A stretch of DNA of 63,175 nt, the filler included, from Basidiobolus ranarum (Eukaryota): NCBI GenBank assembly GCA_040143965.1. It is 16 parts of 16 records of this genome, joined end to end, with 100 filler letters (N's around TTAATTAATTAA, not from the genome) between each part and the next. Parts side by side here need not be neighbours in the genome. Positions count along the whole stretch, not along the records: positions 3,972 to 7,841 come from JASJQH010002242.1; 15 more parts are not named here. One strand, 5' to 3'. This document shows, piece after piece, positions 1 through 63,175 of this stretch. The notes under the pieces are model-generated. The model was given only the letters and a program-made list of their open reading frames with translations. It made no database searches and was not told the DNA's origin. Made by a program: the position numbers and the translations under genes. Positions within the stretch are counted from its first letter, which is position 1. Every line of letters begins with the position of its first letter.

Positions 1-790
1 ACTAAAGGAGTAAATAATTGAGAAGCATCTGGAAATATTCCTATTGAATATCTTAAAAATCCATAACCTGCTAATTTTAGTAATATTCCTGCTAATATTA
101 CTGAACCTGATACATTTGCTTCAGCATGAGCTTCAGGACATGATGGCAGTTTAATTACCAAAGTAGTATAAGTTATTTGATTGACAAGTGTTTTTCACTT
201 GTTCCTGGTCTGGGGCTAGGAACAACTGCCAAAAAACTGTGGTAAAAATGTAATAAAACCAATAAACACCTGGTTGCTAAGATTGGATTGAACTCTCCAC
301 TTCTCCACAAGCAAACTGCCTCCTTTACTATAGTGCTGTGAGAGGAATAATACTTGTCAATAGCAGAGAGTCAGTAACAAAACCATTGTCTTCTTCTTCA
401 ACTTGTGATATATAACCACTGGTATTGGAATAAGCAACATTAATTTGTAGCAGCATGACCTCAAAGTTGTCTGGACTAACTGGTTTGACCAAAGTTACAT
501 TTCTATCTACATCATTCTGGTCATATTATTGTAGTAGCTCCATGGTACCTGGACTTTTGGCAGTGTTACTGAGACTTTGAGGCAAAGGACAGCCAGTGGA
601 CTCAGTGGGCAAAGCCAAAGTCAAATTAGTGAACTTATTACTGTTGCTATACACCTGCTTTGTGCAGCTGGTGGCTTTGTATAAAGACTGTGCTGGCAAC
701 TACTTTCTAGGAAGCCTCAGGCCTTCATAGCACAAGAATTTTTTACAATAATAGCAGGGCTTTGTTAAATTTTTATGTTGCAGCAGGAGA
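1..790 (-). mobile_element. Internal fragment of the CACTA-like DNA transposon family
   Basis: About 180-700 aligns by eye with 42697-43230, which is contiguous with Tnp2-like transposase remnants; CpG-poor. Confidence 0.6.
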
Positions 791-929
791 AGGATACTTT
801 TGAAAACAAATCATCTCTTATGTAAGGCTGGTAACTAAGGTATTGCCCATCAATATCCGCAGCTGAAGTTTAGATGGTGTCACAGATGAGTCATCAGGGG
901 ATTTACAAGATCTTTCCGGTAATAGATGG

Positions 930-1343
930 CCTATATTCCAAATATAAATATCTCTATATCCATATAACAAATGTTTTATTATCTCACTTATTTATTTTAT
1001 TGTATTACACTATCATCTTAAGCAATTGAGTTACTTTTCTACCATAAAAGTCTCTTTACACTCTGAAGATTAAAGTGGCTAAAACCTAAGTTGCTTCTAA
1101 TATACAAAGTCTATCCCCATTATGTCAAGAGCCTCTAACATGGCAGCAGTGAATAAATTAGTGTCTTCTTTCAAAAAAGTGATTACTAATATTGAAACAT
1201 TTAATGAGCCAGATTTCCTTGAATGGAAACTAAACATACAACTTGTGCTTGAAGGCAAACATATCTGGGAGGTGGTTAAACCAGACAAAGTAGATGAAAC
1301 TTCTGAAGAAGAAATGGATTTCAAAGAAAAAGGAAGTATATAG
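930..1343 (+). mobile_element. Ty1/copia 5' remnant with gag N-terminus
   Basis: ORF 1122-1343 has NIETFNEPDFLEWKLNIQLVLEGKHIWEVV, a copia gag N-terminal pattern; 930-990 matches the reverse complement of 31714-31776. Confidence 0.6.
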
Positions 1344-1349
1344 CAGTTA

Positions 1350-3725
1350 AATTATTTGGGAGCTATTTGCAAGTGATTTGAAGAATTAGAGAAATTGGTG
1401 ATTTTCACTTGTTAAGTTATTAGGTAGAAAGCTGACATTTATAGTTTAATCAAGATGTAGACAAGCTAACAAGTAGAATGTGCTAAGGAAGGTCCTATGA
1501 GCATGTGTGCAAAGTTTGAGGCTTCTAGCACAAGTTTGAAAAACCTATTTTTCTTACAACATCTAAGTTGGTAAATATAGTCCAAGTAAGTTATGATTGA
1601 GAATAATGGATAATATCTTGGTGACTTAATACAAAACTAAGAACTATGCTCTATATTACTATATTGGTGCTCAGGCAATGCAAATTTCAACACTCTCCTT
1701 CAACTACATAGTCAAATAAACCAATCCTGATGAAGGTCTAAATTTCTGAAATTTCTGTGTAGCTAATGGTTTGGTTAATATATCAGCAAATATGTCTTCT
1801 GTAGAACAATAAGTTAAGTCAATAAACTTACTTTGTATAGTCTCTCTAAAGAAGGGATATCTGATATCTACATGTTTGCTTCTATTATGAAACATAGGTT
1901 TCTTAACCAATTTGATACAATTTTGATTATCTTGAAATAATGTAATTAGCAAATTTTGCTAATATCCTACATCTGATGAGAGTTTTCTTAACTATGTTTC
2001 TTCTTTTGTTACATTGCAGGTAGCCATGTGTTCTGTTTCTGTTGCGGAGAGTACTATGGCAGGTTGTTTCTTTGAATTCCAACAAATAGCTCCATTACAG
2101 CAAAGAAATAGGTGTCCTGTTATAGGTCTCCTAGCTTCAATATCTCTTCCACAATTTGCATCTGAATAGCCCATCAAATCAAAGCTTGATCCAGAATGAG
2201 TGTATATTAAGCACAGAGTCACAGTACCTTTCAAATATCTCAAAATCCACCTAACTGCTCTGATCCATTCAGATGCACATTTTTGAAGACATAGGCATAT
2301 AACTCCCACAGAAAATGCAATTTCTGGCTGCATTCAAACCATGAAATATATCAAATAACCAACCAGAGATTGATAAGGAAATATCTGGCTTTCATTTAAA
2401 TCCAAAAATGTTTGATTTGGTTGTTTTGTGGTCAAGTTCAGATTTGCCTCCATTGGAGCAGATACTGGATTACACTCTTCAATTCAAACTTCTTTAGCAT
2501 ACCCAGGTAATACTTTGGCTGGTTTAAAATCAATATTTTGATACCTGGTCTATCTTAATTGGGATTCTAAGCTTTGGTTGTCCCCAAAGTCATCAAGCCA
2601 TGGGAGGCTATAGTAAGTTCATCTACATATAAGGCTGATAAAAATGGGTTTACCTCATCTGGCCTGAAGTAGGTACTTTAGTTAGTATTACTCTTTTGGA
2701 ATTTGAGTGTGTCAAAAAAGTATTTATCTTGCTATTCCAAGCTGTTGGAGATTGTTTTACGCCATAGAGTGTTTTCTGGAGTCTCCAAGCTTTTTTAGGG
2801 TTTTATGGGTCCACAAATCCATCTGGCTAGTCAATATAGATCTCCTCAGCAAGCCTACCATTCAAAGAAGCACTTTTAACATCCATTGGATATATAGTAA
2901 ACTGATATTTGGCTGAAACTGCTAAAATCAATCCTATTTAATTAAACCTTGATACAGGAGCAAAAATTTGTATATAGTCTATTCCTGATGTTTGAGATTA
3001 GCCTTTGGCTACTAGTCTAGCCTTATACCTTTCTATACTTCCATCAGAATTGTATCTAACATTACAACCCAATGGCAGCCAATTAATTATCTATAATTAG
3101 CATAATTAAGACTTCAGATTTTGGTTAAAGAATATATACTTAGGTATGTCTTGTTTTGTCATTAATAGAGGTCATAAAGTACCTTTTGCCATCTATGGAG
3201 TAGTTTTTCATGTATCTGACTAGGTCAGAATGAAGACAGTTAAATTATGAGTGGACAAGATCTTTCTCAAGCTTGAAACTAGCAGACTGCAATGTTTTCT
3301 GTACTTCACCGTCACATAGACTTAATTTGGCAATATTACAAATATTGAGCATGAAATAAGGTGATATTTAAGCATTTAGAATAGTCTTTTCTTTTTTATG
3401 CCACAGTTGACAGATTATTTCACAGGTCTTGGCCAACTATGCATGTCCAAATGTAAATTTTTGATTTCTAGCTTATATAAGTTTTCAGTTTTGATTCAAG
3501 TAGTTTGTTTGGTATTATTCTGCTTTGTAATAGTGCATCCAGCTTGGCTGAGCACAAAACTTAGTTGTTGGGATGTTACTTAGCTTACTGGGAGTAGTTT
3601 CACAGCTATGTTTAGGTACCCACTGTACAACATCCAATTTGCAGATGGTATAGCTAATTTTTGGCTTAAATTGAGCACAACTGTGACCTTACCAACTGCA
3701 CTTAGTATGTAGTCATCTCCCAGTA
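1350..3725 (-). mobile_element. Degenerate Ty1/copia element: integrase, RT and RNase H remnants, PPT and 3' LTR (family A, from 1692 leftwards)
   Basis: Motifs KARLVAKG, GYSDAN, WNSKKQ, RSKHVDIRY, ADILTKPL; PPT AGTTGAAGGAGAG followed by TGTTGAAAT; LTR homologous to 10566-10913 and 32303-32650. Confidence 0.9.
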
Positions 3726-3871
3726 CCCTAACAAAAATAAAATCAATTTGCTCTGGATTGGATCGACCCTCCAAAATAGCAAAACCATCTGCGAACCATC
3801 ACAATATTGTTGGCTTGCATTCTGCCAGGGATTTTGATGGTGTGATGGTGGTTTCTTGACTGTATCTTAAC
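3726..3871. mobile_element. CCCTAACAAAA terminus of the CACTA-like transposon
   Basis: The same terminal sequence recurs at 11619, 25438 (rc), 26017 (rc), 41256 and 49447, each time starting abruptly at CCC. Confidence 0.8.
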
Positions 3872-3971
3872 NNNNNNNNNNNNNNNNNNNNNNNNNNNNN
3901 NNNNNNNNNNNNNNNTTAATTAATTAANNNNNNNNNNNNNNNNNNNNNNNNNNNNNNNNNNNNNNNNNNNN
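3872..3971. other. Artificial contig linker (first of 15; others at 7842-7941, 11811-11910, 15778-15877, 19741-19840, 23703-23802, 27659-27758, 31614-31713, 35565-35664, 39515-39614, 43465-43564, 47414-47513, 51358-51457, 55300-55399, 59239-59338)
   Basis: Identical 100-bp N44-TTAATTAATTAA-N44 spacer with stops in all six frames; intervening segment lengths never increase, running from 3871 down to 3837 bp. Confidence 0.98.
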
Positions 3972-5018
3972 AGCTGTGGTGCGGGCGCATGGTTATAGAT
4001 CCTATTCTTAACCTGCCAACTTTTCTCTCAATTCCAAATGCAATGGCATGCCATTTACAGACTTCTATATCTACTGTAGAGCTTACTGAACGTAGAGAAT
4101 CTAGGCATCATATATGTTGTTAGTTTAAGGTTTCTCTTTAGCAAACCATCCAATCTTACCGCGAACTTAGCGGGTATAGACCAATCAGGTATCGCACTAA
4201 GGATTATGGCTTAGCGCTAAGGTAATCTACCTCGATTAATAACTGTCAGATCCCAATCATAAAGCGATGGATCCTCGGTAAGCGGAAATTGCTGACCAAT
4301 AGGGAATATAGAAGGATTGCTAATAATAAGAAAGTTTCCCGATTCATCTACGCTCATCGACCAAATCTCCTGAATTTTTTCATTCAAAACAAAGCACAAA
4401 ATATCGCCTATTTAGTCAATCAAGGTCCGTCGTATACTATTTAGCCGCATTTGTGTTTCATATATTATCCCTGACCAGTGTACTGCTGAGGGATATTTAT
4501 ATCCTAATGGAAATATGTAGAGATGCTCAAGTAGCTGGCCACGCTCATTGCCCACAAAAAAACCCGTATGGAATGATTCCGCATTCTAAATATCGAACCG
4601 AGTTCTCTTGTGCATTCCAAACTGGCCCTTTTCAATAGTCGGTGCTGGCATCTGGATCTATTGCTGTGAATCTCAAAGGAGTAACGGCGATTCACTTCAG
4701 ATATGGCTTCATTTATAGATGTACCCAACTGATATCTGTCTCATAACGGAAGGTCACTGAACAAAAATAATCTTCAAGAGCCAGATCAATGGACCAGATA
4801 TTTAAGAATTTAGTGCTATCAATGAGCAGTTTGCATTTATTGTACTGATTACATCAAACTCTGGATTCTTCGAAAGGCTGTCTTCAAAGTATGGTTAGAT
4901 AGAGTAAATTACTTGAGTAACGACTGTGTTAGATGAAGTAAGATTGAGAAATAATATTGCCGAACTCTTCACCCCCTTCTTCTCCTACATATGTGGATCC
5001 CAAGTGTGGTTCGTAGGA

Positions 5019-5587
5019 TTAGTGATCGAGCAGATAAGATAGACAGAATATACCCAAAGCCAGGTTGAAGGCGGATATGGAAACAACATTGCCGAAGGAT
5101 TTCTTTGCAGTTGTCGCTACTTCAGTAGGCTTCGTGGTAGCTACTTTTACTGGTGCTGGGGGAGCTACGGTTTTCTCAGGTAATGCTGGATTCTTAATCT
5201 CGAAATAACTTCCATAGTATGCCTCGTCTCTTTTACCTGACATTTTGATTACATATCTGCCGGACTCTAGATCCTCAGGAACATCCCAAGTGTACGAGTG
5301 ATTTCCGGAACCCACGTCTCTTGCAATTTTACTAGCTGCTTTAAATTGCGAAGAACTACCGGTCATTAAGTCTAGATTAACCGTTTTGGTAGTGTTCTTA
5401 GGTTCACCCTCCCTTAATAATAATAATAAATTAGTGCCACGTAGTAATCAGTAATGGGTCCCCACTCTTACCATTTGATCTCTATACTAGAACCTGCATC
5501 GACAGCGTTATTTCCGGGTGCGTAAATAGCAATGTCAGCGTAGGTATATACAGCCAGAGAGACAAATAGAACAATGGAGAATTTCAT
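5019..5587 (-). CDS. Ser/Thr-rich GPI-anchored cell-wall protein with Kre9/Knh1-like N-terminal domain (~169 aa; exons 5587-5472 and 5412-5019)
   Basis: Signal peptide MKFSIVLFVSLAVYTYA; 59-nt GT-AG intron with ACTAAT branch site restores the frame; motif IEIKW..VNLDLMTG..SYTWDVP..GRYVI..YGSYFEI; P/T/A-rich stalk; hydrophobic C-terminus. Confidence 0.85.
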
Positions 5588-5973
5588 GTTAATGTATGTA
5601 GAGAAGCTTGATTGCTTTAATACTTTCCGTTGGATTCTCACCAGCTTATATATTTGGGAGGGAATTTATTAGACTTGCAGAAGAAATGATGTAGTTGCAA
5701 GTAGCATCGTTCACTTCGAAAGGCTATTAGATAACCTTTTTCTTCTACACATATTTCTACTAATTTATCAGAGATCAATATAGTGAGAAGTCTTGATTTC
5801 TACGACATCATATTGATTGGGTCGTGGATTTGATCAAGAAATAAAAACAAAATACAAAGTTCACTTTAAAAATTGGTTTAGATGAAAATCCTCTTCCTAA
5901 TCACGAGGTGTGAGGATACTTAAATAGATGAAACTTAAATAAATGCTGGCCATTTGAGGGGTATTTAAGTCAT

Positions 5974-6492
5974 TCAATAAAGGTATGCGAACAAGGCTAG
6001 AGACATAATCATGAAGAGACCTTGAGAGTTGGCATACTTTGTATTACCGGCGTTGCGCCCAGTATTAGAGTTGCTCATATTATTCTGACTTTGACCACTG
6101 TTTCCGCTATTAGAGCTTGACGTGGAGCTTCCGCTGTTCGTGGTGCTAGATGTGCCTTGCTCAACATTTAATCCAACGGCAGTGCAAGATTGTCGTAGAC
6201 CATCTAGGGCGGTCTGATCGGGCACAGCATTGGAGTTCATCGATTTGGCGGAACATGTACCACAGGCAGTGAATGTACTGAAGTACTGCTTCGTACACAT
6301 GCATTCTTTCATTGCAAGGGTTCCGGCGCTGGAGCTAGAATCAGCACTGGACATTTTCTCTTTACACCCTGGAGCTAACGCAGCAAAGCAAGTACGGCAT
6401 TCGGCAATATCCAAAATTTGGACCGCTGTAACGTCAATAACGTGTATTGCTAATACAAGAATTGAAAGAAGAATGCCAATATATCTGAACAT
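5974..6492 (-). CDS. Secreted/GPI-type Cys-rich surface protein (172 aa, 8 Cys, S/N/T-rich stalk)
   Basis: Signal peptide MFRYIGILLSILVLAIHV; eight Cys in the N-terminal domain (CFEM-like layout, not confirmed); hydrophobic C-terminal tail. Confidence 0.75.
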   Translation of the reverse strand: MFRYIGILLSILVLAIHVIDVTAVQILDIAECRTCFAALAPGCKEKMSSADSSSSAGTLAMKECMCTKQYFSTFTACGTCSAKSMNSNAVPDQTALDGLRQSCTAVGLNVEQGTSSTTNSGSSTSSSNSGNSGQSQNNMSNSNTGRNAGNTKYANSQGLFMIMSLALFAYLY

Positions 6493-7260
6493 CTTGTAAG
6501 TTGAATAAAGAGTGAAGATCAAAGTAATTGAACGATCTCGTTGATAATTTAAGATGTCGGATTCGAGTTAGTGAAGGCAAGAAATGAAGATGAAAACTTA
6601 AAGTAGCGATAGAACTCTTTTAAGAGGTTTTTAGATGAAGATTGCTCACGTGGATTTGCATATATTGCCGTTATTGAAGGTGCAGGTTCCCTGATTCTTG
6701 CACATTGAGGCCATAAAATTCAAATACCATATGGCTAATGCAGGAACAACCTGTACAAACGCATCATTTGGTACATATTTAAGCTTAAGTGAGACATAAT
6801 TTGACTGCATGTTCATTTATTGAAATTTGTGCAAATCAGGTGAGAGCCAACTGACGGTTTTATTAGCCATATGTTGCCACTGTAACATGATTTAGGGGAT
6901 GCAAATTTTAGCGCTTCTAGCGGCATTATCCAAATGTATATGTTGAATTAATAGGCTTGTGGAAGTGAAAGTCTTCTTTAAAACATCGATGATTGTTGTT
7001 GCACTCGGGTCGTGCATGCTATCTGTATTCGCACACTTTAGAGTATCTTTTAGGAGTTTTATTCAGTAATATATTTTGCATGCAGTAACTTCTTGATAAG
7101 AAATAGGTAGGGATTATAGCTGAGTGTGACATGGATAGTTTAAGGAGTATTGCTGCTGCTGGTATTTGGTTCAGGATCTTGGTATTTTCTAATTGAATAT
7201 AGGTGGGTATATCATTTGCATAACCAACTCGAGCTATCATAGCGCGAATTATTCTATGCT

Positions 7261-7841
7261 TTAAGCATTTTCTTTTGCACGAGGAGCGTCTGTAGTTCGG
7301 AAGATACCCCATAAGCCGTCAAGAATATTGGTAAACATAACACCATCTCGATATGCCCAGTCCCCAGTGTATGAGCTGGCGTAAAAAGTATCACTTTGTG
7401 TAGATCCTGGTGTAATGGCATTGTTTACCGACGTAAACTCACGTCCAGGTCGAGCACTTTGTGATAGCCATCCATGGCCATGTAGATGGAAAGTTACGGC
7501 CCTTGGTTTATCCAAGCCACCTACAATTCGAAAACGCTGTAGTACATTGGAATGGGCATTGTAGATTCGAGTAGCCGGATGATCAGTACGTAACCAATCA
7601 GGCTCACTAGCTGGATGATTCCGATAATTATAGGCCTTTTGGCCTTGATCTTCGAAGTCCACGAACACAAAGCCAGTCTTTGGATCAATATTAGGGGGCG
7701 CTTCACCATTTTCATCCCCATTGTCAATAACATCATTATCGACCCCAAGATCCGGTATTGGTTTGTCTAGGTTGCCATGATCGAAAAGCCGCAATCCCCT
7801 CAGGATAATCAATACTTTATCATGATAAATTATCGACCGCG
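7261..7841 (-). CDS. C-terminal cupredoxin domain of a large MnxG-like multicopper oxidase (5' end truncated by the contig edge)
   Basis: Frame is open to the contig edge; motifs GLRLFD, DFEDQGQKAYNYR, DKPRAVTFHLHGHGW, GDWAYRDG, GLWGIFR match my recollection of the last domain of Bacillus MnxG-type oxidases; no intron in 580 bp. Confidence 0.7.
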
Positions 7842-7941
7842 NNNNNNNNNNNNNNNNNNNNNNNNNNNNNNNNNNNNNNNNNNNNTTAATTAATTAANNN
7901 NNNNNNNNNNNNNNNNNNNNNNNNNNNNNNNNNNNNNNNNN

Positions 7942-8052
7942 AGTAACATTGACAACGGTCTTAGCGGCTTTACGGGAGGAGCCAGAGATAGCAACAGACT
8001 GCTTCTTGGTGCTGAGGATAACACCCTTGCCAGAGGGGTTGGCAGAAATACC
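7942..8052 (-). pseudogene. RPL28: Fragment or exon of 60S ribosomal protein eL28
   Basis: Translates as GISANPSGKGVILSTKKQSVAISGSSRKAAKTVVNVT with highly expressed-type codons; preceded by TATAG (possible acceptor) directly after copia RNase H sequence. Confidence 0.6.
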
Positions 8053-10210
8053 CTATATAAATCAACTTGTGCTTTAGCTGCAGGTTTAGTTGAGATGGCA
8101 GGAATTATTACTTCTTAGGGCAATAGACAAGTTCAAATATATATTTTCTATTACTTCTCTAACAAAATGATGCTTAATATCTATATGTTTGTTCTAGCAT
8201 GAAATGTTGGGTTTTCAGCTAATAAAATACAACTTGCATTATCCTCAAATACAGTAATAGCACTTTCTTGCATGTATTCTAAGTCTGTAAAGAACTTTCT
8301 TAACCACATAGCTTTGTGTGTAGTAGCAGAGGCAGCTATTTACTCAGCTTCTGTGATGGAAAGTGCTATGGATGGTTACTTCTTACTTTTCCAAGTTTTG
8401 GCTCCATTACTGTAGGGAAAGATGTACCCAGTTGTTGTTCTTCTATTGGCTTGGTTTCTTTCCCAGTATGCATTGCTGTAGCCTTCAAAATTTGTCAGTA
8501 AGTGGAGTGAACGGGCAGCTTCCGCTGCCCGGGACATATCTGAAGAGAGAATGCTGACATGAGTAACTTGAAAGCAGTTAAAAAACTGCTCGCCGAAAAT
8601 TCAAGGGCTGGGTAGCAACGTTAAACGGCTACCTTGTAAGTAACGGCCTCTCAGTCAAGAATGCATCAGCAACACATACTAAGAACAATGTCTGGACATG
8701 TTCAAACCATTGGATATCTTAGACTACCCACCATAGATTGATAAGGGCCCTCCTGGCTCTGATTTTAGTCATTTTGAGCTAAATCAGATGAAATTTTGAT
8801 TAATTTCAATATTGTGATCCATTAGTGTTGATACCAGCTTGCTATTCTCCATGTTGAAGCATTTTAGGATATTTGGGATGTATCCAGACTGATTCAGCTT
8901 GATTTTCTGATTGGTTTTATCTCTCTTGATATGGATTCCAAGAAACTAACTTAGTTCACCCATATCAGTGATCTGTTCTTGGTTTGCTAAGCTGCTTTTT
9001 GTCTGATTAAGTGCTTCTGTAATCTGCTGTGCATTTTTAGAACTTTAGGGAGTCCCAATATGTATCTATCTTGTTGTACCATGTCCTGGGTGCTTGCTTG
9101 AGTCCATATAGCAATTTTTGCAGTTTACAGATCATATCCAGGTGTTTTTGGTCTACCAATGCATCTGGTTGCTTTATATAGATCTCTTGCTCTAGATTTC
9201 CATTCAGACAGACTGCTTCTACATCAATTTGATGTAAATCAAGGTTATGGATGGCTGAGAGTGCAAGGATTGATTTAATGGAGCTAAACTTGGCTACTGG
9301 AACAATAGTTTCATCAAAATCAACTTCTGGTGTCTGGGATTGACCTTTTGCACCTAATCTTGCTCTGTATCTTTCTATAGCTCCATCAGCTTGTATCTGA
9401 CTTTATAAACCTATTTGCCACTTATTAGTTGTCTTCCAGATGGTAGAGGACTTAAAACCATTATTTTATTGTACTGAAGTGAAGAAAACTCATCAGACTT
9501 TGCTTTTTCCCATAATTTTAATTCTGGGCTTTCCAGAGCTTGACCTAGAATCTGTGGCTTGTCACAGAATGCTGCCTAAGCATAGACATTGTCACTGGAA
9601 GCATTGCACTAGTTTCCTGGCTTATTTCTCTATCTCTGCTGTAATTGGGACTGGAATTATAGTTGAATAGGGCTCAGATACAGCTGGAATTTTGTCAGAT
9701 ACTTCCTGAAGAGTGCTGATTGTGTTTTCCGGATCAAGAACCATGGTTTGAGGTGCAAATTTGCTTTTTCATCAAAAATCACTTCTCTGCACTTAATTAA
9801 CTTCTAATTTTTGGTATTAAAAGTCAGTTGGACTTAGAGCAATCACAGTGACCAAGATATATGCATTTTCTGCATTTGGGTTCCGTTTTAGATGATTTTA
9901 GAGCTGGAATTAGGCAAGATGCTATGCATCCAAAGATCCTGAGATGATCCACACTTGGTTTTGATATATATAGGGCCTGAAATGGGGTAGAATTTTGTAG
10001 CATTATTGCTTGGCATCTGCTTTTAATGTAGACTGCAGTGGAGACAGATCTAGCCAAATATTGGTAATCTAACTGTTGATTATGTAACATTGATATTGCC
10101 ATCTCCCCTACGGTTCTGTTAGCATGTTCTGCAACTCCATTTTGCTGTGGAGTATATGAGTCAGGGCAAAATTCTGAGTGGATTGGATCTCTCCTGATCT
10201 TGAAAATCAC
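8053..10210 (-). mobile_element. Degenerate Ty1/copia pol (integrase, RT, RNase H)
   Basis: YTPQQNGVAE, HLRIFGC, RARLGAKG, YQSMVGSL, KHIDIKHHFVRE motifs; many stops and frameshifts. Confidence 0.9.
8495..8655 (+). rRNA. rnl: Non-functional fragment of mitochondrial/bacterial-type LSU rRNA (probable NUMT)
   Basis: GAAGAGAGAATGCTGACATGAGTAAC..CTCGCCGAAAATTCAAGGG..CAACGTTAA resembles 23S rRNA around E. coli positions ~1200-1350; perfect 8-bp stem CGGGCAGC-TTCC-GCTGCCCG at 8512-8531. Confidence 0.75.
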
Positions 10211-10565
10211 TATCTGTGAAGTTGTCCATACATGTTACCTTCATGTCGAAAGATGAATAATTCTAGCAGTTGGCCTTGGTTGCTGTGGTTGATAGTACAA
10301 ATTATACTGGTATGTGTGTCTAGTAGGACACTACTAGGGTTAACTCTTCCACATATGTAAAAAACTCACTGGTTGGTTTGGTTAAATCAGGTAAATTGCA
10401 TGCAATGATGAATGAAAATGTGGGCTGTTCTCTTTGCAGTTGTACATAAAAAATGGAAGAAACAATAAGAACTCTGCCAAGCTAGTGTTGCTATTGATAT
10501 GTACCTGGCAGCCTTCCATAAAAGGTCATGGTGGAAACACACTATTTGTGGGATGCTATGATGGG

Positions 10566-11335
10566 TGTTGAAATTAGCATTGCCTCAACACCAATATGGT
10601 CATATATAGCTTAGTACTTAGTTATCTTATAAGTCACTTGGTTATTATACATTATTCTCAATTGGAATTTACTTGGAGTATTTTTACCAACTTAGAAGCT
10701 TTTAGATATTTAGAATTTTGAAACTTGTGCTTGAAGCCCCAAACTTTGCACCCATGTTCCTGGGACCTTCCTTGACACATTCTGCATGTTAGTTTGTTTA
10801 CATCTTGACAAAACTATAAATGTCAACTTTCTACTCAATAAAGCAATAAGTGAAAGCCACCAAGTTCTCTTATTGTCCAAACCACTTCCAACAGGATCAC
10901 ATATACTTTAACAGGTTATGAGCCCCAAGCTTGCACTCTCTGTAATGTCTACTTCTCAAATTTATAGAACTTTTCCCTCTTCTGAACAATTGGATGGAAC
11001 CAATTATCAAGTTTGAAAAATGAAAATCAAACTGCTGCTGCAAGAAAAAGGGCTTTGGGACACTGTTGTAGGTGAAGAAAACAATGAAAAACTCTCTGAA
11101 ACAAAGTTTTACTCCAGGTTAAAATAGAACAAAGTGCCTTTATCACAATTTGCTTCAATGTTAAGGATAAATTGCTAATTCAATGCTCAAGAGCTAAAGC
11201 TGCCAAGAAGGTATGGAAAGCCTTAGAAGACATCTACCAAACATGTTCTGCTGCCAACTAGATGTTTCTAAGCAGACAATTCTTTAACTTAAAGATGAAG
11301 CTAGGAGAAGACTTTAAATCACTTATTAATAGCTC
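10566..11335 (+). mobile_element. Ty1/copia 5' LTR (10566-10913), PBS (10914-10925) and gag remnant
   Basis: TG...CA LTR of family A; PBS GGTTATGAGCCC; gag from 10945 reads LDGTNYQV*KMKIKLLLQEKGLWD. Confidence 0.85.
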
Positions 11336-11339
11336 AAGC

Positions 11340-11618
11340 ACATTCCATGAAGACATCTGTAAACTTCAATCTGAAGACCCATTGGTAATATTAATCAAGA
11401 AAGCCCAGGATACACCCAAAGGCCTCTTGAGCTTGAACATGTACTGCCATTTCTCTGTCATCAAAGATCTCTTGTTTTATAAGAAGCCCCTTTATATTCC
11501 AGATCACACTTCCAGACTCAAAATTGTGCAGGAAAGACATGACACACCACTTCCAGGACACTTTGGTATTGCCAAATAATATATGTTGGCATCCAGGGAT
11601 TATTGATGGCCCAAAATA
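11340..11618 (+). mobile_element. Ty3/gypsy integrase zinc-binding (H2C2) remnant
   Basis: LLFYKKPLYIP..RLKIVQERHDTPLPGHFGIAK. Confidence 0.75.
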
Positions 11619-11810
11619 CCCTAACAAAAATAAATTGATTTGATCCGGATTGGATCCACCCTCCAAAATAGCAAAACCGTCAGAGAACCGTCACAATATT
11701 GCTGGCTTGCATTCTGCCAGGGATTTTAATGGTGTGACAACAGTTTCTTGATGGTATCTTAACGGTATTCATACATGTGAAAATATTGATCCTCAAATTT
11801 GGCAGGCGTT
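11619..11810. mobile_element. CCCTAACAAAA terminus of the CACTA-like transposon
   Basis: Homologous to 3726-3871 and 49447-49635; interrupts the gypsy integrase remnant. Confidence 0.8.
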
Positions 11811-11910
11811 NNNNNNNNNNNNNNNNNNNNNNNNNNNNNNNNNNNNNNNNNNNNTTAATTAATTAANNNNNNNNNNNNNNNNNNNNNNNNNNNNNNNNNN
11901 NNNNNNNNNN

Positions 11911-12021
11911 GGTGCGCCAGTTGTCAACGCTGAATTTCTTGAATAGAGTATTGAAAAATTTCAGGAAATCAGGATTGTCAACAATGACGTCACCATCTCC
12001 GAAGCAATGTCCCTTGCGCCA
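11911..12021. repeat. 111-bp exact terminal direct repeat of contig 4 (second copy 15667-15777)
   Basis: GGTGCGCCAGTTG...CCTTGCGCCA is identical at both contig ends. Confidence 0.95.
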
Positions 12022-12798
12022 TCCTAAGGATTGGCAATAGTTCAACCAAGGGAATGATGGAGTGATGTCCTTGAGTTGTTTGAAGGTGAGTTTGTTGTAA
12101 GTGCGATAGACATCACGCTGCTCAACTGAGGACAAAGAATTCTTGGCAAGGGCTGTTTCAAAGTCCAACACTACCTTGGCCTTAGCCTTGGCGTTTTTGA
12201 CTTTGGCGAGGTTGAGGATCTTCTCAATATGTGCAAGGTACTTCTGACGGACCTCAGCTTGGCCCTCTTCAGTGTAGTACTCCTTGCTTGGGAGAGAAAG
12301 GCCGTTCTGTCCAATGTATGACAATGTCCAAGTGGAGTTCTTACTATCGGGCTGGGATGCAATGGCGAAAAGAGGACTTCCGCCATGGACCGAGACCGAG
12401 AGACTGTGGAGGGTACCAAGTGTCTTGGCAACATCACTAGGATTGCGAATACTGCCTACTTGCTTCAACAACTTCTTGATTGGGCTTAATCCCGACTTCT
12501 TGATGAGAGCCAAGTCCAATCCTGACGCATAGTAGTCCCCTAGCAATGAATGCTTAGTGGAGTTTCCTGCTTTCTCCAGAGTGGCCAAGAGATAGTCAGA
12601 ATTTCTTTGGTCTAGGACGGAGAAGGTGTTCCAGATGGAACGATCGCCTGGGAGTGTGGTGTTCTTGATCCAGTCGTAGTTGGCATGGAAGTAGAAGTTC
12701 TCGGTAGCTGCGGGAACTTGGGGTGGTAGGTCTTGAGCATACACTGAACTGCCAGTGACGGCCAAGGATAATAGAAGCAGTTTAGCAGTAGTGCGCAT
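11911..12798 (-). CDS. M13 family (neprilysin/ECE/PepO-like) zinc metallopeptidase, N-terminal 296 aa
   Basis: Signal peptide; NFYFHANYDW and QNGLSLPSKEYY motifs; runs off the contig edge into the 111-bp terminal repeat. Confidence 0.92.
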
Positions 12799-14526
12799 AT
12801 CAGTCAGTTAATCAGTAAATGAAGAACTTGGATAGTGATTAGAGAGGAACGTCGGTTGGATTATATAGCTTTATGTTGTCCCGCAAATTAGTCTAGTCAT
12901 CCATGAACTCTGATCCGATGATAGGCTTGGATTGGCAGGTAGAGAAGTACAACTTTGTCTGGTGTCCCACAAGGTATGCTGGCCATGGAGTACGAAATCC
13001 GAGTATTCAAGTTGTTGCAAGCATCCGTGGGGAAAGCCAAGTTTATCACCCGATGAGCTCAGTATTGTCCAAAACGATAAACAGCATACGATTTAGTTGG
13101 GAGATTTGTTTGAAATAGTCATTGGCTGAAATTATAGGCGATTAGCAAATCCTCATGACTAAGTTACTGATTACAGCAGCTTCTTTAAATGCATGTGGTG
13201 AGATGAAACAAAAGATGCTGATTTACTGAGTACTCTGGTGCATTTCCATTTGGTGACTGGAGTAGCACATTATTGTGTTGTGTACCAACCTTGATGATCC
13301 TGAGAAATCCCAATTATATGAGCCGGCATAGAGAAAGCAACTTATTTGTATATCTGTTTGCGAGGTAGTTGCTTCCTACTAGAATTGTGTACCGCACGAA
13401 TATTTGAAATTATTTGAAAGGTAACAAATCATGTGTCTATAATCTCTCCTAGTATTGCTTCCGGCTTACTCGTTAATGGAATTGCATGTATATTGTGATA
13501 AAAGCAGGTATGGCACTCAATTGTTTGCATTTGATTTTTTACCATATCGCCGCATGCATTACTGTACCATAAGACCTATTAAGTGGTATGAATTGGCGTG
13601 TTACATTTCAATATAATGTTGTCGTGAGAATCAAGTGGGATTATATCATATCTAGTGCGCCAGGTTTGACATCTTAGAGTTGCTAAAATTATAAATTATG
13701 GTGGAATATACCATGTGTGTTCATGTTGAAGGTACGATAAATATGCCTATTCGGAATTCAAATCAGATATGCCGATAACAAGGGTAATATCAAGTGATAC
13801 TGCGGTAATACTCCGAGTTCGTTAAAGTTGCACGTGTACCTATTTTTATTGTAATACTGATTCACATATTCGACATTTATGGATACTGTAGGATTAATGC
13901 AATTGAACTTAACTGTATTGTATGATACAGTTAAAGGTAATAATATATGGCATGCGCCATGTGAGCAATATGCACCTTCTTTATAAAGCAAGAAACCTTA
14001 GTCAAATCACACTCATGACAGTTGAGACTCGGAATGATACAGTTAGTACGAAAATATGCCGTGAAATTTGAAACTAACCTTAACATCACTGAAAATAAAT
14101 ATGATTTAGGATATATTCCCACTATAGAATTCCTATACATCCAGAAAATCCAACTATAGTGTGAGTAAAATTCGGTTAGAAATTCTTGGGTACTTTTGCT
14201 AAAACCTGCGCAGATCATTTTTACTATAGTGAAAGCAATTTGATTTCAAATTTTTAGAAACTTTTTTATAAATAACCTTATGGAGAACAGTATGTTAATA
14301 CTAGCACCATAAAGCCTTTATGCGCTTACTAGATGTGGACTACTTGAATTCATATACTCTATAGAATAACTAGCATCATGGAAAGTCGACGGCAATAAAT
14401 ATATCCGAAAAAGTGCAATTTTAATTTATTATCATAAGATCACTAATTTCAAAATCAATTACTGTGGACATCCTTCAAAAATGGTTCCCAAAATTAATGC
14501 AAGCAACATTCTAGTCTTAATGTGAT

Positions 14527-15777
14527 TTACCAGATGTTGATTCTGTCAGCTTCTTTACGGTACATCTTATCTCCTTCCTTAACACCAAAGGCATCGTAGA
14601 ATTCTTGGAAGTTGGACAAGGGTCCATTGACTCTCCAAATACCTGGAGCGTGAGGATCGGTACGAAGACGATACAAGGCCTCTTCCTTGCGAACTACATT
14701 CTTCCAGACTGAAGCATATGCCGTAAAGAACTGCTGCTCAGGAGTAAGGCCGTCAACGGTCTTAACTACTCCTGGGTTAGTCTTTTGCCACTCTTGGAAG
14801 GCGAGATATGAGAGCTTAACTCCGCCAATATCGGCAATGTTCTCACCCTGAGTGAGATTCCCATTGACTTTGGATCCATACATATCAAAGGAGCTGTAAA
14901 GGTCAATGACGGTCTTGGCACGTTTATCGAACTCAGCGGCATCCTTGGGAGTCCACCAATCTTCGAGATTACCTTGAACGTTGTAACTGCGGCCTTGATC
15001 ATCAAAACCGTGGGTGATTTCGTGGCCAATGACTGCACCAATAGCACCGAAGTTGGCAGCGGCATTTCCTCTGGGATCCTTCTCATCAGGAGCATAGAAG
15101 AATGGAGGCTGGAGAATACCGGCGGGGAAAGCAATGTCATTGGAGTTGGGGTCATAGTAGGCATTCACTTCATAAGCAGTCATGAACCACTTGGACTTAT
15201 CAGTGGGGCCATTCGCAGCGCTCAACACCTTCTTGAAGTTAGCCGCGTTAATATCCAGAACATTGGAGAAGAATGGGCGCTTGCGAGAAATCTTGATGTG
15301 AGAGTAGTCACTCCATTTGTCAGGGTATCCAACCTTGACATTGAGACCCTTGAGCTTCTCGAGGGCACGCTTACGAGTCTCGGGGCTCATCCATTCAATT
15401 GTCTCAAGACGAGTGGCAAGTGCGTTCTGGATGAGCTTGACCATATCCAGTGCTTGTGCTTTAGCCTCGGGTTTGAACTTGTCTTGGACAAACAACTGAC
15501 TCAAAGTGTCAGGAATTTGGGAGCCAATTTGATCTAAAAGGAACTGACCACGAGGGGATGGCTCACTCTGACCACGGAGAGTACGCCCGAAGAAATCAAA
15601 GTCCTGAGACTTGAACTCCTGGTCAAGGTAGGTAGCACTGGAACCAAGAACTTGCCATTCCAAATAGGTGCGCCAGTTGTCAACGCTGAATTTCTTGAAT
15701 AGAGTATTGAAAAATTTCAGGAAATCAGGATTGTCAACAATGACGTCACCATCTCCGAAGCAATGTCCCTTGCGCCA
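14527..15777 (-). CDS. M13 family zinc metallopeptidase, C-terminal catalytic part
   Basis: VGYPD, VNAYY, FPAGILQPPFF, GHEITHGFD (HExxH), GENIAD, DPHAP..RVN; joins in frame to 11911-12798 through the 111-bp overlap to give 675 aa. Confidence 0.95.
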   Translation of the reverse strand, partial: WRKGHCFGDGDVIVDNPDFLKFFNTLFKKFSVDNWRTYLEWQVLGSSATYLDQEFKSQDFDFFGRTLRGQSEPSPRGQFLLDQIGSQIPDTLSQLFVQDKFKPEAKAQALDMVKLIQNALATRLETIEWMSPETRKRALEKLKGLNVKVGYPDKWSDYSHIKISRKRPFFSNVLDINAANFKKVLSAANGPTDKSKWFMTAYEVNAYYDPNSNDIAFPAGILQPPFFYAPDEKDPRGNAAANFGAIGAVIGHEITHGFDDQGRSYNVQGNLEDWWTPKDAAEFDKRAKTVIDLYSSFDMYGSKVNGNLTQGENIADIGGVKLSYLAFQEWQKTNPGVVKTVDGLTPEQQFFTAYASVWKNVVRKEEALYRLRTDPHAPGIWRVNGPLSNFQEFYDAFGVKEGDKMYRKEADRINIW

Positions 15778-15877
15778 NNNNNNNNNNNNNNNNNNNNNNN
15801 NNNNNNNNNNNNNNNNNNNNNTTAATTAATTAANNNNNNNNNNNNNNNNNNNNNNNNNNNNNNNNNNNNNNNNNNNN

Positions 15878-16674
15878 GATAGAAGATCAACAGCTGGGTA
15901 CACTTTTCTCTATGGTAATGGAGCCAAAACTTGGAATAGTAAGAAGCAACCAACTGTAGCACTTTTCACTCCAGAAGCAGAGTAAATGGCTGCCCCTGCT
16001 ATCACTCAAGAAGCTATGTGGTTAAGGAAGTTATTTACCCAGCTAGGATACATGCAAAAATGTGCTCTTTACTGTATTTGAAGATAATCAAAGTTGTATT
16101 TCATTAGGTAAAACCCTACATTTCAAGCTAGAACAAAATGTATAGATATTAGGCATTCTTTTGTTAGAGAAGCATTGGTGAACAATAAAGTTGAACTTGT
16201 CTTTTGCCCTAGTGAAGTAATGATTGCTGACTTCTTAACCACACCTTTGCTAAAGTGCAATTTGAATTATAACAGTATCAGCTAGGTTTAAGGGAAATAC
16301 AAAATAACTAGTTGAGTGGGAATGTTGAAATTTGGTATGTAGCAACTAATTATTTGGTAGTTAGTTGATTCATATTCTGATTATTTAGCACTTAATTCTG
16401 CCATTCAAAAATGCGTGTTCATTGCTCTAATTGGTAGAAGTATCATTTAGATCACTTTTACCAATTTTCACTATGTTCTCAAAACTACTTCAAATCATCT
16501 CAAATTTTCATCCATGCTTAACATGCATGTTTTTTACAATCTAAGCACATCCAGTAGTCCTGTTTCATAATTAGCTAAAAGTAGGACATATTCAATTCAA
16601 TAGAACTTAAGCATCTAATTAACAACTCCAAATCTTGTCCACTACACTTCCAAATCCCCTAAACACTTTTATCA
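15878..16674 (+). mobile_element. Ty1/copia RNase H remnant, PPT and 3' LTR (family B, 16323-16674)
   Basis: WNSKKQPTVAL and IADFLT motifs; PPT AGTTGAGTGGGAA followed by TGTTGAAAT; LTR homologous to 52521-52861 and rc 54835-55058. Confidence 0.85.
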
Positions 16675-16679
16675 CTTTC

Positions 16680-18240
16680 TGCATACTTGCATTGCATCTT
16701 TTCTTTCAAACATTTGAAATTTGGCATACTTGCACTGCATTTTTCCCTTCATATTTCTGTAAATGCTCCTCAAACACTTTTATTGTTCTAAATGTCCTTG
16801 AAATGTGATACAACTAAGGGTGCTTAGCAGTGTTTGTGTGGCTTTTTGCTTTTCTTTAGGTTTGTGGCTGATTTTGACATTTTGAGAAGTACTAGTTGAG
16901 GTTGGAGAGCCATGAGTGTTATTTGCCAATGCTTTGGCCTGTTAAGAGATACCAGGTATTGAATAAACTTACAAATTTAGCTCTCTTTAAACTGGTTTAC
17001 CTGGCTCCATGATAAAATTAAGCCTTTTTACCAGTTTGATTGCTGGTATATCTGCCTCTGGAAGTAAAGATCTTTGTAATAGGGTGAAGCATTTGGTAAA
17101 TTAGATGGGGAGCCTAATTCAGAAGCTCATTTGCTTTTCCCTTGAGTTTACTAACTTCCTGCTTCTTGAATATTCCTTTAGCTGCATTTTTTTCTTTTCC
17201 AAGTCAATCATTGCATACATCTTGGAGATGTTTCATGAACAGGTCTTTACTAGCCCAATTGCCATTTGCTTGCCAAGACCCAGGATAAGCCACATGAAAT
17301 AAGTCAAGAAGCATTGGATTAATGCTTGGTTTTTGGTTCTTTCACAATTGGCTCAAATCAAGGTAATTAGGGCAAGATTCTCAACAGTTTCCAAAATGTT
17401 AAACCATTCATCATCAGAACAAGTGATAGCAGCTCTGAAATTCAGAGTCTTTTGGTCAGCTGGCTTTCCTACAAGATTTCTACTTTCATGTGCCCAAGCA
17501 AGTTTGGGTCATTTTGTAGGTTTAACAATGTAACACATATTCTGTGCTGCCAGATTGTCAAGGTGATATTCATATACATGTTGTGACATCAATTGAAATT
17601 GAATATGTGAATGGACAGAGAGAGCAGAATGTTGCTGTAGCTCAAGTACATTTATCTGAAGATCTTGAATCATTGTTCAGTGACTCTCTAACTCTTGACT
17701 TGTTGCTTCAGAATGAGGCATTAACTGGGATATGGCCAAATTATTGCTTGTCATGGCCAGTGTAGCAACTTTTGCTGGCCAATGACCAGGTACAAGTGGG
17801 AAACACTTGTGGATTGCATGACTTATAATCCTTTGGTAACTAAACTCTCCTGATGTAAAGTGGTTGTTTGGCTCACACCAATGATCCACAGGGCCTGAAG
17901 TCATATATTGTTGGCATACAATTGGCAATCACTGAATCAGGTAAATATTGTTCATATTTGGCATATATATCATTGATTCACTATCTTAAAGTTCTGATGA
18001 AACCACCCAAATATGGTTCATTAATTCAACACCAAAGTACTCACCATCAAGCTAATGGTATTATCAATATACTTGATGGATATCCCTACCTGAATCTGAA
18101 AATTCAAGGTTTCTTTTAGACCACATACAATCATGCATTTGCATTGGCTCCAGATGGTTTCTTACTCATCAAATATGCTGTTGGAAAGGCTTGCTGGCCA
18201 ATAATTTTAATTCACCTAAATCTTCCTCCTTCTGAACGGT
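16680..18240 (+). mobile_element. CACTA-like transposon fragment: Tnp2-like transposase on + (17544-18240) and a divergent accessory ORF remnant on -
   Basis: ALAPDGF..CWPIILIHLNLPPSERY (Transposase_21-like); 16680-17540 is homologous (rc) to 47750-48650. Confidence 0.7.
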
Positions 18241-18760
18241 ATACTTGTCCCATTGGACTAGGTCAGATTGTGCCACTTGATCCAGCCTGCTATCACACCT
18301 TTGGGTCCAATCTGTCAATTACCATGGCTTGATCTTATAACACTTGAATGGACACTATAGGGAACAATATTGCACTATCCCACCACAATTGGACACAATG
18401 TTTTTTTGCAGATAGTGTGCCGGCCCATACTAAATCACCTGAATTAGTATTGCCAAATTAATATTTTGAGTAACTAACAAAGCAAGGTCATCCCTTGGTT
18501 TGTAACTTACTAATTACTGAATGTGTAACAATAAACAACTTATACTGTAGCTTATCCAATCAAATGTATAACTGAGACATTCACACATTTTTAGGCCAAT
18601 CATTTGTCTGCCACTCACACAATATCCTGATCTTCAATTGGGCCCAATGGCTCCTGCATTATGAAACACCAGTAGTATTGGCCTACCAGTGATAAAGCTC
18701 AGCACTCAATGTTGGCTCAATCTGCAGTATGATAGTAATGGTTAGGATCACTCTAATCAT
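18241..18760 (+). mobile_element. Left end of an ISL2/PIF-Harbinger-like DNA transposon
   Basis: Starts ATACTTGTCCCATTGG (family TIR variant) exactly where the CACTA transposase breaks; homologous to 55166-55299 and 43260-43464; remnant WLLHYETPVVLAY resembles a transposase HTH. Confidence 0.6.
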
Positions 18761-20768
18761 CATTTTTAGATCTGCAAATTATTCTTTCAATCATGTCAAC
18801 ATCTAATTGGGTGAAAATGTGAATAAATTGAGGCATATCATGCCAATACGGCTGCACAAGCTCTTTACTCACAGACATTGTCATTTAATTTTAGTGAAAT
18901 TGCTTGTATTAATTGGCTTTCATTGAATTTTTTGATATATGACAATTTCACACTATCAGTGTTTCATAAAGACATAAGCAATTGTAATCCATCTAAATCA
19001 ATATATGATATATTTTACTGCAATCCATATTAATTTTGCATGATGTGTTAAGCGGTAAAGATGGGATAATATAAGTATTAACAAGCAAATTCAGCAATTA
19101 CCCAGGTTTGAAGTGGTACATGCTGATTCACTTATGTTATTTTTGTTGTCTCCTTGTTAATTCCACTGAAGAAGCTTTGCTTGAATCTCTGTGCTTGGTT
19201 TGTTAGTTTGATCCAGCTGAAGTTCCTCTACCTTGGCCAGCATGAGTTATGGCTTGAGGTCAATGTGCTGCAATATGAGTTGGCTTGTCCAGCCTAGTTA
19301 GTTGTTTGTTTGTTTCTATAGTCACTTCTTTGATGTGAAGCCTTGACCTGATGGGTCAACCAGCCACTGCAGCTGGCATGCAGTTCTATGTATCAACCCA
19401 GAATGTCTTACTTGAAATCAGTGCTTGACAGTTATTGATTCTTCAACCATGGTAGAAGCTTCAACACTTTGACCTGGCCATGGCTGCAGTTGCAGTTGCA
19501 TGGCAGTACATGTTGGAGCAAGTCATCCACCTTGGGGTTTGTGTCTGGCAGTTATTGCTTCTTCCACCACATTGGAAGCTTCATCTCTTTTGACTAGCTG
19601 CCATGACCTCTGTTGCATGGTGGAATGTGTTGCAACATATTGTCTAGCTTGAGGTTTGTGTATGACTATTGTGGCTTCTCATAGCTCAGTAAGAGCTTCA
19701 CTATCTCTCTCAAACTCCTGGTGGGGGATATGTTGTAACANNNNNNNNNNNNNNNNNNNNNNNNNNNNNNNNNNNNNNNNNNNNTTAATTAATTAANNNN
19801 NNNNNNNNNNNNNNNNNNNNNNNNNNNNNNNNNNNNNNNNTGTATAACGTGGACTATGTGTATCGTATGAGCTACTACACCTTTTTCACTAGTTGGAAAT
19901 AAGAATACTTGAACGAGAGTAAAGAAATTTTGTCAACATCTATCTGTAGTGTTTGATTACAAGATCAATTATAGCTCTCGAGATAGTGAGATACTACTAC
20001 TTTCCAAAATGAGGAATTGTTTAATTAGTCTCACTCCTAATACCCTTCAATTCCAATCTAATTGGATACTCTATTAAGCCGGGAGTGCAGAGCTAGAGAT
20101 GAACAGGATGCGCATAATGTATGTTTTCCGAATTAGTCCCAGAAAAATAGTTACAATTCCGCAAATCTGCTGATATGGATGACTTACCCTGGATATATAT
20201 TAAGGGGAACTGCTTTGAACTCTTGGGTCACATCTGATGTTACATCTAACAATTCCAAATGAACTTAATGAACCACTCTGGTAACCTAACCCTAAATTTT
20301 ATGCAAGCTTCATGGTAAACATTTAAGCACTGGTGATGAAAGTGTTGGCCTAAGAATAACTCGACTTGGGTCACGTGGATAAGGAAAAATGTCCAAATGA
20401 TTCGTCATAAATCAATATTACTCTACTATGGTCTCTAGTGATTACTTAGGGGGTATATTGCATCGATAAGTGAATCGCACTTTCAATATACTTCACGTCC
20501 AAATCGATTATATAGTGCTTTACTGATATGTGCATTGGATCAACTAGAACTGAGCGCTAACTAATCTCATGAAGTAAAATGGATACTGAATTCCAAAACA
20601 ACAACACTTGAATAATCAAGTAAAAAACCATCAATTTTGGAATGGGTACATTAGATTCACACCTGTACTTGGAGGAGGATATCTATGTGAGAAAACTCCC
20701 AAGAACAATAGTGAGCATTAGGAGTTTTAACAGTTACTTTGGAAACAAATAAAACAATGATTTCTAAT

Positions 20769-21631
20769 TTATTCAAGTTTTGGTTCAGTCTTCTCTGTAA
20801 CCTCCGATTCAGTCGTCTTTTTCTGTTGTTGTTCCAAGAAACGTCTAAAAATTAAATCAGGTTTAATATGGATTAGATAATTATTATTGAATGGAGATAA
20901 AATATTCAAACTTTAACGTTATCTTACTTTCTAGCTTGAAGGATCATGTGTTCCTTTCTTCTCTGTAAATTATCTTGGCGTCTATCAGCGGTGGCTTCCC
21001 AGACTTTTGGTGGTGCAACTGAAGAGCTTTCCTCATTTTCTGGATTTATATTAAAACGATGAATGAGATTAGCCGCAGTAGCTTTGTTGGTAGATGAGCT
21101 CGTTCCAGTATTAGAATTGGGTTGTACGTTAGGGGAAGGCTGGGGAGTGGCTTCCACTGGCTATTCAATCGATTAATTACTGTTAGCATGAATATCAAGA
21201 AAAAAATCCTCAAGCATAATCAAGGGGTACATTACCAAAGGAAGTCCACCATCTCTCAAGATGTTATCGCAGGTAATTTCAACAGAACCAGTACGGGCAA
21301 GATCCGCTTGAATGGCGGCCAAGGGTACGTTAGGGAACATGCTGTGTACAGTCGATATCTGGACTAGAGTTAGCGATTCAAAAATATTATATAAAAAATA
21401 GCTCTATGATAAACAATACCATTTCAGGAGATACATATCTTCGTCCAGTAGATAATCCAGTTCCTGTACGTCTTTGTCCATCTTGATTTGACGGTGAGCC
21501 TCCTATTTATACAACTCTGGGTAAGTTTCAAAAGATTACTTGAGTAAAATTTCAATCTATTTACCTAAAAGCCAACGAAATACAAGAAGAATTATGAAAA
21601 TGGCAACAAGTATACTAACTCCGTCGTTCAT
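20769..21631 (-). CDS. CUE1: ER-anchored CUE-domain protein with Ubc7-binding region (Cue1-like), 5 exons
   Basis: N-terminal TM MNDGVSILVAIFIILLVFRWLLG; CUE domain VHSMFPNVPLAAIQADLARTGSVEITCDNIL; C-terminal LQRRKEHMILQARKRFL; four short GT-AG introns. Confidence 0.85.
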
Positions 21632-22093
21632 CGTTACTTTAAACAAGACTAAAATACTGAATACCGAAAGTGAGTGTCTAGTAGCTATTATAATGGTCCA
21701 TTTAATTGGTATTTCAATTTTGTTTCTTTGCCCTATTATTCACGAATATCGCTGAATTTGGGGTCTCCAGTAATTTCCTTGTGATAATCAACTTAGGGTT
21801 AGGTGGTCATCAATCAGCATATCATTTTAGCATACATGGCATATAGTGATCGGATTAAAATTTATTTACTATCAACACATTCAAGTACCTATATGCTATA
21901 AAAATTCAAAAAATGATGATCAAATGTGCATATACTCACTCTGGCGGCATTAAAGTGTCTGAGAATAAAAATGGAACACATTTCGAATTCATTCGACGAA
22001 CTCTGTTCAAGAAAGTAGTGAAACTAAAGCTTTACCAGATAGAAGAATCAAAGCCCTTACTGTTATCAAATTTGATTGAAATAGACAGCCTAG

Positions 22094-23702
22094 ATGTCTG
22101 ATCAAATATACGATGAGCAAGAGGTATCAAACCTCAAGAATCCACTTCAATACGAAAGAATGTTCATGTTTGATAAAATGGATACTTCCAAATCCGATAT
22201 TCTCGGGATTCCCACCAAGATTTCTGAGTTAAACGTGGGTAATAATTGTGTGGTACGTGTTGTTGATGTCTTTCTCTCTCCTAATAATGAAAACTGATAT
22301 GAATTGTGAGGGTAGCTTATAACAGGTACGAGATAACTTTAGTTCAAAGGGTCAAGGATTGAGAATAAATGAATGAATTTGCACTTAGGTAGAATAGTAA
22401 ATTACTCGAGTGTAAGATCTTTTGCCGGGAGAAAAGGTAAGGCAAGCTATGAGGAGTAAGTTCAAAAGTATTCGTAGTAATCGGTATTTTATCTTAGATC
22501 CGGGAAAGAGCCGATGGAGCCAAGGGTTTCACATAAAAGACGATACTGGAGTAGTGCAAGTTAAGATCTGGTGTGATGATATAGGAAGTACAGAGAAATA
22601 CACGTCTTTTACAGTTAGTGCATTATCTACCCATTTAATAGGACTTAATTCATAGTTAAATTATTCATCACTTTAGCTAGATAACCTTGTTAGAATTAGA
22701 ACGATAGATATTCGTCCAGTGTATAGTCCAAACCCCGACTCAAGTGAATTTAATATAGAACGATCAACATCAATAATCCCTTATGTTGTAAATTTAAATG
22801 ACTCTCCGGACTCCATTTCATATATGGAGCTGATGACAAATGTTGACCCTCGTCTCTACAAATCACCAATCTCCATTAACGATTATCCAAGAAGAAGCAT
22901 TCACCAATTAAAGGAGATATCCAAAAGAGAACAACAAAAGAAAGACGCTGAAGTTGTAATACTAGCCTGCGTCAAGAAAGTAGGAGATAACAATATTCTT
23001 CTCTGATGTAAGTCACACTAAATCTTCTCAAGGTTTTCCATACAGATGAAATTATGAGTAGGCGAGGGGCTCTCAAAAAACGATGCATTGTTGTTGTAGA
23101 CTCTGAATCTGAGGAGATACCTTTGTTTCTGTGGGGTGAACACTGCAAAGGAGCGGATAGTTGGGTTCCATTCCATACAAGTATATTTCCTTTCGTGGAC
23201 TGTCAAAGTTTATCTAGCACTCAGTATTGATAAGATTATTAGTACTTCTTTTAGCCAATCCTACTATTTCCATATATCAAGAACAGTCTCAATTAACATT
23301 TGGTTACCGTGCCTTGATAGAAGTGGACCCTGACTTTAGAGATGCCCAGGTTAGTAAAATAGAGATTATGAACTGTACCGAGATTATATATAAATATTGT
23401 TGCAGTGGTTGAGAAAATATGCTACTACCATGAAAGTCGATACTGAGCCTTCCCAAATGTTGACAAACCCACATAGCACATTCAGTACCTACAAGTACAC
23501 ATCCAATAGTGGGTTCCTCAAGCAATGAACTTCAATTATTGCATCATATTTACTGATCTATTGTGTACTATGTAATAGAGCCAAATCAAGATATGTTCAA
23601 TATACTCTTCAAGATTTCTGAACTGGATACTAAAGCTAAAGAAATGAAAACAATCGGTAAGTTGCTCGATCTTTTCGCGTAATATCTAACATTAGTAACA
23701 CT
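22094..23702 (+). CDS. MEIOB: MEIOB-like OB-fold ssDNA-binding protein, multi-exon, 3' end truncated
   Basis: Exon peptides GRIVNYSSVRSLPGEK / DPGKSRWSQGFHIKDDTGVVQVKIW, VILACVKK, LFLWGEHCKGADSWVPFHT, VLLLANP..EVDPDFRDAQWLRKYA are collinear with MEIOB as I recall it; exon limits approximate. Confidence 0.7.
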
Positions 23703-23802
23703 NNNNNNNNNNNNNNNNNNNNNNNNNNNNNNNNNNNNNNNNNNNNTTAATTAATTAANNNNNNNNNNNNNNNNNNNNNNNNNNNNNNNNNNNNNNNNNN
23801 NN

Positions 23803-25438
23803 ATGATTTTACCATCAACAACCGGGCCAGATTTCAATATAATCACTGATATCAATTGACCAACAGGTCAGTCTAACATCAAACTTGATACTAGCTGTAA
23901 GCCTAAGACTATACTGCTAAAGGGGATCAGCTGGAGCCAGAGCTTCCCATCAGACACAATGCACTTACTATTCAACAAGATTCCAATACTACTTACTCAG
24001 CTATATAGTGGAAAATTCAATATGAATGAGCCATTCAAGATAGAATCAAGTTTGAATCAATTTGGAAAATGCTTGAAAATGTCAAGATATCATCAAATTT
24101 TACCAGGCCTCCTATCAATATCCACTCATCTAGGCATATATTCAAATGCAAAGACTAAAAGTATTGGATTTGTATGTATTCAAGTAGAATTTTGAAAAGA
24201 TTTCTGCCTGATAAGTATTAGCAACACTGGGAGTTGTTTGTGGATATTTTTAATATATTCTTATGGCATCAACTCACATTGTCAGATCTCAGGCAGATAG
24301 AGTGATTATGCAAAGATTTTGTAAAACGATATGAAAAACTTTATTACAGATTTATGGAAGAAAGACTGAATTTATGTCAGCATTCAATACATTCCCAGCT
24401 GCATCTTTCACACTGCATAGAGATTGTAGGCCCTTGCTATGTATTCTAGGAGTTCCCAATGGAGTGCACCTGCGGTGAAATGATGCTCCGTGTAAAATTG
24501 TCAGTATTACCATATGCTAATCTGAGTAATAATGTGTCAGCAAAATCAGTGATGGATGTAAAGCAATGGGTTAAAGAGACTCCAGAGTATATTAACCTTC
24601 CAACAAAGGGATCTTTTCAATGTCTTCTTGGGATTTCAGATTGTTCAAGCACAATAATAGCAACAAGACCCAATCCATGGACACGGAGTAAGTGTCTCTA
24701 TAATTTGGACTTTGCTTGTGTAATAATGAGAGAGTATTTCTAGGAAACTGCAAGAAAGACTTCATGGTGAGATAGATGGAGATATGCAGTATTATTGTGT
24801 TAGCCTTGGGGTAATCTATTCAAGCAATGACACATTTACTTGTGGCACAACATTTGTTTACTGCAAGTTGGGGATATTTTGGCTGAATTCTTTATTTGAA
24901 ATTTGCCAAAAGCCACAAGCTTATTCTCATTGTGAATGGTAACAAGAGTCAACTATTTGCCAAGTGTCAGTGCTACTCAAAATTTCGGATGTCAAGCAAT
25001 TTTTTCACCATTAGTTTGCTGCTAAAGCAATTTGATGTTGTTGAGTTTTGTCTGAGCAGTCAAGTATGTGCATATGTAGAGACTGAACACAACAAGATTT
25101 TTGTATTTTTTGATTCTCATTACGGCTGGAATACAAAGCCTAAAATAACTAAATAAAGGCATGCAAATTAGTTTGAATTTCTACAGCAGTAAACTTAGTA
25201 ATTTGCCATTCAGAAATTACATTTTGCAAAAATTGCTGGAAATTAATAATACATGCCAAATATTTGGATCAATATATTAACATGTATGAATACTGTTGTA
25301 ATACCATCAAGAAACCACCTTTACACCATCAAAATCCCAGGCAGGATGCAAACTACCAATATTTTGATGGTTCTCTGATGGTTTTGCAATTGAGGCATGG
25401 ATCCAATCTGGATCAAATTGATTTTACTTTTGTTAGGG
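23803..25438 (+). mobile_element. CACTA-like transposase pseudogene, 3' half through the ..TGTTAGGG terminus
   Basis: FPSDTMHLLFNKI and LHLSHCIEIVGPC..EFPMECTCG motifs; ends at the shared CCC terminus (rc). Confidence 0.8.
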
Positions 25439-26017
25439 AACAATGTATCAGCAAAATCAGTGATGGATGCAATCCAATGGGTTAAGGAGACTCTAGAGTA
25501 TATTAACCTTGCAATAAAGGACTTTTTCAATGTGTTCATGGGTTGTTGCATTGTCTGAGCACAATAACAGCAAGATTGCCCAATATAATGACACAGTGGT
25601 AAAGCACATTGATGTTGCTGAGTTATGTCTGATCAGTCAGGTGTATGCATATTTAGAGACTAAATATAACAAGATTTTTATATTTGTTGATTCTCAGTAT
25701 GGCTGGAATACAAAGCCTAAAATAACTGAATAAAGGTATGCATATTAATTCAAATTCCTACAGTTGTAAGCCCAGTAATTTGCCATTTAGAAATTAAAGT
25801 TTAGCAAAAACTGACAGATATTTAATAATGCATGCCAAATATGAAGATCAATATTTTAAAAAGTATGAATAATGTCAAAATACCATCAAGAAACCATCAT
25901 CACACCATCAAAATCCCTGGCAGAATGCAACCACCAATATTGTGATGGCTCTCTGATGGTTTTGTAATTTAGAAGGGTGGATCCAATCTCGATTAATTGA
26001 TTTTATTTCTGTTAGGG
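25439..26017 (+). mobile_element. Second, internally deleted 3' end of the same CACTA-like family
   Basis: Repeats 24530-24665 and 25020-25438; ends at TGTTAGGG. Confidence 0.8.
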
Positions 26018-27658
26018 TAGTTGATTTCTTCATCTGAGAACTTTCTTGTGTAAAAGGCAACAGGGCGCAATAAGTTTGCTTCACCACACTGTGATAGTAC
26101 TGCTCCTAGAGCCAAGTTGGATGATGGTTTCAAAAATAAATGGCCTGTCTAGCTTGGGGTGTGCCAGGATAAGTGCTGAGATCAAAGCATCCTTTGAAGT
26201 TGCAAATGCTTGTTGGCAAGAGGAGTTCCAGCCAAATGGGAGTTCTTTTGTAGTAAGGTTTGTTAATGAAGCAGATAATTTGGAGTAGTTCTTGACAAAT
26301 GATTGATAAATACTTGGAAATCCAAGGAAAGATTGGATATTGTTCACATTTTTGGGAGTATCACAAGACAAAACAGATTAAACCTTCTTAGGGCCATGGA
26401 GATGCCTGATGGGCCAATGGTATATCCAAGGAATTTAACTTGGGCTTGGTCAAATTCATATTTCTCATGTTTAGCATAGAGACCAGTGGTTGTCAACTTT
26501 TCCAGGACTTGGGAAACATGAACATTATATTCTTTGTGAGAGTTTGAGAAGACCAAGATATTGTCAAAGTAAATTATCACAAACTGGTCAAGATACTCTG
26601 TGAAGATATCACAAAAAGGAACTGGATAAGGACTGGAAACAACAATGAGAGGCTAGAAGGCAGGAGAGCACTTGGATGTAGACCACAAGACAAGACAAGA
26701 CTGGACAGGAAACATACTTAGGCAAGAATCTTGATTGATAACTGGCATTGATCAGACTGAGGTCTGGTCAAGGAATACATGGGGCTTATATAGATTTTGC
26801 ATGGTGAAACACAATATACTAAATAGGGAATATACTGTGGCAAGCTCAAATATTGGGGTGTTGAGGACTACAAAGACCAATACCAAGAGGGATGCTGTAA
26901 GGATCATAAGGTGACATTCAATGGAAGGTCTTTGCCAAAATACACTATGTGTGGGATGACATCATTGGTTAGGTTTCATGGAATGTTCCAAAAAACATGA
27001 CTTCCATATAAGGTAACCTGGATGAACTAACACAAGATTGCCAAGAAGGGAAGGCATAGCAGATATGATATCATAATCTAAAATAGAGGATTTCAAAATA
27101 AACCTTCTTAGGGCCATGGAGATGCCTGATGGGCTGATGGTATATCCAAGGAATTCAACTTGAGCTTGATCAAATTATCATTTCTCAAGATTAGCATAGA
27201 GACTAGAGGTTTTCAGCTTTTCTAGGACTTGGGAACCAAGAATATTATGTTCTTCTTGAGAGCTTGAGAAGACCAAGATATTGTTAAGGTAGATTAACAC
27301 AAATTAGTCAAGATACTCTTCAAAGATATCATTCATTATATGTTGAAAGACTGCAGGGGCATTGGTAAGTCCAAATGGCATGACATTGAACTTGTTCTCT
27401 GTGATAGTGCCAGATTGTGTTGTATATATCATATTGGATAAAGTATTCTAAAATTTATGTGGCACAATTTGCCACTATCCATCACCCTCTGGCATGATCA
27501 ATTTCCATCACATTTACTCTAATATATTGATCCAAGGTCCGATAAATCTTGGCACAATGGAACAAGTCCATTGTATTCAAAGTGTCCGTGGCAAGTTTGA
27601 ACGGCAGTTCTTCATTGGTCTCCTGGTTTGATACTTACAGAATTGTAAGCACCTCCTA
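26018..27658 (-). mobile_element. Ty3/gypsy RT remnants (two partial copies)
   Basis: [66 protein letters not shown]. Confidence 0.85.
27388..27569. mobile_element. ~180-bp MITE of the ISL2/Harbinger-like family inserted in gypsy RT
   Basis: Ends GAACTTGTTC...GAACAAGTCC flanked by duplicated ATT (or CATTG if the ends lie 1 bp further in); removal restores FEYNVMPFG. Confidence 0.8.
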
Positions 27659-28471
27659 NNNNNNNNNNNNNNNNNNNNNNNNNNNNNNNNNNNNNNNNNN
27701 NNTTAATTAATTAANNNNNNNNNNNNNNNNNNNNNNNNNNNNNNNNNNNNNNNNNNNNTATTACTGCCATATCCTTGCTAGCAAAGCATGATGAATGAAA
27801 TCAACTAGATATAACACTTCATAAACCTATGATCATTTGCTGATACTTGACCTTTGCTGATACTTGACCAATTATTGCTAGAAGTATCTTCTACTCTTGT
27901 GATTGGCCATTTCTAGCGATTTTATTGTGAAATCACGCCCACATATCACAGAACTTTCTGGTGTTATAATTTGGCGTATATCTCAACCAACTCCAGGGTA
28001 ACTTGTGCCAATCTTATGAGGTGAGTCAAGGAAGCTGAGGTCACAACTCAGAAGAGTGTTCTTAGAATCAAGATTGACTATAGAACCTTGATTGCGGTGG
28101 AATTAGATAATTTCACTGCCATGGTAGGTAGCAAAACCCATGATGGTACTTGTTGGCTTTATCAATACTGCATTCCATCAACGAGCGACTTCAAGCACAG
28201 TTAGAGCTCTACCATGGAATAGTTTTGATTGGATCTCAACTTGGTACAAGTAAAGTTTGGTCAAAGCAACTGGGATCGAAATCAAACAGCTTTACAACAT
28301 GATGATCTGGTCAACATGATCACATGCATAGTCATCAATTCGAAGGAAGGCCATGCTGGTTGATAAACAAAATCGCCTCCTTATTTCAGAGTGCACAGTG
28401 TCATGCATGCTGATGTCATTTATGAAGATCCATTATAAAACTGATGGAAACACGAGGGAAAACGAGATAGA

Positions 28472-29305
28472 ATGGAATATCAACGCTTAACACCATATGA
28501 AAGATTCTTGGGTAGGCCACGCCATCCAACGGTCAAACCTTTTCATCAAGCATGGAGGATAGCATTAGCTGAATTCGCTGCCACTTTAATCTTTGTATTT
28601 CTAGTATCCGCCTCTGTGAGCTCCCCCACTGCTGCATCTCCAAATACCGACCTGGCATCACAACAATTAATAACTGCTATGATTCAAGGCTTCGGTATTG
28701 CAGCCGCTATTTATTTTGTAGCAAGCATCTCTGGTGGGCAAATTAACCCAGCTGTGACCCTATCACTTTGGCTATTGGGACGCCTGGGATTTGTACAGTT
28801 CCTCGTGAATGTAATTGCACAGATGTTGGGAGCTATCTGTGGTGCTGCTTTGTTTCTGGCATGTGTTGGTCGTGGACTGGCAGGCACCCTCGGGGCGACT
28901 ATGCTCTCACCGCAGATGTCAATCGGCGGAGGATTTTTACTGGAATTCCTCATGACCTTTTTTCTCATCCTTGTCGTTCTCGGTACAGTGGTTGATGGTG
29001 ACGATACCTCCTCACAGCTTGCACCACTTCCCATTGGGTTTATTGTTCTCGCCTGTGTAATGCTTGCTAAGCCATATACTGGAGGTTCACTGAATCCTGC
29101 TCGATCATTTGGACCAGCCGTGGCGGCCTCTGGAATTACCCACGATGTGTGGACTCATCATTGGATATATTGGGTAGCCCCTCTCTTGGGAAGTGCTGTA
29201 GCAACATTCTTGTACAGAGTTTTGTTTTTATCTGATCCAGGAAAACGAAGCTTTTCCAATTCTTCGGATTCCAATGCTAATGAAATAATGACAATAAGTG
29301 TGTAA
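28472..29305 (+). CDS. Aquaporin (MIP family), 277 aa, intronless
   Basis: AEF motif, SGGQINPAVT, GGSLNPARSFGPA, HWIYWVAP, six hydrophobic helices. Confidence 0.95.
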   Translation: MEYQRLTPYERFLGRPRHPTVKPFHQAWRIALAEFAATLIFVFLVSASVSSPTAASPNTDLASQQLITAMIQGFGIAAAIYFVASISGGQINPAVTLSLWLLGRLGFVQFLVNVIAQMLGAICGAALFLACVGRGLAGTLGATMLSPQMSIGGGFLLEFLMTFFLILVVLGTVVDGDDTSSQLAPLPIGFIVLACVMLAKPYTGGSLNPARSFGPAVAASGITHDVWTHHWIYWVAPLLGSAVATFLYRVLFLSDPGKRSFSNSSDSNANEIMTISV

Positions 29306-30436
29306 ATAAATTAAATTCAAAGCTGAAGTATTCCATGACTCAACAAAGTTGTCATGTCGTGATTATGAATATTGCGGACAGTAAAAGAAGGTATACGCAT
29401 TCCCATGGTAGCTACTGTATCTCGCCAATAGACCAATACCAGTTACGCTCAAAGTTTCCCCCAACAAAACGGAGCAAGCGATACAGAATACTGAAACAAT
29501 GGATGCTCTCCAACAAACATAGTAACATACTGTTTCAAGCAACCAATCCAATCATGAAACTATCAGACTGAATTATGATTTAGAGACCAATTTATAGATT
29601 GAAATGTCGGAAATTTATTACTAGTGTAGTGTCCGACTAACAGCTAATCATCTACAACGAGTAGAATTAAATATATTGTTTGTCAGATGCATATTTAGCC
29701 GAAAAAACACCAATGTGTTGACAGCATATGTAGTAATTAGAAACCAGTTAGAGTGGATTTTATTAAACGTTCTTAATCCATTGGAAACGGATGACATCAA
29801 GTTGAAAATACTTGATATTGTTGGATGAAGCGAGATCACTAATAAGTATCCTACAATCTAATTGAACGCTATATATAAGATTGTAATTTGTTGATTGCCG
29901 AAATTGTTAATAATATGACCATAATTTCTCAAGTAAACAATACTGGAATGAATGAGTATATTTTATTGTGATCTAAAACTTAGAAATCACAAATGAAGGA
30001 TTGTCGAAATCTAAGAGTATTCTCAAGTTTCTAGCAAGTAGACAGTTGTACAAAAATAAGTACATCTTTCATGCAGTATCAATACTCAAAACTATCCTTC
30101 ATCCATACATACTATTCTTTATCGAATTTAAGATAGCAGCCTAATTCAGTAATAATGAGGTTCAGTACTAAGTTTACCACTACAACAATTGGTGTTCTGA
30201 AGATACCCACCGTAAAGAAAGCTGAAGAATATTTGAATACATATTTGCTCCTCTTGGAAACTCGATGAAAATGTTTATAAATGGCACTATCAACTTTTGA
30301 TGCTTGGCAGTTGACTCCTCGTTACAAGTATGCAAATCTCCATACGCTTCTGTGATAAAAAAAACACCATAAATTTTGCAATCAACCAAACGTTTTTCAA
30401 AAATCATAAACAAACAATGCAGTCAAAACAATAACT

Positions 30437-30509
30437 CGACCCAGGTGGGGGTCGAACCCACGACTTTCTCCTCCGGAGGGAGACACTCTTTCCACTGAGC
30501 TACAGGGCC
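30437..30509 (-). tRNA. tRNA-Arg(CCG)
   Basis: 73-nt cloverleaf; anticodon arm TCTCC-CTCCGGA-GGAGA; T arm GTGGG-TTCGACC-CCCAC; one T-T mismatch in the acceptor stem. Confidence 0.9.
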
Positions 30510-31532
30510 ATTGGTTGTGTCATTAAGTAAACGGAAAGCAGGACTAAAGCATGATCTTCGCATATAACCAAGGCTCAATCGCTGTCCACTAAGATAATTA
30601 GGAAATTAGTAATTAGTAACAAGTCAGAATGCATATATGCACAATCGCATATAAATATCTGTCATTGCAATACAATAAGAAAATAATCACGAAAAGGAAG
30701 GAAAGCTACAGGAAGAATATTCTTATACTACTACCTCGAATCTGCAAGATAACTATCGAAGTTATCTATCCGTATACACTTTAAGGATAATACTCTTTAA
30801 CCATGTAACAGTTGAGTATGTGTTGCAAAATGTTGTTCACCGATAAGACAGCGATTGATATTGAAAATAAGAATTTGGGAAGCGTAAGATGTTATGTAAA
30901 CAATAGCTTAAAAACTTCAATTTATCCATATGTAAACTTGTGTTCTCATTCTTTTTTGTGCGCCACTTTGTATTTTCATTGTTAATCCATTTTTGGAGAC
31001 AATATAATGCTCCAATCAACCCATACATCGCTTATGACCAAATTTCGACTCTAACGGTTTCTAACTTTTAGGGAGACAATTCCCAACTATCATTCTATCC
31101 TAGGTATTAATTTCGAAAGGAACCGATATCGGAAATGGGTCCTCACTCTTATACCCAGGTTCCGAATTTGTAACACTCCTAAATCAGGCAGGAATGCCAC
31201 ACTGCAATAAAAATAGCACAATCGAAATAAAGTTAATTTATCAGCGAATCTAGTTCCGATTCACTTCTGGAACACAGCTCAATAAATGTAACTTCGCAAT
31301 CATCCTCGTATTATTTGTTGTTTAAATACTTGGATAGACTGGTGACTTTTTTGAATGTTCAAGCAATTCGTGTCAGTATTAATAAAGCAAAATGGGTATA
31401 GAAGTCTAACTAAGAAGCCACATACCCAGGTATGTCTGGTGGCAAAATTAAACTTGAAGCCTCAAAAATAGGTACTTGTTAAAGTTACCTACCAACCCAA
31501 AATGTATGTTATTGTTCGAGAAAAAGTTCAAA

Positions 31533-31613
31533 TGATGCGAGGGGGGTTCGAACCCACGCCTCCGAAGAGACTGCGACCTGAACGCAGCGCCTTAGACCAC
31601 TCGGCCATCTCAC
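31533..31613 (-). tRNA. tRNA-Leu(CAG), first base cut off by the contig end
   Basis: Anticodon arm CTGCG-TTCAGGT-CGCAG; long variable arm; A73; T5 terminator 7 nt downstream. Confidence 0.85.
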
Positions 31614-31874
31614 NNNNNNNNNNNNNNNNNNNNNNNNNNNNNNNNNNNNNNNNNNNNTTAATTAATTAANNNNNNNNNNNNNNNNNNNNNNNNNNNNNNN
31701 NNNNNNNNNNNNNAATGGGGGTAATAAGACATACTTGTTATATAAATATAGAGATATTCCTATTTAGAATATAGGGGCTATAGATACGTTGCTTTCTGTT
31801 TCTGATATATGTATCATAACTAAAGTTAACTATGATGTGAATAAAGATTAATTATCCAACAATATTAAAGATGG

Positions 31875-32900
31875 GAGCTCTACAGCAGGATGCTTATTTC
31901 TTTGCTGTAATGGAGCTATTGCTTGGAATTCAAAGAAACATCCTATCATAGCAATTTTAACAACAGAAGCAGAATACAATGCTGCCTGTAAATCAACAAA
32001 AAAGCAATATGGTTAAGAAAAGTTTTAACAAATTTACATTATTCTCATAATTCACCAACTAAAATATTTCAAGATTATCAAAGTCATATCAAATTAGCCA
32101 AGAATCTCACATTTCATAATAGAAGCAAACATATAGATATTAGATATCACTTCAGTAGAGAGACTATAGAGAATAGGTTTATAGACTTAACTTATTATTC
32201 TGCAGAAGATATAATTCCAGATATATTAACTAAACCAATAGCTAGGCAAAAATTTAGACCTTCCTTAGGATTAGTTTACATGACTATTTAGTTGAGGGAG
32301 AGTGTTGAAATCAGCATTGCCTAGACACCTATATAGTCATGTATAGCTTAGTGCTTAGTTATCTTATATTTCACTAAGATATTACACATTATTCTCAATT
32401 GGAATTTACTTTGAATAGCTTTACCAACTTAGAAGTTCTGAGATAAATGGATTTTTCAAACTTATGCTAGAAGCCCCAAACTTTGCACATATGTTCCTGG
32501 GACCTCTCTCAACACATTCTGCTTGTTAGTTTGTTTATATTTTGACAAAACTACAAATGGCAACTTTCAACTCAATAAATTAACAAGTGAAAACCACCAA
32601 TTTCCCTGATTCTCCAAACCACTTCCAATAGGCGCCCAAATACTTTAACAAATAGGAGATAACCACCAATTCTTTGAGTTATCCAAACCACTTCAAACAA
32701 ACTACCAGAATACTTTGAAATTATTGATTCTATATCTTTTCCTGGCTTCATTTGCATCTTCAGGAATTGTTGCCTTAAATACTTCTGATTGGCAACAGAA
32801 TATTCTTGGTTGGTAAACAATGCATGCATAAGCCCCTATCAGCTTTGCAATATTTCACTCCATTACTATATATGTTAGAACAGACTTTTTGAGGGGAGAA
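31875..32900 (+). mobile_element. Ty1/copia RNase H remnant, PPT and 3' LTR family A (32303-~32650), followed by a gag remnant on the - strand
   Basis: WNSKKHP, RSKHIDIRYHF, DILTKPI; PPT AGTTGAGGGAGAG then TGTTGAAATC; ANQKYLRQQFLKMQMKPG on - (32720-32830). Confidence 0.85.
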
Positions 32901-33095
32901 ATCAATTAAAAAATACTGCGGGGTTAAAGTGAAAGAAGTATCTGCGGTGGAATTCCTTGACCTGTTCTCAAAATTATACCCTTTCGGAAAATAAATGTGA
33001 ATTTGTGACGACGTCATTTACCGAGTACTGGATATACTTTTATTATTATTCAATTTAGAAAACAACATGCTGAACAACTTGGAGTTCTCAATAAT

Positions 33096-33755
33096 TCAAT
33101 CGTATTGATGACCAGAACGAGAACGAGAATGGCTCTGTTGATCATTTCTGCGTGAAATACCACGCTCGTATTCGTTATCATACTCATCTTGCTCATATTG
33201 ACGACCATAGCGAGAGCGAGGATAACTCTGCTGACCATTTCTGCGAGATACACCACGTTTGTACTCGTTATCATACTCATCTTGCTCGTATTGACGGCCA
33301 TAACGAGAGCGAGGATAGTTCTGTTGACCATTTCTGCCAGAGATACCACGTTGGTATTCATTATCGTACTCGTCTTGTTCATATTGACGACCATAGCGAG
33401 AGCGAGGATAGTTTTGCTGACCATTTCTGCCAGAGACGCCACGTTCGTATTCTTCATCATACTCGTCCTGTTCATATTGACGACCATAGCGAGAGCGAGG
33501 ATAATTCAGTTGACCATTTCTGCGTGAAATTCCACGCTCATATTCGTTATCATACTCATCTTGCTCGTATTGACGGCCATAGCGAGAGCGAGGATAGTTC
33601 TGTTGACCATTGCTGCGTGAAACTCTACGCTCGTATTCGTTATCATACTCATCTTGCTCGTATTGACGACCATAGGGAGAGTTGTTTTGCTGATCACTTC
33701 TGCGAGTCAAGCCTCTTTCGAAGCGGCTTTGTGATTCATGTTGGTTAGAAGGCAT
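33096..33755 (-). CDS. Tandem-repeat low-complexity protein (219 aa; six 31-aa Y/R/G/Q/E/N-rich repeats)
   Basis: ATG-initiated ORF; TATA-like TTATAAAA ~80 bp upstream and AATAAA downstream; repeat YGRQYEQDEYDNEYERGISRRNGQQNYPRSR; no frameshift; normal CpG content. Confidence 0.7.
   Translation of the reverse strand: MPSNQHESQSRFERGLTRRSDQQNNSPYGRQYEQDEYDNEYERRVSRSNGQQNYPRSRYGRQYEQDEYDNEYERGISRRNGQLNYPRSRYGRQYEQDEYDEEYERGVSGRNGQQNYPRSRYGRQYEQDEYDNEYQRGISGRNGQQNYPRSRYGRQYEQDEYDNEYKRGVSRRNGQQSYPRSRYGRQYEQDEYDNEYERGISRRNDQQSHSRSRSGHQYD
33117..33674. repeat. Tandem repeat, 93-bp unit x6
   Basis: Six consecutive near-identical 93-bp units. Confidence 0.95.
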
Positions 33756-35238
33756 GTTAGAGAATATTGGTTTTACTGGTTATCAAATGAATTGGTATTC
33801 AAGTGTAGTGATATGTTTACTCGCTGTTCCGTTTTATAACAAGAAGTGGCTTAGAAGGCAGACATGTGAAGGCTAAGCCACCACCTAGAAGGATTACTCC
33901 TAAGGCAATACGCAATAATTTCTAAAAATCGCTCACATACTCTGGCATGGATGATCTTATTCCTAATCTCTTCTCATGACTCTATGGCCATATTGGCGGT
34001 ATCGCATAATATCATATGAAGGATTCGTGGTAGCCGATTTCCTGTCAGTGATTAATGACTTTTGCGGTCATATTTTATTGAAAACTGAATACGAATGATG
34101 GAATTACGGCATATGTATCAAGAGGTCTCTTGCGGTGTATTTCCGTTAACTGATAGATATTTGACTCAGCATATAGATTCAGGTGATGTTTGAGCTCCAG
34201 AGAATCAATTGCAATTTAGCCTATAGAACTCTTTATTTTTAAACAAGAAAAACATCTCAAGTCTGCATTGGAAGGTTTTATATTTTATTCTAGGTTAGCT
34301 TCTTGTAATGCATCACCAACATTTATTTATTGAATGTGTATTTGACCATTCATCTTCAGGCAAGCTTTGAATTCGTACGAAGTTGTTCACCAGGAATTAT
34401 TTGTCGAAGCAAAGTTAAGGAAATATCCTTTGGAAAACTTCTCGACAATATTAATTCGGTTTAACTGATCAAGAATAGGAATATATTGCGAATTGCCAAG
34501 CCTTATGGTTCTTTGATTGCAGTGATTATGTGAAAGTTCACATTGTTGTTGCATATTATAAAGTTGCGCAGGCAAAATTATGATTTTCATTTCTCTAAAC
34601 AGCAGAATTCTCTTTCCCATCATAAAGAAGGGCTACAGCTAGAAATAGCAGCATTCAGAAACAGAGTAGTGACCTAAATTGTGAAGATCAAGAAGCATAC
34701 TGGTAATCATATGACTGTTAAAAGTAATTATGAAGAAAGATTGAATGGGCCAAAAAATGAATCTGAGGCCCTCTAAACTCTAACAAAGGTGGGCTAACTA
34801 CCAATTTACCAGTTTGAGAAATAAATTACTTGATTATGAATAAAAAGCATAAACCTTTGAAAGACAATTCTGAGAGCAAGTAATATGGTGGCAGGAGCTA
34901 CTGTTCTTTCAAATGCTATTGAAGTATCTATCAATTCTATAGAGTATTTGGAGTTAAAGAAAAATTGGATTTCCTACTAGCAGCCAAAACCATTTCTAGA
35001 GTAGGAAGAGAGAATTTAGATCACAACTATGCAGTGATCTATAGAGATATTGGGTTCAGTTCGCATTACAAATGTATATGTATTCGACCGTTAGAGAAGA
35101 CTTCACAATAATTTAATTCCATATATTATAACAAAATATGCTTTCAAATTGAGAAGTTTATTTCAGGAAAAAAGGTGGTGACAAGGAACGAAATGAGGTG
35201 AGGTAGCGTAGTTATAGCATAAAGGGAGCTTAGTGTAT

Positions 35239-35564
35239 TTAACTTTCATCCCAATCATCGTCATCTTCTTCCTCAGAATCTATATTCAAAAAGTTAATAC
35301 ATATTATTCAATCTATATACAACATGTTGATATAGATTACTAACCTGAATTCGCTAGTACTTTATTTCTAGCGCTTAGAGCACTGGCTAAAGCTGTGGCT
35401 AGATCGCCACCGCCGCCAGCAGAAGTATCCTCCACGGGACTAGTAAGACTGGGTGATGTAACCTCTGGTTGCTTAACATGCTTTAGGGCACCAACTCCTC
35501 CAGCGCCCCGAATACTAGCTAAAAGCTGATTACGCTCAGTAGGGGCAGAGGAGTTTGGAACAAC
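35239..35564 (-). CDS. LAS17: 3' end of a WASP/Las17-type Arp2/3 activator (WH2-central-acidic), intron 35280-35344
   Basis: RNQLLASIRGAGGVGALKHV (WH2), LATALASALSARNK (central), DSEEEDDDDWDES* (acidic, Trp). Confidence 0.85.
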
Positions 35565-36460
35565 NNNNNNNNNNNNNNNNNNNNNNNNNNNNNNNNNNNN
35601 NNNNNNNNTTAATTAATTAANNNNNNNNNNNNNNNNNNNNNNNNNNNNNNNNNNNNNNNNNNNNTTTTACTTTCAATTTGGCTTCTTTGTTTATTTGTGT
35701 TGTATGACTTGAGATAAATAAAGATTACACCCTGTGGTGCTTTTCATCCCCCTAACCCTAACCCATACCAAAGTGCATTATCACTAATTTGGTCAGAAAA
35801 GGCACAGTCTTCGGTTACAACAGAGGCATCTGTGCGAAGCAAGTTGGCAACAACTGCGAGCAGTGGCAAGAGGGACCTGTAGGATAGACTCACCATGTTT
35901 GTATACCAGAAAATACACTTACGTTGATATCTTGTCAGCTCTTTTATAAGGTAACAATTACAGTAGACCGAGATATTCATCTGTGGCTTATTTTCTACAA
36001 AAGGTTTATTGAACTGGTTGCGGTAGATTATATGGGCGAGGTTGGTCTAGTCTTCTAGTAGTTGAAGCATGTGACGATAGTGGATGAAGTACTATTTGCG
36101 TAGTGTGCACATTTTATGGAAACAAGATATCAGCTTAAATGTATAATTCAAAAGGTAGAATTGACTTGTGGGGTATTGTTTACACGTTATTGCTTACACG
36201 TTTTTACATCAGATAATTGAGCATAAAATGTAACATGATGGCGCCGCAAATCGACGGCTATCTATTGTCCCGAGTATTTATTAATATTATTAAAGTCATC
36301 AGTTCTGAACCATTTCTCCTAATACACTTGACCACTTCCAAATAATTCCCCGCGGATTTCTGAATGAAATTTTTGCTTCATGCCAAAATATAATGCACAG
36401 CCGTGATATATCAGCTAGGTTATAGCACATCTAAAACCGATATTGGTAAAATTAAACAGG

Positions 36461-36553
36461 CTTTCCAATATCCTAATTAATAAGTCACATTGACTTTCCA
36501 ATATCCTAATTAATAACCCACATTGACTTTCAAATATCCTAATTAATAAATCC
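36461..36553. repeat. Minisatellite, 33-bp unit x ~2.8
   Basis: CTTTCCAATATCCTAATTAATAAGTCACATTGA repeated. Confidence 0.85.
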
Positions 36554-38496
36554 AACCTTTAACATTGCATTCTAATACTTCATTGATAAAATGGTATCAG
36601 CCGTGTTGATGAAGATAAATGGGGTAAGATAAGCTGGTAGCAGCTATGTTGATGAAGATTAATAAGGTAAGAGAAGCATATGTTTCAATCATGCGAATAT
36701 TCTGGAACTTAAGCATATTTATCCGGTGGAGTGTTACTAATATTTAAGAAAAACTAGAATGTACAATTTCCCTTATTAGATATCACTTGAAAACAATATG
36801 TCTCAGAGAACATTTGGTCTCCATTAATGAATTGCTCATATATCCGAAAGCCTTCCAAATTGGCGTGATAGTTCCCCAGCCATTTATTGCTCTTATATGC
36901 TCCTTAATTATTGACGTTAAGAGAAGTGATGGAGTTCAGCTGACTATTATCTCGCAACATCTCCCTAGGAGTGGATCTAAGCCCTTGATTCTAACATTAT
37001 TCTCCAACTGAGTTATCTCCTTGATTATTTCTACCCGACTGTGTTGACTCTTACAGAAGGTATCGAACTGGGAATCAGCCTATACGAAGTCTGTGATAAA
37101 TTTACTAATGGCAGCTGAGTTTTCGATAATTATGCCAAGACTGGTAGCCCATGCGTCACTGACACCCCTCAACGTGAGGGTAGTGATAGTGGTAATCGTG
37201 GATCCAAGAATGAGCATATTAGCGTGTGTGTTGACTGCATGTATTGGCTGATTTAATCTTTGCAATCCCAACCACTTACTCTATTATTAACATTTTCTCG
37301 GGAAACCTCTAATTTAATCCAAATTTTGCATGATATGCAGTTAATAAATACTACTACTTTACAACAGTACTGCTCTACATACACACATACATTAGATGAC
37401 TGAGAAAAAAGTGATAAAAAAACCTGGACATTTACTGCATGAAAGAAACATTAAAGTGCGGGGCCTTAACACTGTCCATTCAGGAGAAATTAGCATGATA
37501 GATCTGACTAATGTAAATGATAGCGTTGGTCCAAGTTTAAAAGACATGCAGTTACAAGCGCTCTCCTCGAGAGAGATATATATGTGCTTGACTCGAAATG
37601 AGTATATTAATATGATTGACATGCGAACCAGGAAGTCAGAGACATTTGTGCATTAAATTGTTAGGTTCAACGATCGGACCTAGCATTACGACTTTAACTA
37701 TAAGAAAAACATTCTAAATATCTGTCAATGCTCTGATGACTTTCTTTCATGAAGATGGCCGTTTTGTTATAATTACTCTCAACATATATATGATTAGCCA
37801 GATCTTAAACCAGTCAGCTAACTTGATTATATCACTTTGGTAGCATTAAAACTTGTTTACACATAAATTTATTTTAATGCTCTATTTTTAGTGCTACGGA
37901 TTGTTTTATCGCAGCGATCATTCAGAATAAATTCCATATCACTGAAACCTCTCAAATTCTAAAACCTTGTCCGGATTAGGTTTCATGTTTCAGTTAATGT
38001 TTGCAGTATATCCAGATAGTGGATACCTCTAATTTTATGTCTTCTCTTGGGATACAATGATAGTATGCATAGCATCACTGAAACCTCACCTGGTTTCAGA
38101 TTAATATATTCTCTGAGTATCTAGATATCGGATACCTCTTCAATTTTAATTCCCTTAGTTATCTCATTATATCCTGTCCCATCCTAGATTAACGTGGTAA
38201 ATCTTTATCTGATGAAATCTCGTGTAACAGTCATGTCCTGGATGAGGAAAAGTGAGGAATGGGAGATATGTGTATGGCATAATGTTAAAGCTTCACACGG
38301 GAAACTAGCTGAGCGTTAATAGAGGTGAGCTTTTATCGACCTATCTTTCCACGTTTACGCACTTATCAAGACTGAGGCCTACTGTCGAAGACAAGTAAGA
38401 ATCTCGTCTAGAAAACGCTAGCACAAATGACTGTGAATTTCTTAAGGTATCATCAGCGTGTACTAGTAGAGACAGTTAGTAAAATGGTTATGGTAT

Positions 38497-38515
38497 TATA
38501 TATATATATATATAT
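38497..38515. repeat. (TA)9 microsatellite upstream of GFA1
   Basis: Directly visible TA run. Confidence 0.9.
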
Positions 38516-38839
38516 CGGCAGGTAATACCAAATAAATGACACAAAAGAAAGAAAATTATAATTAGAAAATGTGAATGTAATTGTCTGGATTAGTAAGCCT
38601 GCTAAAACCCTGCAACTGAAACATCTCGCGTCATTTTGACATTCGTGATCAAGATGATTAGAAGGCTGTACAATAACTGCCCGGCCGAAGGAAGTACCAC
38701 CATGACTGAACTCACATTACCTTTACCTATGACCAGTACAATTCCAATATAAATGTCTCCTTATGTCTCTTCACCTTTCTCCAGTTTACAACAGACTGTG
38801 AATCACCTTCAACTCTTGCATACAACTTATCAACTGACA

Positions 38840-39514
38840 ATGTGTGGAATCTTTGCCTACCTCAACTTCCTTGTCGAAAAGGACAGAAAGTACATCCTTG
38901 AGACTCTCCTCAACGGTCTATCTCGCCTTGAATATCGTGGTTACGATTCAGCCGGTATGTGCTATACTGACCCATCATCAATCTACAGATGGTTAATTAT
39001 TTACAATAATTTAGGTTTGGCCATTGATGGAGATAATGAAAACGAAGTTTTAATCTACAAGCAAGTTGGTAAGGTAGCCGCTCTGCGTAAAGAAATTCAG
39101 GATCAAGTTAATCTTGATGTATCTAAGTCTTTTCTAAATCATGTGAGTATGGCACATACACGTTGGGCTACTCATGGTCAACCTTCTCCTATCAATGCAC
39201 ACCCTCAACGTTCGGACACTAAAAATGAATTCACTGTTATTCATAACGGTATCGTCACCAACTTTAAGGAGTTATTAACTATTCTAAAGAACAAGGGATA
39301 TACCTTCGAGTCTGAGACAGATACTGAAGCTATTGCCAAGCTTGCCCAATACATTTTTGATTCTCAAAAGGCCCAAAACAATACCCTCACCTTTCCTGAC
39401 CTCATCAAGAGTGTTTGTTAAGAATTAGAAGGTGCCTTTTCTTTGATCTTCAAGAGTGTTCACTTCCCTAACGAAATTGTAGCCGCTCGCAGAGGTTCAC
39501 CTCTTCTTGTTGGT
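38840..39514 (+). CDS. GFA1: Glutamine:fructose-6-phosphate amidotransferase, 5' part (intron 38955-39014; in-frame TAA at 39419-39421; possible pseudogene)
   Basis: [45 protein letters not shown]; after the TAA the same frame continues [31 protein letters not shown]. Confidence 0.93.
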
Positions 39515-39614
39515 NNNNNNNNNNNNNNNNNNNNNNNNNNNNNNNNNNNNNNNNNNNNTTAATTAATTAANNNNNNNNNNNNNNNNNNNNNNNNNNNNNN
39601 NNNNNNNNNNNNNN

Positions 39615-39724
39615 TGTTTCCAAAATGGTAAATAACATCGTGCCGGATAGTGCCCAATCATGCCAATTTGTGCTGGCACACTTTTTAGCTGGCCTGATCT
39701 GGCTCAATAAAATGGAACAAGTCT
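39615..39724 (+). mobile_element. Right end of the ISL2/Harbinger-like transposon
   Basis: Ends TGGAACAAGTCT; near-identical to 55826-55934 and rc of 48653-48765. Confidence 0.75.
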
Positions 39725-41255
39725 TATGCACTTATTATTCAAAAAGATTCCAATCCTACTTTCTAGCTGTAAAGTGGAAGAGTCAATATAAATGACCCAT
39801 TCAAGATAGGATCAAAGTTTGAATCAATTGGCATAATGCTTGAAAACTTCAAGATTCCATCATATATTACCAGGACTCCCATCAATCTCCACTCATCTAG
39901 GTGTTTATTCCAATAAAAATACTAGAAATATTGCATATGCATAATGATAAGTGGAATCTTGAAAGGATTTCTGCCTGATAAGTATTGGCAAAATTGTGAC
40001 TTATTTGCAGATATTGTTAATATGTTGTTACAGCATCAGCTTACATTGGCAGATCTCAGGCAGACTTAGCAACTGCATGAGGGTTTTGTAATTTGATATG
40101 AAAACCCATATTACAGTTTAAAAGAAGATAAACTGAACATGTGCCAGTATGCAATACATTTCCTGCTACATCTTTCACATTGCTTAGAGATTATAGACCC
40201 TTGCTACATGTTCTGCGAGTTCCCAATGAAGTGCACCTGTGTTGCAATGAGGCTCTATGTCAAATTGTTAGTTTTAACAAATGCTAATCTTATTAACAAT
40301 GTATCAGCAAAATCAGTCATGGATGTAACACAATGGGCTCAGGAGATTTTAGAGTATATTAACCTTTCAACAAAGTGCTCTTTTCAATGTGCTCTTATGT
40401 TTTTGCATTGTTTGAGCACAATATAAGCAACAAAACTAAATCCATGGACACAGAGTAAGCACCTCAATAATTAGGCTAACTTGATTGTGTGATAATCTGA
40501 CTGTATTTCTAGGAATGCTGTACAGTATAAGTTTCAAATTATTTCAATACCATCTATCATTTTGGGACCCAAATTGCTGGTAGCTATATATAGCTTCCTA
40601 GAGCCTCTGATGGTGGAATTTCAATGTTTTCTAAAGGTGATCTGATGGGGGAATATTTTTAAAGCTAATATCATTTTATGTATTGATGACCCCTATGCCA
40701 ACATTAAGCTTGGAGGTTTTTGTGATCACAGTCTACTATCTTGCTGTTAATTTTGTCAAATCAATGGAGCTTACTCTACCCAGCATAAATATTACTACTA
40801 TTTAAATTCAACTCTAAACTCCATGATCCCAACAGATTTGATCATGTACACTGATATCAATTCACCAAATAGTTGATCTATTTTCAAATTTGGAATTAGT
40901 CATAAACCTGAGATTATATTGTTAGAGGGGATCCACTGGAGCCAGAGCTTCCCAAGTGTCATTATACACTTTCTCCAACAACATATGAATAATGCTAACT
41001 TAGCTGTGTAGTGGATAATTCAATCTGAACAAGCCATACAAGATAGGCTCAAGCTTGAATCAACTGGGAATATGCTTGAGAGTGTCATGGTACCGTCATA
41101 TCTGATAAGCACTCCAATTAATATCTATTCATCTGGGTATTTATTTAAATGCAAGGACTGGAAGTACTGGACTCGTATATATTCAGCTGGAATCTCAAAG
41201 AGGTAGCTGCCTGATATGTACTGGCCACATTGGGAGTTGTTTGTGGATACTGCTT
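39725..41255 (+). mobile_element. CACTA-like transposase remnants (two pieces)
   Basis: MHLLFKKIP, HFLLHLSHCLEII..EFPMKCTC, YSSGYLFKCKDWKYW; homologous to 23803-24750. Confidence 0.8.
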
Positions 41256-43250
41256 CCCTGACAAAAAAAAATTGATTTGCCCCAGATGGGATCCAGCCTT
41301 TCAAATTGTAAAACTGTCAGAGGACCATCACAATATCGGTGGCTTGCATTCTGCTAGGGATTTTGCTGGTGTGATGGTGGTTTCTTGATGGTATTTGTAC
41401 TTGTTAAAATATTGATCCTCATATTTGGCATGCTTTAAAAATTTCTGGCAATTCTCACAAAAATAAAATTTTTGTATGGCAAATTACTGGGCTTACTGCT
41501 GTGGGAATTCAAATTAATATGCTTGCTTTTATTTAGATATTTTTGGCTTTATATTGCAGCCATAATAAGAATCAAAAAATACAAGGATCTTGTTGTGTTT
41601 AGTCTCTACATTTAAATATACCTGACTGATCGGACATAAGTCATCAACTTCAACATGCTTTACCAGCAAACTAATGGTGGAAAACTTGCTAAACATCTGA
41701 AATTTTGAATAGCACTGACATTTGGCAAATAGCTGAATATTGTTACCATACACAATGAGAATAAACTCCTGGATATATATGGAAAATTTCTGTAAAGTAT
41801 TCAGCCAATATATCCACAATTTGTAGTCAACAATTGTCCTGCCACAAGTGGATGTGTTATTGCTGGAATAGATAAACCTCATGGCTAAAATAATAATACT
41901 GCATTTCTTGATCTATCTCACCAAGAAGTCTGTCTTGCAGCTTTGCTAGAAATACTATCAGATTATAACACATACAAATTAGTCAAAATTATAGAGGTAC
42001 TTACTCTGTGTCCATGAATTGGGCTTTGTTGCTGTTATTGTGCTCAAACAATGCAAAAACCCATGAGCATAATGAAACAAGCCCTTTGTTGAAAGGTTGA
42101 GAGAGTAGACTCCATTCATTGGACAAAATCTACAGCAAGATACTGCATTGTGTCCACAAAAACCTCTAAGTTTACTGATGGCAGGAATGTCACCAATACA
42201 TACAATGATGAGCACTGGTGATTTTAGACCAGATATGATGGATAGTTTTAAATATTATGACACTTATACCATTCAGAAGGAGGAAGATTTAAGTTAATTA
42301 AAATTATTGGCTAGCAAGCAATTCCAACTGTATATTTTTTTTGCAAGAAACCATCCACAGCCAATGTAGATGCATGATCATGCATGTTCTCAAAGAAATG
42401 TTTACTTTTCAGATTCTGGTAGTGATATCCATCAAGTTTATTGGTACTACCATCAGATTTATGGTGAGTACTTTGGCATTGGATCAATGATCTATATATG
42501 GGTGATTTCATCAAAACTTTGAGACAGGAAATCAAGGGTATGTAAGCCAAATATGAACAATATTTACCTGATTCAGTGATTGCCAATTGTGTGCAAACAG
42601 TACATGACTTCAAATTTTTCAGATCACTGGTGAAAGCTAAACAAACATTTGGACATGAAGGTAGTTTGATTACTGAGGATTATAAGTCATGTTATTGACA
42701 AGTGTTTTCCACTTGTACCAGGTCAGTGGCAAGCAACAGTTGCCAATCAACTGTGGTAAAAGTGTAAGAAAACCAATAAACTCCTGGTTGCTAAGATTGA
42801 ATTGAACTCTCCACTCCTCAACAATCAAAGCAGCTTCCTTTACTGTAAGTCTTATGAGTTGACTAATGCTTGCCAATTACAAGAGTCATCAACAAAACCA
42901 TTGTCTTCATCCTCAACTTCTGATATACTATCATCAGTACTGGAATAACCAAGGTCAACATCTAGCAGCAAGTCCTCAAAGTTGTCTGGACTTACTGGTT
43001 CAGCATGTCCTCAAAGTTATCTGGACTGACTTGTTTGACCAAAGTTGCATTTCTATCTATATCATTCTGGTCATGTAACTGTGGTAACTCCATAGTATCT
43101 TGCCTTTTGGCCATGGTACTAGAACTTTGAGGCAGAGTACAGTCAGTGGACTCAATGGGCAAAACTAAAGTCAATTTAGTGCACTTTTTACTGTTGTTAT
43201 ATGCCAGGCTTTGTGCAGCTGGTGGCTTTGTACAGTGAGTGTGCTTGTGA
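41256..43250 (-). mobile_element. Internally deleted CACTA-like element with CCC terminus at 41256
   Basis: GDIPAISKLRGFCGHNAVSCCRFC; LAVDGF; terminus CCCTGACAAAA. Confidence 0.8.
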
Positions 43251-44503
43251 TTATTTTTGTATTGTGTGTAACAATAAACAATTTATACTGTAACTTACCC
43301 AATCAAATGTATAACCAAGACATTCACATGTTTTTAGGCCAATCATTTGTCCCTTGCTAACACAGTATCCTGTTTTTCAATTGGGCACAACAGCTCCTGC
43401 ATTACAAAACACCAGTAGTTTTGGCACACCGGTGACAAATCACAGCACTCAATGATGGATTGATNNNNNNNNNNNNNNNNNNNNNNNNNNNNNNNNNNNN
43501 NNNNNNNNTTAATTAATTAANNNNNNNNNNNNNNNNNNNNNNNNNNNNNNNNNNNNNNNNNNNNAGGATTTGCCACGACGAATATAGAATACTCCGAACC
43601 AAATGGAGAAAATGACTAATTAGAGGTGTTTAGCTAACGTCTATGGGATTTGCTTGACACAAACCTCATGCTCAGGAGAGCACACCATTGAAATTCTGGA
43701 ACCTCAGATATTTATTGCATTGAGTTACGCCACACGGCATCTCCCTCTTCCTCTATGTGATATGATATATTTCCTTGAACATTCTAAAAGAACAATGACG
43801 AAATTGATTTCGGTTTCCAGTCAAATAGTGATGATGTCTGACTTCTCCTTTGCCAATGGAAATAGTTCGATTTTCCAGGCTAGCTTCCTCAAATATTTTA
43901 CATGATCGAATATGCCCTTAGGGTAGATTAGGTGGGCGCTCCGGCCCAATTCACAAACTGAGATCATGCTAACACCCTTTGAGAACACTTATCCTGGCGT
44001 ACTGATGAAGCATGAAGGTGGTTCTGTCCACTAGATAGTGGGGATTTGTATAAATTTTTATTCAATCTACTTTGTATCTTGTGAATGCGATTAGCTCAGC
44101 ATATCACCATGACTGTGTTGTCTTTAATAATGATGGGATATCTGGTGCTTTCTTGATACTTAATGTGGTAGAATTCGGTCAGGTTGAATTCGAGTGGGGT
44201 GGATGGAATATGGTAACAGGCTTTGATTGTCACGAAAATGTAAGTAATCGGATGATTCCCTAGAAGTTAGATACTCGGTTCTTTTAATTCTTTTTGAAGG
44301 ATCTATAGGCTAGCAACAAGATCAATCCCTTGGTAACTTTAGAAATTTCGTTGCCCACTTGACAAGTTAGGGAATTGGTACTATAGGTGGCTGAACCTAT
44401 AAGGGAATGTCTCGATACATCTTTGGTTGTTTTCTTCTTATTGCCATGTCCTGGAATCCAACTATAAATGTATGAATGTCTCTTCACTTTTTAGTCAACT
44501 ACG

Positions 44504-45069
44504 ATGGATATCAAGTTAATACTGAATACCCAAAGTTGCAACACTTTTAGTAACTCCCACGCTATCGTAAACCAAGGACCTAAGAGAATCTTCGTTTGTT
44601 CATGGAATGGCTGTGAAAAATCTTTCTTTCGGAGCCCAGATCTACAGAGACATCAGCGAATTCACAGTGGAGAGAGACCTTACAAGTGTAGTTGGTGTAT
44701 CAAAAGGTTTATTCAACAATCGGCATTAAATGTGCACATTCGGATACATACGGGAGAAAAACCATATATTTGTGATCGGATTGGTTGCAATAGAGCTTTT
44801 AGTAATGTAAATTTCAGACAACTGAACAACCATGTTTCCTTCAAATAACTTACTAAAGTTTCTCTCAGTCATCATCATTAGTGAGGCACAGACGAATTCA
44901 CACTGGAATAAAGCCATACCAATGTGATTACCCAGGCTGTCCCAAAGAATTCACCAGAAGAACCACTCTGACTAGACATCGGCGGCATCATAACGCTGGC
45001 CTACAGCGTCTGGTAGGCAACGATCGCACTAATCAAAATGAACCTGTTTCTCTCGAACGTTCCAATTGA
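44504..45069 (+). CDS. Small C2H2 zinc-finger transcription factor (4 fingers, ~167 aa; intron 44807-44868)
   Basis: Four CxnC..HxxxH fingers with SGERPY, TGEKPY and TGIKPY linkers; splicing joins FSN to [11 protein letters not shown]. Confidence 0.92.
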
Positions 45070-45677
45070 TAAAAGTCTCCAATTCCAAGACTTTCAATTT
45101 CCTCTCTCAAAGAAGTTGTCACCTTGTATAAAACACCCCCTTTCCAGTCAGTTTCTGGTAGTTATTCCTAAAATATTTACTCTGCTACTGTCGGAGTTTC
45201 TGTATTCTTTGATGACATTGTTCCTTTTGCTCTCTTAGATTGTTCAAGCATACCGGGATCACGATAGATGCTTAAACAAGATCTAACTTGGGTCTGCAAG
45301 TATTGCATTGACACTAATTCTCAGTGGTCGCATAACTTAATGAGGCTAAATAAACATTTTAATCAAAATATTAAAACTTCCTACAAGAATATGCTGATTT
45401 TCATTTTAAGTGAGAATGATTATACGGGCTGAGTGCTACGCTTTCAATATTCATGGGCTGCCAAATATTGCACCAGAAACTGTGGAAGTTACAGTTGAAA
45501 GCGACTAATGTAAGTGGATCATATATGTAATAACAAAATTTCAAAAGATTCTGGAGTAAATTATCAACGGCAACGGTTGAGCACAAAGACAGAGAACTAA
45601 CTGCTACCAGGTTGAACATCGATGTCCTCTGACTAAAAAGCATCCATTAGACTGACTGGTTCCAAACACTTGAAGGA

Positions 45678-46040
45678 TCAGATGGAGTTCCGGTAGGCCA
45701 AAGTGGCTAATAATACCTCCTCTTCATCAATCTCGTCTTCGAGAAATCTACGTACATGTCGAGCCTGTTTCGCAAAGTAATATTTGTATTCGAAAGAGAG
45801 ATCCTGCGGATCAACATTTTGCCCAATGTAGGCTTCTTGATGGTATATCTCATTTCCAGTAGCCAAATGCTCATCGTTAATAACATTGAGGTAGGAACTT
45901 GGCTCATGGTGGGCATCGATTTTCGGACGATTGAGTAGCCCAATATCAATGATATCAGGGCTCAAATAGAGTGGAGACGAGGTGACCTGGTAGAAATAAC
46001 ACAAAACAATACACTTGTAAAGAAAACCATCTTTTCTCAT
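45678..46040 (-). CDS. Hypothetical small protein, possibly secreted
   Basis: ORF with plausible composition; hydrophobic stretch followed by SSPL; acidic C-terminal part; no family recognised; could also start at 46097. Confidence 0.4.
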   Translation of the reverse strand: MRKDGFLYKCIVLCYFYQVTSSPLYLSPDIIDIGLLNRPKIDAHHEPSSYLNVINDEHLATGNEIYHQEAYIGQNVDPQDLSFEYKYYFAKQARHVRRFLEDEIDEEEVLLATLAYRNSI

Positions 46041-47699
46041 TGTAATTAGTCTTAGTTTATGGGGGTATGGAGTGGACAATGGTAGAGACGAAGGCATCTA
46101 GCCATTTATATCGATTTTTACTTTGCTTGGTGTCAAATAAATATTCTGAATTTTTAATATTGATGTTATAATATTTAGGTGGGCGAATAAATCAGCCTTT
46201 GGCGTATATTAATGAAATGATGGTTCTCACTGAATGGGCTTGGATTTGTAGGGCTTCGCAAGTAAAATCTTCAAAAATATATTTGATATATACAGGCCAA
46301 ATTACACCAGACGATGGGTGCTGCGCCTGATAGGATATTCATTCACAATATCAGAGTGTTTCCGCGAGTTTGTGTACCCATTTTAGCTTACTTATTGCTT
46401 CCTGCTTCTTGCCGACCTAGCATCCTTCATTAGCGTGAGGACTCCTGGCCGTTGTGCCAGGTACTGTGTACGGAGAGGCAACTGTTCTGATAAATCTGAG
46501 CTCTGATAAAATAGCCAGAGAATAGAGCGTTTTATGTGATTGTTAATGAAAGCCTATTCATTGGCTCTGTAATATCACTTGCTCATGTAATGAGTCGAAT
46601 GATCATATCGTTGGCGTAATTCATCGCAACAACAATCATCTCTATGCTGGGTTTTGGATTATTTGATTTATACAATAGACTCAGCCAAATAATCACCATA
46701 TTGCATTTTGACAGGCTTCGAATTTGAGACAGGTTTACTAGCAGGAAAAGCATCCAATTTCCTTATGCGGTCGTCAATCTGGTGTCATGAAAAGCTTATT
46801 TTCAATGTTAATTAGGAAATAGGAAGGATAATGACTGAATGGAAAGATCCGGTCCAATGATTGGCCAATTGTATAGAGTTGCTCTGCCAAGATATGATCC
46901 TGATGAATTGCTGCTGGACTGGTTTGATCTGTCTGTTATTAATGCAGCAGCGTGTGCTTATCGATGAGGAATAATAGCGAACAAAATTCCTGGAATATGA
47001 TGCAGTCACTGAGAACATGATTAACGAAATACTAATAGAGCGAGTTTCAATGATCCACGGCTCTGTTTGGTGTCCTTCAGTATGTTTCACGCGAAACTGA
47101 CAAATATATACACACTATAACTTCAACCATACAACCCGGTCATCTGATAGAGTGGGCCTATAGTCTTAACGCTAAACAAATTACATATTTTGGTGATATA
47201 CCTCAACCATTTGTAATGACTGATGATTACATTTGCGTTTGCGTCTCATCCTATATCTAGAATCGTAATGCTCGCTCTTGCTATAATTTGACTTTCTTTT
47301 GGCTTCCCTAGTCTAATAGTTCCAAGTCAAAACTTCGAGCTGCCAACCACAGGCTTAGGAAATCTCGAAATATTCCATCGGACGCTAAGGCAGAGGGGTT
47401 GATCGTAGGGGCTNNNNNNNNNNNNNNNNNNNNNNNNNNNNNNNNNNNNNNNNNNNNTTAATTAATTAANNNNNNNNNNNNNNNNNNNNNNNNNNNNNNN
47501 NNNNNNNNNNNNNATAACTCAAAGATAGCTCATTTTACTCCCACAGATGTTCTGAACACAACCCCAGTGTTAGTTTTCTGTATTTGCACCAAAATGTATG
47601 AGTGCTTCATTTTGGGACATTAATAATCATCTCAAAAAAGCTGTTCACAAGTCCACTTTGGTAAAGTTCCTCCAAACAGCCCATATTTTCCCAATAAAT

Positions 47700-48652
47700 C
47701 AACCCCACACCAAACACTTGAACTTCACCATGACAATCTGGCAGAGCAGACTATGTGTTGGGCCATTAAGGCTGCACAACAACTCAACGTTGCTTGGCAC
47801 TTGAAAGTAGCTATCTCATATGAAAAATAGCAAACCAAAGCACTCTGAATACCAGAGCTGCCAGCAATTGGTCTGATGATGAATAGTTTGTCATTTTGGA
47901 AACTATGCAGAATCTAGCCCAAGCTCACCTTGATTTGATCCATATGTGGAAAAACCAAAAACCAGATGTTACACTGAAACATTTTGACTCTTTTCTTGTT
48001 GCATATCCTGGGTTTTTGAAAGCAAATACCAATTGCACTAGTGTAAGCCTATTCATGAAATATCTCAAAGATGTACACAGTTATTGACTTGGAAAAGTGA
48101 CACAAGCATCTTAAGAAGTACTTGAGGAGCAGGAAGTTAGTAAACCCAAGGGTACAGCAAGGAAGCCAGTGATTATGGGCTCTATTGTCCGAATGACCAA
48201 ATCCTTCAAACCATTACAAAGATCTGTATTTCCAGAGTCAGATATACCATTCAATATACTGGCAAACAGGCTTAATTTTAATACAGAACCAGGTACACCA
48301 GTTGGAAGAGTACTAAATTAAGATGTTTAATAAACACCTGGCACCTCTCAACAAGCCCCAAAAACCAGCAAATAAAACTCATGGTTCTTCAACCTCAACT
48401 GATACTTCTCAAAGTGTTGAAATTAGCCCCAAACATAAGGGTAAGCAAAAAGCCATACTAACACTGCAAAGTACCCTCAGTAGTGGCACACTACAAGGAC
48501 ATATGCCACCAGGAAACATCCTTGAGGAATATTTTCAAAAGTAGGAAGCGAAAAAAACAGTGCAAGTCTGATGAAAGTACCTTCAGGAGAAGAACATTTA
48601 GCTTGACACTCTCTCTGGGATTGACTGTGCAGATATCTGGGAAGAACTTAAT
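47700..48652 (+). mobile_element. Accessory ORF remnant of the CACTA-like family
   Basis: Homologous (rc) to 16680-17540 and 59010-59238; CpG-poor; stop-riddled. Confidence 0.6.
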
Positions 48653-49446
48653 ACACTTGTTCCATCATATTGAGCCAGATTAGGCTAGCTACAAAGTGCG
48701 CCAGCACAAATTGGCTCAATTAGGCACTATCCGGCAAAATGTTATGTACTATTTCAGAAACAGTAGTTTTAAATATGTGATATATTTAGGAAAAGTGCTT
48801 TTAGATATCATTGCACATTCAAAAGATGATGAAAGCTTTATTTATATTGTCTTAAGTCTAGAGCTCTTTATGGATACCTTTGAGTTTATGTGTATTGCAA
48901 CATAATCAAGATTTTGACCACTTTGCCTAACTTTGCTTGAAGCCCACAAAATGATTTTCCTCCATACTTTCCTGCTACAACACTATATCTCTTTAGGCAA
49001 CCAAAGCTATGTTCTACTCCAGCTCCAAATGGGAAAACACTTCAGTAGAAAGCTTTTGCCTTGCTGTGAGTATCCCTCTTCTGGGCCTAGTGTTAGCTAA
49101 GAAACATCCTAGCCTTCTGCATTCTTCACCAACACATGCCAAATCAGCCATAGTCTTCTCATATCTTTCAAATGATGCATGCCTCTCAAGCTAAAGCCTT
49201 TTGTCATGGTGTCACCCTAGATGTGGCCCACCAAAACAGATGATGTTTCCTTCCAAATTCATCAAATCCTGGAACTTTAAACAATGAGCTTTGTACTTGA
49301 CAGAATAGATTGACTTTTGGTTGCTTTTGGGCCAGTTAATTCTCACAGGAAATGTGTCAAGAATATTTCTGATGTGAACTCTATTAAGATATACTGCCAG
49401 AAATGAAAGGAAATTAGAGTCTCTGAATCTTTTGTCCCAGGGACAT
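48653..49446 (-). mobile_element. ISL2/PIF-Harbinger-like (DDE_Tnp_4) transposase pseudogene with right TIR
   Basis: ILDTFPVRINWP..QKSIYSVKYKAHCLKFQ..GPHLG*HHD..MADLACVG..VEHSFGCLKRY gives all three D/D/E positions; terminus ACACTTGTTCCA at 48653. Confidence 0.8.
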
Positions 49447-51357
49447 CCCTAACAAAAATAAACCCAATTTGAACCAGATTGAATTCATCCTCCAAAACAG
49501 CAAAACCATCTGAGAACCATCCAGTGTTGGTGGCTTGCATTTGGCCAGGGATTTTGATGGTGTGATGGTGGTTTCTTGACAGTACTTTGATGGTATTCAT
49601 ACATGTTAAAATATTGATCCTCAAATTTGGCATGCATTATTCAATATCTAGCAATTTTTGTCAATATCTAATTTTGGAATGGCAAATTACTGGGTTTACT
49701 GCTTTAGTAATTTGAATCAATATGCATGCCTTTAGTTAGATCATTTAGACTTTGCATTCCAGCCAAAATGAGAATCAAAATATACTAGAATCTCATTGTG
49801 TTTAGTCACTACATATGCACATACTTTACTAATTAGACCTAACTCAACAGCATCAATATGCTCTACTAGCATACTAATGGTGGAGAAATATCTAAACATC
49901 TAAAATTTTGAATAGCACTGGCACGCGGTAAATAGCTGACTCTTGTTACTCTTTACAATCAGAATAGGCTCTTAGATTTTAGCAAATTTCTGTAAAGAAT
50001 TCAGCCAATATATCCTCAACTTGCAGTCAGCAAATGTCCTGTCACAAGTAGATGTATCATTGGTTGTATATTACCCCATGGCTGAAACAATAATATAGCA
50101 TATCTTGATCTATCTCACCAAGAAGTATATCTTGCAGCTTTCCTGAAAATGCCATTGGATTATCACACAAACAAACTAGTTGGAATTTTAGATGTACTTA
50201 CTCTGTGGCCATGGATTGGGCCTTGGTGCTGCTATTATGCTCAAACAATGCAAAAACCCATGAATACATTGAAAAGAGCCTTTGTTGGAAGGTTAATATA
50301 CTCTGGAGTCTCCTTAACCCATTGCATTAAATCCATCACTGATTTTGCTGATATATTGTTGAACAGATCAGCATACAATAATACTGATGATATCACATAG
50401 AGCAACATTTCACTGCAGGTACCCTCCATTGGGAACTCCCAGAATATACAGCAAGGGCCAATAATCTCTAAGCATTGTGAAAGATGCAAGGGCCTATAAT
50501 CTCAAAGCATTGTAAAAGATGCAGCAGTGAATGTGTTGAATATTGCATAGATTCAGTCTATCTTCTTTAAACTTGAAATAAAGTTTTTCACATCCAATTA
50601 TAAAATCATTACACAGTTGCTGGATCTGCCTGAGATCTGCAACTGTGAGTTGATGCTGTAAGAATATATTTATAATATCCTCAAACAACTCCCAATGTTG
50701 CCAATACTAATCAGGCAGAAATCTTTTCAAAATTCCACTTGAATATATACAAATCCAATACTTCCAGTCTTTGCATTTGAATAAACACCTAGATGAGTGG
50801 ATATTGATGGGAGTCCTGGTAAAATATGATGGTATCTTGATGTTTTCAAGCATTTTCCCAATTGATTCAAACTTTGATCCTATCTTGAATGGCTCATTCA
50901 TATTGAATTTTTCACTATATAGCTGAGTAAGTAGTATTGGAATGTTGTTGAATAGTAAGTGCATGGTGCCTAATGGGAAGCTCTGGCTCCAGCTGATCCC
51001 CTTTAGCAATATAATCTTAGGCTTATGGCTAATACCAAGTTTGATGTTAGACTGACTATTTGGTGAATTGATATCAGTGATCATGTTGAAATCAGACCAG
51101 GCTCTTGACGGTAAAATCTTGAAGTTTAATGTTATATTTGGATAGTAGTATTACATATGCCTGTTAGAGTAAACTCCATTGATTTGACAAAATCTACAGC
51201 AATATAGTGCATTGTGCCCATGAAAACCTCCAGGTTTACTGATGGTAGGAGTGTCACCAATACATACAATGATATTAGCTTTAATAAAATATTCACCCAT
51301 CTGAACCCCATTAGATAACTGTTCAAATTCCGCAATCAAAGGCTCCAAGAAGCTATC
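49447..51357 (-). mobile_element. CACTA-like transposase pseudogene with CCC terminus at 49447
   Basis: GDTPTISKPGGFHGHNALYCCRFC, FPLGTMHLLFNNI, GPCCIFWEFPMEGTC; inserted into the Harbinger-like element. Confidence 0.85.
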
Positions 51358-51457
51358 NNNNNNNNNNNNNNNNNNNNNNNNNNNNNNNNNNNNNNNNNNN
51401 NTTAATTAATTAANNNNNNNNNNNNNNNNNNNNNNNNNNNNNNNNNNNNNNNNNNNN

Positions 51458-52861
51458 TACAAGGAAAGTATACTTAGATGCTGACTTTGCACTAGATGCT
51501 GTTGGTAAGGGCACAGTTGTACTCAATTTAGACCAAAATTTAGCTACAACATTTGCAAAATTGGGTGATGTACTCTATGTAGCAAATAAAGCTAAGATTC
51601 TACTCTCAGTAAGCCAAACAACAACTAAAGGACTAAATTTTGCATTTGGTAATGCTGGATGCACTACCACAGAACAGAATAAGATCAAAGTAGCTATTGG
51701 GATCAAAACTTGAAACTTGCACAAATCATAAATCAGCTAATTGCATTCTGAGCATGCAATCTTGGCCAAAACTGGTGAATTATGCTGTCTAATATAGAAT
51801 AAAAAAGAAGGCCACATTGGGAAACACAAATTAACCCAAATGATCCAATATCAGCTTGTTCCAGGCTTAGAAATTGAAAATAGCAACAAATTGAATCTTT
51901 GTCAAGGCTGCATGTATGGAAAATGTTGAGGATAGCAAGCCTGCATTTACACCAATGGATCTCAAGGTGAAACATGCAGGTATTTGAAAGGTATTGTAGA
52001 ACTACTTCTGGAATACCCTGGCTCTCCTGATGCATATTTTTTTGAAGCAGACAGCAATGCTAACTGGGGAAGAAATGGTGAGAAAGAGGATCAATAACTG
52101 TGTACACTTTTCTCAATGTGAATGAAGCCATAATTTGGAACAGCAAGAAGCAACCAACTGTACCACTTTCCACTACAAAAGCAGAGTATATGGCAGGCTT
52201 TACATTACACAAGAAGCTCTGTGGTCAAGGAACTTACATATCTAGAATACTTGCAAAGACATGCTATTACTGTATATCAACATCATCAATGTTTGATATT
52301 GATATCTATACACTCAACAATTGATGCAGGACAAAGCATAGAAATATTTAGCATCATTTTAATAGAGAAGCAGTAGAGAATTATATGATTGTACTTGTCT
52401 ATTGCGATGCCAGAGAGGTAATGCTAATATCTTGACCAAATCTTTAGCTTAAGCACAATTGGAATTATTAAAATATAAGTATGGGTTAAGAGAAATACAA
52501 AATAATTAGTTGAATAGGAACATTGAAATTGGATAAGTAGCAACACATTATTTGGTAGGTGGTTAATTTGTGTTTGGATTACTTAGCACTCATTTCTGTC
52601 ATTCAAAAGTATGTGTTTATTGCTTGCATTGATAGCAATATGATATAGATCACTTTTCACAATTTTCACAAAACTTCTGAAAATCATCTGAAACTTTCAC
52701 ACATGCTTAGCTGGGATGTTTACTATGATCCAAGTACATCCAATGGTTGTATCTCATTGTAAACTGTAAGTAGAATATATTCAATTAAGTAGAATATAAG
52801 TGTCTAATTTGCAAATCCAAACATGTCACAAACACTCCCCAATACCAAAACATTTTTATTA
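51458..52861 (+). mobile_element. Ty1/copia remnant with 3' LTR family B (52521-52861)
   Basis: WNSKKQPTVPLSTTKAEY; LTR homologous to 16323-16674. Confidence 0.8.
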
Positions 52862-52899
52862 GATTTACCTAATATTGGTAATCTAGCATTTGATCATGT

Positions 52900-55060
52900 T
52901 ACATTGATTTTGCCATCTCTACTATGGACCTATGAGCATGTTCTACAACTCCATTTTGCTATGTAGTATAAGCTCCAGTAGTTTGTTGCTTGATTCCATG
53001 TTTAGAACAAATACTAGCAAAGTATTTAGAGCAGTATTTTCCACCATGATCACTCCTAAGTACCCTAATTTTTTCTGCTGGTTCATTATTTACTTTTGCT
53101 TTATGGTGCTGAAATAGAGTCAAGGCTTCAGGTCATGATTTGAGAAAGAATACCAAAGTACATCTTGTATAGTCAACATTGTAGCTCATATAGTACCTTT
53201 TGCCACATAGTGAGACATTTTTGATGGGCCACACAGGTCAGAAAGCAACAAGTCAGAATTTGGAGTGAATCTGATCTTGCCAGAGCTTGAGAACAGATAT
53301 CTGAAATATTTTCCATATATGCAAGCTTCTCACAGATCTACTTTGCTTTTATTCAATTTTTCTCAGCCTTAAACAACTTGATTTTGGAGCATTTTCAATA
53401 GGTTTTGTTACTCAATGTGGCCTCATCTTCAATGCCATGTTTGACAGCATATGTTGCCAGTTTCTGCCTAGTTTGCTTTATCATAATGCTATTTCCAGAT
53501 TTTGTGCTTGTGTAAGTTTGGGTTCTAATCCCAGTAAGTAATTTGTTGTAATTTGGATTGGTGATAGTATATCCAACCTTGCTGAACATACACACTAGTC
53601 CTTGAGCTGATGTATGATTTACTGAGATTAGATACTAGGCTAGATTTGATCCATAGAGTACATCATTCAATTTTCCAGATGTTGTAGCTAAACTCAGGTT
53701 GGAATTGAGCACAACTGTGCCCTGACCAACTGCAGCTAGTGAATAGTCATTTCATAAGTAGACTTTCTTTGTTTAGAGAGTTTTAAACTGGGAAACCAAT
53801 CTTTCTTATTTGACATATGCTGGGAAGCTCCTGAATCAATATACCACATTTCTGAGTCTTTCCTAGTGTTTACTAATAGCGCAGACACAGATAGATGATC
53901 CCTGATCATGCTTACTTGACTTGCTTGTTCCAATTATGTCTTTTTGGCAAAAATCCATTTTCTGCAAACTGTGATTCAATGGCTTGGCTTCTGGCAATAC
54001 TTGCAGATGATTGATTTTTTTTTAGAAGCACCATTATTGAAGCCAGTTGGACAGTTTACAGCTCCCAAAATGCCTGATTTGCATTACAATGCTGACAATT
54101 TGCTCACATTGATTCATCATTCAAAAGCCAGTGCCCTCTTTTTACATTGTTTATGACTCCAATCTTGTTTCTAGAGCAATTATAAAGTTCCCAAACTAGT
54201 CCTGCAGGCTCCCCAGTAGTGTCATAATAATGTTATCTTGATTTAGAGGTGCTTCAACATATGAGAACTGATCTGCCATTTTTGTTCCAGTTTATTTGAT
54301 TAGCCATGAAATTGCCAGAATTCTTCTGAATTGTGAGCAATTCTTGTCTAAGCCATAGCCTATTAGCCAGACTTTTAGCTTCATATAGTTCCTGAAGTGT
54401 ATCCCAATCAATTTACATGTTTTAGGCTGGGTGTATGTGCCTCAATTGAGAGTCTCTGAGATGCAGACAAGGTGAGTAGAACAGTTTCTTTTGCTTCTTT
54501 GAAAGGTAAGGATAGCTTCTGGTGGTCCCTTTGGCTCAATCTCAACTTCTGTAACAAATCCTCAATGGTCCTTGTCATCTAGCACCATCTGCATCTTGAA
54601 CTGCAAAGTTGAAAGTCTTCACCATCAAGCCTCTCTGTGGATTCAAAAACAATAGTGTAGTTACTGATACACATTGCTCTAGCAGCTGGCTTTTAGATGA
54701 TAACCTGATAAATTATTTTGGGGGATTTCAAATTGTTTTGAGAAGAATTGAATTTGTAAATCAGATGCTGAAATGCTGTTGTATCATATAAATCCTGTTT
54801 ATATTTTACTACAAAATAGAACTAATGGACATACTTAGATCATGTCAGACAGGCCTGTAATGAGTGGGTGAAAGTTTCAGGTGATTTGGAGAAGTTTTGA
54901 GAAAATAATGAAGGTTGGTATAAGTGATCTAATTATTATTTCTCTCAATCAGGGCAATAATCACACATTTGTGAATGGCAGAACCGAGTGCTATATAATT
55001 GCAATACAAATAAACCAATCATTAAACAATGACTTGCTATTTACCTAATTTAAACAATAT
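52900..55060 (-). mobile_element. Ty1/copia gag-protease-integrase remnant and partial LTR family B
   Basis: WYIDSGASQHM (protease), gag zinc-knuckle remnants, SDLCGP (integrase); 54835-55058 is the rc of LTR B. Confidence 0.8.
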
Positions 55061-55165
55061 GTATCCTTCCAAGATGACAACTTGTGATGCTTGCTAAATA
55101 GAATTCTAAGATAGCTTGTACCTTTCAGATCACATATAATATTTACAGCTATTTAATGATATATT

Positions 55166-55299
55166 AGACTTGCTCCATTGGACCAGGTCAAGTTATGCTT
55201 CTCAATCCAGCCTGCTAGTGCACTATCTGGTGCAATATGTCACCTACCATCACTAGGTCCTATAACACTTGATTAGACACTATAAGGAACAATATGCAC
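55166..55299 (+). mobile_element. Left end of the ISL2/Harbinger-like transposon
   Basis: Starts AGACTTGCTCCATTGG; homologous to 18241-18375. Confidence 0.7.
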
Positions 55300-55399
55300 N
55301 NNNNNNNNNNNNNNNNNNNNNNNNNNNNNNNNNNNNNNNNNNNTTAATTAATTAANNNNNNNNNNNNNNNNNNNNNNNNNNNNNNNNNNNNNNNNNNNN

Positions 55400-55934
55400 G
55401 TTGAGAGGCATGCACCATTTGTAAGATATGAGAAGACTTTGGCTGATTTGGCATATGTTGGGCAAGAATGCAGAAGGCTAGGATGTGTCATAGCTAACAA
55501 GAGGCCCAGAGGAGGGATACTCACAGAGATGCAAACTTTATAATGATATTTTTTCCCATTTTAGAGTAAGAGTAGAACAGAGCTTTGGTTTCCTAAAGAG
55601 ATATAGCATTGTAGCCAAAAGTATAGAGGAAGAGCATTTTCTGGGTCTCAATCAAAGTTAGGCAAAGTAGTCAAAATCATGATTAATTCTCAATACATTC
55701 ATTCTCAAATATATCCATTGAGAGTTCCTGACTAAATACAGTATGAAAAAAGCTTTCATCAACATTTCAATGTGCAATCATGTCTAAAAGCACTTTTCCT
55801 AACTATGCCTTATAAGTAAAACTACTGTTTCCAAATGGTAAATAACATTGTGCTGGATAGTGCCCAATCATGCTAATTTGTACTGGCATACTTTTTAGCT
55901 GGCCTGATCTGGCTCAATAACATGGAACAAGTCT
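55400..55934 (+). mobile_element. ISL2/Harbinger-like transposase 3' part and right TIR
   Basis: TLADLAYVG..KRPRGGILT..YNDIFSHFRVRVEQSFGFLKRY; ends TGGAACAAGTCT. Confidence 0.8.
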
Positions 55935-58900
55935 ACTATATACATACACTATTTCCAATAAAGTTTCTCATTTTGCTGCAAAAATTATAACACAAACATT
56001 ACACTAGTTATTCATTAGCATCATATTTATATAGTACATCAACTCAAAGCTCTATTGACAACATCCCTAACTGAATTTGATATTAAGTACTTATAGCACA
56101 TAAGCTGTTCAGGTGGAGTTATTAACTTCCATATAGCTAATTTTGGCACTAACTTTGAGAAATGGCAATGGCATTTGCAAGATGCCTGAAGGCCAACTGT
56201 CCTTAAACACACACTATGTAATAAATTTGCTGTAATATTATCAGTTTTCTGGTGTGAGTGTAGACTTGGGTCAACCACTACTGAAAGCATGCTTTCTTGT
56301 ACCTTTGCAATAGCAAATAGATCATTTTTGGAAGGGTGACCTTGCCAATAGAGTTCATGTAGTTTTATAGTATTTTTGTTAACCCAAAGGTTAAATCTGT
56401 CAAGCTTTATATATACTATGACAACAGATGAAATTGAAGCCAACCTGTCAGGTCTATTTTTGGCCCACTCTTTAAGTTGCCTAAAGAGAGGTTGCACGTC
56501 TCTATAGGGTAGGATATTAGGTTCTTAGTAAAGATTATTATTTAACATGCAAACTAGCATATAGAATGGTGTAAGTGCATGGGAGATATGATTGTGTGAT
56601 GCTCCTGAGTCTACCAAAGCTGTAAAACATGTGTCTTGAATGGGGATGGGTAGTTGCATGATTGGTCAACTACTCTTTGTATCTTTTGTAGGCTAATAAC
56701 CATCATGGTTGTTTGTTCTTGGTAATACCATCTGTTGTCCTGACATGTATTTGAACTGGTAAATCTTGGTTCCCTTTCATTTCTGATTACAGTCACTTGC
56801 CTTAACTCAATAGGAGCTGGTTGGTTATTTCTAGCAGGAGGCTGTAAGTATCTTGTTGAGTGGAATTGTTGGTTTTGATAGTCTGAGTGACTGCTAAACC
56901 AGACCAAATTTTGTATTGTAGCATATTGAATTGCTTCATCCAGATAGCTTTGAAATTAACACATGATGTAAATCCAAGCTCCTCACTTGAGTCATTTGAT
57001 GAACTGGTGTATCTTACTTCCATCATTTATGGTAAATATTTGTCCTTCTATGTCTACAAACTCAAATACACAGGGTAGCACAGTTCCCTTCTGTCTGATG
57101 TTTGCAAGCTAACCATATATAAGTAAAGACAGCAATCTGTTCAATAAATGCAAAACTTTGCATTCAAGTTTTAGATATTAGGTGTCATTCATAAAATATT
57201 TTTGATATTGGAGTGTTATCAAGGTTTTGCTTCAATTAAAATGTTGATTGAAAAGTTGATAGTCATATTGCATTGTCTGTGAAGGATTAGTTTCAAGTTT
57301 TCAAACTCAATACATACTTAATTATATCTATTTTTTGAATATTAGAGACAAGCCAAGATCACATGGATATTCATTGGCTACATGTTTTTGAAGCCTAGTT
57401 TTAGCTTCTTTGATGTTGGTTATTTGTGTTTTCTTGCTATTTGTTTCTGTATTGAATACTAATCCATTACAATCTTTCAAATGATTTTAAATATGCAAAT
57501 GATCAGAAAATTAGTTAAAGATATCAAAGTCAGTAAGTACAGGAAACAATATTGCAAATAATCTTTTATCCTTACTTGAATCAGAGATCATAGGCCTCAC
57601 CTTGGGCATATTTGGCCAAGCATAACTTCCTGTGCATTAGAAGTGTTATATACCATACAAGAAGAGTGTGTATGGGGGTTACATCCCCAAAACTCCCCAC
57701 TTTTTTTTTAGGACTGTATTCCCCATGCACACTGCTTTCTGTTTATATCAAGAGGACTACATCACCCAGACCCCCTCTTTAAATCCTTACCATTTCTATC
57801 CCTTACCAAAATATATATATCATAACCCTAAATTCAATTGCTAAGAGCTTGCACTTTTATAAAGATAACAGCAGAGCATGTGTAGAAGCCTGCCATGTAG
57901 GAATGCATATCTACATGTAGGTTTTCACATAGACAATGTGATTGTGAAGTTAGTTTGAATCATTAGATCTCTAGTGGCAAGTGTGTTGAGTTTTTATTGT
58001 AGTAGCAGCTATTGCTTATTATAGTTATCAAACATTCCTCATGTCAGGTTTCCATACTATGGTAGTTTAAATAGAGTTCAATCTGGGGCCAGGAAGCACA
58101 TAGTGCTTTTGCTTGCTTATCTCCTTGTATTATCAGATACTGTCTTTGTCTTTTCCAACATATTCATATATTCAACAACTTATCTATATTCAATACTTCA
58201 TAGGTGCTGATTGTCTTTAGTATTTTCATTGCTGCCAATTTCCATAGTTGGAAATATTTAAATAACATAGCTTCATCCCCATAAATTTCTTCTTTACTTT
58301 ACTATTTTGCAAAATCCAGACTTCAATGCTGAGTTTCTTCAATATATTGAAATTCCAGACATAGGTAATATATTGCTAGCTTATATTGATCATCATGTAA
58401 GATGCATAGATGTTGCCTATAATGGCTTAGCATCAATCTGTATTATAGTCCAATTAAAAGCTGCATAGTGCTGAGCATCATGTAAGCTCTCTACTACCTC
58501 AAAACTCATGTTTGACATCTGGTTGCTATTGCTCTTGTTGGTTGAATAGGTTGAACATATAATCCATAACAAAAATTTAAAGATTGTTATTGTAGCAAAA
58601 CTATCACAATTTTAATCCATTTGGGATTGACCATTTACTTACCATCATAAAGTCATCAAGTTAGATATGATTTTAATCAATTCTTTCAGTTTCAGGGGTG
58701 AAATTTCAAGATTTTGCAAAATGGTTGCACATGATGGGCTACAATCTCAAAGAACTATGGATCAACACATGTGCAAAAAATGTAACTCAAATTTTACAAA
58801 ATTACCACTTGAATGCTAATTTGTCACCTTCACAATTCCTAGTCTCTTTGATATAATCTCCTGAATATTTTTATAGAGTTCTTCATACCCAAGGTTTAGC

Positions 58901-59338
58901 TCATACCCAACACAAGTTTGTGTCAATATCTTTATCAAAGCCCACCATTGTGTTAATGTTGCTGAATCAACATTCTTCCAGCTATCTGGTGGATACCCTG
59001 GAATAATGGGCCACTCTGTATTAAGTTCTTCCCAGCTATCTGCATGGTCCCAGAGTGAATGTCAAGTTGAATGTTCTTCTTCTGAAGCCACTTTCTGCAT
59101 ACTTGCACTGCATTTTTCCCTTCATACTTTTCACAATACTCCTCAAGCACTTTGACTATTTTTGTATGTCCTTGTAATGTGACACTACTGAGGGTGCTTT
59201 GTGGTGTTTGTGAGGCTTTTGGCTGACCTTTTAATTTGNNNNNNNNNNNNNNNNNNNNNNNNNNNNNNNNNNNNNNNNNNNNTTAATTAATTAANNNNNN
59301 NNNNNNNNNNNNNNNNNNNNNNNNNNNNNNNNNNNNNN

Positions 59339-59403
59339 TTGTAAGTAGGTAAGGCTGCTACGGTAGCGAGGTATAATACAGAAGCAATAAAGGAAGTCTT
59401 CAT
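59339..59403 (-). CDS. 5' end of a tandem paralogue of the Gly-rich secreted protein (truncated by the contig edge)
   Basis: MKTSFIASVLYLATVAALPTY versus MKVTLVASLLYLATVTALPTY of the neighbouring gene. Confidence 0.75.
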
Positions 59404-59835
59404 ATTTGATCTATCGGTATTTATCGAGAATGAATAAAATAGTAGTATAGTGATGTGATGAAGGGAAACAAGATGTCTTATATGTGTCAACCGGGCACTA
59501 TTTTACTGTCTCGAGTAATTTAATTACTTGCCCAGATTATGTGAGTACATTCAGGAGCACATCAAGTAATTTTCTGCGGATACCAATCGAACCCCTCATC
59601 GCAATACCCTGCAGAACAAAACACTAGCAGAAATATTCCTTGGCAGAGAATTTTTTGTATTTTCTATATATCTGCTACTTCAATATTTAGAGCCTGAATC
59701 AGTCAGCAATTGAACATTGTTAATTATATTTGACTGTTCATTCAGTGAAGCTAAGCTTATGATATTTCAGAGAGATTGAAAGATTGAATGTTGTGTTAAA
59801 GTAATCGTTAAATAATTTATTCAAGTGCAATAGTT

Positions 59836-60798
59836 TTATGCTACAAGAGCGATATTAATCTTTCTTTTGTTGAATCTCTTTCTATAATGAACGCTATTGT
59901 CGGTACCGCTGGGTCCATTATGATCATCATGGTCATTTCCTTTGTGACCACCTCCTTTACTGTAGTCACCAGAGTGTTCATTATCTTTATATTCATCATG
60001 CCCTTCAGTATGCTGACCACCATTGCCGCCACCACCACTACCTCCATGCCTCTTGGCACTATCATTATAATCCTCACCCTGTCCACCAGTGCCATAACTA
60101 TCATGACTACTCTTTCCTCCATGTCCACCAGAGCCTGAGCTAGTGTCATAGCTAACTCCTCCACCATTTCCACCATGACCCTCAGATTTGTAGCTTTCTC
60201 CCGCGTTGGAGTCACCACCATGACCACTGCTACCCTCATAATCATCCTCGTCACCTCTATGACTGTAATCATCACCGCCACTACTACCACTACCACCGTT
60301 ATCGTAATCATCCTCATTTCTATCATGTTCTCCAGAATCATAACTATCTCCACTCTTTCCTCCATGTCCACCAAAGCCTGAGCCAGTGTCATAACTAACT
60401 CCTCCACCGTTTCCTCCATGTCCACCGGATCCATAACTGTTATCGCCACCACCACCATTCCCGCCACCCTCGTAATCCCCCTCTTTAGCATGGTTTCCTG
60501 ATCCATAGCTATCATCGCCACCATTGTGTTTGCCACCTACCTCATGGTAATCATCATGATTACCTCCACTACCGTTACCGCCACGAATTCCATAATCACT
60601 TACGTCATAGTTACCACCGTTACCGCCACCGGTATCAGTGTGTTGATAGTCGGATTTGTTACTACCAGAGTGTCCATTATTATAATTTTTGACATCGTGA
60701 CCGCCACTAGCGCTGCTGGTGTGATCACCAATATTGTAAGTAGGTAAAGCTGTTACAGTAGCAAGATAGAGCAAAGAAGCAACAAGAGTAACTTTCAT
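59836..60798 (-). CDS. Secreted Gly/Asp/His/Tyr-rich low-complexity protein (320 aa)
   Basis: Signal peptide ending ALP; GG runs, DDY motifs, internal duplicate GHGGNGGGVSYDT.SG.GGHGGKS; basic C-terminal tail. Confidence 0.85.
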   Translation of the reverse strand: MKVTLVASLLYLATVTALPTYNIGDHTSSASGGHDVKNYNNGHSGSNKSDYQHTDTGGGNGGNYDVSDYGIRGGNGSGGNHDDYHEVGGKHNGGDDSYGSGNHAKEGDYEGGGNGGGGDNSYGSGGHGGNGGGVSYDTGSGFGGHGGKSGDSYDSGEHDRNEDDYDNGGSGSSGGDDYSHRGDEDDYEGSSGHGGDSNAGESYKSEGHGGNGGGVSYDTSSGSGGHGGKSSHDSYGTGGQGEDYNDSAKRHGGSGGGGNGGQHTEGHDEYKDNEHSGDYSKGGGHKGNDHDDHNGPSGTDNSVHYRKRFNKRKINIALVA

Positions 60799-61668
60799 TT
60801 TAGCTGTCAGAGATTAAGCAAACGAATTTGATATCAATTAAGTTGAAGGCGTACCAAGTTTTATAGTTGGCGAATAAAGCGAGGAGATACAAGCAGTTAG
60901 TTACTCTTTTTCGTACATGATTAGGCATACTTATTGTTTCAATCCCTGATCCCCTGCAGTCAGTTTACTACGTGGAATTATTTTAAGTGACAATAAAAAA
61001 TGAATGAATTTCGTTCACTTGAGGCAAGTTTATGCGTGATTCATCAATTTCTCCAACTTTCCATACATACCAATAGGATTGATCTAAAATTAGTAAGTGA
61101 TTATATGTGGACAAGCTCACATTCCTCCATTTCTGGAAACAGTCATTTCTGAGCAGTAATTGCGAATTTGAATTGATTCCCATTACCATTTTAGTCCATT
61201 GACCAGGAATATTCCATTCCGTATTATTGGTTTATTTCTTCTTCCACGTAATGTAGAAATGGCCAATACTCAGTGAATTGTGAATCCTGTTTAGTAGCAT
61301 TTCTCTAGAAATGGTGAAGTCCAAGAACAGACTTAGAGATTTATTGGTCGAGATTCTTTTGTCCCATCATGAAGATCGGGAACCACAGTTAAGGAACCAC
61401 AGTTAAAATGGAATAAACGGTTGGTACCTTTGGACATTTTACATTGGTTAAGCAGATTTCGGAACTTCGCGATTTTAACGGATTGGTTAGTGAAGGTGGT
61501 TAAGGTAAGTTGATTGGAATAAACAATAAAATGACCGTCTCCGATTAGATAGCACTTTAGAGTTTCTCCGATTAGATGGAGCACTTAAACTAATGGTGGA
61601 GTGAGTGGACATTTACAAGTATATAAGCAGCTGGTGTGTGGCTTGAATATCCATCAAATTCTACAGCC

Positions 61669-62151
61669 ATGAACTTCTCCAGTATTCATTTCATCTTTAC
61701 TCTGTTCGTATTCGCCCAGGTGGCTTTCTCATTTGACGCCAATAGACTACTAGGCTTAGTAAACCAAGAGCGTCAAAAGGTTGGTGTCCCGGCCTTATCT
61801 ATTGACCCTAGACTGATGGTGGCCGCTACAAGACACACTCTCTACCAAGCTGCCGTCCAAAGGATGACTCACGACGAGCCCAACAGATCATTAGGACAAA
61901 GAATCAGTGAAACTGGATACCCTTGGAGCAATATTGGCGAAAATGTTGCCGCAGGGTTTGGTGACGAAGTATCAGTAATGAACGCTTGGATGAACTCACC
62001 CGAACATCGCAGTAACATCTTGAATCCAATTTTCACCCAGATCGGTGTCGCATATGACAGTCGCGGTAGTTACTGGACACAGGAGTTCGGAAGACCCATG
62101 GCCTCAAGAAAAAGATCCCCTAAATTCGCAAGAAGCACCAAATATCATTAG
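61669..62151 (+). CDS. Secreted CAP/SCP (PR-1-like) domain protein, YkwD-like type (160 aa)
   Basis: Signal peptide; LVNQER, GENVAAG, AWMNSPEHRSNIL, IGVA, YWTQEFG; intronless; Cys-free. Confidence 0.92.
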   Translation: MNFSSIHFIFTLFVFAQVAFSFDANRLLGLVNQERQKVGVPALSIDPRLMVAATRHTLYQAAVQRMTHDEPNRSLGQRISETGYPWSNIGENVAAGFGDEVSVMNAWMNSPEHRSNILNPIFTQIGVAYDSRGSYWTQEFGRPMASRKRSPKFARSTKYH

Positions 62152-62599
62152 AATATTCATACCTAATACCATACCCAATGCTAATACCCAAGGCAAATAC
62201 CTAACAAACTAGACTAATAAATGCACACCATTATTCAGATCCGAAATTGATTTAAGTTCTACTATAACAATATATTTACTCACTAGAAGTGAGAGATATG
62301 AGCAATGTATCTGCCCACTAATGGAAAGAGATGAAATAACCTATCGTTTTACCATTGTCCCTTCCTTGTCTGCTTTAATCAATGCTATAACTCTAATCAA
62401 TGCTATAAATCAGATAGATAGGGGAAATCAATAAAGGTAGGAACATACATTAATCCAATACCATCATAACCATCTATGTTAAATGTACCTAACAATTTGT
62501 GGATCTGCTTTAGGCAGGATGTACATACGCATCTTGGTGTCCAGTATAAATAGTCAGGAAAATAGCTTTCAGCAATATCAAGTCTTCTATTTATTAAGC

Positions 62600-62923
62600 A
62601 TGCGTTTCATTCTGCCTTTATCTATCCTCTTTTGCTCCATCTTCTCCGCTTTGGCTGCACCCTTACCACTGGATGCTGTAGTAAAAGTTGATACTGAATC
62701 TACTGGGAGATGTAACGATGTGAACGCAAAGATCAATGTGCTAAATTTAAATGTCACCGCGATCGTTTGCCTTGAGAAAAACCAAGTACTACCTATTGGC
62801 GTGGTGCCGAACTCAAGAACAGAATGCCCTGATATTGATGCAGAAATCAAAGCTTTAGGTTTGGATATTCAGGCCATCATTTGCCTCAAAGATGGTATCA
62901 AAGTATTTGTTGGTATCCGATAG
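62600..62923 (+). CDS. Small secreted protein with two Cys-bounded hydrophobic repeats (107 aa)
   Basis: Signal peptide ending LAAP; CNDVNAKINVLNLNVTAIVCL and CPDIDAEIKALGLDIQAIICL; TATAAA ~55 bp upstream. Confidence 0.8.
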   Translation: MRFILPLSILFCSIFSALAAPLPLDAVVKVDTESTGRCNDVNAKINVLNLNVTAIVCLEKNQVLPIGVVPNSRTECPDIDAEIKALGLDIQAIICLKDGIKVFVGIR

Positions 62924-63092
62924 TTAGTTATTACTTAAATCGTACTCATTATATTAATATGAAGCTTAATAAATTAATATTAATAATTCAACGTATATTC
63001 CTTCTTGAGAGTTGATCAATCGCATATTTTCTTTTTTTTCAGAGTTTTCAAATATGAAAGTGTTCTTAGAGCAATTTCCGTTACATCGCGAT

Positions 63093-63174
63093 GGTGAGAT
63101 GGCCGAGTGGTCTAAGGCGCTGCGTTCAGGTCGCAGTCTCTTCGGAGGCGTGGGTTCGAACCCCCCTCAAATCA
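63093..63174 (+). tRNA. tRNA-Leu(CAG), possibly degenerate in the acceptor stem
   Basis: Identical to 31533-31613 except the 3' acceptor strand (TCAAATC versus TCGCATC). Confidence 0.8.
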
Positions 63175-63175
63175 C

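Follow-up and report, generated by a model that had tools for sequence, protein, structure and literature searches.

Near-complete CpG loss from transposon DNA in the early-diverging fungus Basidiobolus ranarum

Loss of CpG dinucleotides from transposons is a known footprint of cytosine methylation that is targeted to transposable elements (TEs) and followed by deamination, and classical RIP, found in Neurospora and other Ascomycota, depends on RID and converts CpA to TpA. The work of Amselem et al. (2015; PMC4352252) on DNMT1/Masc2-type enzymes describes TEs with a CpG signature in Microbotryum, in rusts and in Tuber; as presented there, 10–40% of TE copies carry the signature, which is tied to a DNMT1-class enzyme and not to RID, and for which the authors invoke methylation and then deamination. 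The hypermutation described for Pucciniomycotina (Horns et al. 2012; PMC3318451) is a repeat-associated C>T change before G that requires a 5′ T. In vertebrates, germ-line methylation of TE CpGs and deamination give a strong CpG depletion (compare PMC12582260), which extends over most of the genome. For early-diverging fungi, 6mA is described as the dominant mark, with 5mC near-undetectable in these fungi and scarce in Zoopagomycota (PMC11258239, PMC13297926), and in the methylomes of Lax et al. (2024; PMC11258239) the 5mC of Phycomyces blakesleeanus and Linderina pennispora is restricted to repeats.

The window, the whole stretch of 63,175 nucleotides that was analysed, is a sample of 63 kb of small contigs from the Basidiobolus ranarum assembly: 16 contigs of 3,837–3,871 bp each (~3.85 kb), separated by the spacer N44-TTAATTAATTAA-N44. 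The gene contigs belong to B. ranarum, in agreement with an earlier sequence-only reading that had placed the organism among early-diverging fungi. With the expected number of CpGs computed for each contig from its C and G content, the observed/expected ratio (o/e) is bimodal, at 0.01–0.14 in contigs 1, 3, 5, 7, 11, 13, 14 and 15 and at 0.66–0.82 in the other eight. The very low CpG content that had been noticed by eye in the former set, with fewer than ten CpGs in contig 1 and few in contigs 14 and 15, is borne out by the counts (7, 3 and 1). The contents of the CpG-poor DNA are given below; P0121, an intact CACTA-type relative (Pfam Transposase_21), served as the tblastn reference for CACTA-like sequences.

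Contig 1, 1..3871: fragments of Copia type, with a CACTA-like fragment at 135–612 (−); domains RVT_2 at 2653–2802 (−) and DUF4219 at 1101–1340 (+); 7 CpGs observed, 117 expected, o/e 0.06.
Contig 3, 7942..11810: degenerate Copia element, minus strand; domains RVT_2 at 9040–9402 (−; E = 1.7e-31), SH3_retrovirus at 9827–10234 (−) and Retrotran_gag_2 at 11100–11258 (+); 20 observed, 140 expected, o/e 0.14.
Contig 5, 15878..19740: mosaic of repeats that also occur in contigs 3, 11, 13 and 14, with a CACTA-like fragment at 17764–18242 (+); 5 observed, 133 expected, o/e 0.04.
Contig 7, 23803..27658: CACTA-like transposase remnant at 23803–24728 (+) and Gypsy-type RT/RNase H remnant at 25996–26652 (−; RVT_1, RT_RNaseH_2, RT_RNaseH); 12 observed, 125 expected, o/e 0.10.
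Contig 9, left part, 31714..32918: Copia-family fragment adjoining CpG-rich gene DNA in the same contig.
Contig 11, 39615..43464: two CACTA-like remnants, at 39773–41260 (+) and 42102–43162 (−); 8 observed, 124 expected, o/e 0.06.
Contig 13, 47514..51357: CACTA-like transposase remnant at 50158–51357 (−); 9 observed, 131 expected, o/e 0.07.
Contig 14, 51458..55299: degenerate Copia element(s) with Pol_BBD, rve and Retrotran_gag_2; 3 observed, 121 expected, o/e 0.02.
Contig 15, 55400..59238: 753 bp common to other contigs, the remainder without an assigned class; 1 observed, 115 expected, o/e 0.01.
CpG-normal contigs, o/e: contig 2, 0.82; contig 4, 0.67; contig 6, 0.68; contig 8, 0.69; contig 9, 0.71; contig 10, 0.66; contig 12, 0.70; contig 16, 0.70.

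When the contigs are pooled into two compartments, with contig 9 divided at 32918, the CpG-poor DNA holds 67 CpGs in 32.0 kb (o/e 0.06) and the CpG-rich DNA 807 in 29.6 kb (o/e 0.72). Relative to its base composition, transposon DNA lacks about 94% of its expected CpG sites, whereas the genes next to it and the non-coding DNA that flanks them retain theirs. The two compartments separate in 500-bp windows (58 poor versus 54 rich; Mann–Whitney p = 4e-20), and the Poisson probability of each poor contig under the gene-compartment o/e of 0.72 lies between 1e-22 and 7e-35, with 2e-7 for the left part of contig 9. A reciprocal excess of TpG + CpA accompanies the loss (o/e 1.38, versus 1.13 in the gene compartment). 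GC content is alike in the poor and rich DNA (0.36 versus 0.39) and, since the o/e is already normalised for C and G content, the difference stands after GC correction, contrary to the outcome that the earlier reading had named as fatal to its proposal. The sharp switch that it had reported inside contig 9 near 32900 is located at ~32919, where a dense run of CpGs begins; only 2 CpGs fall in 31714–32918 (1,205 bp), versus 87 in the other 2,646 bp, and 31722–32699 matches contigs 1 and 3 at 79–85% identity.

Several classes of stop-broken transposons had been recognized in the CpG-poor DNA, and Copia, Gypsy-type and CACTA-like elements are found there; the label ‘Harbinger-like’ has no Pfam support. 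The read-through of contig 13 (50347–51357) matches the 698-residue P0121 at 86% identity and 80% of its length, and tblastn of P0121 against the remnant gives 65.5% over 412 aligned positions. Repeats common to the CpG-poor contigs are 72–87% identical, and all eight contigs are linked through shared repeat families. Repeat or TE evidence, from a search within the window, covers 21.1 of the 30.8 kb of the CpG-poor contigs, and for this portion the description of the loss as repeat-restricted is documented; the remaining 9.7 kb, largely in contig 15, are equally CpG-poor and show no repeat or TE evidence within the window. Contig 15 matches no Pfam family at E 0.001, its sole listed match being DUF5048 (E = 0.007; 16.9 bits, cutoff 32.3).

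The direction and timing of the loss are recorded in the differences between copies. In 46 BLAST alignments among CpG-poor sequences (17,519 aligned columns, from overlapping pairs that are not independent), CA-versus-TG double differences number 146, against a mean of ~22 for the six other double-transition classes and 6 CG-versus-TA differences (binomial p = 6e-36); CG is retained in both copies once and opposes TG or CA 56 times. A simple and crude decay model of these pairs gives ~307 ancestral CpGs, roughly o/e 0.5, with ~90% lost per lineage and a divergence of ~7% per lineage at other sites. The same polarity is seen in protein, where 44 of the 71 aligned Arg residues of P0121 are altered in the window copies, 29 of them to Gln, Cys, His, Trp or stop, the products of CGN>CAN or TGN, against 4 reverse changes (p = 1e-5). 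Six copies of a ~190-bp unit were aligned, and opposite the 5 CpGs that the contig 3 copy retains, nearly all other copies aligned there have CA or TG, the exceptions being GA at column 34 and CT at column 195. The CpG>TpG/CpA process that had been proposed to act on TE copies is thus visible in the alignments and in the Arg codons, and CpG loss took place after insertion, after the copies had separated, and independently in each copy.

Repeated DNA outside transposons, together with tRNA genes, provides a set of controls.

33103..33681: 93-bp tandem repeat, 6.2 copies within an ORF, units ~15% divergent; CpG o/e 1.43.
11911..15777, minus strand: contig 4 unit of 3,756 bp with identical 111-bp ends; CpG o/e 0.67.
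30436..30510, minus strand: tRNA-Arg(CCG), in a CpG-normal contig.
31532–31615, minus strand, and 63093–63175, plus strand: copies of tRNA-Leu(CAG).

Comparison of the units of the 93-bp array, which is short and under selection, gives 74 CG/CG, 38 CG-versus-TG/CA and 1 CA/TG. The contig 4 unit carries one M13 peptidase gene that stays in frame across the junction (self-closing). The coding array, short and selected as it is, the putatively multicopy M13 unit and the tRNAs all retain CpGs, as had been pointed out from the sequence, and CpG loss appears not to be due to repetition alone. In the gene contigs, DNA outside ORFs (of at least 60 aa) has a CpG o/e of 0.69 and DNA inside them 0.73, which argues that coding selection is not behind CpG retention.

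Compared with the known systems, the pattern resembles that of PMC4352252 in its CpG C>T bias in TE copies with genes spared, but here all contig-sized TE stretches are affected, at o/e 0.01–0.14, unlike the fraction of copies described there, and the lineage is Zoopagomycota, unlike the fungi in that account. With the Pucciniomycotina system it shares repeat-associated C>T change before G; unlike the 5′ T requirement set out in PMC3318451, ACG, CCG, GCG and TCG are all down 5- to 25-fold relative to genes (residual o/e TCG 0.03, ACG 0.05, GCG 0.07, CCG 0.14; genes 0.61–0.80), and TpCpG hypermutation of that type was rejected because the loss extends to all NCG and not only to those preceded by T. 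As in classical RIP, the C>T mutation is irreversible and kills transposon copies. Classical RIP was rejected on its CpA>TpA preference, of which no signal is seen: TpA/ApT is flat (0.79 in TEs versus 0.82 in gene DNA) and (CpA+TpG)/(ApC+GpT) is raised, not lowered (1.59 versus 1.27); non-TE repeats, such as the short, selected 93-bp array, appear to be spared. Strand runs were also not found among the TG and CA states along the copy alignments, which alternate (neighbours 60 same versus 46 different, p = 0.21), each contig holds TG and CA in nearly equal numbers, and both strands are hit equally. Of the CpG-directed methylation and hypermutation defence proposed earlier, the CpG>TpG/CpA loss stands, and the RIP-like half finds no specific support, with no CpA>TpA signal, no strand runs and no 5′-T specificity. 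As in vertebrates, CpG depletion is strong; in contrast to their depletion over most of the genome, in contig 9 it ends no more than a few hundred bases from the edge of the TE. The data of PMC11258239 are direct methylomes, whereas Basidiobolus is known here from its evolutionary footprint alone, and CpG erasure of such depth is not reported for Phycomyces blakesleeanus or Linderina pennispora in what that paper says of them.

The per-cytosine transition rate at CpG is ~33 times that of transitions in non-CpG contexts in the pair model, and ~38 times when estimated as (TG+CA)/(2 × CG), with equilibrium assumed. Outside CpG-derived contexts, transitions and transversions number 722 and 701, and C>T hypermutation of a general kind is therefore absent. 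The loss is CpG-specific and limited to the transposon compartment. The poor contigs retain 65 CpGs beside 4,952 TG+CA, and the elements are close to mutational equilibrium.

All eight poor contigs, together with the left 1.2 kb of contig 9, probably represent old, dead TE copies of B. ranarum whose CpGs were methylated and then lost through deamination of 5-methylcytosine. CpG cytosines in TEs would have been methylated in the nuclei that are transmitted, and deamination would convert CpG to TpG or, through the opposite strand, to CpA. The agent would be maintenance-type CpG methylation by a DNMT1 + UHRF1-like system, perhaps joined by Dim2-like enzymes; its target would be transposon chromatin and not repetition as such, and deamination would be spontaneous rather than enzyme-driven. 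Genes, non-coding flanks, tRNAs and coding repeats would keep their CpGs because they are unmethylated. For a congener, B. meristosporus, the entries in supplementary file 1 of PMC10538959 include a DNMT1, two Dim2-like proteins, UHRF1, HELLS and a CDCA7-like protein, with DNMT5 marked as not detected.

Heavy TE methylation is hard to square with the scarcity of 5mC described for Zoopagomycota and early-diverging fungi, unless such methylation is confined to repeats or lies in the past. The latter possibility, a fossil of TE CpG methylation by a system now weak or lost, with nothing acting on TEs today, agrees with the scarce 5mC described for Zoopagomycota and early-diverging fungi (PMC11258239, PMC13297926), and every copy here is old (72–87% identity), which makes the copies uninformative on present activity. 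It is nonetheless unlikely: CpGs would slowly recover once methylation was lost, the 65 residual CpGs against 4,952 TG+CA fit equilibrium under a sustained ~38-fold rate, and the congener keeps DNMT1, UHRF1 and HELLS according to PMC10538959.

A second, similarly doubtful reading is an unusually efficient CpG-erasing defence outside Dikarya, in which near-full methylation of TE CpGs in the transmitted nuclei would be joined by a 30–40-fold loss that is enzyme-assisted (DNMT1/Dim2-like) or owed to absent T:G repair. It leans on a rate above that of mammals, and on elements at mutational equilibrium. The mammalian CpG rate excess is roughly 10–15-fold, and because the 30–40-fold rate here exceeds it, an enzymatic contribution may exist. 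Such a system would be a functional analogue of RIP in CpG context, aimed at TE chromatin and not at duplication.

Still less is to be expected of an active RIP- or MIP-like enzyme that senses duplicated DNA and deaminates CpG cytosines in bursts, comparable to the Pucciniomycotina TpCpG hypermutation. The extreme erasure (o/e 0.01–0.14) and the ~30–40-fold rate excess would suit it, as would the two Dim2-like DNMT1-superfamily proteins listed for B. meristosporus (PMC10538959) and the possibility of RIP outside Dikarya, raised in PMC11105155 from composite RIP indices of entomophthoralean genomes. The alternation of TG and CA states (60 versus 46) and their balance in each contig, the depletion of all four NCG contexts and the apparent sparing of repeated non-TE DNA, such as the short, selected 93-bp array, argue against it; the ~7% per-lineage divergence elsewhere, with the estimated rate, would have left enough time for gradual decay.

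It is very improbable that the CpG-poor contigs are foreign to B. ranarum, having entered the assembly from, for instance, a host or contaminant whose genome is CpG-depleted, although no named Basidiobolus protein matches any of them, the CACTA-like query matched one unnamed ENA protein only, and the Copia RT query matched only Copia proteins, mostly from plants, at ≤57% identity (33–50% where the match covered two thirds or more of the query). This origin, which the sequence-only reading had listed as a refutation, is contradicted by the Copia fragment of the contig 1 and 3 family that shares contig 9 with CpG-rich gene DNA and by the repeat families that tie all eight poor contigs together; GC is similar (0.36 versus 0.39), and the o/e of 0.06 is far below that of vertebrate genomes. 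Genome-wide CpG hypermutability with genes kept by selection, to which the mild depletion of the gene contigs (o/e 0.66–0.82) might point, is just as remote given the o/e of 0.69 in their non-ORF DNA, and so are transposons that were CpG-poor on arrival, as the 146 CA-versus-TG differences against ~22 and the Arg polarity indicate copies once at ~o/e 0.5 that lost CpGs in place.

Methylation followed by deamination is a known kind of system; its footprint is here unusually complete, in a lineage for which no report was found in the literature; the mechanism is textbook, so the value of the case is taxonomic and quantitative, not conceptual. Near-complete, TE-limited CpG erasure would imply that the transposons of a zoopagomycete were heavily CpG-methylated over a long time. 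Since the signature here is CpG decay and not CpA>TpA, composite ‘RIP indices’ would be poor evidence of RIP in entomophthoralean genomes. CpG o/e could serve as a cheap, sequence-only marker that separates silenced repeats from gene space in such large, fragmented genomes. The gene contigs are themselves mildly CpG-depleted, at o/e 0.66–0.82. The CpGs that remain in contig 3 are grouped at 7956–7973, 8512–8644 and 11646–11807.

The window's 16 segments, each 3837–3871 bp long, arranged in descending length and separated by N44-TTAATTAATTAA-N44 spacers, show a sharply bimodal distribution of CpG observed/expected ratio (o/e, from C and G content). Eight contigs (1, 3, 5, 7, 11, 13, 14 and 15) have o/e values of 0.01–0.14, with 7, 20, 5, 12, 8, 9, 3 and 1 CpGs, respectively, against 115–140 expected in each, and every one of them departs from the gene-compartment level (Poisson P from 1e-22 to 7e-35); the other eight, the gene contigs, have o/e values of 0.66–0.82. 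The switch also occurs within contig 9, where positions 31714–32918 hold 2 CpGs and the remaining 2646 bp hold 87, the dense run starting with a CpG at 32919. Pooled, the CpG-poor DNA contains 67 CpGs in 32.0 kb (o/e 0.06) and the CpG-rich DNA 807 in 29.6 kb (o/e 0.72), with TpG and CpA o/e higher in the poor fraction (1.38 versus 1.13) and near-complete separation of the two in 500-bp windows (Mann–Whitney p = 4e-20). The evidence that the CpG loss is real, as the sequence-only reading had proposed for the transposon contigs and for a sharp transition inside contig 9, is very strong.

Two local departures were observed. In the otherwise CpG-rich part of contig 9, a 495-bp gap (34569–35061), where about 10 CpGs are expected, has none; it has no similarity to the transposon contigs of the window and may be an unrecognised transposable element (TE) relic. 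In the middle of CpG-erased contig 3, eight CpGs lie within 133 bp (8512–8644), a patch without match in tRNA, Rfam and Pfam searches.

Pfam and protein searches of the poor DNA recovered three element types: Copia, Gypsy-type and CACTA-like. TE domains were found in 4 of the 34 ORFs of at least 80 aa scanned against Pfam, with a chance-level match in 1 more, and a family was assigned to 9 of 146 stop-to-stop fragments of 50–80 aa. Contigs 1, 3 and 14 carry the Copia domains RVT_2, SH3_retrovirus, Retrotran_gag_2, Pol_BBD, rve and DUF4219, and contig 7 carries Gypsy-type RVT_1 with RT_RNaseH_2/RT_RNaseH. The family common to contigs 7, 11 and 13 gave no Pfam match from its own read-through sequence, which matches a single protein, P0121 (698 aa), at 86% identity (contig 13 remnant, 80% of the query aligned). 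The precomputed domains of P0121 are PF02992 (Transposase_21, CACTA/TNP2 type) and PF06869, and its remnants, interrupted by 27 stops, were located by tblastn in contigs 1, 5, 7, 11 and 13. The source of this apparently intact CACTA-type transposase is a 5233-bp ENA contig.

All-against-all BLAST revealed many repeats common to the poor contigs, at 72–87% identity, and placed the left, CpG-poor stretch of contig 9 in the same Copia family as contigs 1 and 3 (79–85%). Repeat or TE evidence covers 21.1 of the 30.8 kb of poor contigs, with an o/e of 0.063 there, and the remaining 9.7 kb is equally depleted (0.068). The label 'Harbinger-like' that had been applied to some copies was not confirmed: nine read-through frames over 55400–56001, 48500–49300 and 47600–48600 returned no Pfam family. 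A resemblance to the C-terminal motif of PIF/Harbinger transposases was noted. In 12 read-through frames of contig 15 no family reached E 0.001, the sole listed match being DUF5048 (E 0.007; 16.9 bits, cutoff 32.3), and most of this contig is unclassified by the Pfam read-through scans. A 64-aa fragment of contig 1 (3–194, minus strand), adjoining a CACTA-like remnant, matches Proton_antipo_M, a membrane subunit of NADH dehydrogenases/antiporters (E 1.7e-5; 24.7 bits, cutoff 21.5); either chance or an insertion of mitochondrial DNA could account for it.

The route of CpG loss was read from 46 pairwise alignments among poor sequences, with 1796 transitions and 1575 transversions in 17,519 aligned columns. 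These alignments overlap, so that their counts are not independent events. The CA-versus-TG combination is by far the most frequent double difference between copies (146), followed by a class with 30, the six other double-transition classes averaging 22; CG-versus-TA was seen 6 times (146 versus 6, p = 6e-36). A CA/TG pair corresponds to an ancestral CG that changed once in each copy, on opposite strands, indicating that CpGs were present when the copies separated and were lost independently. With CG/CG at 1 and CG-versus-TG/CA at 56, a simple model puts the ancestral CpGs at about 307 (roughly o/e 0.5), with approximately 90% of them decaying per lineage.

Direction was assessed against P0121, 71 arginines of which align to window copies. 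Gln, Cys, His, Trp and stop are the products of CGN>CAN/TGN changes, and they replace 29 of these arginines (11 Gln, 9 Cys, 5 His, 3 Trp and 1 stop), 27 being kept and 15 changed to something else; changes in the opposite direction total 4 (29 versus 4, p = 1e-5). Judged by this sequence comparison, the CG>TG/CA polarity is confirmed against an intact relative. In a six-copy alignment of a unit of about 190 bp, the five CpGs that the contig 3 copy has retained stand opposite CA or TG in nearly all other copies aligned at those sites, except for a GA (column 34) and a CT (column 195).

Outside CG, TG and CA contexts, 722 transitions and 701 transversions were counted in 10,356 columns, so a general C>T excess is absent and the process is CpG-specific. 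Depletion affects every one of the four 5′ contexts (TCG 0.03, ACG 0.05, GCG 0.07 and CCG 0.14, versus 0.61–0.80 in gene DNA), in contrast to the TpCpG-specific pattern described for Pucciniomycotina in PMC3318451. Per-contig TG and CA counts are approximately equal, making the loss strand-symmetric, and the two states alternate along the alignments (neighbours 60 same versus 46 different, p = 0.21). The per-cytosine CpG transition rate is roughly 33 times that of other transitions under a pair model, and roughly 38 times when taken from (TG+CA)/(2 × CG) with the elements assumed to be at equilibrium.

Selection on coding sequence fails to account for the difference between the two classes of DNA, because gene contigs keep CpGs outside ORFs of at least 60 aa (o/e 0.69) as well as inside them (0.73). 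Repeated sequences in CpG-rich DNA include the following array:

33103–33681, inside an ORF: 93-bp tandem repeat, 6.2 copies, units about 15% diverged

Despite that divergence, comparison of its units gives CG/CG 74, CG-versus-TG/CA 38 and CA/TG 1, with an o/e of 1.43. The sequence-only reading was right that this repeat, the M13 peptidase unit of contig 4 (o/e 0.67) and the tRNA genes, which sit in CpG-normal DNA, have escaped the loss. tRNA-Leu(CAG) genes lie at the ends of contigs 8 (31532–31615, minus strand) and 16 (63093–63175, plus strand), which have 81 bp in common there at 97.5% identity; multicopy tRNA genes are apparently points at which the assembly breaks.

The footprint is one of CpG-specific mutational decay of TE copies. 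Its most economical reading is a maintenance-type CpG methylation that would be aimed at transposon chromatin, with 5-methylcytosine (5mC) on transposon CpGs then deaminating spontaneously over a long time. The congener Basidiobolus meristosporus has, according to supplementary file 1 of PMC10538959, DNMT1 (ORX99839), two Dim2-like proteins, UHRF1, HELLS and a CDCA7-like protein; DNMT5 is marked there as not detected. A purely historical footprint is possible, and is a poorer fit with CpG levels that stand at the equilibrium of a sustained, approximately 38-fold rate. That the poor contigs are contamination is unlikely, since contig 9 physically links the TE family to CpG-rich DNA and shared repeats tie the poor contigs into a single network; none of them, however, has a named Basidiobolus protein match. 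The Copia reverse transcriptase ORF is uninformative here, either way, its 52 matches being Copia proteins only, mostly from plants, at up to 57% identity (33–50% for those spanning two thirds or more of the query). The high rate excess would suit an enzymatic process resembling RIP but acting in CpG context, which we nevertheless regard as unlikely, as none of its specific predictions was borne out. RIP indices showed no shift in the RIP direction between poor and gene DNA (TpA/ApT 0.79 versus 0.82), with the substrate index raised to 1.59. APOBEC-like editing of retroelements was rejected, the loss being limited to CpG, symmetric between strands and just as strong in DNA transposons.

This is a known kind of system, unusually complete, in a lineage for which no report was found. 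Full-text literature searches returned no account of TE-specific CpG erasure in Basidiobolus among the papers listed; relevant data could be in Bewick et al. 2019 and in Mondo et al. 2017, which may include DNMT content or 5mC for B. meristosporus. Passages of PMC4352252 tie fungal TE decay with CpG-biased C>T change to DNMT1/Masc2-type enzymes in Microbotryum, rusts and Tuber, and passages of PMC11258239 describe CG methylation confined to repeats in Phycomyces and the zoopagomycete Linderina. Near-undetectable 5mC in early-diverging fungi is stated in a 2026 review (PMC13297926), and an entomophthoralean genome paper sought RIP with composite indices and contains no CpG analysis, the term CpG having 0 occurrences in it (PMC11105155).

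The attribution of the DNA to an early-diverging fungus held up. The contig 4 M13 peptidase ORF is 100% identical to K7432_015735 of Basidiobolus ranarum, and the contig 8 aquaporin ORF shares a cluster (90% or more) with a protein of B. meristosporus; in an exact look-up of six ORFs, the aquaporin was the sole one recorded, the contig 9 ORFs having no record. Contig 4 (11911–15777) begins and ends with the same 111 bp, and two minus-strand M13 peptidase ORFs, open at the contig ends, share a frame across this overlap, making the contig one self-closing 3756-bp unit with a single gene of approximately 678 codons. It is either a tandem array that was collapsed or a circular path of the assembly. 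After the identical protein, the closest matches of the peptidase are paralogues in B. ranarum and B. meristosporus (72–84%), and the best non-Basidiobolus matches of the 14530–15777 ORF (minus strand) are bacterial or metagenomic, at about 46–49% identity, those named among the matches listed being Verrucomicrobia, including Chthoniobacterales. These similarities suggest that the expanded M13 peptidase family originated in bacteria.

What the first reader, a model, noticed from the sequence alone, without database searches (positions are those of the whole stretch)
7261..7841. Bacterial MnxG-like (Mn-oxidase type) multicopper oxidase in a fungal gene neighbourhood
Seen: an intron-free frame open to the contig edge with DFEDQGQKAYNYR, DKPRAVTFHLHGHGW, GDWAYRDG and GLWGIFR, on the same contig as an intron-containing fungal GPI-protein gene. 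Known: fungal laccases and ferroxidases end in an HCH..H type-1 copper motif. This domain has HxH but YRDG in place of HCH, which is how I recall the terminal domain of large Bacillus MnxG-type oxidases. Inference: a horizontally acquired large multicopper oxidase, possibly for Mn(II) oxidation or spore-wall mineralisation, that I do not know to be characterised in fungi.
Basis: partly seen in the sequence, partly recalled or inferred. Interest (0 to 1): 0.75.

Follow-up and report, generated by a model that had tools for sequence, protein, structure and literature searches.

The report
Bacterial-type MnxG oxidase tail in fungus
This is the cut-off tail of a real Basidiobolus gene for a giant copper enzyme of the kind bacteria use to turn dissolved manganese into mineral; the fungus shares it with a few soil chytrids through an old gain from bacteria, and what it oxidises in a fungus is untested.

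Summary
Observation confirmed. Window 7261-7839(-) encodes the last 192 residues, the copper-free sixth domain, of an MnxG-like six-domain multicopper oxidase. The only significant PDB match is Bacillus MnxG.

The rest of the gene is probably contig C8115, which overlaps the window's contig end and carries all 12 copper ligands. Its model matches MnxG at TM 0.76.

It is neither contamination nor a chimera. A duplicated region (C308) has the same two GPI-type genes with a relic of the oxidase in the same place, and paralogues sit beside Ran and FancD2.

The genome holds at least 8 copies of this 3' end. Basidiobolus and chytrid proteins form one clade (100/100) nested among bacterial homologues, and a sister relationship to Bacillota is rejected. 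So this is an old transfer, not a recent one. No MnxE or MnxF was found.

Mn(II) oxidation is the best guess (about 45%) but untested. No paper on fungal MnxG turned up in 10 searches. This scan already noted the family on other contigs of this genome and in a chytrid.

The parts
7261..7839 (-). 3' end (192 codons plus stop) of an MnxG-like six-domain multicopper oxidase: cupredoxin domain 6, which lacks the type-1 copper Cys
   Evidence: (71% identical to a 1270-aa B. meristosporus protein)
7768..7841 (-). 74-nt overlap with the end of G000:C8115, the probable 5' part of the gene (1168 codons); 89% identical, 7 of 8 differences change the residue
7621..7659 (-). DFEDQGQKAYNYR motif, shared with bacterial and chytrid homologues
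7468..7512 (-). DKPRAVTFHLHGHGW: vestigial HxH motif of domain 6
7297..7365 (-). GDWAYRDG...GLWGIFR: the position of the HCH..H..M type-1 motif, degenerate as in MnxG domain 6
5974..6495 (-). Single-exon secreted, Ser/Asn-rich, GPI-type fungal gene (neighbour; no Pfam hit)
   Evidence: 80% identical copy on C308
5019..5587 (-). Kre9/KNH-domain GPI-type fungal gene with a 59-nt intron at 5471-5413 (neighbour)
4605..6953 (.). Region duplicated on G000:C308 (about 70% identity); C308 carries a frameshifted ~200-bp relic of the oxidase at the syntenic position and orientation
7842..7941 (.). Assembly spacer: the gene is cut by the contig end, not by a biological break

Best explanation
The fragment is the C-terminal, copper-free domain 6 of a ~1,340-residue, intronless, probably secreted six-domain multicopper oxidase of the MnxG family. 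It belongs to a multi-copy Basidiobolus family that descends, with homologues in soil chytrids, from one old transfer out of an MnxE/F-less bacterial subfamily. Shown by sequence and model: a single type-1 Cu site in domain 2 and trinuclear-cluster ligands shared by domains 2 and 3, as in Bacillus MnxG. From established multicopper-oxidase chemistry, four one-electron oxidations at the type-1 site feed O2 reduction to water at the cluster; domain 6 is scaffold. Inferred: the substrate is a reduced metal ion, most likely Mn(II), oxidised to Mn(III) or Mn oxide outside the cell or on the wall or resting spore, without the MnxE3F3 cap. Odds by step: family identity 0.97; genuine fungal gene 0.97; old bacterial origin shared with chytrids 0.8; C8115 is the same gene 0.7; Mn(II) is the main substrate 0.45.
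For: PDB: the fragment hits MnxG at E=1e-10 and the C8115 protein at E=1.5e-204 over residues 68-1140. The AlphaFold model (mean pLDDT 68) matches 9bxa at TM 0.76 and 35% identity, against 0.45 and 10% for ceruloplasmin and 0.19 for laccases. H384/H387/H389, H437-C438-H439-H443-M448, H649/H651 and H695/H697 are present in C8115. All four motifs are present in 12 of the other 13 fungal proteins checked; one chytrid gene model lacks HDH. The window follows C8115 at 18 of 20 sites where C8115 and paralogue C2303 differ, and follows C2303 at 0. The fungal clade is 100/100 and sits inside a 100/100 clade with 15 prokaryotic or unnamed rows. AU tests reject fungi outside all close prokaryotic rows (p=5e-5) and Basidiobolus+Bacillota (p=1e-37). 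GC and GC3 are like host genes. The C8115 subgroup keeps the acidic/His motifs HDE, EExHH and HEExH of MnxG. The two studied family members, Bacillus and Pseudomonas MnxG, both oxidise Mn (PMC13689576) at only 25% identity to each other (bioRxiv 2022.11.10.515945), so the fungal protein is closer to Bacillus MnxG than they are to each other. The genome has two contigs that each carry a Cu-oxidase_2 gene and an FTR1 gene (C7124, C6925), read here as Fet3-Ftr1 pairs, so an iron-uptake role is already filled.
Against: There are no activity, expression or read data. No MnxE or MnxF match was found in G000 with one query each. The nearest bacterial relatives (Actinomycetota, Cyanobacteriota, Myxococcota and others) are to my knowledge uncharacterised. 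Several residues nearly invariant in bacteria are changed in all Basidiobolus copies (D577, E688, H706 positions). Many homologues come from anaerobic gut Clostridia, so family membership does not imply Mn oxidation. The window/C8115 overlap is only 89%, whereas five other contig-end overlaps among these loci are 99-100%. An unnamed EukProt protein (P0167) joins the fungal clade on a long branch, so the eukaryotic history may be wider than fungi. The signal peptide rests on an N-terminal extension and a hydropathy window of 2.15; 11 of 75 bacterial homologues also reach 2.0. P. putida MnxG was not placed in my trees.
Confidence: 0.5

Rival explanations
1. Same secreted enzyme and same origin, but the physiological substrate is organic (phenolics, pigment or wall cross-linking, siderophore-bound metal) or another metal (Fe(II), Cu(I)); any Mn oxidation is incidental.
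For: No MnxE/F found. Several acidic/His positions are changed in Basidiobolus, and the second subgroup (C188, C624) has lost HDE and HEE. Homologues are common in anaerobes. Multicopper oxidases are promiscuous (established knowledge).
Against: Both studied MnxG proteins oxidise Mn. The window's subgroup keeps the MnxG-type acidic motifs. The genome already has canonical Cu-oxidase_2 genes and two apparent Fet3-Ftr1 pairs.
Confidence: 0.35
2. The window copy is a separate recent duplicate or allele of the C8115 gene that is under relaxed selection or decaying, not the true end of C8115.
For: 7 of 8 overlap differences are non-synonymous, against 159 of 597 differing codons between paralogues (p=6e-4). 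Other overlaps are nearly perfect. The C308 duplicate has already decayed. The excess of departures in the first 24 codons is not significant (5 of 20 vs 14 of 106, p=0.18).
Against: 192 codons are open with the family motifs intact. Beyond codon 24 the window is not faster than paralogue C2303 (14 vs 21 unique changes in 152 sites). No other contig continues C8115. Base-call errors at a contig end give the same non-synonymous excess.
Confidence: 0.2
3. The eukaryotic branch is older than fungi or moved between eukaryotes (for example chytrid to Basidiobolus), rather than one bacterial transfer into a fungal ancestor followed by many losses.
For: EukProt protein P0167 groups with the fungal rows (SH-aLRT 99-100). 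The free tree puts Basidiobolus inside the chytrid sequences. The distribution is very patchy: 13 named fungal proteins among the best 120 hits, all Basidiobolus or chytrid.
Against: P0167 is a long branch of unknown species. Chytrid monophyly is not rejected (p=0.088). The eukaryotic clade is still nested in bacteria under either history.
Confidence: 0.2
4. Recent, Basidiobolus-specific transfer from gut Bacillota, like the NRPS transfers reported for this genus.
For: The genus has 2-5% HGT candidates, many from Firmicutes (PMC7466969 section 17). The copies are intronless.
Against: AU test rejects Basidiobolus+Bacillota. The chytrids are sister with 100/98-99 support. 36% of native genes in the genus also lack introns.
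Confidence: 0.02
5. Bacterial contamination or a chimeric contig.
For: Fragmented assembly (13,754 contigs), gene at a contig edge, no reads examined.
Against: Syntenic relic on C308. Copies lie beside a DEAD-box helicase, Ran and FancD2. Orthologues exist in B. meristosporus on 83-128 kb contigs. The best bacterial identity is only 40-43%.
Confidence: 0.01

Closest known systems
MnxG of Bacillus sp. PL-12 (Mnx complex MnxE3F3G, PDB 9bxa)
   Same: Six cupredoxin domains; type-1 Cu in domain 2 only; cluster ligands on domains 2 and 3; degenerate domain 6 (HxH, YRxG); 35% identity and TM 0.76 to the C8115 model.
   Different: Eukaryotic, multi-copy, with an N-terminal hydrophobic extension. No mnxE/mnxF found. 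It descends from the non-Bacillota side of the family. Activity untested.
MnxG of Pseudomonas putida GB-1 (NCBIfam NF041487)
   Same: Best NCBIfam match, six matched stretches. A secreted Mn oxidase with a Sec signal and no known MnxE/F (PMC13689576).
   Different: Score 256 against a cut-off of 3100; the profile has 1894 positions, far longer than these proteins.
Uncharacterised MnxG-like oxidases of Actinomycetota, Cyanobacteriota, Myxococcota, Bacteroidota and Alphaproteobacteria
   Same: Closest prokaryotic relatives (40-43% identity); sister group at 86/85 to 93/92; no mnxE/F match in 0 of 24 such loci.
   Different: No donor phylum can be named; their function is unknown to me.
Fungal three-domain laccases and Fet3 ferroxidases
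   Same: Same 10 His + Cys copper chemistry.
   Different: Three domains, with the type-1 motif at the C terminus; TM 0.19 and 10-12% identity. G000 encodes such genes separately.
Ceruloplasmin / algal Fox1 six-domain ferroxidases
   Same: Six-domain fold (TM 0.45 to ceruloplasmin).
   Different: They have a type-1 site in domain 6, which prokaryotic forms lack (PMC3600357) and this protein lacks; about 10% identity.

Membership tests
MnxG-like six-domain multicopper oxidases (protein family) | About 1,200+ residues, six cupredoxin domains colinear with MnxG | tested here: met
   Shown on C8115 and on full-length paralogues C188 and C624. The window itself holds only domain 6.
MnxG-like six-domain multicopper oxidases (protein family) | Type-1 Cu (H, C, H, M) in domain 2 and trinuclear ligands on domains 2 and 3 | tested here: met
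   Shown on C8115, whose join to the window is about 70% likely, and on C2303, C188 and C624.
MnxG-like six-domain multicopper oxidases (protein family) | Domains 4 and 6 without the type-1 Cys | tested here: met
Bacillus Mnx complex (MnxE3F3G) | MnxE and MnxF partner genes | tested here: not met
   No match at E<=1 in G000 with one MnxE and one MnxF homologue, both verified against 9bxa. The same type of query finds them in 25 of 56 Bacillota loci. The assembly is fragmented, so this means 'not found with these queries'.
Bacillus Mnx complex (MnxE3F3G) | Oxidises Mn(II) via Mn(III) to MnO2 | not testable with these tools
   Needs an enzyme or culture assay.
Bacillus Mnx complex (MnxE3F3G) | Located on the spore surface | not testable with these tools
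   Only an N-terminal hydrophobic extension was seen.
NCBIfam NF041487 copper_ox_MnxG equivalog | Score above 3100 bits | tested here: not met
   256 bits
Fungal laccase / Fet3 | Three domains with a C-terminal HCH..H type-1 motif | tested here: not met
Ceruloplasmin / Fox1 type | Type-1 Cu in domain 6 and a cluster between domains 1 and 6 (cluster position recalled) | tested here: not met
   Domain 6 lacks HCH; the ligands lie in domains 2 and 3.

The most novel reading that the evidence does not exclude
Early-diverging fungi (Basidiobolus, soil chytrids) and perhaps another eukaryote carry a dedicated, secreted or wall-anchored MnxG-type enzyme that precipitates manganese oxide without the MnxE/F cap. 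This would be a route to fungal Mn biomineralisation, gained from bacteria before or around the chytrid-Zoopagomycota split, distinct from Mn peroxidase, superoxide and three-domain oxidases. In Basidiobolus the family would have split into a metal-site-retaining subgroup (this gene) and a re-tuned subgroup.
Probability: 0.3. Interest if true: 0.75.

Novelty: new variant of a known kind. Interest (0 to 1): 0.5.

Why it matters
A 2013 survey found MnxG-type six-domain oxidases only in bacteria and two archaea (PMC3600357). A 2023 review lists Mn peroxidase, superoxide and small oxidases for fungal Mn oxidation (PMC10252929). A eukaryotic, MnxE/F-less branch gives a direct test of two open points: whether MnxG alone can make Mn oxide, a question raised in PMC13689576, and whether early-diverging fungi oxidise manganese enzymatically. 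It also shows an old transfer that a screen requiring zero fungal hits (PMC7466969) would be expected to miss. The window fragment itself is only a non-catalytic tail.

Tried and rejected
Pfam and NCBIfam on the 192-aa fragment gave no hit. The search for related loci with a single fungal protein found nothing in bacterial genomes; an alignment-based query did. The careful mixture-model tree did not finish, so only the quick PMSF tree is reported; one alignment run timed out.

An attempt to map ceruloplasmin's labile-metal ligands onto domain 2 was inconclusive: ceruloplasmin matched only at E=0.22 and not over the relevant stretch. The ESM Atlas lists only bacterial clusters and cannot show small eukaryotic ones. 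No species name could be obtained for P0124, P0167 or most metagenomic rows. No sequencing reads could be examined, so expression and the physical join are open. The cryo-EM paper (doi 10.1021/jacs.3c06537) is not held, so the Mn-binding residues could not be checked.

Rejected: ordinary laccase, contamination or chimera, recent Bacillota donor, and intronlessness as evidence of recent transfer.

Full report
Setting. The window is a concatenation of unplaced contigs of about 3.9 kb with N-spacers. The finding is the end of the second contig (3972-7841, G000:C2242). The genome has 65 Mb in 13,754 contigs. One of its contigs encodes a protein identical over 1,022 residues to a record named Basidiobolus ranarum.

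Observation. The frame 7839..7261(-) gives 192 residues and a stop, is open to the contig edge and contains all four quoted motifs. Against the PDB it matches only Bacillus MnxG significantly (residues 1085-1204, E=1e-10), with weaker echoes in MnxG domains 2 and 4. It is therefore domain 6, which in MnxG also has HxH and YRSG and no type-1 Cys. A 2013 survey notes that the domain-6 mononuclear site is absent in prokaryotic six-domain proteins (PMC3600357, passages). The neighbours are a Kre9/KNH-domain gene with a canonical 59-nt intron and a second GPI-type gene.

The rest of the gene. G000:C8115 carries a 1,168-codon frame that runs off its end and overlaps the window contig by 74 nt at 89% identity. 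At 20 sites where C8115 differs from paralogue C2303, the window follows C8115 at 18 and C2303 at none. No other contig continues C8115. Seven of the eight differences change the residue, which fits base-call errors at a contig end or a relaxed duplicate. The tests to separate these were not decisive (p=0.18), although the rest of the fragment is not accelerated (14 vs 21 unique changes). Against the join, five other contig-end overlaps among these loci are 99-100% identical. I put the join at about 70%; the implied protein is about 1,340 residues.

Anatomy. The C8115 protein aligns to MnxG over residues 68-1140 (E=1.5e-204). Its model (mean pLDDT 68, pTM 0.65) matches 9bxa at TM 0.76 and 35% identity, well above ceruloplasmin (0.45) and laccases (0.19). 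All ten His, the Cys and the axial Met are present: the type-1 site in domain 2, and cluster ligands on domains 2 and 3. A ~65-residue N-terminal extension with a hydrophobic helix suggests secretion. No signal-peptide predictor was run, and the hydropathy value alone does not separate it from bacterial starts.

Not contamination, not a chimera. C308 is a roughly 70% identical duplicate of window 4605-6953 with both GPI-type genes. At the syntenic place and orientation (C308:10238-10434) it has a frameshifted relic matching oxidase residues 725-791 (tblastn E=1.7e-6, blastn E=4e-11). The link between the oxidase and the fungal genes therefore predates that duplication. Other copies lie next to a DEAD-box helicase and Ran (C188) or on a contig with Ran and FancD2 (C7042). 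GC and GC3 lie within or just below the range of six host genes. No reads were examined.

Family size. Eight domain-6 ends (C2242, C2303, C7988, C188, C624 twice, C7042, C9885) and five catalytic domain-2 motifs were counted in 14 loci from 13 contigs. Some may be alleles, for example C2303 and C7988 at 95%. Uninterrupted frames reach 1,169-1,406 codons. Two subgroups exist in both B. ranarum and B. meristosporus. The window's subgroup keeps the HDE, EExHH and HEExH motifs of bacterial MnxG (HDQ in C2303), while the C188/C624 subgroup has QD[RK] and H[DN]K. That these motifs bind substrate is inference. Several other residues nearly invariant in bacteria are changed in all Basidiobolus copies.

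Origin. Of 3,755 homologues at E<=1e-20, the best 120 were listed. Thirteen are named fungal: 6 Basidiobolus and 7 chytrid (Rhizophlyctis, Borealophlyctis, Powellomyces, Spizellomyces, Fimicolochytrium). The other named hits are bacteria, the best at 40-43% identity. The 3,635 unlisted hits were not seen, so absence from other fungi is not shown.

In a 234-row FastTree, all 15 fungal rows grouped with two unnamed rows, P0124 and P0167. I counted P0124 as fungal from its placement alone. P0167 is an EukProt protein of unknown species on a long branch; it stayed with the fungi under LG+G4 and a quick mixture model (SH-aLRT 99-100). With P0167 left out and taxa thinned to 37-38 rows, the 11 fungal rows were one clade at 100/100.

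Rooted on six named distant oxidases, the fungal clade lies inside a 100/100 clade that excludes Bacillota. It is sister (86/85) to a mix of Actinomycetota, Cyanobacteriota, Myxococcota, Bacteroidota, Acidobacteriota and Alphaproteobacteria. AU tests under LG+G4 reject Basidiobolus+Bacillota (p=1e-37) and fungi outside all close prokaryotic rows (p=5e-5). They do not reject chytrid monophyly (p=0.088). Several 'prokaryotic' rows are unnamed metagenome proteins. The simplest reading is one old gain from bacteria with many losses; transfer between eukaryotes is not excluded.

Partners. MnxE and MnxF homologues from a Sutcliffiella locus (verified against 9bxa) found nothing in G000. Four such queries hit 25 of 56 Bacillota loci and 0 of 24 others, with flanks of up to 5 kb. 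The fungal lineage thus comes from the cap-less side of the family. It works like MnxG in architecture but is not a member of the Mnx complex.

Mechanism. By established multicopper-oxidase chemistry, the type-1 Cu takes single electrons from a substrate and passes them through the Cys-His path to the cluster that reduces O2; domain 6 is structural. Mn(II) is the most likely substrate, at about 45%. Both studied family members oxidise it (PMC13689576, passages), the fungal protein is closer to Bacillus MnxG (35%) than Pseudomonas MnxG is (25%; bioRxiv 2022.11.10.515945, passages), and two contigs already carry apparent Fet3-Ftr1 pairs. An organic or other-metal substrate is a close rival at about 35%. 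A spore-wall role is only an analogy with Bacillus.

Literature. Ten full-text searches gave no listing that describes an MnxG-type enzyme in fungi; most listed papers were seen only as titles and abstract starts. Term searches found no mention of copper oxidases in the main text of PMC7466969 (section 17 read; supplements unavailable, and its HGT table could list these genes). The same held for PMC11291939 (main text; two supplementary files) and bioRxiv 2025.03.31.646025. Passages of PMC8778642, PMC10252929 and PMC5622069 were also read. Subscription journals, including the cryo-EM paper and laccase-database papers, were not searchable.

Earlier scan notes. Six notes on other contigs of this genome and one on a chytrid reach a similar reading. 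I looked them up after forming mine; they are not independent evidence.

Verdict. A real, non-catalytic tail of a genuine fungal MnxG-like oxidase from an old bacterial transfer: a new variant of a known kind, apparently not described in the literature searched, with function open. Interest 0.5.

Noticed in passing
G000:C308:10238-10434 (L133:8739-8935): Frameshifted ~200-bp relic of the MnxG-like gene at the position syntenic with the window copy; the duplicate region lost the gene.
   Followed up: yes
L133:1-7830 (G000:C308:1500-9329): Intronless NRPS frame of more than 2,600 codons, by eye with a methyltransferase-like insert and a terminal thioesterase-like domain, directly upstream of the relic.
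   Followed up: no
window 11911-15777: The contig begins and ends with the same 111 nt inside an M13 (neprilysin-type) peptidase gene, with the 5' half at one end and the 3' half at the other; probably a collapsed tandem array.
   Followed up: partly
protein P0025 (Fimicolochytrium jonesii): This chytrid MnxG-like protein has a Cys-rich N-terminal extension and a Ser/Thr-rich tail ending in a hydrophobic stretch, like a GPI or membrane anchor; it may be a cell-surface form.
   Followed up: no
protein P0167 (EukProt, species unknown): A 2,031-aa MnxG-like protein with a Cys-rich repeat N terminus and all copper motifs, grouping with the fungal clade on a long branch.
   Followed up: partly
G000:C188, C655, C7042: Oxidase copies recur next to the same host genes (Ran on C188 and C7042; shared upstream sequence on C188 and C655), which points to large-scale segmental or genome duplication.
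   Followed up: partly
G000:C624 (L014, L015): Tandem array of at least two oxidase copies plus a remnant.
   Followed up: partly
window 33096-33779: Low-complexity gene with ~31-residue Tyr/Glu/Arg/Gln-rich tandem repeats.
   Followed up: no
window 1-3871 and 7942-11810: What look by eye like decayed copia-type retrotransposon sequences with many stops on the flanking contigs.
   Followed up: no
L044-L120 (GTDB loci): MnxG-like genes with intact type-1 motifs are common in anaerobic gut Lachnospiraceae, Oscillospiraceae and Clostridium, where Mn oxidation is not an obvious role.
   Followed up: no
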